From assembly GCA_000708835.1 (NCBI GenBank), contig DF237402.1:1-53582 (forward strand): 53,582 bases of DNA. Reading direction: 5' to 3'. The DNA is from Klebsormidium nitens (lineage: Eukaryota; Plantae; Klebsormidiophyceae). The notes below the pieces were generated by a model. The model was not told where the DNA came from. It saw only the letters and a list, made by a program, of their open reading frames with translations, and searched no databases. A program made the translations under genes and the position numbers. Of this stretch, positions 1 through 53,582 are shown one piece after another. Every line of letters starts with the position of its first letter. The first letter of the stretch is position 1.

Positions 1-810
1 CCCATGGCACTCTGCCATGGGTTACTACGTTTTTTGCATGACTACGACTACACGAGCATGTTAGGATGGATTGCTAGGATTCGACACGATAGTTTTCATT
101 TCGAGCGTATCGTTTGCGCATCATCATAGGATCCGAGGTATTATCGACACGACCCGTAGCATCACGACAGTGATCTTGAAGCACGTTGAGCTACGTCGGA
201 AGAAGCCTCGTCCGGACACAATAAATAAGAGGTGGCCATAGATGCTCCGATGAGGAAGAAGAAAAAGGAAGACTCGCAGGATCGTCTTGTTGAGGGTTGA
301 GGATGGTAGATCTCTTTTTTACTTTCTTTTCATCATGTCCAACACGGTGCACTACCCTCGAATTATCCCCGCACTATACACATAAACATGTGCATATCTA
401 GATTCATGCACATAGTTTGCAACCACAAACACACACGCATAACATAGACAGTGATCAATGATTCGTGTACATGACACACCATATACATACACATATATGT
501 AGACGGATACGTGTTACATTCATGGGCTGGATTCCAACCTCGAGATATACCAGGCTTATCTAACATAGCATCCAAACCACATGATACCATGTAGTCTACT
601 ACAACCACAATCGGCTCCGAGGAACTTGTACTATACTGATGCGCAGATCCAGATGCAGTGCTGGCAATTGTCAATAACCACCCATTGTGCCATAACAAGG
701 ATATGAAAATGACATGAGTAGTCTACAGAGTACGCTCGTAGTTAGTCCAATGTTTTGCCAAAATGGATGAAACACAGTTGGCGTGCATAGAATCGGGAGT
801 GCATAAACGT

Positions 811-2388
811 TCACAGAGCAATGGCAACATGCGCCAAACTGAAGTCAACCAACATCCGCCAAAGAGAGGCTGCCTGCTGTTTTTCGGTGGTGAACAGGAA
901 CATTTCAGCAACATACGAGCTGCTGCCTTCCAAAGCACACCGCTCGCTATCAGAAAGTGTGTGTCTGCTGTCATCTAAGCATTGATTCAGGCGAGCAAAA
1001 TCGAGTTTCAATTGATGCGCATCAATGATGAGCACCCCATGCTTGCGCAGATTGTTGCGTGGTTGCGCATCATAGGCAGTGGTGAGCACAAGCTCCCGCG
1101 TGTTGTGGCGGCGTTGCACATACTCGATGAAGTGACGCATCACCGTTCTTGCAGGGGGTGGCTGTGATGCGTTATCAGCCAGTGCCGCTAATTGCTCTTG
1201 CAAAAGCAAATGTTGTTGTTGTAGCGCATCGTACTGACTTTGTTGCTCGCTGCATCTTTTCTGGTGATCTTCATAGTTCTGTTGTGCAGAACTTTCCATT
1301 TGTGTGCGGCAATACTGCTGCTGTGCTTCATTGTATTGAAGGTGCAAAACACTGCGCTTGCACAAGAACTCGAACACCGTAGCGTGCGGCGGCGGATTGC
1401 TTTGCTGCCAGGTTTTGGTGCACGCACGCACGATACCACCGCAAAAATCGGCAACGTGGCGCACCCCATAGACACCATTGGGATTGCTGCCATAAGGATA
1501 CACCAAGCGCTTGCTCTGCTTAAGGCGTCTGATGAGGATATATTCATCATGCGCCAGATTGACGTGAAGGACAATCTCTGACCAGTCCCCCAATGCCAGT
1601 TTATCAGCAACCGACCCTGCCTGCTGATATTGCAGCCGGCTGTGCTTGTAATTGGCTGCCCACATGAGCGCCAATGCACCAGGTACGCCGGTGGCAAGCC
1701 CCCATGCAAGGCTCAGGACAAATAAAAGCGAAGACATGCCAAGGCTTGCCATGCCGAGCATGTGTACGCTGCTTTGCAACATCAGTTGATGGAGCTTGCC
1801 TTGGTGCAAATGTTGCACATGCGCATCTCCGGGTAGCACGCCTGCCTCGCTGGCTTTTCGCAACATTATGTGTGCCTGCAACACCCGCACAAAGTCATAG
1901 ATTGCCAGCCTTACTGCTGTTAATGTACATAGACTTGCGCCTATCCAAATAATTGGAAGCAGGATAGGAGTGATCATGGACGTTGCGAAACTTGTAAGAA
2001 AGCCTCCCCCATACAAGAAACCACCCACCCCAAGGCCAATCCCATAGGAGTTGCGTTTGATGTAGGCCGCTTTGATATTGCGATCAATAATCGCACGCTG
2101 TGCTTGTAAATTTTGATTTAAGCTGTACTTGGCTGCTGAGGATAAATCCAAGCTGGGAATTTGCCGCTGGTTGCACTGCAGCAATTGCATATTCTCATAA
2201 TTGATGCGCAGGTTGGCTTGACCAGAAAAAAATTCAGCTACTGCCGATGCAGTGCCCGTGGCCAGATCAACTGCTGTGGCAGCCAGCGTAATAACAAGAT
2301 GTGCCATCATTTGGGCGGTTGTTGGCTGCACGAGACGTACGGGAACGCCCTCAGACAACGAGACCGACTCGTCCGCCATTCTCATCAT
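811..2388 (-). CDS. Intronless hypothetical multi-pass membrane protein (525 aa)
   Basis: Long ORF with two hydrophobic hairpins (YGIGLGVGGFLYGGG...IIWIGASLCTLTAV; MLGMASLGMSSLLFVLSLAWGLATGVPGALALMW) and a Gln-rich helical segment; no family recognised. Confidence 0.5.
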   Translation of the reverse strand: MMRMADESVSLSEGVPVRLVQPTTAQMMAHLVITLAATAVDLATGTASAVAEFFSGQANLRINYENMQLLQCNQRQIPSLDLSSAAKYSLNQNLQAQRAIIDRNIKAAYIKRNSYGIGLGVGGFLYGGGFLTSFATSMITPILLPIIWIGASLCTLTAVRLAIYDFVRVLQAHIMLRKASEAGVLPGDAHVQHLHQGKLHQLMLQSSVHMLGMASLGMSSLLFVLSLAWGLATGVPGALALMWAANYKHSRLQYQQAGSVADKLALGDWSEIVLHVNLAHDEYILIRRLKQSKRLVYPYGSNPNGVYGVRHVADFCGGIVRACTKTWQQSNPPPHATVFEFLCKRSVLHLQYNEAQQQYCRTQMESSAQQNYEDHQKRCSEQQSQYDALQQQHLLLQEQLAALADNASQPPPARTVMRHFIEYVQRRHNTRELVLTTAYDAQPRNNLRKHGVLIIDAHQLKLDFARLNQCLDDSRHTLSDSERCALEGSSSYVAEMFLFTTEKQQAASLWRMLVDFSLAHVAIAL

Positions 2389-2614
2389 CTCTCGTTCCAG
2401 CGCCCCTGAGATGCCTCTCTGCTTGTGCCTCTTCCTCCTAATGAGCGTCCTTTTACTACCCCTCTTGTCTAAGTTTGTTCAGGGACTGCCCCATTTTTAC
2501 GGAGAACCTTACTTTCTAATTTTATTTTTCGGACGACCGAAGTCCGAACCAGATTTGCGACCGCGATTGGTTATTATCCTTTGCGTCTTGCTGCCTGTTG
2601 CAAAACCTTGTCAA

Positions 2615-2730
2615 GTTTAGGGTTCGCTGCTGCTTGTTGCCGTATGTAGTCAGTGTCAGGGTTATCTGCCTGTTGCTATATGTGGTCAGCTTTAGGGTTA
2701 TGTGCTGCGTGTTGCTATATGTAACCCTAA
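2615..2730. repeat. Degenerate ~36-bp tandem repeat containing TTTAGGG/AGGGTT/TAACCCTAA telomere-like motifs
   Basis: Three units of ...(t)agggtt...tgttgc(c/t)(g/a)tatgt..., ending in gtaaccctaa. Confidence 0.4.
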
Positions 2731-4618
2731 TGAGGCTTAAAAGTGGGATACTGTGCACCCTGACACAATCTCTTATGGGGAAGCCAAAAGGTACGAAGGG
2801 GTCGAGAGAGGGTCATAAGGAGTCACATTGTGTCCACGGGATGAGATATTTTGGAAGGGCTCACGTGCGGGTGGTGCCTGTGGCATTTGGAATGCCACAA
2901 TCGTATGACGTTCCATTAAAATATCTTACGAAGTTACGAATCTCGACCTGTGATCTGCCACCCACGGTTCGCGCAACACGCGTCACATACTCAACTGACT
3001 TGTCGCTGGAGTAACTTCGAATCTCGACATGCGATCTACGTATCTCTTCGTGTATTCGTCACGCTCATTTACAGCCGTCCTTCAGTTTTGGATCACTGAA
3101 GAAATCAGGTTCGATTGAGGCGGATGGTTTGGGTCAGATATTCTGATCGTTCTCTCAGCACAATGGAAGCATGGTGGCGCCTGAGCCTTGCAGGCTTCTT
3201 CTCGTCTATGGTAATCGGTGTGAATTCCGTAAGGCCAGGCTTGAGGCGTGGTTCCTGACCTGAAAGGACCTTGACAGGCTGTTTCAGGGCCCTGACTGCA
3301 ACAGAAAGGTTGTGCTCTTGAAGCTGAGGTTGTGGGAGGAGGTGGTGCCGTTGACGCTGAGCCCCGACTACCAGCACGGTGGTAACAGGTCTATTTATCG
3401 TATTGTTGTGAAAGAGGACTATGGACAAAGGGCTGACGCAGACTCGGTTAATTGGCATTCTGGGTTGCCAGAACAGGAATGTGATGACTTCCTCCTAAAG
3501 ATAATGGTAGGCCTTTTTTCAAATTCAGAGGACGGCAATCCAGCGTACTACCTCACGTTGTGGCTGGCCTTCCCCTTTCCCGCTTGCAGCGCGAGGGGAC
3601 TCTGTTCAAGGATTTGAAGGAACTTAGTGGCAGGAGAGAGCGAGGGTTTTTGTAAGCCATTGCCTGACCTGCAAAAAGAAGGGCGCAGTTTTACAGTGCT
3701 CTGAGTGCAAGGTTGCCTGGTTTTGTGGGAGAGAATGCGAGTGGGTTGGATTTGACAGGCACGCAAGGGCGTGCTCTGCTTACGTCAGCTTCTTGAGATT
3801 AGAATATGAGGCCTCCTAGCTCAGTGTAAATTATGATTTGAAAGCGATCTAGTAGCTTGACCATCTCGTCGATGCGAGCACCTGTGACCTGTAATATTAC
3901 GTAGTGTATGGATCCAATTCCTTTCAAAATAGCAAGTCTTTCCAAAACTCTGGTGATGCTCGCTTGGCTTCCTCCCTGGGATATGGACCAATTCACGCGT
4001 CGCACGTCAAACCATATGTATGCCACTTTTTCAGTTTTGTCACTGGTGAAACATTTGCGACATATGTTTATTTGTGTGTGGAACAAGTGTCGTGAATGCA
4101 AGGATGCCGGATGTAATTTAAACGAATGTTCAGACCTGGGCCGCTACAATGATGACTATTGGAGGCTAGGAATGAGCTTAGCTCGATACCATATATGTAC
4201 ACCTATGCATGGTGGGCATCAGGATGGGTGTTAGGTTTATTGGCTCCGAGGACTACCTTACAGTGCGACGCTCGTATTCAACTGGGGATGCTGCCATGAA
4301 TATCTACCTATGCTTTTGCGAGCCGTTTGCATCCTACAAGCCCGGCCACTCGGTCTCCACGCCGCTCCAGCTTCATTTGGTCTACAGGGGGCGAGGCAAG
4401 GGGGTGATCCATAGAGGTCAAATCAATATCGATTCATCACCAAAGGTGGATGCTGCAGACATCAAGAACCGCTCACGAATCCGTGAGATGGATAAGACAA
4501 GCCGGAACAAGCCGGAAATTCCCACCCATGCTTGGTTGGGAACCTGACAACCTAAAACCTGTTGGAAAATTCTTTGACCTCTATAAATCCTTCATTTGAA
4601 CCTTCTGAACGTACCTCT

Positions 4619-4999
4619 TTAAGTGTCTCTCCTGTTTTTGGTTTTAGGATAGAAAGTTAACCTCTTTAGGTGTCTCTCCTCTAGAACTTGAGCATGTAAA
4701 AACGATGAGTTGGCATGAATGGTAGGTACATCGAAGGAAAGAGGAGAGACTCTGATGCGTTGGTTCTCAGGCACCGGGTGAAGTAACGACGTGAGCCCCT
4801 TCAGCCGCCCGACCGACTCCGGCAGGCTCTCGAGTGCCACCCATTGACTAAGTTTAATGATCACAAGCCAACGGGGGTTATTCATAATGATTGGCTGCAG
4901 CTCTACCAAAGAGTGATACAATTGTACAACTGCGATAATAGTCGTTCTTGAATTGAAAACCAATCTTTCATAGTAAGTATGTAACAATTTTGCTGCCAC
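4619..4999 (-). pseudogene. Leucine-rich-repeat remnant
   Basis: Single plant/bacterial-type LRR unit LESLPESVGRLKGLTSL within otherwise unconvincing ORF sequence. Confidence 0.3.
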
Positions 5000-5775
5000 G
5001 CTCTACGAGAGTGGAAAATATGTCATCCCTTCTCAGAAGGTCTTCTGAATGTTGCTAAGCTGCGTGACCGTCTACTTCTGGAGAACCTCGTGCATAAGGA
5101 TGAGGTTGAACACATGACTTTCAAAGATACATACACCCGTGATGGGCGGATTGTGGACGAGCTTCCAGACGACGTCGAGATAGTGTCTGTGGAACAGGAG
5201 CTGAAGCGGGTATTCATTTGGCAACCCAGTAAAAGACATTCTGGTGGTGAGCGAGATGCTCCGGTGCAAAAACGGTGAGGCGCCAAAACGTCGTGCCCGT
5301 CCCGGACACCAAATCCCCCATGCGTAAATCCATCATTTATCAAAATGAAGTATTCCCAAATGGGAAAGTGGATTTACGCCTTCTCGCTTGACAAACGAGA
5401 GACCGCGAAGATGCAACAAGAGATGATTGCCACGGTTGGCTGGTACGACCCGAGAGGGTTCGTGGTCTGCCGCTTGAAGGGTTTGATTTGGATGGACGGC
5501 GGGGCTTTTCTCCCGAATAGAGACCCCGTGGATACAGACTGGCTGACGCCGTTTTAGGAAGCCACTGGCTTGACGCTCTCATACGAGCCGTTCACTCTGC
5601 CCCCTGCTGAAGTACGCGAATGTCTTTGACCATGCTCAAAAAGTTGCAGAACGGGATTGGAAAAAGGAGGAGGTGCAGTCTTGGCTCGAGATATGCTGCA
5701 AATATGGTGCAGAGATAGACTACTCCCCTTGAAGAAAGGTACTCGCACACACGCTTAGGGCCAACGGAGCACCGA

Positions 5776-6702
5776 ATGCCCTTCCATTCCGGAATGGCAG
5801 ACTTGGATCGATCCGACATGGAGCGCCCTGACGCTGAAGTGGGCGAGTGTGCGATCACAAACGTGGCACCCCCGCTCTTGCTGGAGCTTCTGCTCCACCA
5901 CTCGGACATCAGAGTGCCCGCCCTGACCGCGCTAGCATGCACCGCAACCGACTTCAGCGCGGCGGTGAACGAGCTTTGGCCTTCGATGATGGCAAAATTT
6001 TCGGAGAGCTGTCAGAATGAACCGACTACTCCCCTGACCGCGAGACAGATTCCGGTCGAAGCCTTTCGTAAAACTCCCCACCCGGCCAGCGCTTGCAGGG
6101 TTCGGGCGTTGACTAGACCGAGAGGCGAAGGCTTGAACTTGAGCTTCGAATTCGAGGAAGAAGGCTCAGAATGGACGCGCCAGGACGCTCTGATGACGGT
6201 GTATACTGCTCGCTACACGTATCGTCTCAGCACGGCAGACATTCGTCAACTCCAACCATACACAGGCATGTACAATGACAAGTACTACAGATTCGAAGAC
6301 GTTCTGGGGGCGGGCATGCTCCGATTCGGGCGACGGCCTTATCTGGAGCGCCTCCTCCGAAGACCGATCCGGGAGCATCCGCAGATCGAGAAGAGGAGCA
6401 CCGGCTGGAATCATGTGATGCGGTTGCACCAGAGGGTGGCCCCGGAAGTCATGCTCGACACGAGAACACTTCAAGCATATGCCGAGGAGTACATGAAGTC
6501 GGGCGTCGGGATCAATGTAATCAGGAGCCGTCTGTGGTCGCACAGATTCTTCTTGCAGCAGGTGTCTCAGCTGGTGCCCCATATGAACGTGGCCGAGCAG
6601 TCACGAGTTAAGCATCTCCAGAAAGCTTACGTCTTGACGAATGACTATGAGCTGGTCCGAGAAGCTACCAGGATAATGATAGCAATAACAGGACTTCACT
6701 GA
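5776..6702 (+). CDS. F-box-like protein with XPA-C-like helical domain, paralogue 1
   Basis: N-terminal PPLLLELLLHHSDIRVPALTALACTATDFSAAVNELW fits the F-box pattern; TARYTYRLSTADIRQL...YYRFEDVLGAGMLRFG resembles XPA-C-like folds; clear paralogue at 7247. Confidence 0.6.
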   Translation: MPFHSGMADLDRSDMERPDAEVGECAITNVAPPLLLELLLHHSDIRVPALTALACTATDFSAAVNELWPSMMAKFSESCQNEPTTPLTARQIPVEAFRKTPHPASACRVRALTRPRGEGLNLSFEFEEEGSEWTRQDALMTVYTARYTYRLSTADIRQLQPYTGMYNDKYYRFEDVLGAGMLRFGRRPYLERLLRRPIREHPQIEKRSTGWNHVMRLHQRVAPEVMLDTRTLQAYAEEYMKSGVGINVIRSRLWSHRFFLQQVSQLVPHMNVAEQSRVKHLQKAYVLTNDYELVREATRIMIAITGLH

Positions 6703-6748
6703 GGGCTGATGATCCTTGGGACGCGGCTACAACAATCAATTCGTTCTG

Positions 6749-7132
6749 ATGTCAACGATATCACCATGGGTAACGGCGCCCACGAACTTTGGCGCGGTCA
6801 GTGGAGCTCGGGCACGCGGGCACGTTAGCTTAGGAAGTACCGCATTCAAACAGCTCAACGCTATGAGGCACTCGTGTTCCTTTTCACAGAAGGGAAGGAT
6901 TTCTTCGGACTTGGCATGGTTGCTTGACCTTCCATCAAGTGTCCGCATCAGTCGGCCGCAACTGACTCGAATAATCGGAAATTGGCTCCGGGCAAACGAT
7001 TTGATAGAGAATCGTGTTCTAATATACGTAACCTACGACATGAGTTGCGTATTTGGAGCCGAAAATGGAAGTTTCATTTCTCACTTTGCACTACAATCGT
7101 TTCTACGATCACATTGGTACAAGACTGCATAA
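6749..7132 (+). CDS. SWIB/MDM2-domain protein
   Basis: ISSDLAWLLDLPSSVRISRPQLTRIIGNWLRANDL...YDMSCVFG...ISHFALQSFLRSH matches the SWIB consensus; stand-alone SWIB genes are common in NCLDVs. Confidence 0.75.
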   Translation: MSTISPWVTAPTNFGAVSGARARGHVSLGSTAFKQLNAMRHSCSFSQKGRISSDLAWLLDLPSSVRISRPQLTRIIGNWLRANDLIENRVLIYVTYDMSCVFGAENGSFISHFALQSFLRSHWYKTA

Positions 7133-7246
7133 GGCGGAGCCATCGGCTGCTTCCTTGGAACCACTACCTACCGGCAGCGGATTCTATACCGAATCACGTG
7201 AAGCAATAGTTATGTAAGCACCCCTTAAGGACAAAGGTCGGGCCAG

Positions 7247-8153
7247 ATGCCCCTTCATTCTAACATGGAGCCTGTCAGCAACCGCTCGAAAGAATGCGCA
7301 ATCGAAACTCTGGCAGCCTCCCACCTTTTGGAGCTGCTTGTCCATCATTCAGACATCCAAGTACCGTCTCTGACCGCCTTGGCATGCACAGCAAAAGCCT
7401 ACAACGAAGCGGTGGACCAGTTGTGGCCGTACCTCATGACCAAGTACGAGGCCGAGTGTGGGAGGGGCCCGGCCGCGGCACTGACGCCCAGGCATACGCC
7501 AGAAGAGGATGTTGAGAAGAATCTTGAGGATGGCTGTGAAGTTTTCGCCGAACGTATTCCGGGCGGCAAAGGCTTCAGACTGAAGTTCGAATTTGAGGAA
7601 GAAGGGAGCGACTGGACCCGGCAGGAAGCTCTAATGCCTTTAAAGACCGGAGCTCGCAAGGTATACCTGCTCACTGCTCCAGATCTCCGCCTCCTACAAC
7701 CGTTCATAGTTCCAGGTGCGAGACGAGATCCTCTTCTCCGTGGAAAGTTTTACAAATTCGAAGATGTTCTGGGGGCGGGCATGCTTCGGTACGATCGGAA
7801 ATCCTATGTAGACCGTCTCTTGAAGAGACCGATCCGGGACTGCACGCAGGCGGAGCTGAGGAGCGATCGGTGGGAAATGGTGAAATATCTCCCCATCGTG
7901 CATCCACCGATCCTACTCGAGCCTCCCTTGCTGAACAATTATGCGAGCAGTTATATCAGAACGGGGATCGGACTCAAGGAAGTGCAGCAACGTCTTTTTC
8001 TCACAGTACGTCAGCGCTCGTACGCACCAACACATGAACCACCCGGAGCAAGTAAGAGTGGCATACCTTCAGAAAGCATACGTTTGGACGCAAGAATTTC
8101 AGCTCGTCTCAGATGCGGTAGCAATCATTCGAGAGACGCGAGGAGTCTACTAA
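7247..8153 (+). pseudogene. F-box-like protein paralogue 2, frameshifted near 7995
   Basis: Shares FEFEEEGS.WTRQ.ALM and FEDVLGAGMLR with 5776-6702. The homologous C-terminus (FFSQYVS...HMNHPEQVRVAYLQKAYV) lies in another frame (7941-8153). Confidence 0.65.
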
Positions 8154-8982
8154 AGGACGTCGATCCTTGGGACTTTGAATGGGGCTGGCGATATTGCCAG
8201 AGGGGCAGGCACGTCCGTGTCTTCGACCGGTGAATAAGTCGTAGGGATCAAATATGTCTTGACGACAGCAGGAAGCACCCCACCGACGATCGGCCCTGCT
8301 ATGAACACCCAAATGTGCTTCCAAGCCTCCTTCGGCGCCGTCCCGATGCAGCGATCACAGCACCCAAGCTGCGTGCCGGATTAACGCTACATCCGTCGAT
8401 AGGGATCAGAGCAAGATGCGCCACTATAATCGCAGCGCCTACAGCCACATGTACCATGAGTCCCAGAACGTGTCGCCCGATGTCGTTCACAGGCAGAAGC
8501 CCTGTCACCTGCAGCACAAGTGTTACAAGGAGAGAGGTTGCAATTATTTCGGCTAAGAGAGCTTGCCACAGACCATATCCCGGCTGAACAAAGTTGACGG
8601 CCTGACTTGCGGCATAATGCTCATGATTCGAAACGGCCCGTGCAAGTAAAGCACCACACGTGGCTCCAACAACCTGTGCAACAATGTACACGACTCCCGT
8701 AAGTATGTCTACCGACCGTTGCACCATGAATGCAATAGTCACGGCTGGGTTGAGATGCGCGCCCGAAACATTTCCAAAGCAAAAGATCAGACCAGCTATG
8801 CTGGTCCCAAAGACTGTGGCTACTCCGATCGGTGCGGCTGCCGAACCATCGACTGAGCTTGGCCCATAATTCACAACGGTACACACTACTGGAAATAGAA
8901 AGTAAGCTGATCCCAAGCACTCTGCCCCAGCTGCATTGCAGAGCCTGAGCACCTTGTTGTTACGGCGGTCTGTGGAGGCCAT
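8150..8982 (-). CDS. Aquaporin (MIP), orthodox water-channel type; 1-nt frameshift near 8343
   Basis: SGAHLNPAVT and GCSVNPARSLG (two NPA boxes). Adding one G at the GGG run restores the sixth helix AWKHIWVFIAGPIVGGVL and a TAG stop at 8150-8152. Confidence 0.9.
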
Positions 8983-9033
8983 GTGGTAAGTTCGTCCCAG
9001 AAAACATTTGGCTTCAAAAGTCCACGCTTATTA

Positions 9034-9503
9034 CAGTTTTCGTCGAAAATGTCGCCTGAGATATGTAACGCTTGAAGATCTGAATGTGCGTTTAAAACCC
9101 CCTGAAAATTCTCAGAAGGTACTGTATGTTCTAATCATGAGCATCACTTGTTACCGACTGGAAGAGTGGCTAGTACTGTCCTAAGCGTGCCCCGTCAACA
9201 TACGGTATGAGACCTCCATCAAAAGGCCCATCTTTGAGCTTCCCTGAAGCGCGATTGCACGCTGTGCAATGTACCAGCGTCGCTTGGATTTGGGCTGGAG
9301 GTCTATGGCATGGCATAGGAGTATCAGTACTTGTCCACAAAAAGGAACAGTATTCTTCAGTACCAGTTACTCTGGTCAGGCTCTGCCTACCAAGGACGCT
9401 GGGCGGCTGAGGGATAGCCAGTTAACTCTGTTATTATTGCTAATTATCGCCTTTTCTTGTGGCCCCCGTTACATAATAGGGGCGACAGTTTGGGCGAAAA
9501 TGG
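9034..9503. mobile_element. MITE (TA-flanked, Tc1/mariner/Stowaway-like), copy 1
   Basis: 470 bp, near-identical to 41294-41764. Imperfect terminal inverted repeats (cagttttcgtcgaaaatgtcgcc...tatgtaacg versus cgttacata...ggcgacagtttgggcgaaaatgg); TA on both sides; non-coding. Confidence 0.85.
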
Positions 9504-9534
9504 TAATAAAAAAGGAGAGCCTATTGCAGATTCC

Positions 9535-10899
9535 ATGGCCCTCCATTGGAAGTTCAAATGGAAATCGGAGGCGGATGAGAAGACACAATTGAAAGCCCGT
9601 TGCCTGGATCTGGAACGGAAGCTCGCGCATGCTCAGATGACATTGGCGGTCGCACAAGAACAGGTCGCGGTGTCTGTCGGTTCCAAAGACGAATTCACGA
9701 AGCGGGTCGCTCAGCACATCAGGGTGCCGATGCACGGTATCATCCAGGTCTGCTCGTCGATCATTCAGGACCACGGGGTACTCGCCAGCACGTGCTCCAA
9801 GGTCGAGATCGTCTGCCTGACGAGCACCCAGGTGCTGAGCACTTTGAACGAGCTCCTGCAGATCAGTTCCACAGAGAACAGCAGAATGTGCACGGAAAAC
9901 GTCGCCTTCAACCCGCGGAAGCTGGTGGACGCGGTTCTCAAGCAGGTTGACCAGCAAGTCGAGAGCAAGAACGTACGAGTCGTCCAGCTGGTGGATGGGC
10001 GCACGCCCACCTCACTTGCTGGGGACATGTCCAGACTCCGGCAGGCTCTCGGGATCGTTCTCGAAGTGCTTCTGGATGCGGCACGGGACTCGGAGATGCT
10101 GGAAATCCGGGTGAAGCCGCTGCACGGCGACGATCCCCTCCTCGAGTCGATGATCTGCTCGAGCCGCTACATATCATGCCTCTACGAGCTGTGTCTGGCC
10201 CACCCAGCGGGAGAGGACAGTATCATGGTGAGGGTAGGGCGAGACCCTGACCGCGAAGACCCCCAGCTCATCGCCGTAGCCGGCAGGTTGGAGCTGATGG
10301 GCTGGCGGTTGATGCGCTCGGTCGACAGCAGGGCTTTTCAGATTATCGTCCACGTCAAGCGCGCTCTAGAGGGGAGCGGGGCCAGCCAGCGGTATAGCCT
10401 AAGTCGCGACGTGCTCCTCAAGGAACGCAAGCTGACCATCTTGCTCATGGAGGAGAATCCGATTTTCCGAAGCACGATCTGCCAGCAGCTTGGGCAGGAA
10501 GGGCACACCGTGGACGTCGTGCGCAACGAATCGGAGGTATGCAAGCTCGCTGAGGACGGTACGATACATTTGAACAGAGTACGGCTGCGTGCTGATCGAC
10601 ACTACCAGCGGGGCCAAGGACCTCCTCGACTGCATAAGGCAACGCGAAGACTGATGCGATGCAACAAGATGCCAGTGGTCCTGATGGTGGGTCACGGTTT
10701 CGAAGATTGGGAAGTGCGTTACAAGGAAGCGGGAATCGACACGTACCTCCTCAAGCCGTGCACGAGCGAAGTCCTCAAATCTCGCATAGGAGACGCCATC
10801 AGCGCCGCGACAGCCCTCGTCGACATCGAAGAATTGTCGGAGCAGAGTCTCTCGAACGAGAGCGTTCTGTCTCAGTCTGAGCTTCCACTGAAGCAGTAG
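9535..10899 (+). CDS. Degenerate hybrid histidine kinase-response regulator (soluble, no sensor domain)
   Basis: KDEFTKRVAQHIRVPMHGIIQ (H-box-like), AGDMSRLRQAL, receiver KLTILLMEENP...AGIDTYLLKP. The listed GTG start at 9457 lies inside the MITE, so ATG 9535 is preferred. Confidence 0.8.
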   Translation: MALHWKFKWKSEADEKTQLKARCLDLERKLAHAQMTLAVAQEQVAVSVGSKDEFTKRVAQHIRVPMHGIIQVCSSIIQDHGVLASTCSKVEIVCLTSTQVLSTLNELLQISSTENSRMCTENVAFNPRKLVDAVLKQVDQQVESKNVRVVQLVDGRTPTSLAGDMSRLRQALGIVLEVLLDAARDSEMLEIRVKPLHGDDPLLESMICSSRYISCLYELCLAHPAGEDSIMVRVGRDPDREDPQLIAVAGRLELMGWRLMRSVDSRAFQIIVHVKRALEGSGASQRYSLSRDVLLKERKLTILLMEENPIFRSTICQQLGQEGHTVDVVRNESEVCKLAEDGTIHLNRVRLRADRHYQRGQGPPRLHKATRRLMRCNKMPVVLMVGHGFEDWEVRYKEAGIDTYLLKPCTSEVLKSRIGDAISAATALVDIEELSEQSLSNESVLSQSELPLKQ

Positions 10900-11789
10900 C
10901 GCTCAATAGCGTTCTTAAAGAGTCCAAAATTAGTAGGGGCCCTGGCGACGTCGTCGACGACCTCGAAATCATCCTTGTCGGACATGAAAAAGGGGTAATT
11001 GAGAAGGTCTTGGATACAAGGGCGTTCGCTCTCGGGTTTGATGCAGTCGAGGATGAGGGACTTGAGATGCTTGTGCTTCACAAAGAGGAGTTCGTCGGGG
11101 GGCGTGAAATTCAGGATCTCCATGTAGAGTTGGCTGACCGTGCGAAAGCGCGTGTACGGCTTTCGGAGCGTGTACATCTTCAGCAAGGCCCTTCCAAAGG
11201 AATAGACGTCGGCCTTGTGGGTATACTTACCCTGAAGGCACTCGGGGCTCATGTATTCCGCCGTTCCCAGGACAGACAACGTTGTCCGTGACGAGCTCAG
11301 CACGGAGGCAAATTCTAGATCGCCCAATGCCACGTCGCCCGTGTAGTTGTTGACAAAGACGTTCGCACACTTCAGATCTCGGTGCGCAATGGGCATCGGC
11401 CTGTCGTGCAAGAAGCACAGGGCGTCGATGAGCTGCCGTCCCCACTTTCGGATGACGCTGATCTCCTGCTTGCCGTGCTTGCGGACGTACGCGTCGAGAG
11501 GAGAGCCATAGAGGTCGGTGATGATGATGAGATCCCGGCTGTTATCCACCCACGAACTCACCATCCGCACGATGTGGGGATGCGAAATCTCGGAAAGCAT
11601 CTGCACCTCACGGACAGCCCTCGAATTGGCTCCATAGCCAACCACCGCAGCGGGAACCTTGCACCACGCTACCTCGCAACCCTCCTGCCGGTCGAAGCCC
11701 TTGTACACCGTTTTCGAAGACCCGAAACCTATCGTCTCGTTGCTGCAAACGAACCGGCCCGTCAAGTCCTTCTTCAAGGCCTCCTGCAT
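10872..11789 (-). CDS. WNK: WNK-family Ser/Thr kinase, kinase domain only, copy 1
   Basis: GFGSSKTVYKGFD...EVAWC (Lys in the Gly-rich loop, Cys at the subdomain II Lys site), HRDLKCANVF, GDLE, GTAEYMSPE. Confidence 0.92.
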   Translation of the reverse strand: MQEALKKDLTGRFVCSNETIGFGSSKTVYKGFDRQEGCEVAWCKVPAAVVGYGANSRAVREVQMLSEISHPHIVRMVSSWVDNSRDLIIITDLYGSPLDAYVRKHGKQEISVIRKWGRQLIDALCFLHDRPMPIAHRDLKCANVFVNNYTGDVALGDLEFASVLSSSRTTLSVLGTAEYMSPECLQGKYTHKADVYSFGRALLKMYTLRKPYTRFRTVSQLYMEILNFTPPDELLFVKHKHLKSLILDCIKPESERPCIQDLLNYPFFMSDKDDFEVVDDVARAPTNFGLFKNAIERYCFSGSSD

Positions 11790-11870
11790 GGTCGCTCGCT
11801 ACGGTGTTCCAGGAAAACTTGCGTGCGTCAAATACTCTCGTAAATATACGTATTCCTACCTAGGGTAGAG

Positions 11871-13007
11871 ATGCTGGCAGCGCTAGATGTGTTCTCCGGG
11901 ATAGGCGGGTTTGCGAGAGCTCTGCAGGGGATCGCGACGATCAAAAGGTTCTGCGACATCGACTCAGCTGCACGGGCGTGCTTGCAGAAGAACATGGACA
12001 AAGGACTTTTAGAGAAGGCCGAGATCGAGACCGACATTCGACACTTGAAGGGGTCAAAAGATATCGACCTGATTGCTGCGGGCATTCCGTGCCTCGGATT
12101 CTCGCCACTGGGCCTTGAGCAAGGGAGGCTTCGAGCACGTCCGGACGAAGGTATTCTACGAGCTCCTCAGGGTGATCGACGAGTGCGAACCGAAGCTTCT
12201 CTTCCTGGAAAACGTACCGAATATAGTCCTGCATGGCATGCACACGGTGGTCGACGAACTGCATGACAGACGGGGGTACGATCTCTCGTGGGTCGTTTTG
12301 CCCGCCTACGCAGTGGGCGCTCACCACACAGGCCTACGGTGGTTCTGTCTCGCGAGGAAGCCCGGCCTCGACCTGAGTTGGGAAGGGTTGCGCTTCGTGC
12401 CACACCGTTTCGACACCGAGGACGCGCCACCCAGGGTGATCGGCCAGGAAGATCCGGGATGGGTAGAGAGGGCGAAGAGGTGCTTTCTCTTGGGGAACAG
12501 CATCGTGCCTTGCGTGGCCCGCCTTGCCTTCTTCCTGCTGGCCAGTGGCTTCAGGCAGGGTGATATATCCGCTCCCACACTGGTCATGGGTGAGCCGAAT
12601 CCAGCCCTGTGCACGGTCGTCGACGAAACTCACCCCGGTTTCTACTTTCCAAAGTGGGGAGGGGTCGACTCGTGCAGTGTTTACAGCATCCCGATTATGC
12701 ACTTCAAGCGGCCAGAGTTGCAGCTTCGGCTGCTCCAGAAACCCAAGCTCGAAGTCCTACTCACTGACAAGGTTACCTCCCCGGTCATCTATTCTCGATT
12801 CATGCGACTGTGGAGCACCCCGAGGTCGGGCTGGATGCGTGGGCTCCAGCCGCGTCCTAACCGACAGAAGTAGTCGTGACCTCCCGAACCAGGTGAAGTT
12901 TGAGGTAGGCACCCCAGACACAATTAGACATGGGCAGCTGAATCCCGATTCCAAGGGTTGAGATTGTACTGATGGGGTATCCCAAAGGATATACGTGCTT
13001 CAAGTAG
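11871..13007 (+). pseudogene. C5 cytosine DNA methyltransferase with about 3 frameshifts
   Basis: DVFSGIGGF (motif I), AGIPCLGFS (catalytic PC), FLENVPNI, RWFCLA, LLGNSIVP. The C-terminal LTDRSSRDLPNQVKFE...LNPD and VEIVLMGYPKGYT lie in shifted frames; stop at 13005-13007. Confidence 0.88.
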
Positions 13008-13068
13008 GTTATTGCGTGGGCCTCGGGTGCGGCGAGAGGACTGCAATTCTTCTCCTCGCAATAGATCA

Positions 13069-13449
13069 ATGGAGGCAGTCTCCACATCCATCAACAAAGC
13101 CAAGAGGGTGTTGCAGGTCAACATCGCTCCCCGATGCATCAAAGAAACCGGGCCCACCAGCTTTGCGGCAAAGCTTCGGAACGTTGCAGACGAGGCAAAG
13201 AGCTCGAAGTCGGCTGGTAAGGTCGACAGGGTGGTAGTCATAGTGGACGGCACGGGCGCGAGCGAGTGCGGGTCGGCTGCACTGAAGGCTCTCGGCCAGC
13301 TGTTCAGCCTCGAGGACTGCAGCCTCTTGGACGTGGTCAGTACGATCCTCCTGATCAACGCGGACGAGACGTTGAAGGCTGCCTGAGCGATCGCCAAGCT
13401 GGTCGAGCCGGCCAAGAAGTACGCCTCGCTCGGTCGGGTGCTCGAATGA
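13069..13449 (+). pseudogene. CRAL-TRIO/Sec14-like small protein with internal TGA at 13384
   Basis: VVVIVDGTG...ALKALGQLF...VSTILLINADETLKAA*AIAKLV resembles the CRAL-TRIO core (D..G...K.L...I.IINA....W.I.K) if TGA was TGG; the frame stays open to 13449. Confidence 0.5.
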
Positions 13450-13467
13450 GCCTATACTCGAGTGAGC

Positions 13468-13929
13468 CTACCAGAAGGGCATCAAAGTCCAGAAGAATGA
13501 TGGTGCTGTAGAGATCTCCTCTGTTTCGTCCCAGTTGAAGCTGGGTGACTGAAGCGACTCGACGAGTTCAAAAATGGCGTCCTCCTCCGTCCAATCCATT
13601 GGCAGACCCCGGTCGTCATACACTCGACCGTCCGGTGGTGCAGTGGATGTGGAGGAGATCTCCCGTTCGCTCGGGACAGCCCTGCATATTGGGCAATCTC
13701 GTTTCTTTTTCAGCCACTCTAGGATGCACGACCGGCAGAAGGCGTGCGAACAGCCCAGCATGAAGCGGTCCGGGACCTGAATCGCCACGAAGCATATGGG
13801 GCAGGTCTCTTCCTCGGGACCAGCCTCGGCGATCACGGGCTCGTTCGGCCTGTGATGTCTGCAATAGGTAAAGCCTCCTGCATGGTTTCGGCATGCTGTT
13901 CCTTGTTTCGTGAGGCCCTTGCATAGCAT
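13468..13929 (-). CDS. RING-finger (C3HC4) E3 ligase with N-terminal small Cys/His knuckle
   Basis: CPIC...CSHAFCRSC...CPICR; N-terminal CKGLTKQGTAC...YCRHH. Confidence 0.9.
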   Translation of the reverse strand: MLCKGLTKQGTACRNHAGGFTYCRHHRPNEPVIAEAGPEEETCPICFVAIQVPDRFMLGCSHAFCRSCILEWLKKKRDCPICRAVPSEREISSTSTAPPDGRVYDDRGLPMDWTEEDAIFELVESLQSPSFNWDETEEISTAPSFFWTLMPFW

Positions 13930-14025
13930 CTTTCATTATGTTTGTACGAGCAATTTTTGTGGCAGACATCTCTCGCACGAGATGTCTCGCAGCTCACTTT
14001 TTTTGTGGTCTTATCTCAGATCGAG

Positions 14026-14274
14026 ATGACGTTGCCCGGCATGAGTGACAGCAGGAGTTTTGGATTGTCACCCTTCCTGCCTCCCAGCGAGACGAATTGG
14101 AGGATCATGCGTGCATTTCAAGCAGGAGACGGAGCAATCTATCGAGAGCACATCAACCGCGATGGCTATGTCATCATCGAGTGGTCGAGATTCGAAAACA
14201 TTTCCAACCGGGACACCCTCTCCCAATGTATCGCAAAGGATGCCGGACCCTTCCTGCGCCCCTTCATGTCGTAA
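14026..14274 (+). CDS. Small hypothetical protein
   Basis: Fills the gap between RING and TFIIB in the compact viral block; no motif recognised. Confidence 0.35.
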   Translation: MTLPGMSDSRSFGLSPFLPPSETNWRIMRAFQAGDGAIYREHINRDGYVIIEWSRFENISNRDTLSQCIAKDAGPFLRPFMS

Positions 14275-14390
14275 GCGTGGCACTTTTGACGACCGGCGGC
14301 CAGCGCCGGCCATCCGTTAGTCTTGCGCTGCCAGCTTAACATTGGTACTTAAGGGTAAGAGTCGACAGAAACGTCATAACCATAACCACG

Positions 14391-15299
14391 ATGGCGAGCT
14401 GCAAGGACTGCGACGGCGGGCTAGCGGTGGACGTGCAGAGCGGCGAGCTGGCGTGCACGGAGTGCGGACTCGTACAGAGTGCGAAGCTGACGGTGGTGGA
14501 GTGCGGTCACCGCGACTTCTTCCACGAGGGAGGGCCCCTGGATGAACAGAGCGCCGCCGTGTCCTGGCTCTCCAGTGCGAGTGGGAACCTACCAGCGCTC
14601 TGCCAGCAGACGACCTCGACTGCACTCGACCGGGATCCCAGGGTCGGGCCGGAGCGCCGCAAGGCCGGAAGGAAGGTGTTAGAGGAGTTTGCACACGTCG
14701 AGAGAGTGGTCGAGCTCCTGGGCCTTCCGTCAGTCGTGGCGAGCACGGCGCATTCGTATCTGACCACGTGCCTTTCGAAAAGGTTCGAGCGGGGCAACAC
14801 AAGACAGGGGACGGTGATTGCATGCATCTTTCATGCCTGCCGTTCGCACGGTGCCCCCCGCACTGCTCGCGAGCTCTCCGCAGTGTCCGGAGTGCCCTCG
14901 AGCAACATCAAGCAGGCCTGCAAACGAACGTCCCTCTTCGTGGCGTCCCACTCTTCAACCGAAGGCCCAAAGGACATGAGGCCAGAGGACCTTCTCGCAC
15001 GCTGCTGTGCTGCGATCATGGACCGGAAGGATCAGAAAGAGGCCAGGAAGCTTCTCCTGGCCTGCAGACAGCGGTGCGCGGTCAGAGAGCGCCTGACTGT
15101 GCTTCAGGGCAAAACACCATCGACCGTAGCAGCCGTCATCATCTGGAAGGTGGCTCAGGAGCAGAGGCTTAGTGTCAGCAGGAAAGAGATAAGCATGGGC
15201 TGTGGCATAACCGTAGGAACCTTGGTGAAGGCAGAGCATGACTATGATGGGCAGGCAAAAGAGGTGAAGAGTTCACTGACGCTCGACCTCAATCTGTGA
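14391..15299 (+). CDS. TFIIB: Transcription initiation factor IIB, intronless
   Basis: N-terminal Zn ribbon CKDC...CTECG; two cyclin repeats with RGNTRQGTVIACIFHACR..PRTARELSAVS and GKTPSTVAAVIIW...SRKEISMGCGITVGTL. Confidence 0.9.
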   Translation: MASCKDCDGGLAVDVQSGELACTECGLVQSAKLTVVECGHRDFFHEGGPLDEQSAAVSWLSSASGNLPALCQQTTSTALDRDPRVGPERRKAGRKVLEEFAHVERVVELLGLPSVVASTAHSYLTTCLSKRFERGNTRQGTVIACIFHACRSHGAPRTARELSAVSGVPSSNIKQACKRTSLFVASHSSTEGPKDMRPEDLLARCCAAIMDRKDQKEARKLLLACRQRCAVRERLTVLQGKTPSTVAAVIIWKVAQEQRLSVSRKEISMGCGITVGTLVKAEHDYDGQAKEVKSSLTLDLNL

Positions 15300-15346
15300 C
15301 ACGGTCATTGAAAATAAAATGCACATGTTACATTACATCGTCGCGC

Positions 15347-15808
15347 ATGGATAACCACCAAATACTGTTGCTCGCGGCAGGATGCGTTCTGCTCTACTTC
15401 ATATGGTCGAATTGCTCAGAGGGATTCATTGATGAAGGCTTTAGATCAGCAAAGAGGGAGGTGAAACAGGCAGCAGGGGATGTCGAGCGTGTTGCCGGCA
15501 AGGCGGCCAGAGGGGTCGGTAAGGCAGGCAAAAGGGGCGCTAAAGGGGTAGGCAAGGTGGCCGGCAAGGTGGTGGGAGGGCATAAAAAGCGGGGTGACAT
15601 GACCGGATTGACATTCGTGTGTAAGGCTGTGGACTTTGGTAACATGGGAGGAGGGATGCGCGCGGGTGCGATGATTGGGCCGATGGCCCCCGGGCAGAAA
15701 GGCAAGGGAGGCGCAGGTAAAAATCGTAAAGGGCCCCGAAATAACCCGACTAAGGGGATGGTAGCCGAGCGAGGCTTAAAGCCTTCTAAGCGAAGGGGTA
15801 CGCGTTAA
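15347..15808 (+). CDS. Putative virion membrane protein (N-terminal TM, E-G-F motif, basic Gly/Lys-rich tail)
   Basis: MDNHQILLLAAGCVLLYFIW then SEGFIDEGF; TM followed by E-G-F is a recurrent signature of NCLDV small structural proteins. Confidence 0.55.
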   Translation: MDNHQILLLAAGCVLLYFIWSNCSEGFIDEGFRSAKREVKQAAGDVERVAGKAARGVGKAGKRGAKGVGKVAGKVVGGHKKRGDMTGLTFVCKAVDFGNMGGGMRAGAMIGPMAPGQKGKGGAGKNRKGPRNNPTKGMVAERGLKPSKRRGTR

Positions 15809-15849
15809 AGCGTTCCATTTCCTCTCACGATGGCCCTGAATAAGTCCTT

Positions 15850-16845
15850 TCAAATCCAACTGCTCAGGTCCTTGCAGTGGCCGGTACTACAGAAGCCGTA
15901 TCTAATGGTACCCTCCTTATACACGACATTGACGACTGGCACGTGAATGTCGCTATCGATTGCCCCATGCACGTACGTGGCCTTGGGTGTTGTCTGGATG
16001 CGAACCTCCGTCGTCTCGACCGGGAAGAGCTCCCGCCCCTTGTACATAATTGCCATCGTGGCCTTTCCCTCGAAATCCGGGAAGCCTTCGGCGGTCAGCT
16101 CGGCAAGAACACCGCCCTTGATCAGCGTGTGCCCCTCCTCCGACGCCTGCTCTGGCTTGCCAAAAGGGAGCAGGGTGAGGCTTGCCTCTCCGAAGCAGAA
16201 GCGGATCTCGAGACCCCGGGCAGCCTCGTCTGCTAGAGCCGTCACGAAAGCCGGGAACGGCTGGCCATAGTGGAGAGGCAGAAAAGCGATGTCCACGAAC
16301 GCGTCGTGAGCGGGGCGGTCGAAGTCAGCCAGTGCATTGCAGGCCGTGTGAAGCTCCCTCGCGATGCGTTCGAAGGAACGCCACACCTCAGCCAGCTTAG
16401 TCGCCCGACGCACGAGGTTGTCTCCGGTGTGCATACTATCCCCCAGCGGGCTGTCTCCATAGATCTCCTCGGCGCAGTAACCCAGGTTGTAGAGGTCTTG
16501 CACCTTGTCTACAAACTTGGTCCTTGTCTCGGATGCTGCCACAGTATGGGTGGCCGCAAGAACGCGCACCCATCCGTATACCTGTGCCACGTCTGCCATC
16601 AGGCTGGCAATCTCGTCACTATCATGAGCTTCCCTGAGCTTGGAGACTCGCCGCAGCGCCCAGGAAAAGTAGCGGAGGGCGTTCCCGAGGTCGCCAGCAT
16701 GATCACCTTTGCTGCCCAGCCGTTCAAAGCAGCTGTCCATTTCCAGGTCGAATGAAGCCGCCCCGCGGAGCAGCTCGAGAACTCGCATGGCTGCCATTCC
16801 TCGGTCGAAGGATGTCGGTTTGGGAGGTTTCTGAGAATGAAGCAT
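15850..16845 (-). CDS. Hypothetical protein (331 aa)
   Basis: Long ORF occupying the gap exactly, with protein-like composition; no family recognised. Confidence 0.55.
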   Translation of the reverse strand: MLHSQKPPKPTSFDRGMAAMRVLELLRGAASFDLEMDSCFERLGSKGDHAGDLGNALRYFSWALRRVSKLREAHDSDEIASLMADVAQVYGWVRVLAATHTVAASETRTKFVDKVQDLYNLGYCAEEIYGDSPLGDSMHTGDNLVRRATKLAEVWRSFERIARELHTACNALADFDRPAHDAFVDIAFLPLHYGQPFPAFVTALADEAARGLEIRFCFGEASLTLLPFGKPEQASEEGHTLIKGGVLAELTAEGFPDFEGKATMAIMYKGRELFPVETTEVRIQTTPKATYVHGAIDSDIHVPVVNVVYKEGTIRYGFCSTGHCKDLSSWI

Positions 16846-17167
16846 TTTGAAATGGACCCTGTCAAAGGGCTCACCTCACATGCGCCATCCTCTGCCACAC
16901 CCCAGCAGCAAAGCTTGCCACCTCACAAAGAGCAGCAAGAGTCTAGCAGGACATTCGTTGCCAAGGCATGCAAGAGGGCGCCACCCATGATTGGCTTAGG
17001 GGCTGCGGTGAGGGTTCATTTACAAAGTCCGATGCAAGCGCCCGACTTCCTCCTGGAGCCGCTCCTCCCCGGCGACATCTACCAAACAGGACGCAGCCAG
17101 ATCAGGATCTGCAGGGCAGCGGGAGGGTTTTTCACGCTCGATCGGGAGAGTGTTCGGGCGGAGACGT

Positions 17168-17995
17168 ATGGAGGACTACGACATGCCGCAGAACCAGGAG
17201 GGGAGGGACGTGGGAACGACGGAGACTGTCTACGGGGAGTGGACGAGGAAGTTGCACGGCTGGAGGCGCAACCAGCCACTACCAGAGTACGCAGGTCTGC
17301 TAGACAAGATGACAGAGTACTTCAAGCGCCACGCGTTCGCTCCAAACAACGAGCTGGAGGTGCGGCTGGGAAAAGTGCACGAGAAACCAAGGCGCTTCGA
17401 ACCGGGGGTGTCCGCGAACATGTTTCACAAGATCCTGGAGGGCCTCCGGAGCTATCAATCCTGGGAGGACGAGACGGTGACGAGACACACTGACTACCTC
17501 ACCGGCGAGAGGCGGCTGCGTGTTTACGAGGACCCGGGGATGCCACCTGAGCTAGTCGCCAAACGGTCTCTGGTCTCCTTGGATGTCGTCTCGATGGGGT
17601 CTCCGTTCGATTTCCGCTTCTCAATCGCAAAAGAGAAGGTCGTAGAGGCGACGGAGCAGGACATAACCAGCATCACGGCAAACGCCAAGCATATCCGGCA
17701 CAAGGAGCGCATGACCTTCGCCTACAAGGCATGGCTCTTTGACCTGACCATAGTGCGAAGCCAGAGTGGGGCCTCTTCGGTGCCGACAGACGACTGCTTC
17801 GACGACACGTCCGAGGAGAGGAACGGAGGGCGGGTCTACGAGGTGGAGATCGAGCTCCGAAATCTCGCGACCAAGGTCAAAAAGACGGCTTTCAACGCGA
17901 TGAGGCTCGCAGACTCCACCCTGATAAAGCTCTTTGATCTGATGAACTTTGTCGAAGAGGTGGATGTGGAAAAGCTCTCATTCCAACCTAGCTGA
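17168..17995 (+). CDS. CYTH-superfamily mRNA-capping RNA 5'-triphosphatase (stand-alone)
   Basis: NELEVRLG (motif A), RRLRV, DFRFSIAKE, RHKERMTF, WLFDLTIV, YEVEIEL (motif C). Confidence 0.85.
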   Translation: MEDYDMPQNQEGRDVGTTETVYGEWTRKLHGWRRNQPLPEYAGLLDKMTEYFKRHAFAPNNELEVRLGKVHEKPRRFEPGVSANMFHKILEGLRSYQSWEDETVTRHTDYLTGERRLRVYEDPGMPPELVAKRSLVSLDVVSMGSPFDFRFSIAKEKVVEATEQDITSITANAKHIRHKERMTFAYKAWLFDLTIVRSQSGASSVPTDDCFDDTSEERNGGRVYEVEIELRNLATKVKKTAFNAMRLADSTLIKLFDLMNFVEEVDVEKLSFQPS

Positions 17996-18023
17996 AAGTA
18001 AATCAGGCAAATAGCAGGGGTCT

Positions 18024-18962
18024 ATGTCTGCCAGCTGCCGGATCATAGATACCAGCCCGACCGGAAAGTATGTCAGGTATGCAGAGGTCATCGGCAGGGG
18101 CTCCTACAAAATCGTTCATAGAGGCTTCGACAGAGAAAGAGGGATCGAGGTCGCATGGAGCAAGATTGTACTGAGCAAATTAGAGGTGAATGACGATTTC
18201 CACGACCAGATTCAACGGGAGGTAGATCTCCTCAAAATCATTCGTTGCACCAGTGTGGTTGAGCTCTTTGACGCATGGTTCGATCCTGAACGAAACGAGT
18301 TCCATATCGCGACAGAGCTCTTTCTGAGTGGGAGCCTAAAGGACTATCTCAAACGCCACGGACACATTGCATTGCCTGTGGTCAAGAGATGGACGCGAGA
18401 CCTTCTGGAGGGCCTCGTCTACCTACATGAGCAAGAACCACCAATCGTCCATAGGGATGTCAAGTGCGACAATATTTTCATCAGAGGGGACGTTGGGCAG
18501 GTCAAGTTGGGCGACCTTGGCCTGTCCACCCTCAAGAACAGGTCTTCGATGAGCAGTGTCGTCGGGACGCCAGAGTTCATGGCTGAAGAGATGTTTAACT
18601 CCGAGTACGACAAGAGAGTTGATTGTTACTCCCTGGGGATGTGCGTGCTCGAGATGACGACCCTCGAATACCCGTTTGCAGAATGCAAGAATATTGCACA
18701 GGTCTACCGTAAAGTCATGGAACGAAAGCCCCCAGACTCCCTGCAGCGGATCAAGGAGCCAGAGTTGAAAACCTTCATAACGAGGTGCCTCGCCCGACGA
18801 AGCATCAGGCCCACCGCGAAAGAGCTCCTGAGCGACCCTCTGTTGAGCGATTGCAATGACCCCAGCCCTCTGCTCGCAGAGCACAAGGCGATCCTGATCA
18901 GAGTAGAGCCCATAGATACGACGGCACCAAAGATTCCGAGACTGCTATCCTGTTGCTTTTGA
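18024..18962 (+). CDS. WNK: WNK-family Ser/Thr kinase, copy 2
   Basis: GRGSYKIVHRGFD...IEVAWS, HRDVKCDNIFI, VKLGDLGL, SVVGTPEFMAEE, YPFAECKNIAQVYRKV. Confidence 0.93.
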   Translation: MSASCRIIDTSPTGKYVRYAEVIGRGSYKIVHRGFDRERGIEVAWSKIVLSKLEVNDDFHDQIQREVDLLKIIRCTSVVELFDAWFDPERNEFHIATELFLSGSLKDYLKRHGHIALPVVKRWTRDLLEGLVYLHEQEPPIVHRDVKCDNIFIRGDVGQVKLGDLGLSTLKNRSSMSSVVGTPEFMAEEMFNSEYDKRVDCYSLGMCVLEMTTLEYPFAECKNIAQVYRKVMERKPPDSLQRIKEPELKTFITRCLARRSIRPTAKELLSDPLLSDCNDPSPLLAEHKAILIRVEPIDTTAPKIPRLLSCCF

Positions 18963-18965
18963 AGC

Positions 18966-19460
18966 TCAGAAGAAGAAGCTGTTGTTGTTCTTGCAAGTCA
19001 GTTCTCGCCCTGCAGTGGCTGCGGTGATGTAGGGATTGGAGTAGATGGCGGACTCACCGACTCCCCCCTCCGAAGGCCGCAGCTCCCTACCGTAAATCGA
19101 GTGCATGGGCTCTTGCCATTGACCACAGCTAGCAACGGGTATCGTCGTGGTATCATACATCGGTTGGAAATCTGGGCCGTATCGGCTCGGAGGCTCGAGG
19201 AAATGGGGCTGCCTCCGGGAATACTCCATCAGCCGGGGCGGACCCCCACCCGTCATCGGAGGGGGGCGGTAGCGCTTGGCGGCATGCCTCCTCTGCAACT
19301 CGACATGAAGTGCCTCGGTCGACACCCCGTCGCAATAGCGGGTGATTCCATCTTTGTACATCAGAACCGTCAGCGTGAGCATGTGCATAAAGAGCAGAGA
19401 AACTATCAGAATCACGGTGGACCAAGAGATATCGTTCATCATCCTGCCCCTATATGACAC
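18966..19460 (-). CDS. Hypothetical protein with N-terminal TM helix and Pro-rich tail
   Basis: WSTVILIVSLLFMHMLTLTVLMY hydrophobic segment; tightly packed between WNK copy 2 and TBP. Confidence 0.5.
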   Translation of the reverse strand: MSYRGRMMNDISWSTVILIVSLLFMHMLTLTVLMYKDGITRYCDGVSTEALHVELQRRHAAKRYRPPPMTGGGPPRLMEYSRRQPHFLEPPSRYGPDFQPMYDTTTIPVASCGQWQEPMHSIYGRELRPSEGGVGESAIYSNPYITAATAGRELTCKNNNSFFF

Positions 19461-19477
19461 TCATGTGTATAATTTTT

Positions 19478-20395
19478 TCAACGCTCGACCACCTGAAAGG
19501 TGGGGAGCTCGGTCGCTCTCTCGTCCATCTTATCCTCGATCAGCTCCAAAAACGAGCGCTTTCCTACTCGCGACCGCTCCTTCTTGGCGTTGTCTTCCTC
19601 CCACGCCGGAGTGCGCCCCTGACTGTTTAGGACGGTTGGGCTCTCCGTGACGGCCCCGATGACGAAAGCAAACGCTTGGGCGATGTCTTCCATCCGCTTC
19701 GCACCCGTTACGATGACGCTCTCGCTCTTGAAAGCCAGGACGGTGGCGCTAGCGAACTTGATGTTGCAGCCGGGGAAGTGGTCGGGTTCGTAGCGGCAAT
19801 AGACGCCATATTTTCCCGTGATCGTGTCCCGGAGTGCCTCCAGGTTGATGGGAGTGTTGAGACGAAAGTCCGTGTTGATCATCTGAATCTTTGCTGACTG
19901 GACCTTGACCGGCCTTTCCACCTGCGTACAGTCCGGACGGAGGGCCCTGATCGTCCGGATGACTACCTTGAGCGTGCCAATTGCCTCTCCGGCACTTCTC
20001 GCACCAGTCAGGTGGAACTTTCCGTTGGCAAACACCTTGCAGTTCTTTCTGGTGGTGCCGACCTTGCCGGGCGTGTAGCGGAAAGACACCTGGTTGGTGA
20101 ACTTTGCCTGCTTGGAGGCCGTGGCAATCAGGGAGATCGACCCGAGAGCGGGTTCCGCTGGGACCCGGTCCGTGACCAACGAGGCCTCTTGCAACATCTT
20201 GATGTCGATCTTGCAGTCCGTTTGGAAGATGACCGTCAGGGTAGATACGTCCGGGACGCTGGCAGGCGGGCCGTCGAGGCCCTTCCTCTGCAGGGTGCCG
20301 CTCATGGCTGCAGATGCGGCCCTGACGTCCCCCTTCCAAGACTCTATGAAGCTCTTGATCGCCGCCGACCTTGTGTCCAAGACGGGACCCTCCAT
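19478..20395 (-). CDS. TBP: Divergent TATA-binding protein (viral type)
   Basis: Two TBP repeats: FTNQVSF...CKVFANGKFHLTGAR and IQMINTDF...INLEAL...RYEPDHFPG...VLAFKSESVIVTGAK. Confidence 0.85.
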   Translation of the reverse strand: MEGPVLDTRSAAIKSFIESWKGDVRAASAAMSGTLQRKGLDGPPASVPDVSTLTVIFQTDCKIDIKMLQEASLVTDRVPAEPALGSISLIATASKQAKFTNQVSFRYTPGKVGTTRKNCKVFANGKFHLTGARSAGEAIGTLKVVIRTIRALRPDCTQVERPVKVQSAKIQMINTDFRLNTPINLEALRDTITGKYGVYCRYEPDHFPGCNIKFASATVLAFKSESVIVTGAKRMEDIAQAFAFVIGAVTESPTVLNSQGRTPAWEEDNAKKERSRVGKRSFLELIEDKMDERATELPTFQVVER

Positions 20396-20449
20396 TGCCT
20401 AACCCTCTCAGTCCTTAAGCCCCTTTTTTCAGAGAGTACTGAAAGAAGA

Positions 20450-20818
20450 ATGAACACAGTTCACTGGCTCCTCGCCGGCGCCCTCCTCGCCCTCGCAATC
20501 CTTGCCCTGCACTCACTACAGATCTCTCCTGCTCGGTACTCGTTCACGTTTTACCACCTCCCCGGTTGCAAGTACTGCGAGGAGGCCATGCCTGCATGGA
20601 GGGAGCTGCAGAGGATCTACTGGGGCCCGGCCGTCCTCAGAAAGGTGAACGCAATGCGAGCAAAAGAGGAAGTGAACGGCCTGGGAATAGATGGCCTTTC
20701 CGCGTATGTTCTGTTCGACGGCAACACGGGATTCGCCTACAAGTACGAGGGGGCCAGGACAGCTCAAGCGTTTTCACGATTCTTGGCAGAGACGTTTACC
20801 GAAAAAAAGCGCAGGTAA
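20450..20818 (+). CDS. Thioredoxin-like protein with N-terminal membrane anchor
   Basis: WLLAGALLALAILAL, FYHLPGCKYC (CxxC), YEGARTAQAF; the true start is the internal ATG of ORF 20012-20818. Confidence 0.8.
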   Translation: MNTVHWLLAGALLALAILALHSLQISPARYSFTFYHLPGCKYCEEAMPAWRELQRIYWGPAVLRKVNAMRAKEEVNGLGIDGLSAYVLFDGNTGFAYKYEGARTAQAFSRFLAETFTEKKRR

Positions 20819-20827
20819 AGTAGGATC

Positions 20828-21375
20828 ATGGTCACGCTCTTGGAAGGTGCTGCAGTGGCTGGCTCTTCGCTTTTTCTCTATCTCGCCCTCAAGCCCGAGG
20901 TGGCAAAAAGCAGGACCGGCATGGCCTACATCAAGGGCCCCCACGCCCAAGAGTTCATGAACGTGGTGAATACAGACATCGACCGTTTGTTGGCTTGGCT
21001 GAAGAGTCACCCCGAACTGCTAGCGGATCCCAGGTGGAAAGGCTGGTCCAGAGGTACAAGACCAAGATGCAGCCGATCGCAGAAGGAGAGGGAGGGGCGG
21101 CTTACACTCGAAACAAGTCGGACGTGCGGCTGTGCGTCCCAGAGTCCCTCGAGGAACGAGACGTCCAGACCGGCCTCTTTGTCGCACTCCACGAGCTGGC
21201 TCACATAGCAAACGTGAGCTGGGGCCACGACCAAAGCTTCTGGGACACGTTCAGAGACCTTCTCAGACTGGCTGTGAAAGCGAGGATCTATAAGAAGCGC
21301 AACTATAAGCACGACCCAGCACGCTTCTGCGGTCAGGATATAATGAGCCAACCTCTGGACTGGAAAACTCCTTAA
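20828..21375 (+). CDS. WLM-type zinc metallopeptidase of NCLDVs; 1-nt frameshift near 21037
   Basis: AYTRNKSDVRLC...FVALHELAH...GHDQSFWDTFRDLL...YKHDPARFCG; N-terminal TM half in the adjacent frame. Confidence 0.85.
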
Positions 21376-21443
21376 GTACCCTTAACGATCGCCAATGAGC
21401 GCCACACTGGTGCCAGCATGCGCCCCCTCCTGCCTCGGATGTA

Positions 21444-21782
21444 CTATGCCAGCGGCCGTCTGATTGTTTGCTGTCTTTGATTGGTGATGTACAGGCAGAC
21501 GTTTCCTTTGTTGGTGAGGACATAACTCTCGCTCCACAACAAGATGAAATTGTTCCCGTGGCGAGCGGCATCAGCTGTGGTGGCCGCATACCTGAGCACG
21601 TAGCTATCAGGAATCTTCTGCAATTCTTTCTCGTTTGCGTCAAGGAAGAATAGCCTGGCGACACTTCCATCGAGCCTCTCTAGCTTGATTTTCCAGCCAT
21701 CGTTGAGATCGAAGATGCGAATCTTGTCCCGCCCGTAAGAGAATAGTTCGTCACGGTGCAACGCCATAGACGTATCTGTCAT
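21444..21782 (-). CDS. Hypothetical protein
   Basis: Fills the gap between convergent/divergent viral genes; no motif recognised. Confidence 0.45.
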   Translation of the reverse strand: MTDTSMALHRDELFSYGRDKIRIFDLNDGWKIKLERLDGSVARLFFLDANEKELQKIPDSYVLRYAATTADAARHGNNFILLWSESYVLTNKGNVCLYITNQRQQTIRRPLA

Positions 21783-21960
21783 CTCGAGGCCTTATTGTAT
21801 TTGGCAGAATCGGTGGATAAACTAGACGCGGTCGTTCATGGCAACATCAGTGGCACTGGCAAAGTCCGGGGTGGGCAATTGCGGACGATGGTGCTCGTTT
21901 TCGAGCTTAGGGAGATTGCATATGAAGAGAAGCAAGCACATGGCAGTAGCATCCATCGGC

Positions 21961-22494
21961 ATGCACATGAACCCACGAGTCGTACGGCTTCTCGAGCGAC
22001 AGAGATACAAGACCCCTTACCAGCAGCACCTCGCAAATTTTGCACCAGGGGGGCGTGGACTGACACCTCGCCCGGTCCCAAACATAGAGGCAGCCCGTCA
22101 CGGTCTGCTCTACGAGAAGGAGGCAATACAGAGGTTCCAGGAAATCACGGGCATCCGGGTTCTTGATGTCGGCCATGTGGTCCACGAGCGCTTTGACTGG
22201 CTCTCTTGTGTCCCAGACGGGATAACCGTCGATGGAAGGGTGGCCGAGATAAAGTGCCCTTACTACCGGCGGATCGTTCCAGGGGTCCCCAATCACTGCG
22301 TAAAACAACTGCAGATTGCAATGGAGGTCACCGACCTCGACGAGGCCATCCTCGTGCAGTACAAACCCGCAAGCGTCTTCGGAGTGGAAGAGATCATGAT
22401 ATCGACCCTGGCCCGAGATAGGACCTGGATCCACAGGAACTGGTCTCGACTGCACAAGAAAGGGCAGTGGCTGCAGCCTCCAGCCGCGGCCTGA
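21961..22494 (+). CDS. YqaJ/lambda-exonuclease family recombinase
   Basis: AARHGLLYEKEA, WLSCVPDG, EIKCPY, QLQIAMEVTDLD, VQYKP; the N-terminal QRSxEW/LTAS region appears degenerate. Confidence 0.85.
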   Translation: MHMNPRVVRLLERQRYKTPYQQHLANFAPGGRGLTPRPVPNIEAARHGLLYEKEAIQRFQEITGIRVLDVGHVVHERFDWLSCVPDGITVDGRVAEIKCPYYRRIVPGVPNHCVKQLQIAMEVTDLDEAILVQYKPASVFGVEEIMISTLARDRTWIHRNWSRLHKKGQWLQPPAAA

Positions 22495-22530
22495 GTTCGG
22501 TGACAATTTCGTGAACCCGATTAAAGAGCC

Positions 22531-22752
22531 ATGGCATCCAATGCACCCTCGACCAAGAAGACCACAAGATGGAGCGACATGGTCGACCATGAGCCGGGGC
22601 CCATCGACCCCAAGATTCTAAAGGGACTACAGTATAGTTTCGGAAAGGCGCTGACGGAGGGGGAGTTCAAGGCGCAGCAAGCAAAGGGAGGAGCGAGAGT
22701 GGCCAGGAGCTTAGACCTACGAGACATCATGCGCACGGGCGGAGAGAAGTAG
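22531..22752 (+). CDS. Small hypothetical protein
   Basis: 73 aa ORF in tandem packing between YqaJ and TFIIS. Confidence 0.4.
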   Translation: MASNAPSTKKTTRWSDMVDHEPGPIDPKILKGLQYSFGKALTEGEFKAQQAKGGARVARSLDLRDIMRTGGEK

Positions 22753-22804
22753 GTACGCAGGGGCTTACGGCCAACGGTGTTTTTCTGGCAGTCTACTTCC
22801 ATCA

Positions 22805-23341
22805 ATGGTTGGAGTTGGAGAGCCGCCACTCCGATCCTTTGCGAGGCAGCAGTTTTCACAGCTATTCGAACAGCCCCCAGACTCCGGGATGGTCATCAAT
22901 GCTGAGGTCGGTGTCTACAACACGGCCGTAAAGGGCTGTGGCAACTTGTTCGGAGCCGGCTCGTGCACCTGGACCAATCCGAGATTCAAGAGCAAGTACA
23001 AGGAGAAGCTCCGGTCATTGTTGTTCAACCTTCGGAACCCGAAGAACCCGGCCTTCCTCGACAAGGTGAAAGCAAAGGAGATCGGATGCAGGCACCTCGC
23101 GTCTTTGTCCCCAGAAGACATGTTCCCCGAAAATTGGACCTCGCTTAAAGCAAAACTAGCAAAAAAGCACGTCTTCTCGGCGGACCTCTTGGATAATGTT
23201 CCCGACAATCCAGTGCACGTCTGCAGCCACTGCAACTCTAGGAAGATCACCACGTACGAACTGCAGACGTTAGCCGCCGACCAGTCGACCACGACTTACA
23301 TGATGTGCCAGTCCTGCTCCCACTGCTGGAAGATATTTTAA
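22805..23341 (+). CDS. TFIIS: Transcription elongation factor TFIIS (domains II-III) with altered acidic hairpin
   Basis: WTNPRFKSKYKEKLRSLLFNL, LSPEDMFPENW, CSHC...QTLAADQSTT...CQSCSHCWK (canonical QTRSADEP). Confidence 0.9.
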   Translation: MVGVGEPPLRSFARQQFSQLFEQPPDSGMVINAEVGVYNTAVKGCGNLFGAGSCTWTNPRFKSKYKEKLRSLLFNLRNPKNPAFLDKVKAKEIGCRHLASLSPEDMFPENWTSLKAKLAKKHVFSADLLDNVPDNPVHVCSHCNSRKITTYELQTLAADQSTTTYMMCQSCSHCWKIF

Positions 23342-23745
23342 GAATTGATCTTGTTGATGACATTCGCATGGTCGACAGATGCATTGGCGTGAGCCTTTAG
23401 GGCGTGATTCGTCACCATGTTAACTATTTTGGGAGGGGCACCCGCGTTCCCCGCATTGAGCGCGGCTTCGTGAGAGAGTCTCGCCGCATTCTGACTGGCC
23501 TCCAGAGTAGCAATGGTCGCTTCAAGGACCGCCTGCTCGTGGTCCCCATTATCGAGAGCATTCTTTGCAATCATGTGCATGTTGTCGGCGGCATGCATCT
23601 CATCGATCGCACCTGTCGCTTTGCCCAAGGCCTGAGATGCAGAATCGTGATCCTGAGGCGTCTGAGCGGCCTTGTTCCCCATGCCAGCAATCTCCAACGC
23701 ATGCTTTGCACTCTTGCGAGCGCTCTGAACGGCCTTGGCAGCAGT
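23338..23745 (-). pseudogene. Ala-rich helical protein, 5' end replaced by a repeat element
   Basis: The protein-like part (TAAKAVQSARKSAKHALE...NKINS) begins exactly where the CCGGG-rich element ends. Confidence 0.5.
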
Positions 23746-24209
23746 CACAGGGAGGATAGACGGTTTGCCCGGTAACGGGCAAGAGGCCGGGCAACGCGTT
23801 CCCCGGCCTCCTGCCCGGTCATGGGCCGGTGACCGGGGAGCGGACCGCTTTGCCCGGTGATCGGGCAGCCAGTCACCGGGCAAGCAGGCCGGGCAACGTG
23901 CACGGGTACGAGGCCGGGCAGGCGCGGCCGGATCCCGGGCAGCGACGCCGGGCAGGGGCTGCCGCATTTCCGGGCAGGGCGACTGATGAGCGGGCAGCAC
24001 GACCGGGCAGCCTCTGTTGAAGACCGGGCAATAGACCGGGGCATGCTTTCGTATTTGCGGGCAAGTGGCCGGGCAAGGCGCTCGCATGTCCGGGCATTCA
24101 TGCGGGGCAAGGGCGGGCAACAAACCGGGGAAGGCATCATACATGATCGGGCATAGAACATGCGGCACCGATTGATAGGTCGGGAAGAGCACGCCGGGGT
24201 AGATCTGTG
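23746..24209 (-). mobile_element. GCCCGG/CCGGGC-rich non-autonomous element with CACAG...CTGTG ends (possibly CACTA-type)
   Basis: Dense ccgggc/gcccgg motifs. The terminus cacagggaggatagacggtttgcccgg is the reverse complement of the near-identical end of 40725-41057. Flanking 3-mers agt/aat are an imperfect TSD. Confidence 0.55.
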
Positions 24210-24818
24210 AATGTAAGAGAAGAGCGCTTATAGTCGATTAACTTACTTTCGTGACACCTTCAAAGACTTGAGGTTCGTGTACTCAGCCGGCTAGAACTGA
24301 TCACTATGTGCCTGCTGGTACACTGTGTCCAACGTTTCAATGAAAGTTGTGCTTGTTCCAACCTCAACTGTGCTAAGTTTGTATTGCCATGCGCTTCACA
24401 ACCTTGTCACCTCCACCTGGCCTGCAGCTAACTTCTCACCATAATTTCGGCAGCTCGCACCTCAAAGCTGACGAGAGCTACTGCAACGTGCGTGACTCGA
24501 AGCCGCCTCAACCTGCATGAACTTGTAAAGTTGATTACTACAGTAGAAGTAAGCAAAGTCGAATGCTCGACAAATCGTTTCGCCCCGCGGCAGGCACGAA
24601 TGAGGCCGGCACATCTCTTTGCACATCCAACTGCACATGTTATCCACTCCTTTCAGAAACACAGAAGGCACGAGTCAGTGTTATATCGAAGAGACACTCG
24701 TCGCTCTCATCTTGTCAGATGCAGTATTGTATGCCGCGAGCCTCCGTGGAGTGCCCTTCACTACTTCGGACAAGCTAGCCTTTCGGACACTTCGTGAATG
24801 GTCAATGTACCAACCTGA

Positions 24819-26361
24819 TCAGAAGCGCATACGGATATCAGCCGGGTCCAGGCTGGTGCCGTCCTCACGCCACTTCCGGTTTTTGATGGTGACCTTCTTC
24901 TTTGCGATGAGCCCCTCGCTGAACAGCTTCAGGAGGTAGTTTTGGCTGAACTCTTTCAGCTTGGGAGACTTCGAGATGCCTAGCAGCTTCAGCTTGTCGA
25001 TCCCCTTGCGCAGCGCTTTGGAGGTGAGCTGCTAATAGGAGAAAATTCTACTCTAGATTTGACAATTAGTTGTCGTTCCACTCCGAAATTTGTGCTTCTC
25101 GTTGGACCGCTCGGGGGACGCAGATGCCAGAACAGATTGCGATCTTGCGTTTTACGTACAACACCGTTCAGCTACCGTTCAATTGTGCGCAAAAGAGATT
25201 GCAAGGGCACTTCACAGTTTTACTCGAATTTCTGAACCTCAAATTTTACCTCCGGCTACTCTCTAATGCAGTCTCACCGTCGATCAAAGCTTTTTGCTAT
25301 GCCTGGCAGTTGAACTTAGAGTTTCTGTTTACCACAAAGCCCACTCGGTCATACGCAAGGCGAATCTGAATCACTCGACCACTGAAATTTGCGGTTCTTC
25401 GGATCCTTCACCCGAACCCTGTCAAGGAAACAGTTTTGGCCGTTTCGGATGGGCAATCAGAAATATACCTTATATGACGCGTGGATGTCCAGGGCGGTCA
25501 TGGCTATTAGTTTATTTTGTCGACGATTGAAGGATGCAGTTTCTCGTCCTTGTCCTCGAAAGCGCCTCCGATCGGCAGATCTGACGGCGACTCCGCGTCG
25601 GAGTCCTCCTCTTCTGACGTCTCAATCGCGGAGCCCGAAAGGCTCATCGACTCCTCGCTCTCATCCGAGGGTGGCGCATTGGGCTTCTTGGTGGCTCCGA
25701 TTTTGACTTTCTCACGGGACTTCTGTCCGGATTCGGTTCCCGCCGCTGCCCGCTGCTTGGAATTAACCACGAAGCTGTCGTTGTGAATCAGCCGGTTCAC
25801 CTTAGGCGCGCGGTTCGACTGCCGTACAACTTGGATTTCCTCAACCGGCTCACTGGGTGGTGCTTTTAATGTTTTCGGGCCGGGAACTTCTGACTCAGCC
25901 GGCTCGTTCGGCTTTTCGTTGGTAGGGGAAATTCCTTCCGGGCGAATCTTCTTCTTCTTGTCCTGCTCGACCGTCTGACTTCCCTTTCGCTTCCGGGCCC
26001 CGTTCTTCGTTTTGTCCGGCTTCTCTTTAGCCTCACCAGCCTTAGTCTCGCGCCCCTCTGAGTCTTCCCCCTCGCCGGTCTTCTCGCGCTCATCGGAACC
26101 TTTTCCGGCATCCGGCGCATCAGAGCCCCGGGGAGGGGAGCGCACGGATTCTGACGGGACCGATACTGGGGGACCCGCCGGCTGCGATGCCGCACTGATC
26201 AGCCCCTCCGCGCGGATTTTCGCTGACGCCTGGGTGTGGAAGATCAATTGGTGATGGCCACTGGTTGCCTGCGAAGAATGGCTTAAAGCGATTACGAAAC
26301 ATGTTTTGCTTTCGGTCAAGATGTCAATCCAGTAGCGAGTTGTCTTCGAGATGAGAGTCAA
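24819..26361 (-). CDS. Host-type spliced gene: Lys/Glu/Ser-rich exon plus terminal exon; exact structure uncertain
   Basis: ORF 25507-26361 is low-complexity nuclear-protein-like. An exon at 24819-25031 after a ttag acceptor reads QLTSKALRKGIDKLKLLG...DIRMRF*. Confidence 0.4.
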
Positions 26362-27086
26362 AACCGCGCTCCAAAAGGAACCGCCGAAACACGAACGCCG
26401 ATCTTTGGCAGGCAGAACTTCTGGCCGAAAGAGAAGTGGAAAAAAGGGACACGAAAGCGGTGGGGAAATGGCGCAGTTCGACAGCCGCCCACGCGGCGCG
26501 CACGAGCGCCCTCATTTCAAAAGCAGCGATCGATGTCGCAGAGTCGTAACACCAGTGTCGGGCAAAAACTTGCGACTGAAAATAGAAAGAGAGTAAAGGG
26601 CCAAAGCTCAGAAGCGAAAGAAACATGGCGCGCTTTGACAGCCGCATGCGCGGATCGACCGCGTGAACCGAGCGCGCGCGCGCCCGTTGTGCGTGCACGC
26701 GCGCACACCGATCCAACTTCAGGTGGCCATAAAGAAGCGGATTACCGATGTTTGGCAAGGCCGGGCAACTTGGAATGAGGAAAAGAAAAGAAAGGATCGT
26801 TATGATTACTTGCAAGCGCAGGATCCGACGGCTCAAACAAACAGCCGCGCGCGCGCGCGCGCAACATGCGTGCGCGCTCGGCCTCATTAAATTTTCAGTC
26901 AGCCAGTCTGAAAGCGGCGAATCACCGTTTGGCAGAAGCTCGCAACTATTAAAGACGCGCAAGGTCTACAAAATTGGAAGGAACGTGCCACAGAAGCGGC
27001 AAATCGATGGCACGTATGAACAATTGCCCGCGCGGCGCGCGGCGCGCGTGCGCAGGCATCTCAAACTTCAGCCGAACGAAAGTGAA

Positions 27087-27556
27087 NNNNNNNNNNNNNN
27101 NNNNNNNNNNNNNNNNNNNNNNNNNNNNNNNNNNNNNNNNNNNNNNNNNNNNNNNNNNNNNNNNNNNNNNNNNNNNNNNNNNNNNNNNNNNNNNNNNNNN
27201 NNNNNNNNNNNNNNNNNNNNNNNNNNNNNNNNNNNNNNNNNNNNNNNNNNNNNNNNNNNNNNNNNNNNNNNNNNNNNNNNNNNNNNNNNNNNNNNNNNNN
27301 NNNNNNNNNNNNNNNNNNNNNNNNNNNNNNNNNNNNNNNNNNNNNNNNNNNNNNNNNNNNNNNNNNNNNNNNNNNNNNNNNNNNNNNNNNNNNNNNNNNN
27401 NNNNNNNNNNNNNNNNNNNNNNNNNNNNNNNNNNNNNNNNNNNNNNNNNNNNNNNNNNNNNNNNNNNNNNNNNNNNNNNNNNNNNNNNNNNNNNNNNNNN
27501 NNNNNNNNNNNNNNNNNNNNNNNNNNNNNNNNNNNNNNNNNNNNNNNNNNNNNNNA
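27087..27556. other. Assembly gap (470 N)
   Basis: N run; the same 29 bp (atctcaaacttcagccgaacgaaagtgaa) lies on both sides. Confidence 1.
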
Positions 27557-27939
27557 TCTCAAACTTCAGCCGAACGAAAGTGAAGTCACTTAATATGGGA
27601 ACGGAAAGGCGTTAGGCGGTCACCTTCTGAAAGCCCAGAGCGCTGGCGTGTTCCTTGCACGCAAAGCGGCCTTGGTCGTAGCCCTCGACGCCGTACACCT
27701 CGTGCAGGAAGCCTTGGAAACACAGGTTGTGCACCGGGTCCTTGCAGACCTCGCACCGATGCTGGGCGGGCTTTCCTGCCATCGCGCACGCTGGCAGTGC
27801 GCACTTTCCGCCAAGCCCCTGGAAAAGAAGCGAACGCGCTAGTCATGCAGTATGAGACAATATCTGAGTCTGGAATTGACGTTCAAAATCTTTCTCTTGA
27901 GTCATTCTACACTTTATGGGCTCGCAATTGCACGGAAAA

Positions 27940-28697
27940 GAACGTCAGAAACTGATTTAGACTTCGGATTGGCTAGCGCTATTGATACTTCCGGACTCAC
28001 AAAAGAAGGGTACGCTCTAAAATTCTTCAAATTGCCAAGTGCAAAGGATTCAGCCGGGAGAGCGAACCGGTCACATGCAGCCGAGGTAAACGGACCCCGC
28101 CCGTTTTCGCGCACCCGGAGCCAGGAAAAAGAACGTCAAACGCTGCTCTATCCATTGAAGTGGTTAGCGCTTCTTATGTTTCCGGACTCACAAAACGAAG
28201 GCCCACTCTGAAATTCTTCATTCGTCAGGTGCAGGGAGTCAATTTAGGAGAGCGAACCGGTCGCATCCAGGGTAAATGGAAGCCGCCACTTTTTGCCCAC
28301 CCAGGGCCTTGCTCAAGAAAGCACGTCAGAAGTTGCTCCAGACTTCGAACGAGCTAGCGCTTTTTTAATTTCAGGACTCACGAAGCAGAGTCCCGTTCCG
28401 AAAATCTTGATTTGCCAAGTGCGGAGGATCCAGTCGGGAGAGCGAACCGGTCATAGCCGGGGTGAATGGACCCCGCCAGATTTCGCCCACCCAGAGTCTC
28501 GCCCGGAAAAGAACGTCGAAAGCTGACCTATCCTACGAAAGAGCCAGCGCTTCTTATGTTTCCGGGCGAGACAAAACAAAGGCCACTCTGAAAGTCCTTA
28601 TCCGCCAAGTGCAAAAATTTCAGTCGGGAGAGCGAACCGGTCACAGCCGGGGTGAACGGACCCGGCCGGTTTTGAGAACTTGGGGCCCCGTCCACTA
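27940..28697. repeat. Degenerate 190-bp tandem repeat, about 4 units
   Basis: gagagcgaaccggtc at 28058, 28248, 28438 and 28628 (exact 190-bp period). Confidence 0.85.
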
Positions 28698-28797
28698 GAT
28701 GACGCTGCCTGCGCAATAGAACAGTACGTGTTGCCAATTAGAACCAACAAATCTTAGATCTCCGACAATTCTCAGATTTTGGAGCAACTCTGAGATG

Positions 28798-29049
28798 TTA
28801 ATCACGAACCTGACGAAAGCCGAAGTTGCTGTGGTGATTGGCGCAGTAAAGCAGCTCCCCGTCGTACTTCTCGACCCCGTACAGCCTTTTTAGCAGCTCT
28901 TGCACGCACTCCTCGTGCACCGGGTCGAGACATGCCTGGCAGAAGCTTGGAGGCCGTTCCGTCGACGAGCACCCCTCCAACGAGCAGCTCGTCTTCGGCT
29001 TCGGCTGTGACAAGATTCTCGTATTAAATCCTCGAACGACAGCAATCAA
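28798..29049 (-). CDS. PHD-like zinc-finger exon
   Basis: CSLEGC...CQAC...HEEC...YCANHH Cys/His spacing. Confidence 0.35.
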   Translation of the reverse strand: MIAVVRGFNTRILSQPKPKTSCSLEGCSSTERPPSFCQACLDPVHEECVQELLKRLYGVEKYDGELLYCANHHSNFGFRQVRD

Positions 29050-31158
29050 TGCCTAAGTTCAAAAGACCGTTCGTGATAGTATCTTAGCCTGCGCATCTCC
29101 AGTCCGTTTTCTCTCCGCAACGCATATTTCACGTGCACAAAAGAAACGCATGCCAGCAGAAGCTTGGGCTTGACCGCCACCATCTTTGTCCAGATTGACG
29201 TAGGGCCACGGACGAGGAAGGAACAAGTTCCGGCATCCGCTTCTGAAGCAACTTTCTAGACGGGCAGGTAAGGAAAGTGGGGTCTGACGGCAGATTTGAA
29301 GGCCTTTCCTTATCGTTTTTGAAGCGATACTACGGCATGAACTCAAAAAATTGCACAAGGATTTGGCATAGACGTTTACAAGAGATCAATGATGGTTTGA
29401 CCAGAAGCGCATGCGCGAGTATCAGTCTCATGTGGCAAGCGCGAGCTCACCGTCGTCTTGCACGCGTCGCTAGCCGGAGCAGGTGGTGCTGATTTGGGGC
29501 CAATCGTTGAAGGTACTGCCAGCTCGATTGGATGTTCAGAGGCCACCGGATGATGTACCTATTCAAAAGACAGTGATTCCTTAGTCTTGATGCTCGTGAA
29601 TATTTTTCTTATTTCGAACGGGCTTCAAAGGTCTTTGGCACCCGCGGCAGGTATGTATGCTATATCGCCTTAGCAAGGTGGTTTGACTTAAATCGCCTGG
29701 GTTGGAAAGTGATTGATGGACAGAATTCAGTGCGCACGGAAGGGTTCGCGCATTAAACTGGATGCGGAGGACAAGACTGACACGTGGCCGTGTGCGAACA
29801 GCCAAGTCGGACTCAGGCGGAAGTCTTTGAAGCAGGCTGGTTTAGTGAATTGAATTACTCTAGTCAAGATGACCTGAAACGGAAAAGCGTGCCATGGTAA
29901 GCTCTGGAAAGGCGTTGGGGGGATATGAATGAAGTATAGTGCCGAACAGATTCAAAACGAACCGAGCACAACTTGGTGCGGAAAGCCGGGTATACAGACC
30001 TAGGGGTCACCGTGGGTAACATCTTACCTTGTAATTGCAAGGTTTTTCGTGTTCGAAGGTGCCGGCACTACAAGAGTCAGGACCCTTGTGCAAACAATTC
30101 CACTCACTAATTTTGAAGGAGCAGTCTCGGGTGTCAAGGCCTCGTTGGGGTGGTTGCCGCTGCCGGGCCGAGCGGGTTGGCTCTCGTCCAAGCTTTCTGA
30201 ATCCGGCTCCTGTACGTACACATAGCGGGCTCAAACTTAGGTTTTGCCAGGCGCATGCTTCAGAAGCGCAAATGGATTAAGTTGGACGAAGTTGGTGACT
30301 GTGAAAAACAACGGTTTATGATCATAGACAACGAGGACCTTAAATCTCGAGCATTCAGGTTCTCGATCAGGACTTCTTGTAGGATATTGGCCATTGAAGC
30401 AAGTTTGAAGAATCATGAAGACCGTCCAACGAAACCTTCTTGGCCCGTACCGTATCCACACCTGACGGGTTTGCTTTGCATACTGACCTTTGATGGTCCA
30501 GTACCGTTGAATTGACGTGGCTGCTCCTGCATGGCGCCGTCCTCCCCAGCTTCGGCTCGCTTCTGCAACCATAAGAAGGCCAACGCTTAAGACGGTTCAA
30601 AAATTACGATGCACAACCTGAAAATATCAGTTGATCGAGGTAGAAAGACTAGGCGGAGTGGTTGAGATACGACATCGAACCTGCGAAGCGAACAGCAGAG
30701 CTGGCAGGAAATGATATTCTCATGAATCCTTGGTTGAAGGATCAGTACGAGATGGCAGCATGCATATATCCTTCAGATTTGAAGTAGTTTAGCGATGTAC
30801 TTGATCAGCCTGAGAGCATGAGCACAAGGCAGACACAGTACCTTGTCTACCTTCTTTGGCTTGCGCTCATGATACCGTTCGAGCTCTTTAGCCTGGCTTT
30901 TTCTGTACCGGTCCGCGTGCAAAAACTTCTTCTTGAGGTCATCAATGATTGCGGTGAACGTGGAATTGTTGCAAGCTGCAAGTGGAATTATATGCTCGGT
31001 TGTCACAGGATTTTGTATCCATGACCCTTTCCTGGAAAATCTGTGCTCAAATCAGTAGACGACGTTGCTGAATACCGGAAAGCATGACAGATTTCGTTCT
31101 TTTAGGGAGCTGATTCTACATACATTTACAAAGCTCCCAGAGCTGTCACCGCAAAGCC

Positions 31159-32112
31159 CTAGCAACACAATGTTCTCTCAAGACTGGCTGTCTTCAACTC
31201 AGGCAACTTGAATGAGTGGAAACGAGAATATTGGTGGCAACGAAGATGTACATATGATTTTGATTCCTTGCTACTAATCTGGTGAACGCACAGAGAAGAC
31301 GTTTGCTTACCCTTCGGCCATTTGTATACGGTGCCGTCCAAACCAACGACTTCCCCGGAGTGCTCGTCTTCGTCTAGAATCGAGTCAAAGATCTTGTCTC
31401 TCCACTCGAGGTCCTTCGGATTTCTTTTCAGGTTGATGGACCTCAGCATCATCAGCTCGTCCTCTGAAGGAACCTGTTTTGCCTTCGCTTCGTCAGGCAT
31501 GTAATCTGTCAGTCCTAGATCTGCTGCTGCACGGCTGACCACACGCGCATGGAAACTCTGCAGCCTCCTGACGCCGTGCTTTCCAACATATATGGTGAAC
31601 TTCTTGCTATGCCAGAGCGTTTTGAACAGCTTCGCTGCACTTAGTGGCGAGCTTGGAGCTGATCTATTTTGAGGCCTATCCTGAGAATCATTTTCCCCCC
31701 TGGACACATTGACTTCTTGGGAAGAGGTCCCTGCCAAGTTTCGTGCATCGAGATGCTTGCCACTTCTCTGCAATTCGACTGAACCTTTGCCTCCTCCGCT
31801 TTCTCTCGTTGTTTCTGTCTTTCCCCCTCTTGATCCTTCAGATGCGAGCCACGAATCTCTCAATTCTTTGAGAATCGTTTTATGACCCCTCTTGATTGCA
31901 GCGCCACTTTTCAGATCTTTAAAATCTTCAATGAGCGCGTCTCCCTTTTCTCCCTCCGCCAAGAAAACTCTGCCGCTGATTGCATCTTCGATAATAAACC
32001 TGGTATATAGGTCGCATTCAAGCTCCTTCGCAATCTCTCCTGCAAACTCTTCCACACCCAGATTACGCACGCGACTCATTGCTGCACCTACTTCATCTTG
32101 CACTGAAAGCAA
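31159..32112 (-). CDS. SAM-like-domain protein, probably part of a larger spliced gene
   Basis: LGVEEFAGEIAKELECDLYTRFIIEDAISGRVFL...LKSGAAIKRGHKTILKEL resembles a SAM domain. Confidence 0.4.
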   Translation of the reverse strand: MLSVQDEVGAAMSRVRNLGVEEFAGEIAKELECDLYTRFIIEDAISGRVFLAEGEKGDALIEDFKDLKSGAAIKRGHKTILKELRDSWLASEGSRGGKTETTRESGGGKGSVELQRSGKHLDARNLAGTSSQEVNVSRGENDSQDRPQNRSAPSSPLSAAKLFKTLWHSKKFTIYVGKHGVRRLQSFHARVVSRAAADLGLTDYMPDEAKAKQVPSEDELMMLRSINLKRNPKDLEWRDKIFDSILDEDEHSGEVVGLDGTVYKWPKGKQTSSLCVHQISSKESKSYVHLRCHQYSRFHSFKLPELKTASLERTLCC

Positions 32113-32869
32113 TATTAAAGGTCTCTGCAGGCCGCACGTATGTGCATGTGGTGACCCTTCTCACAAATTATGCATGCTGACCCTTGTTGAAGACTCGCAA
32201 AGAAGCAGCGCCTGTGCTGCTTGCAAACCTGATGAAAGGAACACTTGCAACGTAATTCTGCAATTCGACTCTTGGGAAAAGCTAGCGCCCTTTCAAACTT
32301 TCTCGCGGGCTTTACTAATATGAGGCGCGCAAAGATTCTACACGCTTGACGATACACGAAACTTTCGACTTCGATATATTTTGAACTTCCTTTTTAATAA
32401 TTTCTGCCTTTCAACCAGCTTAAAACGGGGTTAATCGACCGCAAACGGTTGAAACCAACGTGCATGCTGTTTCGAAATCGAAAACATTCAGAGACCTTTA
32501 GATTGCCAGTTGACGACTTTGAGCTTCGTTCAAGCATTCGAAGCCTGCCAAACATAAAGGATGCTGCGGGGATGCAAAGCACAGAATGTGCTCAAGTTGT
32601 TCAAGCATGGCGCAACGAAACGGAGAAAAGATCATAAAGATGACATGCACTAGGAATTTTGAAGAGTGAACCGTCCAGCTGCAATTGCAGGTCAAGATCA
32701 AGCCAGGTCAAGCCAGGTCAAGAGACCAGCAGCGCGTTCAATATCAGCAATATGGGAATTGCAGGTCTCCAAAACAGATGTTTGAAGAGCGCGCAGAAAG
32801 TAGCAACTTAAATATCAATCCTGTGACGAGCTTGATCGCGTTAGTCGAAGGAACAATCATCACTTTGAA

Positions 32870-35800
32870 ATGTTTCCTCTAGAGCCTCTTGATTCAGAGG
32901 GCAAAGTTTTGTGCACCTGCTCCTTGTGCACATCAAAAGGGAGCAGAGAAGGACGATATGTAACCGCTCGTACACGAAGAAAGCACCGTGAGCTCGACAA
33001 GGCTGAGACGCATGCGTATTCTACTCATGATCACCAAGCTACTCATGATCACCAAGCACGTGCTGCCACCGCAGCTCATCTAGAGCAGGTGCAAGGAGCG
33101 CGAGGCTCAGGGAACCAAGATTGGGGGGGACTCGGAGATGGGGGGGTTGAAGATCACGCTTCCCTTGGAACGGAAAGGTGCTCGAACCATGATTGTGAGG
33201 AGTCGACAAGATCTAAAAGCAGCAATGAAGCTGAAAGACTCGCTGGTCAACGAGCAAACATTGAAAGCTGGTTCAGTGGCGGGCAACTTTCTGACTTTGA
33301 GCTTGCAGACGAGAGAGAACGGCAGGAGAATGGACCAGCTTCCGTCTCTGATGTTGAGCTAAAGCTTATGGACTGTTTGGTGGACCTGGTAAAGCTTGGA
33401 GATAAGGCAGGGCTCAGTAACGAAACCATGGACAAGCTTGTTAAGTTGTGCATCTCCGCGACCGACTCGATTGCAGCGGCGATCGATCCTCAATGGAAGG
33501 AAACGGTGAAAAGGCTTGGTCTGCCTCAGTCGCATGACCAGGTAAGGCTCCCCTTGCCACGTAAAAAGGCAGTAATAGTCCAATTACTTTCCTGATTGGC
33601 TGTTTCATTACTCTGAAATTCAATGTTAACTAAACATTTGTATATATTGTGGCCAGTCAATCAAAGTGTAGATCAGCGGCAAGGTTATCGTTTTTGGTAA
33701 CTACGCAAATCAAAAACGCTCTGCTCAAGAACTCCTCGAACCAAAAATATCGATCTGAAAACTTGTATGACCTTTTTGCTTCTTTTTGCGAGCCGTCTTT
33801 CGCATTCTCACGTGTCTTCTTGGACGATTACGACCATGTTACTTCACGTTTCTCAATATCTAGGACCTTCTCTGTAACGTAATCACTGTGGAAAACAAGC
33901 GAAACCCCCTTTAGATCAACCTAGAGCACCCTTAACCCGCTTTTAAAGCCGCTTTGTATCATCCGTTCTGGCTCAGTTTCCCTCTTTCCGCAGCGCATGC
34001 TACTTGGCCAGAGATCATTTTCAGCCCGAAAGCTCTGTAATCTCGCTGATTCAAGAAACCTTAACTCGTTTCTGGTCTTAGAATTCTTAACCCCCTGCGT
34101 TCCAACTCGCTAACCACCCCCGGAAAATCCCTTTTCGGTTCCCCTAGTCAGATTTGCTTTTGAAATAACCCGTCTCGCAGCCCCAATTGATGACTCAATT
34201 TCACTTTGTTTCGCTTCCAAAGTTCGCAATCATCTTTTCTAATGCCTCTTCCAGACAATCGCAATCCTAGCATGCTCGTTTCACCAACTCCGTAAAATAC
34301 GCAGCTTGTCGTGTCCAGTGGTCGTTCCAGCACACCCGTTCAACACGAGCCCGTCTCCAATGACGTCAGCAGGTGCCGTGCTGAGCCAGACTGTCTTCGA
34401 TCGATCTTTCCTTCACTCCCGAGACTTTCATACCCAATTGCTCGAGACCACTTGGAAAATCTGCCTCAGAGCACCCGCAGCCCACTTTTAAAACCCGGTT
34501 TCGAACACCCGTTAGTTCAGCCCATTGTTTCCTTTTTCCGCAGCGCACGCTTCTTGTGCAGAGACCATTCTCAGCTCTGAAACCCTCTACTCCGGCTAAC
34601 TCGAGGCCCCTCAAGCCGTTTCTAATCCCAGAGTTGTTAGGCCTCTACTTTTCGACTTGCTGATCACCCCCGGGAAACCCCTTTTCAATTCCCCCAACCA
34701 GTCTCGCCACTAACATAACCCATCTCGCAACCTCAAATTTTGACCGGATTCCAAGCTTTTCCGTTTCAAAACTCTACTGACATGTTCTCGGCTGCCTCCT
34801 CCGGACATTCGCTACCCTAGCTTGCTCAATTCACATTTTCCGTTGGAATCGCGGCTTGTTTTGTTTGTCACGTCTTTCAGCGCATCTGTTCAACGCAGGT
34901 CCGTTTCAGATGACGTCAGCGGGTGCCGTTTCGAGGCGGACTGATTTGCATCGATGCTTCAAGTACTTTAAAGTCCTCTTTACACAATCCGCACCTTAGA
35001 CGATTACTTTCACCACTGAAACTTTTGCTACGACGAATCACATCATTCTTATTCACCAGGCATGGGTCAGCCATATCTGGTGTACCACACTCCAGTCCGC
35101 AACGAAACTTAGAATACTTCGCCACTTTTTGAGTCAGAAACCCTGATAACTCTCAAGGAGACGTCTAAACAAACACACCGCACTTTTCAGATTAAAAATC
35201 CAAAACGTTTTGAACCCGGCGCGTCCGTCTTAAAAAGCCGCTTCCATCTTTACCTTTTCCAGTCCCCAAACTCACTCGATCCTTGCTGACGTCAAACCTC
35301 TCCTTGTGCAGATGTCGAATTACCTTGCGAAATCGTCACGTCTGCTCGGAGAGGTGCAGCCGTACCGCTGGCACCCTGGCCCCGACAAAGGCAAGAACAA
35401 GGGCCATTGGCATCTTTTCGCACCGAGTCCTGAGGACTGCAAGTCCACCCCGTGCCCCGAGTGTGAAGACCGGCCAGGCAGGCCAGCGTGGCGAGACTGC
35501 CCCGAGCACCAAGAAAAGTGCCCCGACTGCGGGTTTTTGCGCCGGGATGCCTTCGAACTTCCTTTCATCTCCCCCGAGCTGCATGCTCGTGCAAAGCTCA
35601 CCACAGGCGAGGGTTGCAAGGATGCCACGGTGAGAGGGGCTTGGGGGGAGCGGGACCACTGGTTGGGGCAACCGAAAGGGGGGGTTCACGAGCCGCAGTC
35701 CGAAGTGTGGGACGGGGAGCGTTGGCGAGACGACGCAGCCTTTTTCGATCCCCAGTCCAGCTTCCTTCTCCCCCTGAAATGCAACGAGTGCTGCAGAAAC

Positions 35801-38149
35801 CGGAGCGTGTATTGTGCCCAAAGCTTCCAACCCCCGTGGTTTTCCCGGCCAACCCCTCAGATGTGGTGTGCGGAACGGAAGCGGTTCAAAGCTCGATGTC
35901 CGGTCTGCAAAGGGGCGATCGTGGCGACTTTGAAGGAGCTTCAGAAACGGGGGGATCCAAGAAATCTGAAGTTGGGACTTCACCTGGACGGCTTTCCCTC
36001 CGCGAGCACATCCAATAAGTCGAGCTGCATTATGGACGTGTTCCCAATGACGGTGTCGAAACTGAATCTGCACAAGGGAGCGGAAGACTGGCTGTGGCCG
36101 GTCATGTACCCCCAAAAAATGCAGATGGTCCCGAGGCCGGACAGCTATGATGCCTTCCTGCTGGTCCTCGTCCTCGACGCCCTAAGGCTGTTCATCGAGG
36201 GCTTTGAAATCGACTACGCCCTCCCCCCGGAAGAGATCAGTGCCCATCTTCCCCCCCGCAGCGGACCGGTCAGAATTCGGATGATGGTCTCGAGCGTTTT
36301 CTCCGACCTCCCAGCGCTCGCGGACATGATCAAGTTCAAGTTGGGGGGATACCACGTGTCCAGAGGTTGCAAGCACGTCGGCAGCTACGTCGACGGAAGG
36401 CTGGTTTACACAGACGGACGCCGACTCGCCCGCGACGGGTGCGCCCCGAAGACGATGGACGAGGTCGCGGCGGCTATGTTGGAGCACCTGGGGGCGGAAA
36501 CGAAAACGGAGCGGACGGAAATCGGGCACCGGACAGGCGTCATCGGCTTCAGCATGCTGCTTCTCCTTTGGGCGGCCCACTGTCTCCACCTAGTGCTTGA
36601 CGTCTGCAGCGACTTCTTGCACTGCGGGCCCGAAAACCTCTGCAAGCACCTGATCCGCGACATGCTGTACGGGGTGAGCCGGAAGCAGGGGGAAACAACG
36701 GAATTAGTCGAACCCCCCCGGGCGGATCTGAAGGAGTTCGGCAAGCGACTGGCGGGGATCAATCCGACTAGAAAGCTCGCAGACGGCCGGTGGCCCGCAG
36801 ACCCGGCAAAGCGGCCCCTGGGTTGGTGGAAAGCGGACGAGCACATGAAGGCGGCAACGGTGTGCTTCGTCACCGCTTTCGCGGGTATCACCGACCCGGA
36901 AGCGTATGCGGTGGTCCAGCTCGTGGCCTGCATCCACCAGCTGGTGTTTGTCGTCGGCACAAGGGGGGGGTGGACAGCCGAGCTGGCGCACTTGTTCCGG
37001 CAGCTGTGCAAGGCCAAGCTGGTTCGCGCCGAGGAGGACGCGCTGCCCAAACTGCGACCCCTGGAGCACGAGACGTGCTTGCACATGCCGGGAAACGTCC
37101 GGATGCACGGGCCCCCCGACGCGTACTGGTGCTACGCGCAGGAGCGGTACATCCGGAAGCTAGTCAACACTCCGAATAACGGAAAGCAGATCGAGGCGAC
37201 CCTCCATAGGCGGACCTTGGCGGCTCTGACGGTCGGGTGGCTGCAGCGCCGCCAAAAAGAGGAGCGGCTTCGCGCGGCCGGCCGGACTGCGGGCGACGAG
37301 TTGTGGGCGCGCGCGCGCGCGCGCACGGCGGACGGCGTCCTCTTCGCTGCGTCGCAAAAGGAGGCCAGGTCCTACTTGACCCAGTTGGAGAGAGAGCCGC
37401 CACGGGACGGGAGGCCGTCAGACGAGCGGCTTTTAGCAAGCATGCGAACGGAGGGGGTGGTAGTCGGTTAGCTGCCGGAAAACTGGGAGCGGCGGTCTTT
37501 CACGCGCCTCGAGAATCCGCAGCGGTTGGCCGTCGAGAGCATTCTGGACAGAGAGGCGCGGGCGGCCGGGAGGACGCCGGGTGTAGGGACTCGATTGGAA
37601 GCGGGTACTGTCAAACGGGCGAAGAGCGTGCAATTGGGGGAGTTCAACTTTGCGGTCGGGGATCACGCTGTCCTGAGTCCGGAAGCTTCGGGCCGGCCGG
37701 AGGAGTACGTGTTGGTGGACTCGTTTTTCACAGCTAAGCCGCAGAACGGTCCCCGGAGGGTGTTCGTCCAGTTTTCGGCCTTTCGGACCCAACAAGACGG
37801 GGTATCCGGGGTACCTGTGGGCGGCACTCACCATAACTGCCTCATGCTGCACCCCCTCGAGCAAGCCCAGAAGCGCGTGCGACTGGCTCGGGACCTGCAG
37901 CGGCGGTTCATCCCGTGCCCGGCCCCTGGAGAGACCGTTTTCACCGGAAGCAGCCACGTGATCGAGGTCGCCCCGAGCGGCTTCGGTTTTGAGGCACATG
38001 ACGTGTGGGTGCCGGTTTACCCCCGGGTGAGCGCGCTCACTGTTTTGGGCTCACTCTTCTGGGACGAACTTCTAGCAGTACTATGCTTTTCTTCGATTCC
38101 AAATATACTTCTTTACAATGGACTCCTTGACATTGAGTCTTCGTTTTGA
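32870..38149 (+). mobile_element. CACTA/EnSpm (CMC) transposase gene, spliced: exon 32870-33541, intron 33542-35311, exon 35312-38149; one in-frame TAG at 37469-37471
   Basis: Exon 1 has CTCSLC...TRRKH and LVKLGDKAGLSNETMDKLVKL...LPQS. Phase-0 GT..AG join with CTGAC branch site at 35286. Exon 2 has GLHLDGF, SDLPA, DFLH and H..LHMP....HGP...YWCYAQERY (Transposase_21/DUF4218-like). The frame continues past the stop into ORF 37526-38149. Confidence 0.85.
33935..35050. repeat. Diverged ~550-bp direct duplication inside the transposase intron
   Basis: tttccgcagcgca near 33985 and 34535; atgacgtcagc(a/g)ggtgccgt near 34360 and 34910. Confidence 0.55.
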
Positions 38150-39114
38150 TTTACTGTAGTGTAACGGTTTTGGTTTTCAACTCTTCCTCTTCACGGTTTT
38201 GTCGACGTCATGCGCGCGGTTCCTTTTCTAGACGCGAGAAGGCGAGAAGAGTACAGAAAGAGTCGATGCGGAGAAAGAGCTCTCGCTTGTTCGTTGTCTT
38301 GGCAAGCATCGGCCGGCGCTTTGTGAGTTAGACAAGCCGCTGCTGAAACAAAGACGTATTAACATGTGCGGATAGGATATTCTGCAGTCAAAACCTGATG
38401 CGTCAACCATATCTAAGATCTTCGGATTACTTCTCATTGGGCGGCTGCGCTTGATTCAATGTACGATTCTTCAGCTGCTTCTTGGCAGTCATACTCGGAC
38501 TCGTCTCCTGCCATTCCTTTAAAATGGTGCCTCTCATTGTTTTCGCTTACTTGTGGGTTCAGCCGCTAATCGTTTCATTAAAGTCTGATGAATCGCAGAC
38601 TGCTGCGAGTTTTCCTGTCGTTTTCTCTATTTACAAGCCGTTTACTTGTCCTTCTTTACAAGATACAAGCTGGTTGTTTATATTTTACCCGTGATGCGTT
38701 GAGGTTCTCTAAGCAATAAGAGGCTTTGATAACGCATCGCAATCGTAAGGGCAATCCGCTTTGGGTCGAAGGACACCTCTCGGACTTCTCTTCAGATACA
38801 TCAGATTCTACTCGCCGCCGCTAAAAATAGACTGCTTTTTAAGCGCTCTTATTGTGCTGCTGTTGACCTGCTCATACTTCCATCTCTTTAGCTCTAAGAG
38901 GGGCATAGCATACTTTCTGGTCGTTCAAGTTTCGGCCGTTTGCAAAATCCTCAGAGGCACCTAATTATTCATCCGTTCTGAACATGCATGGCGGCGTTGA
39001 CTGGTCATCTTTGCGCTACTGATTTCTGTCCTTGAATGATCAGCAGAAGACTGCTCTTACAGTGATTTTAACTGCCATCAACTGAACTCGCTCAGTCTTC
39101 TTGGTGACGCATCC

Positions 39115-39621
39115 ATGTGTGGCATCTTCTCAGCTTTACCAACGGACAAAACCAATCCGTGCTTGCAGGTTGGCGACGTGGTGAGGCTGGCCGTCCGTGA
39201 ACCTCCGGACGTACGCCAAGAGGGCGTTCAAGAGCAGTGGGGGTACGGAGTTCCGTACGACATCCTCAAATCCGTCAAGCCTGGGTTCTCACTCTCGTAC
39301 GCAGTGGTCAAGGAAGTCAGCAGCGGCCAGGGAAGGATGGCCGTCGTGCAGTGGCTGCGGCGTTCCGAACTCGCTGCACCGGACGGGGAGGAAAGCGACT
39401 GGACGTTGTGGCCCGTAGCCGGGCGCACGGCGATGGACGTTGATGACGTCAGCGAGAGCGAATCGAGTGAGAGCGACGACGAGAGCGCGGGCGCGTTTGA
39501 GCTGAAGCGAGTCACGTGGAATTCTATAGTCGACCTGGTCGAGTCAGTAGAAACGTTCGAGGACGATCGGGGGACCGTGTTCCGCTTCAAGACGCTGCCG
39601 CCAGTGCGGGTGCGAGTTTAG
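39115..39621 (+). CDS. BAH-like-domain exon, possible accessory gene of the CACTA element
   Basis: After a cttgcag acceptor: VGDVVRL...YAVVKEV...AVVQWLRRSEL; acidic linker. Confidence 0.35.
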   Translation: MCGIFSALPTDKTNPCLQVGDVVRLAVREPPDVRQEGVQEQWGYGVPYDILKSVKPGFSLSYAVVKEVSSGQGRMAVVQWLRRSELAAPDGEESDWTLWPVAGRTAMDVDDVSESESSESDDESAGAFELKRVTWNSIVDLVESVETFEDDRGTVFRFKTLPPVRVRV

Positions 39622-40724
39622 GGTGTTCTGGCAGAACGTTTTTAAAAGGGACCGCCAAGCGAGGGGCCGGAAACTAGGATGGGGAGAAAAACGGTGGCGA
39701 GAGTGGAGAGGAAAATTGTCGGGGCTCCGGTCGCGTTAGCGAAATGGTCGAGGCGGCGCAAGACAAAGAGAGAGAAGCCTGGGTTTCGAATCAGGAAGCA
39801 AAAGAGAAATGAAACGGAAGCAGAGCGGGCCGAGAAAGCGGAAGGAAGCTGAACCGGAACCGGAAACGGATCGGAGAGCGGAATCGAAACGGAGACCGGA
39901 ACTGGAACCGGAATTGAGCTCGAAGTTGGAAGCGGAAACGAAAGCGGAATTGGCAACGGGACGAAATGGAAACGGAACAAGTTACAGGGACGGAACTTGC
40001 ATCATCGGATTTGAAAGCCGTGTTGAACGGAAAGCGGCAGCGCAAACGGAAGCGGATTGGAGCGGGGGAGGGAAACGGAGTTCCGGTGAAGCAACGGAGG
40101 AGGGGGGGAACATTGTAGAGCGTTGTTTCGAAAATTGTTGGGGTTGCGGTTCTGTATACCATCCAGTTGCAAGGGAGTTGCAAGGGGGTATACTATTTGA
40201 TTGAGGACTACGTTGAAATCCATCAGAAAGTGGCCTGGATAACATAGGTTATCTTGTTTCATTTATACAAACCTCAGTTGAATTGATCCGATCAGCATCC
40301 GAGGTGGTATATCATTTACTTGCTTTAAGAGTATGGTACGCGAGCAACACGTTAGTTCAATCTGATTGGCTCTCGAAATCGAACCATTCCGAAACGTACT
40401 GCGGGTTCGAGTTGTAATAGCTTGTGCGAGCTTCTATCTGTCACCCCTGTTTCGCGGAGTGCTCAAGTGCGCCTGAGTTGCACATGTTATAATTGTTTGA
40501 TTCTGTACATATGAAACATACATCTACACACATGGCTGGAACTCCTGGCTTCCAGCAGAGACTTAGTCTCGCCCATCTGCATGTGCGCATCCGTTTCGGA
40601 TTCAGAGACCAGATTGACTACGAGTGTCTGATTACAATAGAGCGATTTGTATGGCTCGTAAGCAATCCACGTGATTACTGGCAACGGTTAAGCCGTTGAT
40701 TGCTGCTCGGTCATGTCCTAGGGG

Positions 40725-41057
40725 TCTTGCCCGGTTTTTGACCTTCCCCGCTCATCATTCTGCTGCCCGATCCTTGTTGCCCGATCTCGGCCGATCTTGT
40801 TGCCCGATCTTCTTCGCTGCCCGGCCACAACTTTGCTGCCCGGTGTTTGTTGCCCGGCCAGCGCCGTACTTCCCCGGCCACCCGCGTTGCCCGGTCATTC
40901 TGCAAATCCGGGCAATGCAAGCTGAAGTTCTTTGCCCGGTCATGTGTCCGGGCAGGGATCTCGCATGTCCGGGCAGGACACCGGAAGCCCGGGCAGCGCT
41001 GGCGAGCATAGGGGTGGCCGGGCAAGAAGACCGGGCAAACCGGTTTTCCGCCCTGTG
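40725..41057 (+). mobile_element. GCCCGG/CCGGGC-rich element, second copy
   Basis: Same motif density and the shared end ccgggcaaaccggttttccgccctgtg, matching 23746 in inverted orientation. Confidence 0.55.
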
Positions 41058-41164
41058 AGTGTCACGAAGGAAATCCATTGCAGTATATACATGTCAATGA
41101 AAAAGTTTTACGAAGCGATCGCATGTCAGTCATTGAGTCACAAATGATATCGCCTCATGATAAG

Positions 41165-41287
41165 GTGCATCAGTGCATTATCTGCATCAGCATATTACAT
41201 CAGTATATTGCATCAGTGCATCAGTTGCTTGCATAAGTGCATCAGTGCATGAGAAACTTGCATCAGTTGCATCAGTTGTCGCATCAC
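41165..41287. repeat. TGCATCAG-type imperfect minisatellite
   Basis: Many (t)gcatcag(t) units directly upstream of MITE copy 2. Confidence 0.6.
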
Positions 41288-41293
41288 TTAATA

Positions 41294-41764
41294 CAATTTT
41301 CGTCGAAAATGTCGCCTGAGATATGTAACGCTTGAAGATCTGAATGTGCGTTTAAAACCCCCTGAAAATTATCAGAAGGTACTGTATGTTCTAATCATGA
41401 GCATCACTTGTTACCGACTGGAAGAGTGGCTAGCACTGTCCTAAGCGTGCCCCGTCAACATACGGTATGAGACCTCCATCAAAAGGCCCATCTTTGAGCT
41501 TCCCTGAAGCGCGATTGCACGCTGTGCAATGTACCAGCGTCGCTTGGATTTGGGCTGGAGGTCTATGGCATGGCATAGGAGTATCAGTACTTGTCCACAA
41601 AAAGGAATAGTATTCTTCAGTACCCAGTTACTCTGGTCAGGCTCTGCCTACCAAGGACGCTGGACGGCTGAGGGATAGCCAGTTAACTCTGGTATTATTG
41701 CTATTTATCGCCTTTTCTTGTGGCCCACGTTACATAATAGGGGCGACAGTTTGGGCGAAAATGG
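41294..41764. mobile_element. MITE copy 2
   Basis: 471 bp, differing from 9034-9503 at only a handful of positions; TA flanks; different flanking DNA. Confidence 0.85.
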
Positions 41765-41889
41765 TAATGAATGCACTGTGCAACAAATAGATGAGCTGAT
41801 CCTGGTTGCATCAGGTTGAATGAAAATGTCGTGGCTTGTTCTTAGAAGAAATACAACACAGGGCCTTTTGCAATTGATTCCAGGGCATT

Positions 41890-42447
41890 TTAACCACCGT
41901 TCTGGTGTTGCATGACATCGATTTTATAGCGCTCTCCTGACCTCCACGGTATTCCTGAATGTGTCACTGTTTTCTCGTCACACAGCATCTGGTAAGCAGA
42001 AAGACTTGAAAGACCAGCTTCTTCCCGGAAGTCTTTGAGACAACCGGCCCAGGTCTTTTTTGCAGGGAAGTGATACCTATATTGCTCCCCATTTTGAGGC
42101 TTGAATGTGACATAGACTTGCTTCCTGAGCTCACCCAGACTCTTTACCAGGAAGTCTGTGCTCAGCTGATTTTTACCAACATAATCTCTAAATTCCTTGC
42201 AGGTAATCGTGTGTAGCTCCTTGTCAGCATCCCAAGTTGCAACAAGTGCAAGGAATTCTGGGTTCCTGTCGTTGCTCCTGTTGCGGCTCTGCAGCATTTC
42301 ATGCAGCACAAACAGTGACAGTCCATCCTCGCCAACAGTGACCGTTTGCGCCATTGCTGTTTTGCTGTACCCCCTGCAAATTCTACCTTCCACCGGCGCG
42401 GCGTTCTTTCCGGCCTGAACTCCGATCAAGTGACTCTGTCGAACCAT
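41890..42447 (-). CDS. SUMO-like protein with N-terminal extension, ending in mature Gly-Gly
   Basis: VYVTFKPQNGEQYRYHF...YQMLCDEKTV...IP...YKIDVMQHQNGG* aligns with plant SUMO (INLKVKGQDGNEVFFRI...IAFLFDGRRL...TP...EIDAMLHQTGG). The start may be the ATG at 42354. Confidence 0.75.
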   Translation of the reverse strand: MVRQSHLIGVQAGKNAAPVEGRICRGYSKTAMAQTVTVGEDGLSLFVLHEMLQSRNRSNDRNPEFLALVATWDADKELHTITCKEFRDYVGKNQLSTDFLVKSLGELRKQVYVTFKPQNGEQYRYHFPAKKTWAGCLKDFREEAGLSSLSAYQMLCDEKTVTHSGIPWRSGERYKIDVMQHQNGG

Positions 42448-42478
42448 AATTTAGTGTAATCTTAATTTGGCAGGCGGT

Positions 42479-43548
42479 ATGGGCGCTCCCTGCACCCATG
42501 TGGAGGATCTCCTGAACAGGCTGTGCAACAATCAGCTCTGCCATCGGCTGGCTGAAGCTGCAACAATGGTGCTGGTTTGTCCTCTATGTCATAGCATGCG
42601 AGCAAACCACCTCCTGATGTCAGAGCAGGTTGCCAGGGATGCTACTGGAATTTTAAGGGATCTCTTAGTGGATGAGTTGCTACCACAGCTTGTGCAGCAG
42701 AAGAGCAACTTTCAAAGACAAACCCGCACCACTGTCAAGACAATTGCAATCCGGAACCAGATTAACCAGGACATCCTGGTCAATCCTGTAAGGGGAAAGC
42801 AATGCCGCCATGCAGACTGCTTTGAGCTTTTGGATTATCTTGAGCGGTGGCATATTCACAAAGGGAAGTGTGAATTATGCGACAAACCGGCACCCTTGAA
42901 GTCACTGGCTCTAGATGCCGAGCTGCAGCACTTCTGCAAGCAGGACCATGTGAAAGAGTCAGGATATGAGAGGGCAAACCTGAATCGGGACAACACCTTA
43001 ACGCTGCCCTCTGACACTCTGCTTGTCCTTAACCTTGAAGAAATGGAGGTGCCTGACAGACCAGTCAAAGAAGAGATTGTCCCACACCAAGGGGGTGTTC
43101 CAGAAGCTTCTTCAAGCACCGTGACCCAAGATAAGGTAAATTTTGCCGCTTTCTTTACCCGTTGGCAGTGTTATCAGTGCACTGTAATGCTTGCACATGC
43201 GCATGACAACAGCGATGCACCCATCACACTGTATTCATGTGCCAGCATTGGTGTTGGAGGATTGATTGTCATCGGGCTCCTTTCATGGTAATGCAACGTG
43301 ATTACTGGCAGGTCTATGAGGACGACGACGTCATGCCTTGGCCTCAAGATGCTCCTACAGAGGTGGCTGCTTGGGAAGCTCTTGGAGTGAAACCGTGTAG
43401 GAGGAGAGGCGAGTTGCTCTGGGTATTCTACTTTAAGCGTGATGGTGTAGGGAGGAAATGTGTCACTAGCAAGGATTTCTGGAAGGGCGTAGAGAAGGCT
43501 TTGGCTAAGATAGATAGGTCCTTACCAAACACGTTCCAAAGAACCTGA
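42479..43548 (+). CDS. SP-RING (zf-MIZ, Siz/PIAS-type) protein; exons 42479-43135 and 43312-43548
   Basis: NPVRGKQCRHADCFELLDYL...KCELCDKP; phase-0 GT..AG intron 43136-43311 joins in frame to VYEDDDV...FQRT*. Confidence 0.75.
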
Positions 43549-43665
43549 TGAGAGTTTGCAGAAGACGATGATCAAACGTACTTTGGCAGAGGATATCGAA
43601 TTCTCAACGTCTATAATTTGATGCAAAACGCATGATAGAGTTGTATATTTAGCGCAAACATCATT

Positions 43666-44229
43666 TTATGGTATGTCTTTCAAAGGTGGCAGCACATGAC
43701 AATCAGGAAATGTCCCGTGCCTCATATCGATCATGCCGTTTTTATAAACAAGTTTCCAGTCTGGCACTTCTTGCACCAAACCAGGACTGCATCCTTGGAG
43801 GCACATGACACGTCTGTTATCAGAGCTCAAACACGCAAAGACTGCGCGAATGGGGGACGGTGCATCTTTTGCTGCCGACACCACCACCGAGTGAAGTGCG
43901 AGGGCAAGCAGGGGGATGCAATGCATGTCAAAAAGCGCAAATGTAAGGACGTTTGGTTCTAGATGCATATCAAATACATGGTTGTGTATTCGTACTCGAA
44001 GGTCATTGGGCTCCGTTGCAATGAATCCCACCAGCACGTCACCCCAACCGTTCAAGATTCTGGGGTTGCCAGATGACACGACGGGCTCGTCGTAAAGCAC
44101 CAGCGCATGTGTATTGCGCACTAGTTGTTTGTCGAGAATGTCCAGAGCAACACTCCCGTTAACGACACCTGTTTTATGGCTTGACACTTGCTCCATGATT
44201 GCCTGCCAAACCTCAGGCAAGAACGACAT
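43666..44229 (-). CDS. Small protein with NCLDV major-capsid-like (single jelly-roll) motifs
   Basis: WGDVLVGF, CIPLLALALHSVVV (cf. MCP LPLIALQYHEVKI) and LVYKNGM (cf. MCP C-terminal ..SGM). Confidence 0.45.
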   Translation of the reverse strand: MSFLPEVWQAIMEQVSSHKTGVVNGSVALDILDKQLVRNTHALVLYDEPVVSSGNPRILNGWGDVLVGFIATEPNDLRVRIHNHVFDMHLEPNVLTFALFDMHCIPLLALALHSVVVSAAKDAPSPIRAVFACLSSDNRRVMCLQGCSPGLVQEVPDWKLVYKNGMIDMRHGTFPDCHVLPPLKDIP

Positions 44230-44456
44230 GACGGTTCAATGTGTGATCAGAAGTTGTACAAAAACTGTACGTGCTTGGAATCTCCTTGAGCCTGAGCCCC
44301 TTGAACGGGTGCACATAATCTGGTCGTTAGGATGGCATCGGCATCAAAAAATGCAAGTGACGAGAACGCACACAATGACAGTGCCAGCGTCTACGTCTGG
44401 GTAACAATGGCTGCGCGTCTGCCAAATCTCTTCTACTTGGCTGTTTGCGACATTCT

Positions 44457-45458
44457 CTATGTACAAAGCGATCTTGCAGCTTGCCCCTGAATTCCCTCCA
44501 ACACCTTCATTGCGACTTGAGACGGCCCAATCGCATTGCTCTTTCTCAGTTCGCCGTACTCCTTTTTGCGTCTCTTGGCCTCCGGCACGTCCAACAGCCG
44601 GTCCTTGATGTCGTCCATGTGCACGCCTCTGAGGTACGCCTGCATTGTGTCCCGCATCTGAGCGAGGTCCTTCAGCACGCCGGCCGGGGACATCAGCGCC
44701 AGCTCCGCAGCTGGGCGGTTGAAGTATTTCTCGAACGCCACCTCGAACGTAGCACGGACCGACTGCCCGTAGCCGTCCAACATGTCGGGCACCGTGAGCG
44801 AAGGGGGGATGCCCCGGCTCTCCTTGAAGCCCTTGGTAGACTCTGCGAATCCGACGATCGCCTGGTTCAGCAGCGTCGCCACCTGGCTGTAGAACGCCCA
44901 CCCCACGTCCTTGCTCGCCCTCCTCGCCTCCAAGTACCGCTTGATGGCTGCCGACTTCTGCCAGAACATCGCGATCCCGTCGCACCGCGCCTGGTCCCAA
45001 GGATCCACCCTCGGAGCCTCGGGGGGCTGGACGGGGGCTGCCGCTGCCGACGCAGCCCGGCTCACGTACGCGTCCCTGATCGCCAAGAAGAACTGCCGCA
45101 CCTTGCGGCCCACGTCGCCCGGGCTGGACATCGCAAAGTGCTCGAACGCGTTCTTCGACAGGAAGTACTTGTCGGGCTCCTTTCCAGTGACCTGGCCCGA
45201 AATAACATTCCTGCAAAGTCGGCCTTTGTGGAATACATAGTCTTCATCTTCCATAAATTGGTCAGACCTCAGCTTTCGGAGTGCACTGCCTTTTGTGCTG
45301 TAGCCAAGGAACGTCCAAACACTGTCAAAGTCAATCGGAAACTTGGAACCCTTGTCGTCAAATGCGTTGATGAATACCCGAGCCATGTCCTGCCGGTTCT
45401 CACCCACTGCCTCCCCCAGTGCCATCACCTTGGAATCGGACATGATCGCAGCCTCCAT
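44457..45458 (-). CDS. AntA/AntB (MSV199-like) DNA-binding protein 1 with Rha-like C-terminal domain
   Basis: FPIDFDSVWTFLGYSTKGSALRKL..FMEDEDY...KYFLSKNAFEHFAM...GRKVRQFF; C-terminal WDQARCDG...LNQAIVG...KESRG. Confidence 0.75.
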   Translation of the reverse strand: MEAAIMSDSKVMALGEAVGENRQDMARVFINAFDDKGSKFPIDFDSVWTFLGYSTKGSALRKLRSDQFMEDEDYVFHKGRLCRNVISGQVTGKEPDKYFLSKNAFEHFAMSSPGDVGRKVRQFFLAIRDAYVSRAASAAAAPVQPPEAPRVDPWDQARCDGIAMFWQKSAAIKRYLEARRASKDVGWAFYSQVATLLNQAIVGFAESTKGFKESRGIPPSLTVPDMLDGYGQSVRATFEVAFEKYFNRPAAELALMSPAGVLKDLAQMRDTMQAYLRGVHMDDIKDRLLDVPEAKRRKKEYGELRKSNAIGPSQVAMKVLEGIQGQAARSLCT

Positions 45459-45484
45459 TTGTTTGTTCTAAGCTATGCCCTCGT

Positions 45485-45620
45485 CCCTAAGCTCTTACGC
45501 TACCCTCTTCTTTGAACAGCCCTTTGATCAGCAACCGTTCTCCCTAAGCTTTCACACTACCCTCTTCTCTGAACAGCCTTTTATCAACCAACCCTTCTCC
45601 CTAAGCTCCTACACTACCCC
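45485..45620. repeat. 57-bp tandem repeat, about 2.5 units
   Basis: ccctaagct at 45485, 45542 and 45599. Confidence 0.7.
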
Positions 45621-45689
45621 ACTTGTTGCGCTCAAGTGAACTCTCATCCCTAAGTTCCTGTCCCCAAGCCCCCGTTGCAGGCAGCATCC

Positions 45690-46496
45690 TCATGCAGCAA
45701 CGGTGACCCGCACCCCAAACCTCTCACAAACCGCACAGATGCCGCTCACGTCCACGGCATCGTCCAGCTCGTCCACGAAGAGATGGATTCTCGGGCTATG
45801 ATCCGGAAAACAGCCCGAGTACGCCAGAGCCTGCCCTAGGGCGTGCTTCCATGCGCCGATGGCTTTCACTTCAACCACCTCAGTATCCGTCAGGAGATCC
45901 ACGCGCCCGTACTTGCATGGGACCTCGGCGGCCCCTCCCTCGTCCTTCTGAAGTCTGCGTTGCACCTCCTTCTCCGTGCCACTCAAGGTTGTGTCGAGCT
46001 CTTTGGCCAGCCGTTCCTGCTCCGTGGCGACAAATCGATGGCTCGCATCCATGATGTCCTGGCGACGCCGCTTGCCGAGCCCTTCCAACGTTCGATAGTA
46101 CTCCGCCTTCAAGCAGATGAAGAACTGCCTGACCAGCTTGCCACGTTCACCCGGAGCGGTCATGCAGAAGTGCTCGAAAGCAACCGCACAAAGGTAGTAT
46201 TTATCCGTTGGCCTTCCACCAAAGTCTTTCATCCCAATCTGGCATCCAACTCTCTCCCGTTTGTGTATGAAATCTTCGCCCTCCAGAAACCGATCCTTCA
46301 GCTTCTGCAGCGCATTGCCCTTAGTGCTGTACCCCAGGAATCTCCAAACATCTTCAAAATCGATGGTGAATTTGCCTTTGCTCTCGTCGAAGGCTCCCGT
46401 CAACGCCTTTGCAAGCTCCTGTCGGGTCGTCTCTGGAAGCGTAGTGCTTGCTGTGATCTTCGCGTGCGCGGTGACGGCAGCCATTCTGCTCCTCAA
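45690..46496 (-). CDS. AntA-like DNA-binding domain fused to PD-(D/E)XK nuclease
   Basis: IDFEDVWRFLGYSTKGNA...GGRPTDKYYL...GKLVRQFF, then EVPCKYGRVDLLTDTEVVEVK...WKHALGQALAY...PRIHLF. Confidence 0.8.
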   Translation of the reverse strand: MRSRMAAVTAHAKITASTTLPETTRQELAKALTGAFDESKGKFTIDFEDVWRFLGYSTKGNALQKLKDRFLEGEDFIHKRERVGCQIGMKDFGGRPTDKYYLCAVAFEHFCMTAPGERGKLVRQFFICLKAEYYRTLEGLGKRRRQDIMDASHRFVATEQERLAKELDTTLSGTEKEVQRRLQKDEGGAAEVPCKYGRVDLLTDTEVVEVKAIGAWKHALGQALAYSGCFPDHSPRIHLFVDELDDAVDVSGICAVCERFGVRVTVAA

Positions 46497-47020
46497 GTTT
46501 CGAATCGTTCAAGAAAGATGTGAAAATGTGAATGATTCGCATCCGCTTTGCTTCGAAGTGACCCCACAGAGATGGGGGACGTCAGAGGCAGAGTGGTGGC
46601 GGCCATTGGCACAAGCCGTGCCACAACGGGCCACAGACCTGCCACCGACCGCCACCTCTAAGTGAGTATAAAGCAAATTTCGGGACGCTCATTTCTCATT
46701 CCAAATCCGCAAAGCTTCAGCATTTAGGGACACGGGACGGGTGCAGCGAGGCAGGCGCCACCGAGCCACCGAGGAGGGGCAGCGGAGCAAGAGAGGAAGG
46801 AGCCCACAGACAACGGTCCAGCAGAGGCGGCGCGACGAAGAAGCAGAGCGGTGGGAGGCGCAGCCGGAGCACCAGAAGAGCGGCGCGGGAAGGTAGGACT
46901 CTCTCCCTCGTACTCAGAACTTGATAGCGGGGAGGGCTTAGTTACATACATATCAGCACTGGTTCGGAAAGGTCAAGACTCTCGTACTGTAATTTGTTAT
47001 AAGTTTTTTCCTTCTGTCCG

Positions 47021-47340
47021 GAAGAAAAATATAACAAATAAGCAGTAGGGATTTCCCCCTTTGGGCCTCAGTTGCGAATATGTATGTAGTAAGGCCATAC
47101 CGAAAAAGATGCCTTAATATTATAGTCTACTTTTCAGAAGAAAAATATAACAAATAAGCAGTAGGGAGTTTCCCCTTTGGGCCTCAGTTGCGAATATGTA
47201 TGTAGTAAGGCCATACCGAAAAAGATGCCTTAATATTATAGTCTACTTTTCAGAAGAAAAATATAACAAATAAGCAGTAGGGAGTTTCCGCTTTGGGCCT
47301 CGAGCGGAAATATGTATTCATTAAGGCCACACCAGAAAAA
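47021..47340. repeat. AT-rich 116-bp tandem repeat, about 2.7 units
   Basis: gaagaaaaatataacaaataagcagtaggg at 47021, 47137 and 47253. Confidence 0.9.
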
Positions 47341-47484
47341 ATGCATGACATTTAGAATCGACTTCGTGGGCAAAAGCAAAAAAAAGAAGCAATATGGCTC
47401 GTTTCCCCTGGGTCTCTGGTAGCTCCACTTACTTGTCGTAACAACAGTTCATAACAGCTCCCGTTTGCTCGTTGTAGGCTAGCC

Positions 47485-47988
47485 ATGGACATCACTCGGC
47501 TGCTTCAGCATCCGAGTATTGAGTCGACGACTGGAATCTCTGCCGAAGAGAAGCAAGACCTCGCACTCGTTTTCATCAAGGCGTTTAAGGATGAAGGCAA
47601 TGCTTTTCCGATTGACTTCGATGAGGTCTGGACGTTCTTGGAATACTCGACAAAGGGGAATGCACTTCAAAAATTGAAGCGGAACTTCAAGGAAGACATC
47701 GACTACATTGTACGGAAAGGGACACCGTACACGAGCTTGGGCTCGTCGCCAAAGCGCGGTTCGACTCCGGACCGCTATCTTCTAACAACAAAAGCCTTTG
47801 AGTTCTTCTCCATGAGCACAACCGGGAGCAAGGGGGATCGGGTAACGCGCGCGGCCCAAGTAATTGAGAGTGTGTCGGACGCAATCAGCAAGCTAGCAGC
47901 CTGCGTGAGCGTACGTACCGTACTCAACAAACGTGGTGAGTACAATGATGCTTATTCGCACCTGTACCAGGTTCGCAGAAGATATTGA
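47485..47988 (+). CDS. AntA-like DNA-binding protein 3, probably truncated
   Basis: FPIDFDEVWTFLEYSTKGNALQKLKRNFKEDIDY...PDRYLLTTKAFEFFSM...KGDRV, after which homology breaks off. Confidence 0.7.
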   Translation: MDITRLLQHPSIESTTGISAEEKQDLALVFIKAFKDEGNAFPIDFDEVWTFLEYSTKGNALQKLKRNFKEDIDYIVRKGTPYTSLGSSPKRGSTPDRYLLTTKAFEFFSMSTTGSKGDRVTRAAQVIESVSDAISKLAACVSVRTVLNKRGEYNDAYSHLYQVRRRY

Positions 47989-48077
47989 TCGTCTTCACAT
48001 GTCTATATTGCAGGCTTGGAGCTTGATACTAGTTTGAACCGCTCAGACGTTGCAAATCATCTAGCTCGCGTGCCGTC

Positions 48078-48900
48078 TTATATAAGTCGCGAGGAGGTTT
48101 TGCATACCAATGATAGCATCCAGCTTTGGGATATCAGAGTAATAAGCATGGTTAACCGTGCGCTGTGTCCAAAGAAGACAGGCCCGCTCGAGCGGGATGG
48201 CCAGGTGCACATATCATGATAGTGCAAGTGCAGATCATCGGAACCGCAAGTGCAAAATATGACAAACTTACTCGCCTGAAGAAACGATGTTATATGTGTG
48301 CCTTGACAGTAGGCCAATCGAGGAAAACAAAGCTTTCTCAGATTGGTTCGACTCAGCGAGCCCATCGTCAACGACGCCAGTCGAGTAATCGTTGAGCTGG
48401 CGTAATATCGATTCAACTTCAGACACGGATTGGCATACATACCAAGAGCTGATGACAAAGTGCCTTTCTGGCGGAACTCCGCCAAAATGAGAGGCCAGAG
48501 CTCCCGCGAGGGCCTTGTCACGTGCAGGAACGGGTTCTGACTGGCAAACACCTTCGCGAGAAAAGTGGCCACCCGAACAACCTTTCCAGTCTCATCCTTC
48601 AATTCTTCATCCTGCAATCTGTCCAAGAACAGGGACAGCTCCGCCGCAAAGGCCTTCGGAAACGCGTCTCCATGCTGTTTCCAGCTCTTGCGCAACCTTT
48701 CGGCATGAGCCTCTGTTTGAAGGTCCCTTTCCCAAGGATCCTCGTAGGTCATCCAAAGCCTCTGGGCCGGTATCCGGCCGGTCTCTGCTACATCACGCAA
48801 CACCCAAGAGATGACGACTGAAGGTGCTGGCGTCAGCTCTTCAGCGCACCCGGCGCGTGGTTGATTCGAAGCTGACGTCTTGAGAAAAGACTCGAGGAGA
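48078..48900 (-). CDS. Unknown helical-protein family, copy 1
   Basis: PSVVISWVLRDV...TYEDPWERDLQTEAHAERLRKSWKQHGDAFPKAFAAELS shared with copies 2 and 3. Confidence 0.5.
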
Positions 48901-49890
48901 TCTTTGGGGGCGCCTTTGTTAGGTTGCTACCATTGTTGTACATGTCGTCAGCAGGCTTGGACGTTGCGGCAGCGCCGTTGGCGCAAGAAAAGGATACGCC
49001 CATCTAAAGCCAAAATGAACAAACACAAGCGCTTCCACAGTAATCTCCAGTGGAACAAAACTCCTGATCAGGTCGCTTTTATTTGATTGAACACGACAAG
49101 TAGCGGCCGGGTGGACACGCGGCCGGCACGTCGCCAGGCTCAGTGTCTCAAAATCTCAAGGGTTTGCAGGCTTTGGCCACTCCCCCGACGTCCGCCCACG
49201 CCCCGCTTGGCAGGCGCGCCAGGCGGTCGCGTGCGGCCCCACGTCGACTCGCCGCATCCAGCCGCGGCCGCGCAGCCGCCTGCAAAGATCTGCTACATTT
49301 CAAGCACAGCCCATTTGCACCAAACCTCTTTCGCACAATTCTTTCCGACTAAGCTGAAGGTCGTACTGACAACTGAAGCTGCAAGCAGTCCTTAAACGGT
49401 GATCGCTGATTGAAGGTGAAGTTGAAGGCGTCAAAGTGAAACAAGCAATCCGAAAACATAGATTGTACTCGTAGGGAGCTGCGCGAGTCGAGGTGAGGAA
49501 AGAAGGGCCGGAAAGCAACAATTAATCAGGCGGCTTTCATGTCTTCTTGGGTTCTGTTTTAAGTGCGCGGCATACGCTTCGCGACCTCAATTTCGTTCGA
49601 AAACATCGGCCACCACAATCAAATGAGGCCGGCCGGATCACATGAGGGTTCTTGTGCAAACTCAATCTGTTGAAAACTGGATTAGGCGAAAACGGCCTTG
49701 ACGCACGTTCCGCTCTGCAGATACGAACATTTTAGGTATTGAGATTCCTCAACTCTAGGACGAAGCCGCGACCTCAAACCTAATAACCATGTTCATTTTG
49801 CAGCGCTTTTGGAACGATTGAAAATTGATTCATCTGCCTCTTTTGTGAGCTTTACCCTTCTTCATGTTGCTCGATAAGCGGCTGTTTTCA

Positions 49891-51516
49891 CTATTCGTGC
49901 GTGGTTGAAAAGGTAACCAGACCCATGAGTTCAAGTGGTCCTGCCAGCACCATTAATAATATGTACAATGATACTCTGCTGAGCCCCGTGTAGGCAAGTG
50001 GGCGGGACTGCAGGAAACAGATGCACGATACGGATCCGCTGATGAGAATAAGAATAAGTGAGGCTGCCATGCGTCGCAGATACTGAGGAACTGACGTGGA
50101 AGAAGCTATATGCGCTTTAGGCAACAAGTGAGATCCAATCCTGAGCGCTTCCTTCTTAGACAGCAACCGGATGCTCCATCCGGGGAAGCGTGATCTTTAA
50201 GGGCAGAACATAAATACAGAAAAAAGCACCGGCCCACAATCATCCCAGCTATCGTCAGGAATGTAAAGGTCTTGTTCGCGTGGATCTTTTTGATACTGCC
50301 CTTAAAAAATCTTGAACTAAGCCTCGTAGACATTCAACGTTCAACCAAAGTACATCGAGATTTAAACCAGAAAGAGCATAGCATAAGGTGAGCATTTTGT
50401 ACGGAGAGGGTTTTTGAGGCGGCTGTACTAGTAATTATAAACCATCCGATGGCTCTCCTGTCTCAACCTCCCACGGAGCCCTTATAATCGACGCCCTGAT
50501 AACCTTTTTTTTGGCGTCCTTCTTCTCCTTCTCTTGCAGTTTGTATGCTTCCATCCCCACCTTGGACATTCTTTGCGTGAGATTCTTGACTTCTTTTCCC
50601 ATGCTGAGAAAGTTTTTACTCTGAAGACGGAGCTTTCCTGCAGAGTCTACTTCATCCGGTAAATTCTCTGGGATACGAAAGAGCAGCACTTGAATCCTGT
50701 CTCGCCACCGCGATGTTTCCGGCGCCGCCCATTCCGCTCCTCGAGAAATTTGTTCGTGTCTCCGGCGGATCTCCGCTAGGACGGAAGGCTAGAGCTCCTG
50801 CGAGCGCCTTGTCACGTGAAAGGACGCGTTTTGACTGGCAAAGACCTGCGCCAAGAGAGTGGCCACCCGAACGTTCTTCCCTGCAACATTATCCCTGATG
50901 TCTTCCTCTTGCAAGCTCTTCGCAAATACGGACAGCTCCTCTGCAAAGGCCTTTGGAAAGGCGTCCCCATATTGATCCCAGCACTTGCGCAGCCTTGCGG
51001 CATGGGCCTCCGTTTGAAGGTCCCTCTTCCAAAGATCCTCGTAGGTGACCAGAAGCCTCTGAGGGATTCCTGATTCTGCTATATCACGCAGAACCCAGGC
51101 GATGACAACAGAAGGTGCTGCATCAGCTCCTCAGGGCAGTCCGCTTTCGGCGGTGTGGTTTTGATCAAAGACTCGAGGAGGTCTCTAGAAGCGCCTTCAA
51201 GCTCAGGCTTGTGCAGGTTGCTGTGAAAATGGTCGTCAGATGGCGTGGACGTTGCTGCAGCGCCGTCGGCGCAAGAAAAGGACAGGCCCTTCTTGGACCA
51301 AGGTGAACAAACCGTCAGCTTTGCGACGTCTCTGCTGCTTACAACTTCTAGGTGCACCTTCTTAGCTTGCATTCGCGAAGCGACAAGCGGCATGTATACA
51401 CATAGAGACGCGGCCGCTGCCAGTGAGGGTATGCATGATTTCAGAGTTAGCAGTGCGCATCGCGCCCGCGCGCGCGCTGGTCGCGGCATACATGAAGCGG
51501 GCCTGAGACCGCGCAC
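49891..51516 (-). pseudogene. Unknown helical-protein family, copy 2 (fragmented by frameshifts and/or introns)
   Basis: Nucleotide similarity of 50800-51200 to 48510-48900; PSVVIAWVLRDIAESG...TYEDLWKRDLQTEAH; IASST and RPLAY match copy 1. Confidence 0.5.
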
Positions 51517-52263
51517 GCGTCCAGCCTGGCGGCCGCCAATGAGCCCCCGGCCGGCGGCCGCCCGGCCGCGGCCGGCAGGAGTCCGCCTGCTGCGGCAAAC
51601 ATGAGCATTATATTCGCAAATCTGTTTTTTTGGGAACGTACAAACCCATGGACGTCTAGTACGAGTTGATCAATCCAAGCTGGCCCAGGGCCAAACCGCA
51701 TGAGCAGTCCGTTAAATGATGATCTTTCTCATCGCAAAATTCAGTCGCCGTCTCCTGATGTCAACTCATGATCGTGCACCTGCATACTCGTCTTTTGTTG
51801 CATGAGCGTTGCAATTCTTGCACTACGCAGATCAGAAGTTGTCATCGACATCGACGTAGTAAGCAGACGAATTTTGATCTAATATTTCTGTTGACGCAGT
51901 TCGAAGTTGACCTGCATCACTTATCCAGTCTCACCTTGAATTGGCAGACAGAGTGGCGAAGAAAAGACTATCGGTTCATATCTTCTTATGACAGCCGGTC
52001 GATATATATCTCTCAACTCTTTCTTCGTCGATCAAGGTTTTCATGAAAGAGCATCCGGGAAACGCTCTTATAACAACTGGTCATTTTGGTATAGTGCTTC
52101 AGTGGTTATATGAGTCAATGATCACCGAGTGTGAGCTCAGATCTAAACTACCGTTCCAAAAGCTAGGGCAATACTGCAGTAATACTATAGTAGTATGGTG
52201 GCAACTGGAGTGAAGAACTTGTACGACCCTCAAACTTTTTGAAAACGCACAATGATGATGTTC

Positions 52264-52507
52264 NNNNNNNNNNNNNNNNNNNNNNNNNNNNNNNNNNNNN
52301 NNNNNNNNNNNNNNNNNNNNNNNNNNNNNNNNNNNNNNNNNNNNNNNNNNNNNNNNNNNNNNNNNNNNNNNNNNNNNNNNNNNNNNNNNNNNNNNNNNNN
52401 NNNNNNNNNNNNNNNNNNNNNNNNNNNNNNNNNNNNNNNNNNNNNNNNNNNNNNNNNNNNNNNNNNNNNNNNNNNNNNNNNNNNNNNNNNNNNNNNNNNN
52501 NNNNNNN
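52264..52507. other. Assembly gap (244 N)
   Basis: N run. Confidence 1.
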
Positions 52508-52817
52508 GTTCTGCAGAATACTACGTTGACAAAAAATATTACAGTACTACTACTTAAACTGACACCTTATCCGAAACAGTCGGAGTTCAAGCATGGTGAA
52601 TTTACGAGATGGATGAACTTCCGGATCGAAGCCTGCAATTCTTCGAGTAATCACTTGCACAACTGACCAGCAAATCATGAAGAAAGCCTTCGTTTTGCCA
52701 AGTTGTCAAGCGTCTCCAAAAGGTAGCGTTATTACTAAGTAGCAATCTTCTTTTTCAGCCTCAATGTACGATGAACATTTTGAAAGCACAGGCTATGTCT
52801 GATTGTTATCCTGTCAC

Positions 52818-53543
52818 TCAAGTACTATTCAAGTTGCTTCTTCCAAGTTCCCACGGCGCCCTGCTGAGAGAAGCTCTCAAGTTTGCCATTGTTTTTGCTT
52901 TGTTCACTGCTACATACTCTTTGTGTGCTTCGGTCTGCACTTTGGACAGCTCTACCCACAGCTTTGTAAGTTCGTCATACAGGCCGCATGACCTCCCCCT
53001 CAATGTCGCTGAAGGATTATGTACACCGCCTTGAATCTTCACTTGCATCATCAGACTTATAGTCCTCTCTCTCCAGAGCATCGCTGCCGATTCCGCCCAT
53101 TCCGGTCCAGCTTGAGTCATCTGGTCAGTCCGGCGGATCCCAGCCAAGACGGACACCCAGAGCTCCTGCGAGTCAACCTCGAGCTTGCAAGTAAGCTGGG
53201 CGTCCGCCAAGAAGCTTGCTAGCAGCTCCAGCTTGCACTGAGAGTACCTACCTGATGTTGTTTCAGATGTGCAGTCCTCTGCTTGGAAGCTGGTCACAAG
53301 CAGGGAGAGCTCCTGAACAAACGCCTCAGGAAACGCTTCCCCGTGCTCCTCCCAGCACCTGAGCAACCGAGCTACATGCACCTCGGTTTTGACCTCCACT
53401 TTCAGCTTTTCTTCGGTGATGTCGGTCGCTTGAAAGATGGAGGGCCATCCAATCACGTCGCGAAGCACCCACCCAATGACGACAGAAGGAGCCGCGGTCA
53501 CTTCTCTGTTAGAAGTATTTGCGCACTGCCACTCGGGCCACAC
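52818..53543 (-). CDS. Unknown helical-protein family, copy 3
   Basis: APSVVIGWVLRDV...KTEVHVARLLRCWEEHGEAFPEAFVQELS...SQELWVSVL. Confidence 0.5.
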   Translation of the reverse strand: MWPEWQCANTSNREVTAAPSVVIGWVLRDVIGWPSIFQATDITEEKLKVEVKTEVHVARLLRCWEEHGEAFPEAFVQELSLLVTSFQAEDCTSETTSGRYSQCKLELLASFLADAQLTCKLEVDSQELWVSVLAGIRRTDQMTQAGPEWAESAAMLWRERTISLMMQVKIQGGVHNPSATLRGRSCGLYDELTKLWVELSKVQTEAHKEYVAVNKAKTMANLRASLSRAPWELGRSNLNST

Positions 53544-53582
53544 TGGCGCATTTTTGTTAGAAGTATTTGCGCACTGCCACTC

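Follow-up and report, generated by a model that had tools for sequence, protein, structure and literature searches.

An integrated giant-virus block in Klebsormidium nitens encodes a TFIIS with an altered catalytic hairpin, a possible brake on host RNA polymerase II

A block of viral DNA in contig DF237402.1 of Klebsormidium nitens encodes a TFIIS in which the hairpin LAADQ (23270-23284) replaces R-x-x-D-E. The whole stretch of DNA that was analysed, 53,582 nucleotides in length, is referred to here as the window. The explanation that best accounts for the data as a whole, put forward tentatively and with somewhat less than even confidence, is that this is integrated viral DNA whose TFIIS, predicted to bind Pol II without stimulating cleavage, slowed the transcription of the host as a naturally occurring dominant-negative factor. 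The TFIIS hairpin is the new point; the insertion and the gene set are ordinary.

The viral TFIIS (22805-23341, plus strand) contains domains II and III without domain I, and was identified by Pfam matches to TFIIS_M (E 2.8e-15) and to the Zn ribbon (E 7e-8). Domain II, the linker, the Cys4 zinc ligands and the hairpin length are preserved, and the hairpin change affects two of the three catalytic positions (R to L and E to Q), with the D retained. In the clade of the window TFIIS, whose members share 62-99% identity and include several near-duplicates, 15/16 sequences carry LAADQ, 1/16 carries LAADH and 0/16 carry DE. Four hairpin residues (L, A, A and D) do not vary across the 16, compared with only 69 invariant columns among the 170 of the alignment overall. 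Among the best 150 of 2,115 profile-search matches, 146 kept the motif Qx[RK]xxDE. Before counting, sequence P0028 was excluded as the gene model of the window itself, along with P0027 (a YqaJ fragment), P0032 (TBP), and P0183 and P0186 (other ORFs); P0081, P0132, P0142 and P0157 were omitted from the tree only. Sequences P0018, P0020, P0023, P0029, P0031 and P0033 lie on metagenome contigs of 35-142 kb. In this quick tree, the viral TFIIS was placed apart from the clade that holds most of the long, cellular-type rows. In a sister clade, one member of which comes from K. nitens, the hairpin is shorter by two residues. The predicted structure of the viral TFIIS was poor (pLDDT 58, with the zinc ribbon under 50), and a fold search with this model returned no match at E ≤ 0.001.

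The acidic pair of TFIIS is nearly invariant. The metal is held in position by D290 and E291, with R287 as a possible stabiliser of the transition state (PMC7111264; PMC9860460). In yeast, E291A alone inhibits intrinsic Pol II cleavage (PMC3152337). Forms in which the pair is neutralised are toxic to yeast, human cells and Arabidopsis alike: acting in a dominant-negative manner, the double mutant kills yeast, stunts Arabidopsis, and in human cells affects long genes the worst (PMC6863433; PMC8886746). In the papers examined, no test of the E-to-Q change itself was found, and searches by title and opening of the abstract, in journals open without subscription, listed none reporting a virus-encoded TFIIS without the acidic pair. 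The viral TFIIS is predicted with good confidence to be cleavage-dead, and partial cleavage activity is possible, with one aspartate remaining.

The preliminary description had placed TFIIB, TBP, TFIIS, a stand-alone RNA triphosphatase and SWIB within 17 kb. The first four were borne out by Pfam matches, all over the curated cut-off, and together with a probable SWIB gene they occupy 6749-23341 (16.6 kb). The TFIIB gene (14391-15299, plus strand; E 2.5e-16) is in frame, with a Zn ribbon, both cyclin folds and a diverged B-reader, and its product can be aligned to Pol II TFIIB over almost the full length. TBP (19478-20395, minus strand; E 1.9e-14) has a complete saddle and carries E where 12/12 relatives have G. 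Its predicted structure (pLDDT 79) matches solved TBPs, with TMq values of 0.53-0.58 to the top viral matches compared with 0.43-0.49 to solved cellular TBPs; the top named fold matches comprise both the HaV01 TBP and proteins of Mimiviridae. The triphosphatase, a stand-alone CYTH-type RNA 5'-triphosphatase (mRNA_triPase; 17168-17995, plus strand; E 1.9e-9), is in frame and has its nearest clusters in the Nucleocytoviricota, and a PDB sequence search gave no useful match for it. In terms of the SWIB gene (6749-7132, plus strand), the sole evidence came from Atlas features, which matched a 94% viral SWIB cluster at 0.91 and placed the protein nearest to Nucleocytoviricota clusters, with no Pfam match even at E ≤ 5 and no PDB match. 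Relatives of TBP, TFIIB and TFIIS occur on same-sized contigs (43,476, 40,422, 12,721, 11,792 and 11,592 bp), an indication that their linkage is conserved, and one candidate upstream motif (CTTAnGG) is common to the three genes. The set had also been described as a kit for hijacking host Pol II. The chlorovirus-type kit of TFIIB, TBP, TFIIS and stand-alone triphosphatase is indeed present in the window, but it is a weak sign of hijacking because TFIIB and TBP belong to the genes that are broadly common to giant viruses, and because members of the Mimiviridae, a family with an RNA polymerase of its own, are among the fold matches.

These four genes lie in one dense block without introns, and the coding share of 5776-23745 is 88% (25 chosen ORFs). 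An ORF of unassigned function (5776-6702, plus strand) has a 46% identical paralog (7247-8233, plus strand) that has an apparent frameshift near 7,990. The block also encodes an MIP/aquaporin with both NPA motifs (8299-8982, minus strand), a degenerate hybrid histidine kinase/receiver (9535-10899, plus strand), and an intron-free Ser/Thr kinase (10872-11789, minus strand) that we take to be WNK-like from its motif, with a second such kinase at 36% identity (18024-18962, plus strand). A C5 cytosine methyltransferase (11871-12873, plus strand) and a WLM metalloprotease (20828-21375, plus strand) are each broken across two frames. Further genes encode a RING finger with a DUF5763-like N-terminus (13468-13929, minus strand), a thioredoxin-like protein (20450-20818, plus strand), and a YqaJ-like viral recombinase/exonuclease (21838-22494, plus strand) in which an indel near 22,459 distinguishes runs X5 and X6. 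CpG depletion in the block is slight (0.85-1.06) and has no bearing on methylation, and no tRNA genes were found in the window.

The last ORF of this part of the block (23338-23745, minus strand) is cut at 23745/23746 by a host transposon of 17,312 bp (23746-41057). The block had been thought to end at 23,745, which is the edge of this transposon, and viral DNA picks up again at 41,061. Transposons of the CACTA/EnSpm class are defined by terminal inverted repeats (TIRs) beginning with CAC, a 3-bp target duplication and subterminal repeats. All of these features are present in the inserted element, which has TIRs of the form CACAGGG...CCCTGTG, the target duplication AGT, and 14 and 12 subterminal CCGGGCA motifs, and which we take to be CACTA/EnSpm-like from its ends. 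Its long ORFs at 32.8-39.6 kb had no fitting Pfam, PHROG or NCBIfam match. The insertion site is empty in run X5, and further copies of the element occur in run X1. A host MITE of about 484 bp with terminal inverted repeats also lies inside the block (9027-9510); it is multi-copy, with a near-identical copy at 41287-41771, and its site at 9027-9510 is empty in run X7. The region past the large transposon (41061-47988) contains this second MITE copy, an SP-RING ORF, and three antirepressor-like paralogs (44457-45458, 45690-46484 and 47485-47988) that are likely to be of viral origin. A capsid-like nature had been suspected for the ORF at 43666-44229 and was left unsupported; a PDB sequence search gave no useful match. 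Integration is well supported because the transposon and the MITE interrupt the viral DNA and their sites are empty in independent runs, and that the block is integrated giant-virus DNA can be regarded as close to certain. The preliminary description had overlooked both these transposons and the altered TFIIS hairpin.

The genes of the block lie nearest to those of giant viruses, are densely packed and intron-free, and have host transposons among them, all of which are features of endogenous Nucleocytoviricota elements and agree with the earlier proposal of an endogenised giant virus. Zero family matches to RNA polymerase, PolB, MCP or A32 were found among the window ORFs scanned (46 + 26), as had been stated beforehand, and the hallmark VLTF3 was likewise absent among them; of seven marker genes, the window carries TFIIB only. 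The K. flaccidum genome of a 2017 study is presumably the one now labelled K. nitens. That study placed four genes of the inserts (DNA polymerase, MCP, ATPase and VLTF3) in the Phycodnaviridae (PMC5294986). This placement and the HaV01 fold match make the suggested Algavirales-like affiliation plausible, although the window has no hallmark marker. The suggestion that there is no obvious cultured representative held up in scans of viral contigs, which turned up no cultured or IMG/VR relative. A genome-contig scan found no locus. A metagenome scan found 80 loci, which were left out of the analysis: their TBP matches were distant (23-44% identity along part of the protein), and the close relatives were not among them.

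While the virus was active, its TBP and TFIIB would have recruited the Pol II of the host to viral promoters, with capping started by the triphosphatase as it is in chloroviruses. With its altered hairpin, TFIIS would bind Pol II via its conserved domain II, plug the pore and oust host TFIIS, and with host TFIIS displaced, backtracked Pol II would stay unrescued. Host genes that are long and spliced, and those induced by stress, would then suffer more than viral genes, which are short (0.2-1.4 kb) and have no introns. We consider it probable that the factor would act on host Pol II, and a role as a brake is modestly favoured over one as a recruiter. Counting against a brake is that transcription of the virus itself would also be slowed if it relies on Pol II. 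The human TFIISmut is a weak inhibitor that exchanges readily and is required in large excess over the wild type (PMC6863433). In a broader proposal, which we regard as rather doubtful, Klebsormidium giant viruses would have made TFIIS a poison of host Pol II, possibly twice (by the neutral LAADQ tip and by the shortened tip), with a gene-length-selective shut-off as the result in a virus that itself depends on this polymerase; no earlier case of a virus with a natural equivalent of the laboratory dominant-negative TFIIS is known to us.

A cleavage-dead TFIIS could instead be a recruiter that loads host Pol II at viral promoters with viral TBP and TFIIB, the unneeded catalytic tip having been dropped. 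The initiation role of TFIIS is independent of cleavage, TFIIS accompanies TBP and TFIIB in relatives, the candidate upstream motif is common to all three genes, and the shortened hairpin of the sister clade suggests that the tip is dispensable. TFIIS can also be counted as a pre-initiation factor (PMC7111264), but the viral protein is without domain I, which is said to serve initiation (PMC4026522). A dispensable tip would moreover be expected to drift, yet LAAD is invariant in 16/16 sequences, and we consider recruitment unlikely. It is less likely still that this is an ordinary but divergent TFIIS that stimulates cleavage, be it weakly or by acting on a polymerase of the virus in which the missing charges are provided. 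The D, the zinc ligands and the hairpin length are all conserved, and RNA polymerase genes are possible elsewhere in the element. Against this, two of three catalytic positions depart from the form kept in 146 of the best 150 of the 2,115 wider matches, a change at E alone suffices for inhibition in yeast (PMC3152337), the inserts were assigned to the Phycodnaviridae in the 2017 study (PMC5294986), and chloroviruses are without a polymerase (PMC7019647).

Broken genes are present in the block (the split methyltransferase and WLM genes, apparent frameshifts and the G-to-E change in TBP), and the hairpin change might be a single event of pseudogene decay that followed integration and spread as the insert was copied. 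However, the lesions that were compared with other copies are each confined to one copy, and relatives down to 62% identity share the tip in frames that are mostly open, for which selection is needed. Decay is accordingly very improbable, and the LAADQ hairpin, as judged from the aligned sequences, is a fixed trait of the lineage. Least probable, to the point of being scarcely credible, is a contig that is a chimera of free virus and host DNA. No single compared contig spans the whole block, no host housekeeping gene could be recognised in the window, and the window may itself derive from X1. Nevertheless, the multi-copy MITE and the 17.3-kb element with its target duplication lie within viral DNA and their sites are empty in other runs, viral genes are broken, the depth of unique viral pieces in X1 (11-16) is not above that of the flanking DNA (16-19), and the same run has a second, diverged syntenic copy of the block. 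The window proteins are identical to K. nitens gene models across 163-301 residues.

Viral inserts in Klebsormidium have been on record since 2017, and chloroviruses, whose TFIIS keeps Asp-Glu, have this gene set as a rule. The 2017 study of phycodnavirus-like inserts in K. flaccidum (Gallot-Lavallee and Blanc 2017, PMC5294986) describes, as here, several diverged inserts in a Klebsormidium assembly, contigs dominated by viral genes, and captured plant-like genes. That study differs from the present analysis in relying on five core markers, and the available part of its text makes no mention of TFIIS, TBP or a transposon-split viral gene; the present contig may be depicted in its Figure S5. 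Chloroviruses (PBCV-1) likewise encode TFIIB, TFIID/TBP, TFIIS and a separate RNA triphosphatase and, as the preliminary description correctly stated, have no RNA polymerase; they take over the host transcription machinery by a mechanism that has been called unknown, as it is for polymerase-less giant viruses in general (PMC7019647). The block differs from chloroviruses in the altered tip of its TFIIS and in its host, a streptophyte alga that is kin of land plants, and no close sequence relatives were recovered. A viral clade with a fixed change in the acidic pair is a small candidate for host shut-off or polymerase capture.

The laboratory TFIISmut proteins (D290A/E291A and E291A) resemble the viral factor in that the Pol II-binding domain is intact and the acidic tip is neutralised. 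Their structures carry the tips RSAAAP (PDB 5xon) and RSADHP (PDB 3gtm), and the DH of the latter is also found in one viral relative. The viral change differs from these in that it is natural, fixed in a clade, keeps the D and also replaces R by L, and its effect is a prediction. The archaeal TFS4 (Fouqueau et al. 2017, PMC5715097) is similarly a homolog of a cleavage factor that has lost the acidic pair from its tip, and it inhibits polymerase in a virus-host setting, an activity that is predicted for the viral TFIIS. TFS4 is host-encoded, has three lysines and is proposed to serve in defence, whereas the Klebsormidium factor is virus-encoded, with a neutral tip and the architecture of a Pol II TFIIS.

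A block of short, closely packed, intron-free ORFs occupies approximately 5.0-23.7 kb of the window, with a coding share of 88% over 5776-23745 and a GC content of 56%, compared with 49% at positions 1-4900. The preliminary description had read this region as an endogenised giant virus carrying genes for hijacking host Pol II. Pfam searches recovered TFIIB, TBP, TFIIS and the RNA triphosphatase, while the proposed SWIB ORF was missed by both Pfam and PDB and was matched solely by Atlas (0.91, to mostly viral SWIB clusters). Consistent with that description, the ORFs scanned had no match to polymerase, capsid or packaging ATPase families. Pfam also confirmed YqaJ, RING, two kinases, an aquaporin, a receiver domain, a thioredoxin and part of a C5 methyltransferase; the WLM and HisKA matches were below threshold. 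Two intron-free WNK-like kinases (10872-11789 and 18024-18962) lie within the block alongside the aquaporin, and together these hint at genes captured from the host with a role in osmotic or ion control. By the usual motifs of both domains, the hybrid histidine kinase at 9535-10899 appears to have a degenerate receiver and a Q at the site expected for the phospho-accepting His, and may be a pseudo-kinase or a decay product.

The triphosphatase was closest to Nucleocytoviricota clusters (0.96-0.97). The TBP model matched giant-virus TBPs with TMq values of 0.53-0.58 (the three highest-ranking and the best viral matches), above the 0.43-0.49 obtained with solved cellular TBPs; the named top fold matches included both HaV01 and Mimiviridae and so point to no single order. 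Extensions at both the N and C termini are conserved in the viral TBPs. The viral TFIIBs (14391-15299 in the window) have a diverged B-reader and a conserved C-terminal LDLNL in 8 of 9 aligned sequences, the ninth being a fused gene model. The motif CTTA(A/C/-)GG occurs at 5754, 7224, 14348, 20419 and 22764, where it precedes TFIIB, TBP, TFIIS and two paralogous ORFs by 22-43 bases; it occurs again in a 57-bp repeat upstream of the ORF at 44457-45458. Five of 23 ORFs have it, against a frequency of 2.5% in random windows 70 bases long (p 2e-4, uncorrected for a motif picked after looking), and it is a candidate early promoter element.

Integration, as proposed in the preliminary description, is well supported, as a MITE and a large element lie inside the viral DNA and have empty sites in sequencing runs X7 and X5, respectively. 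The MITE, a 484-bp element with inverted ends at 9027-9510, has a second copy at 41287-41771 (97-99% identical) and a depth of 97-213 in run X1, versus 11-16 for unique viral pieces; one X7 contig joins both of its flanks. The large element (23746-41057; 17,312 bp) has inverted ends and densely placed subterminal repeats, is bounded by an AGT target duplication and interrupts a viral ORF; the right end previously placed at 23,745 is the edge of this element. Its empty site is seen in an X5 contig, which reaches 23,745 and then runs on for 30 letters that match the window from 41,061. These joints were called at 80% likeness, a level able to pick up other organisms; X1 is perhaps the window's own source, and X5 and X7 come from other studies. 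None of the run contigs spans the whole viral block. The methyltransferase, WLM, one paralog and probably YqaJ are broken, and X5 carries separate lesions of its own, which point to copies decaying independently.

The large transposon also contains a 190-bp array of four copies (27931-28697). Beyond it, three paralogous ORFs at 44457-47988 (43-46% identical to the first over ~129 residues), two of them with weak antirepressor matches, resemble a family common among giant viruses, and are probably further viral DNA. A 116-bp array was found at 47011-47358, and three diverged repeats ~2.3 kb apart at 48467-53172 share an ORF of no known kind. An intron-free ORF at 811-2388 (525 residues) has hydrophobic stretches and gave no match above threshold in family searches.

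The window's TBP, TFIIB and TFIIS are identical to Klebsormidium nitens gene models over 301, 291 and 163 residues, respectively, and in these models they are spliced to adjoining ORFs. Five public K. nitens models (P0001, P0195, P0026, P0028 and P0184) join neighbouring viral ORFs. The introns in the fused models are apparently false, and viral gene structure is thereby hidden. K. nitens has a second set, located on a contig of 43,476 bp, with a TBP 79% and a TFIIB 71% identical to those of the window. K. nitens was the only named organism among the close relatives of TBP (n=12, 51-79%), TFIIB (n=8, 52-71%) and TFIIS (n=8, 68-91%), several of which are on equal-sized contigs, suggesting that the genes stay linked. 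The insertion is already known in kind, because Klebsormidium inserts with five DNA polymerase, six ATPase, six MCP and five VLTF3 genes were reported and placed in Phycodnaviridae (Gallot-Lavallee and Blanc 2017, PMC5294986), and Klebsormidium is listed among carriers of giant-virus endogenisations (PMC11244446).

Alignment to solved TFIIS structures showed that the window TFIIS has QTLAADQ in place of the QTRSADE of Pol II factors. In the clade formed with its close relatives (16 sequences, 62-99% pairwise identity), the hairpin reads LAADQ in 15 and LAADH in one; L, A, A and D are among 69 invariant columns of 170. The profile search gave 2,115 hits; among the 150 best, Qx[RK]xxDE was kept in 146, the exceptions being the clade representative, a sister form and two further proteins (one apparently mis-called, one without a zinc ribbon). 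The sister form, which is the cluster closest after the clade itself, counts a K. nitens protein among its members; its hairpin is shortened by two residues and is missing the arginine. A quick tree gave the clade a support of 100 and, at 96, a group made up of the clade, the sister form and a single canonical sequence, with no branching order among the three, so that either one or two losses are possible. The strong conservation of the tip makes pseudogene decay a very unlikely cause of its alteration, and the variant is fixed in the lineage. The predicted TFIIS model was of poor quality; judged from its residues, the protein is likely cleavage-dead. Searches of the open-access literature turned up no description of such a variant, and a term search of the text available for a 2025 TFIIS family review returned neither 'virus' nor 'viral' (PMC12139180).

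In cellular TFIIS, D290 and E291 are reported to hold the catalytic metal in position, with R287 perhaps stabilising the transition state (PMC7111264, PMC9860460), and E291A alone is reported to inhibit intrinsic Pol II cleavage (PMC3152337). The TFIIS double mutant is described as a dominant-negative that traps backtracked Pol II, affecting long genes most, and as a weak, exchanging inhibitor (PMC6863433); it stunts Arabidopsis, in which TFIIS is required for stress reprogramming (PMC8886746). The viral TFIIS may likewise sit on host Pol II, and because it would occupy the enzyme without rescuing it from backtracking, long host genes would be hurt more than short viral genes, while viral TBP and TFIIB would direct initiation. 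The main rival is that viral TFIIS is a recruiter at viral promoters, acting independently of cleavage. Domain I of TFIIS is reported to serve initiation (PMC4026522); in the viral protein, the domain that binds Pol II is present and domain I is absent.

Overall, the insertion is of a known kind, its gene set is standard and its integration is well supported. The set of transcription genes is ordinary: TFIIB and TBP are described as broadly shared giant-virus genes (PMC8575486), and, in line with the chlorovirus precedent invoked in the preliminary description, PBCV-1 is reported to lack RNA polymerase and to encode TFIIB, TFIID, TFIIS and a separate triphosphatase (PMC7019647). The presence of these genes is no proof of RNA polymerase loss. 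Among natural systems, archaeal TFS4 comes closest to an inhibitory viral TFIIS; it is an inhibitor reported to be induced by virus infection and, unlike the viral TFIIS, is encoded by the host (PMC5715097).

Follow-up and report, generated by a model that had tools for sequence, protein, structure and literature searches.

Viral histidine kinases, a viral aquaglyceroporin and viral inserts in Klebsormidium are already known. The phaeovirus EsV-1 is described as encoding hybrid histidine kinases (PMC12993054, PMC6324907), HK-like and Ypd1 genes are reported from Mycodnavirales (PMC13524828), and the chlorovirus protein AQPV1 is described as a virus-encoded aquaglyceroporin (PMC6163359). The genome of K. 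nitens (K. flaccidum) is reported to hold several divergent endogenous Phycodnaviridae-like inserts with captured plant-like genes (expansin, cyclin), and NCLDV hallmark genes are reported on other contigs of this alga (PMC5294986), in which 67 histidine kinases (HKs) have been counted (PMC6324907). Here we analyzed a window of 53,582 nucleotides from K. nitens (contig DF237402.1), in which an earlier note had read neighboring genes for an aquaporin, a hybrid HK and a WNK kinase as a virus-borne cluster for water and osmotic signaling.

The endogenous block and its lesions

The features of the locus are collected in Table 1. The genes that flank the locus form an intronless NCLDV-type set packed within a eukaryotic contig (TFIIB, TBP, TFIIS, mRNA triphosphatase, YqaJ exonuclease, C5 methylase, thioredoxin and RING), the arrangement by which an endogenous NCLDV element is recognized. 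Depth in run X5 was about 11-43x over the block, against 2.9x at 5164-5827 and 2.1x at 23756-24400; one contig of run X6 begins at 5754, and another matches 23764-24153 and then diverges. A scan of 60 + 52 ORFs of the window revealed no gene for a capsid, polymerase or packaging ATPase, and none of the NCLDV hallmarks capsid, PolB, A32 and VLTF3. ORF coordinates and Pfam/PDB matches confirmed that the aquaporin, HK-like and WNK-like genes are intronless, consecutive and placed inside this block, as the earlier note had stated, and the second WNK gene that it located at 18024 is present. The GC3 values of the HK-like gene (0.74) and of WNK-A (0.75) resemble those of TFIIB, TBP and TFIIS (0.73-0.78); the aquaporin, at 0.49, lies below eight of the ten other block genes measured (0.65-0.78).

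Table 1. Positions in the window of the features discussed in the text.
Feature	Position	Strand	Evidence
Endogenous NCLDV-type block	5750..24150 (approximate limits)		Dense intronless genes, read depth, contig ends
Aquaporin, whole gene	8982->8150	-	Pfam MIP, 143 bits
Main reading frame of the aquaporin (TM1 through the second NPA)	8299..8982	-	Pfam MIP; ar/R mapping; tree; closest structure
Aquaporin C-terminal part (TM6 and tail), other frame	8150..8371	-	tblastn with intact relatives; match to MIP 199-221
Host MITE, ~480 bp	9029..9508		Inverted repeat, depth, second copy
Soluble pseudo hybrid HK	9535..10899	+	Pfam, profile, fold matches, alignment
WNK-like kinase A (WNK-A), kinase domain only	11789->10872	-	Best PDB match WNK1, E 7e-55
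WNK-like kinase B (WNK-B)	18024..18962	+	36% identity with A; canonical DLGL; not a member of the A clade

The window copy carries three kinds of lesion: a frameshift in the aquaporin, frameshifts in the receiver domain of the HK-like gene, and a MITE between these two genes. Contigs of run X1 over 6309-9066 and 9482-12872 showed 0 differences and 0 gaps relative to the window, so that the aquaporin and receiver lesions are real DNA; X1 may be the source strain. The receiver indels are missing from the contigs of runs X5 and X7. The MITE lies in the short divergent gap that separates the aquaporin from the HK-like gene, and has imperfect terminal inverted repeats of 43 nt (9028-9070 and 9467-9509), a likely TA target duplication, a read depth of 189-211 against 11-15 (runs X1/X3), and a second copy in the window at 41287-41771 (97.7% identity). 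With the MITE removed, the starts of the two genes are ~75 bp apart, head to head; no contig joining across it was found among the matches listed. A contig of run X7 covering 8795-9078 extends 50 bp into the MITE. We conclude that the window copy is a decaying endogenous giant-virus segment of Klebsormidium, and that its three-gene locus is probably non-functional.

The aquaporin

When intact relatives (P0023, P0272) were used in tblastn, the aquaporin was recovered in two frames, with the frameshift near 8341-8371, before TM6; six intact helices are found in the relatives, but not in the window aquaporin. The NPA/NPA motifs are present, the ar/R filter is F-H-C-R, and all 18 aquaporin rows carry the water-type filter F-H-C/T-R. 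The closest solved structure was the spinach plasma-membrane aquaporin (E 8e-31; GlpF, 3e-11). In a tree of 46 rows run in careful mode, from which the partial rows P0032 and P0039 were excluded (a larger tree of 128 rows was run in quick mode only), the clade sits among green-plant PIP-related sequences. Judged by these motifs and this placement, the protein is a PIP-related, water-type channel, which agrees with its earlier identification as a water channel.

The pseudo hybrid histidine kinase

The HK-like protein consists of a coiled coil, a DHp domain without the His, a degenerate ATPase fold and an atypical receiver. Pfam gave Response_reg at 30.6 bits, HisKA at 17 bits (below the 26.9 cut-off) and no match to HATPase_c. 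Descent from a DHp-CA-REC fold is indicated by a profile match to GacS (E 4e-17); profile and fold matches were to HK cores of the GacS, RetS, ShkA and DivL type, and Foldseek returned ShkA and GacS with a model of low confidence (mean pLDDT 55). The phospho-His of the H-box is present in 0 of the 11 family rows that cover the column, all of which have Q, D, E or N instead, and neither the N-box Asn nor a DxGxG or GxGLG motif occurs in any of 13 rows. No membrane or cytosolic sensor was found, the maximal 19-residue hydropathy being 1.1-1.65 in seven proteins. The relatives begin at an equivalent position, and the DNA upstream of the window copy is the MITE; the frames in this DNA gave no Pfam match that would point to a sensor of the ethylene-receptor or MASE1 type, and that possibility was rejected. 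In the receiver, the Asp is kept in 10/11 relatives, the Lys in 10/11 rows and the Thr in 0/12; in the window copy, a pair of frameshifts that compensate each other (near 10571 and 10646) puts the β3-Asp segment out of frame.

On this alignment evidence the HK-like protein is a sensor-less pseudokinase. Because it has no phospho-His, ATP boxes or sensor, it would be unable to work like Sln1 or AHK1, the osmosensors to which it had been likened. The family is full-length and conserved across lineages (33-40% identity), a pattern that implies it was selected for a function other than catalysis. Its sister, P0308, combines MASE1 with an equally His-less core and a matching receiver signature (28% identity); an atlas look-up with P0308 gave bacterial clusters only, mostly of HK/receiver proteins. 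The family may stem from a MASE1-bearing pseudo-HK that lost its membrane sensor.

The WNK-like kinases

WNK-A is convergent with the pseudo-HK gene, with a 28-bp overlap. Both WNK-like proteins have the catalytic Lys in β2 and a residue other than Lys in β3 (GFGSSKTV and EVAWC in A; GRGSYKIV and EVAWS in B); WNK-A keeps the β3 Cys and the HRD, and DLEF replaces DLGL. At the positions of the chloride pocket (Phe283, Leu299, Leu369, Gly370 and Leu371), WNK-A has Met, Ile, Leu, Glu and Phe, which departs from the consensus, and WNK-B has Leu, Ile, Leu, Gly and Leu. The WNK-A clade comprises 21 members (support 100/99). All 21 have Phe or Tyr at the Leu371 position, against Leu in 11/11 other WNK-like rows showing the motif; Glu replaces Gly370 in the window WNK-A and in two relatives. 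A WNK with L369F/L371F is described as chloride-insensitive (PMC7606576). For WNK-A, insensitivity is a prediction only, because Leu369, the best-tested residue of the pocket, is kept in 19 of the 21 rows. The catalytic hallmarks thus uphold the WNK identity assigned earlier, and the pocket substitutions argue against the chloride-sensing role proposed for WNK-A.

Relatives and linkage of the three genes

Scans of IMG/VR found no close locus for the HK, aquaporin, WNK or mRNA triphosphatase, but yielded seven distant MIPs (25-33% identity). Generic kinases dominated the metagenome search, with 37% as the best identity among the matches listed, and the phage collection gave no match to the pseudo-HK. 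The relatives of the three families, which we infer to be viral, include some annotated K. nitens proteins. Each family forms a well-supported clade of its own with relatives at 35-84% identity, so that the genes seem to have been carried by the virus, as first proposed, and not to be recent host copies.

Co-location in the relatives was read from exactly equal contig sizes, not from DNA, and contigs of at least 10 kb were counted; the survey covered part of the relative clusters, and broken genes escape protein listing. By this measure, the pseudo-HK and WNK-A co-occur on 6/9 HK contigs from three lineages (12721, 15240, 21489, 25319, 26980 and 115524 bp). Tight linkage (12-27 kb) comes from only two of these lineages, the third being represented by the 115-kb contig, and adjacency at the DNA level was seen in near-identical copies only. 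The listed partner is absent from 3/9 HK contigs and 5/11 WNK contigs. The aquaporin joins HK or WNK relatives on one of 18 contigs, that of 21489 bp, and its closest relatives (P0031, P0272) are on contigs without a listed HK or WNK. Little weight can be placed on HK contigs lacking the aquaporin, since broken genes are missed in the relatives search, in which even the aquaporin of the window did not return a 100% match. Because of these frequencies (1/18 against 6/9), the unlinking in relatives that the earlier note had named as evidence against a module largely holds for the aquaporin and does not hold for the HK-WNK pair.

Discussion

We give an even chance to the reading that this decaying insert preserves a conserved unit of a dead, sensor-less pseudo-HK and a WNK-type kinase, likely interfering with host signaling, with the aquaporin as a likely separate neighbor. 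The pseudo-HK would act by binding: through its DHp it could pair with hybrid kinases of the host, much as RetS pairs with GacS, or it could hold phospho-partners in the manner of DivL; its receiver, with Asp and Lys kept and the switch Thr lost, could be a phosphate sink. WNK-A may be catalytically active but less strongly inhibited by chloride, giving unregulated output in place of a sensor. The aquaporin, likely acquired separately as a loose neighbor, would provide a water-selective channel, possibly relevant to swelling or lysis, that is not wired to the pair. A bolder version, which we advance as rather doubtful, is that giant viruses of terrestrial streptophyte algae encode parts of the host's stress signaling stripped of their sensors: the His-less, sensor-less HK would jam the host phosphorelay and scaffold a chloride-blind WNK, with the PIP-type channel as effector in some lineages.

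It is possible, though somewhat unlikely, that the locus reflects plain synteny of three independently useful viral genes, the HK and WNK-A being kept together by their tail-to-tail overlap and by little rearrangement. Such an overlap could hold the gene order without a common function, and some long contigs have no listed partner; yet the viral inserts of K. nitens are described as highly rearranged (PMC5294986), and the pair recurs in lineages that share only 37% (HK) and about 50% (WNK) identity.

An integrated osmotic module, with the HK and WNK as sensors of water or chloride stress and the aquaporin under their control, is distinctly unlikely. All three families have roles in cellular osmotic biology, a role for HKs in algal osmotic signaling is described (bioRxiv 10.64898/2026.05.21.726866), the channel is of the water type, the aquaporin and HK starts lie close together once the MITE is removed, and relatives of all three genes share one contig size (21489 bp). 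However, the HK lacks the parts of a sensor kinase, the WNK-A pocket is altered, and the aquaporin co-occurs on 1/18 long contigs, its closest relatives having no listed HK or WNK beside them; on this evidence the three-part osmosensing reading largely fails. That host retrocopies entered the viral segment after endogenization is highly improbable: the PIP-related placement of the aquaporin, the annotated K. nitens relatives and the poor sampling of host proteins (the trees hold no host Klebsormidium HK, WNK or PIP sequences) favor it, but stem branches of 0.7-1.3 split each family from cellular rows, the divergent relatives are annotated in metagenomes as full-length proteins and so seem to be intronless, and the GC3 of HK and WNK-A is that of the viral transcription genes.

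If the bolder version above is true, the virus would override algal osmotic signaling, and its WNKs would form a family not described before. In the literature we found no precedent for a pseudo-HK family conserved in viruses, for a clade of viral WNKs whose chloride pocket is naturally substituted, or for a PIP-related viral water channel. The intact natural homologues make testable both viral manipulation of two-component signaling in an alga closely related to land plants and the role of the Leu371 position in a WNK that has long carried Phe. Some annotated K. nitens "histidine kinases", such as GAQ89737, fall in the His-less family.

The block shares its genome and its viral nature with the Phycodnaviridae-like inserts of K. 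nitens; the Klebsormidium part of that account (PMC5294986) mentions no aquaporin, HK or WNK for them. Like AQPV1 (PMC6163359), the aquaporin is a virus-encoded MIP channel; unlike this aquaglyceroporin, it has a water-type filter and groups with green-plant PIP-related sequences. WNK-A resembles cellular WNKs (WNK1, plant WNKs) in the β2 Lys, β3 Cys/Ser, HRD and activation-loop Ser, but is a kinase domain only, in a separate clade, with Phe283, Leu299 and Leu371 substituted. MASE1, found in HKs of early land plants (PMC6324907), recurs in P0308, the nearest outside relative of the pseudo-HK, although P0308 is itself His-less. DivL (PMC4211667) and RetS, which inhibits GacS (PMC8498467), are HK folds that act by binding, and both were among the matches of the pseudo-HK; being bacterial, sensor-bearing and non-orthologous, they offer an analogy only. 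The HKs of EsV-1 (PMC12993054, PMC6324907) and the HK-like and Ypd1 proteins of Mycodnavirales (PMC13524828) are likewise two-component parts of giant viruses with algal or fungal hosts, proposed to sense cues or to interfere with host signaling. Those proteins are described as sensory kinases, and by these descriptions the window family stands apart, having no His, ATP boxes or sensor, and a WNK as its partner.

Content and limits of the viral block

Between ~5750 and 24150 the window holds a dense array of intronless genes (TFIIB, TBP, TFIIS, a stand-alone mRNA triphosphatase, YqaJ exonuclease, split C5 DNA methylase, thioredoxin and RING), a set of the kind usually seen in phycodnavirus-like genomes. 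The window ORFs scanned include no gene for a capsid protein, a polymerase or a packaging ATPase. The block was covered in sequencing run X5, its flanks barely, and run X6 contigs started or diverged at 5754 and 24153, which fits block limits of ~5750-24150. The K. nitens genome contains several Phycodnaviridae-like inserts, divergent and rearranged (PMC5294986; publications are cited here from parts of their text). Further members of the HK, WNK and aquaporin families were observed on other K. nitens scaffolds (GAQ89737, GAQ93551, GAQ92164, GAQ91923, GAQ90274, GAQ93600 and GAQ93147), so that several inserts likely carry them.

Features of the block and its surroundings
Feature	Position	Strand	Remark
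Aquaporin	8982→8150	-	First of three consecutive genes; frameshift near 8341-8371
HK-like	9535-10899	+	Middle gene of three; compensating receiver indels near 10571 and 10646
WNK-A kinase	11789→10872	-	Third gene; tail-to-tail 28-bp overlap with HK-like
WNK-B kinase	18024-18962	+	Second WNK
MITE	9029-9508		Terminal inverted repeats of 43 nt
Second MITE copy	41287-41771		97.7% identical
Paralogous ORF pair	5719-6702; 7247-8233		73-76% DNA identity in stretches; no Pfam match for either; likely frameshift in the second near 7994, with 14 extra bases there in X5 and X6 contigs
C5 cytosine DNA methylase	11871-12873		Two frames
WLM-like metallopeptidase	20824-21372		Apparently split near 21039
ORF at right block edge	23338-24144	-	Cys/Pro-rich repeats, then Ala-rich helical region; not assignable to a family
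~40-nt unit	4790-4830		Probably a host repeat; recurrent in many X1, X3, X5 and X6 contigs, letters between copies variable in some

The consecutive order of aquaporin, histidine-kinase-like and WNK genes, proposed in the earlier note, was confirmed in this intronless block. The HK-like and WNK-A ORFs match NCBI Klebsormidium nitens proteins at 100%. The 552-bp gap between aquaporin and HK-like gene is mostly MITE, with a read depth of 189-211 versus 11-15 nearby; the identity of the second copy suggests recent activity. With the MITE subtracted, the two gene starts lie ~75 bp apart. Both receiver indels are absent from X5 and X7 contigs, and the second from X8; the phospho-Asp segment of the window receiver is in another frame. 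Since X1 contigs did not differ from the window across 6309-9066 and 9482-12872, the frameshifts and indels are lesions and not faults of assembly; X1, possibly the source strain, gives no independent support for anything beyond the lesions. In NCBI model KFL_004530015 (P0001, 612 aa; 7247-10899) the N-terminal ~156 residues of an unrelated ORF, that at 7247, are fused with the HK-like protein over the intervening aquaporin, apparently an artefact of gene prediction. For the WNK, the NCBI model P0145 (220 aa) is truncated.

The histidine-kinase-like protein

Relatives gathered by word and profile searches form a small family, which was aligned to a canonical hybrid kinase. The H-box His was present in none of the 11 rows covering that box, and neither the N-box Asn nor DxGxG or GxGLG occurred in any of the 13 family rows. 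The receiver has its Asp in 10/11 relatives and its Lys in 10/11 rows, and the switch Thr is Val or Leu in 12/12. The protein has no membrane segment and no sensor domain. In its structure model (mean pLDDT 55) an N-terminal helix precedes the DHp, which is followed by an alpha/beta core and then the receiver; matches include GacS, RetS, ShkA and DivL. Judged by these residues the protein is a pseudokinase (pseudo-HK), and its earlier reading as a hybrid histidine kinase acting as osmosensor is not supported.

In a quick tree of 75 rows, 11 family rows form a single clade (SH-aLRT 99). Its sister, the 740-residue P0308 (28% identical), combines MASE1 with a core that likewise lacks the His and with the receiver signature of the family; as this MASE1-bearing protein is already His-less, catalysis was probably lost before the sensor. 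P0308 and P0449, on Logan contigs 4753 and 4087 bp long, have the layout of a membrane pseudokinase: MASE1, His-less pseudo-HK and receiver.

The WNK-like kinases

WNK-A and 20 relatives form a clade (100/99) separate from cellular WNKs; WNK-B, 36% identical to WNK-A, falls outside it. The chloride pocket of WNK consists of Phe283, Leu299, Leu369, Gly370 and Leu371, and L369F/L371F is chloride-insensitive (PMC7606576). Position 371 is Phe or Tyr in 21/21 WNK-A rows, versus Leu in the 11/11 other WNK-like rows showing the motif, and in the window copy residue 283 is Met and residue 370 is Glu. Reduced chloride inhibition of WNK-A is only a prediction, because Leu369 is retained in 19/21 rows. 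The kinase is thus WNK-like but altered; it retains Lys in beta2, Cys in beta3, the HRD motif and the Ser of the activation loop.

Linkage in relatives and possible function

Co-location was scored as genes on contigs (at least 10 kb) of exactly equal bp size, with clusters partly expanded and a protein collection free of broken genes. By this proxy, which is not adjacency, HK and WNK-A have six contig sizes in common (6/9 HK and 6/11 WNK contigs). These represent three lineages: that of the window (21489, 12721), a second with 37% HK identity (26980, 25319, 15240), and a third with one 115-kb contig, which carries little information on adjacency. Near-identical contigs in X5 and X9 span the HK-WNK junction.

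That pseudo-HK and WNK are a functional pair, putatively for interference, is in our judgement the favoured reading, at about even odds. With a DHp and receiver but neither catalysis nor sensor, the pseudo-HK would most plausibly act by binding; proposed parallels are DivL, which acts by binding (PMC4211667), and RetS acting on GacS (PMC8498467). Candidate targets exist, given the 67 HKs predicted in K. nitens (PMC6324907) and the coupling of HKs to Ser/Thr kinases in the osmotic signalling of streptophytes (bioRxiv 10.64898/2026.05.21.726866). Plain synteny is considered less likely.

The aquaporin has one contig size (21489) of 18 (at least 10 kb) in common with them, by a size proxy that misses broken genes, and we consider unlikely the integrated osmosensing module of the earlier note. 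With an ar/R filter of F-H-C/T-R in 18/18 rows, and plant plasma-membrane aquaporins as best solved-structure matches, the channel is of the water type, unlike the chlorovirus aquaglyceroporin (PMC6163359). Of 31 listed differences between its ORF and relatives (from the best-supported 40 of 273), 22 fall at third codon positions (p 2e-5), an excess which indicates that the gene was under selection in the past. Of the 11 block genes measured it has the lowest GC3 (0.49). Seven IMG/VR contigs (L001-L007) carry distant MIP channels (25-33% identity). The 18 aquaporin rows form a clade (100/99) nested in a green-plant group (97/93), in a tree whose 'viral' and 'plantPIP' labels are inferred, not given. 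That the three genes are late host copies seems very improbable.

Comparison with known viral systems

Literature searches, with most subscription papers outside their scope, found nothing on WNK with phycodnaviruses, and 'WNK kinase' was absent among the matches listed in a further search of like scope. Phaeoviruses encode hybrid HKs (PMC12993054), and Mycodnavirales have HK-like genes (PMC13524828); neither 'WNK' nor 'aquaporin' occurs in the main text of the latter report.
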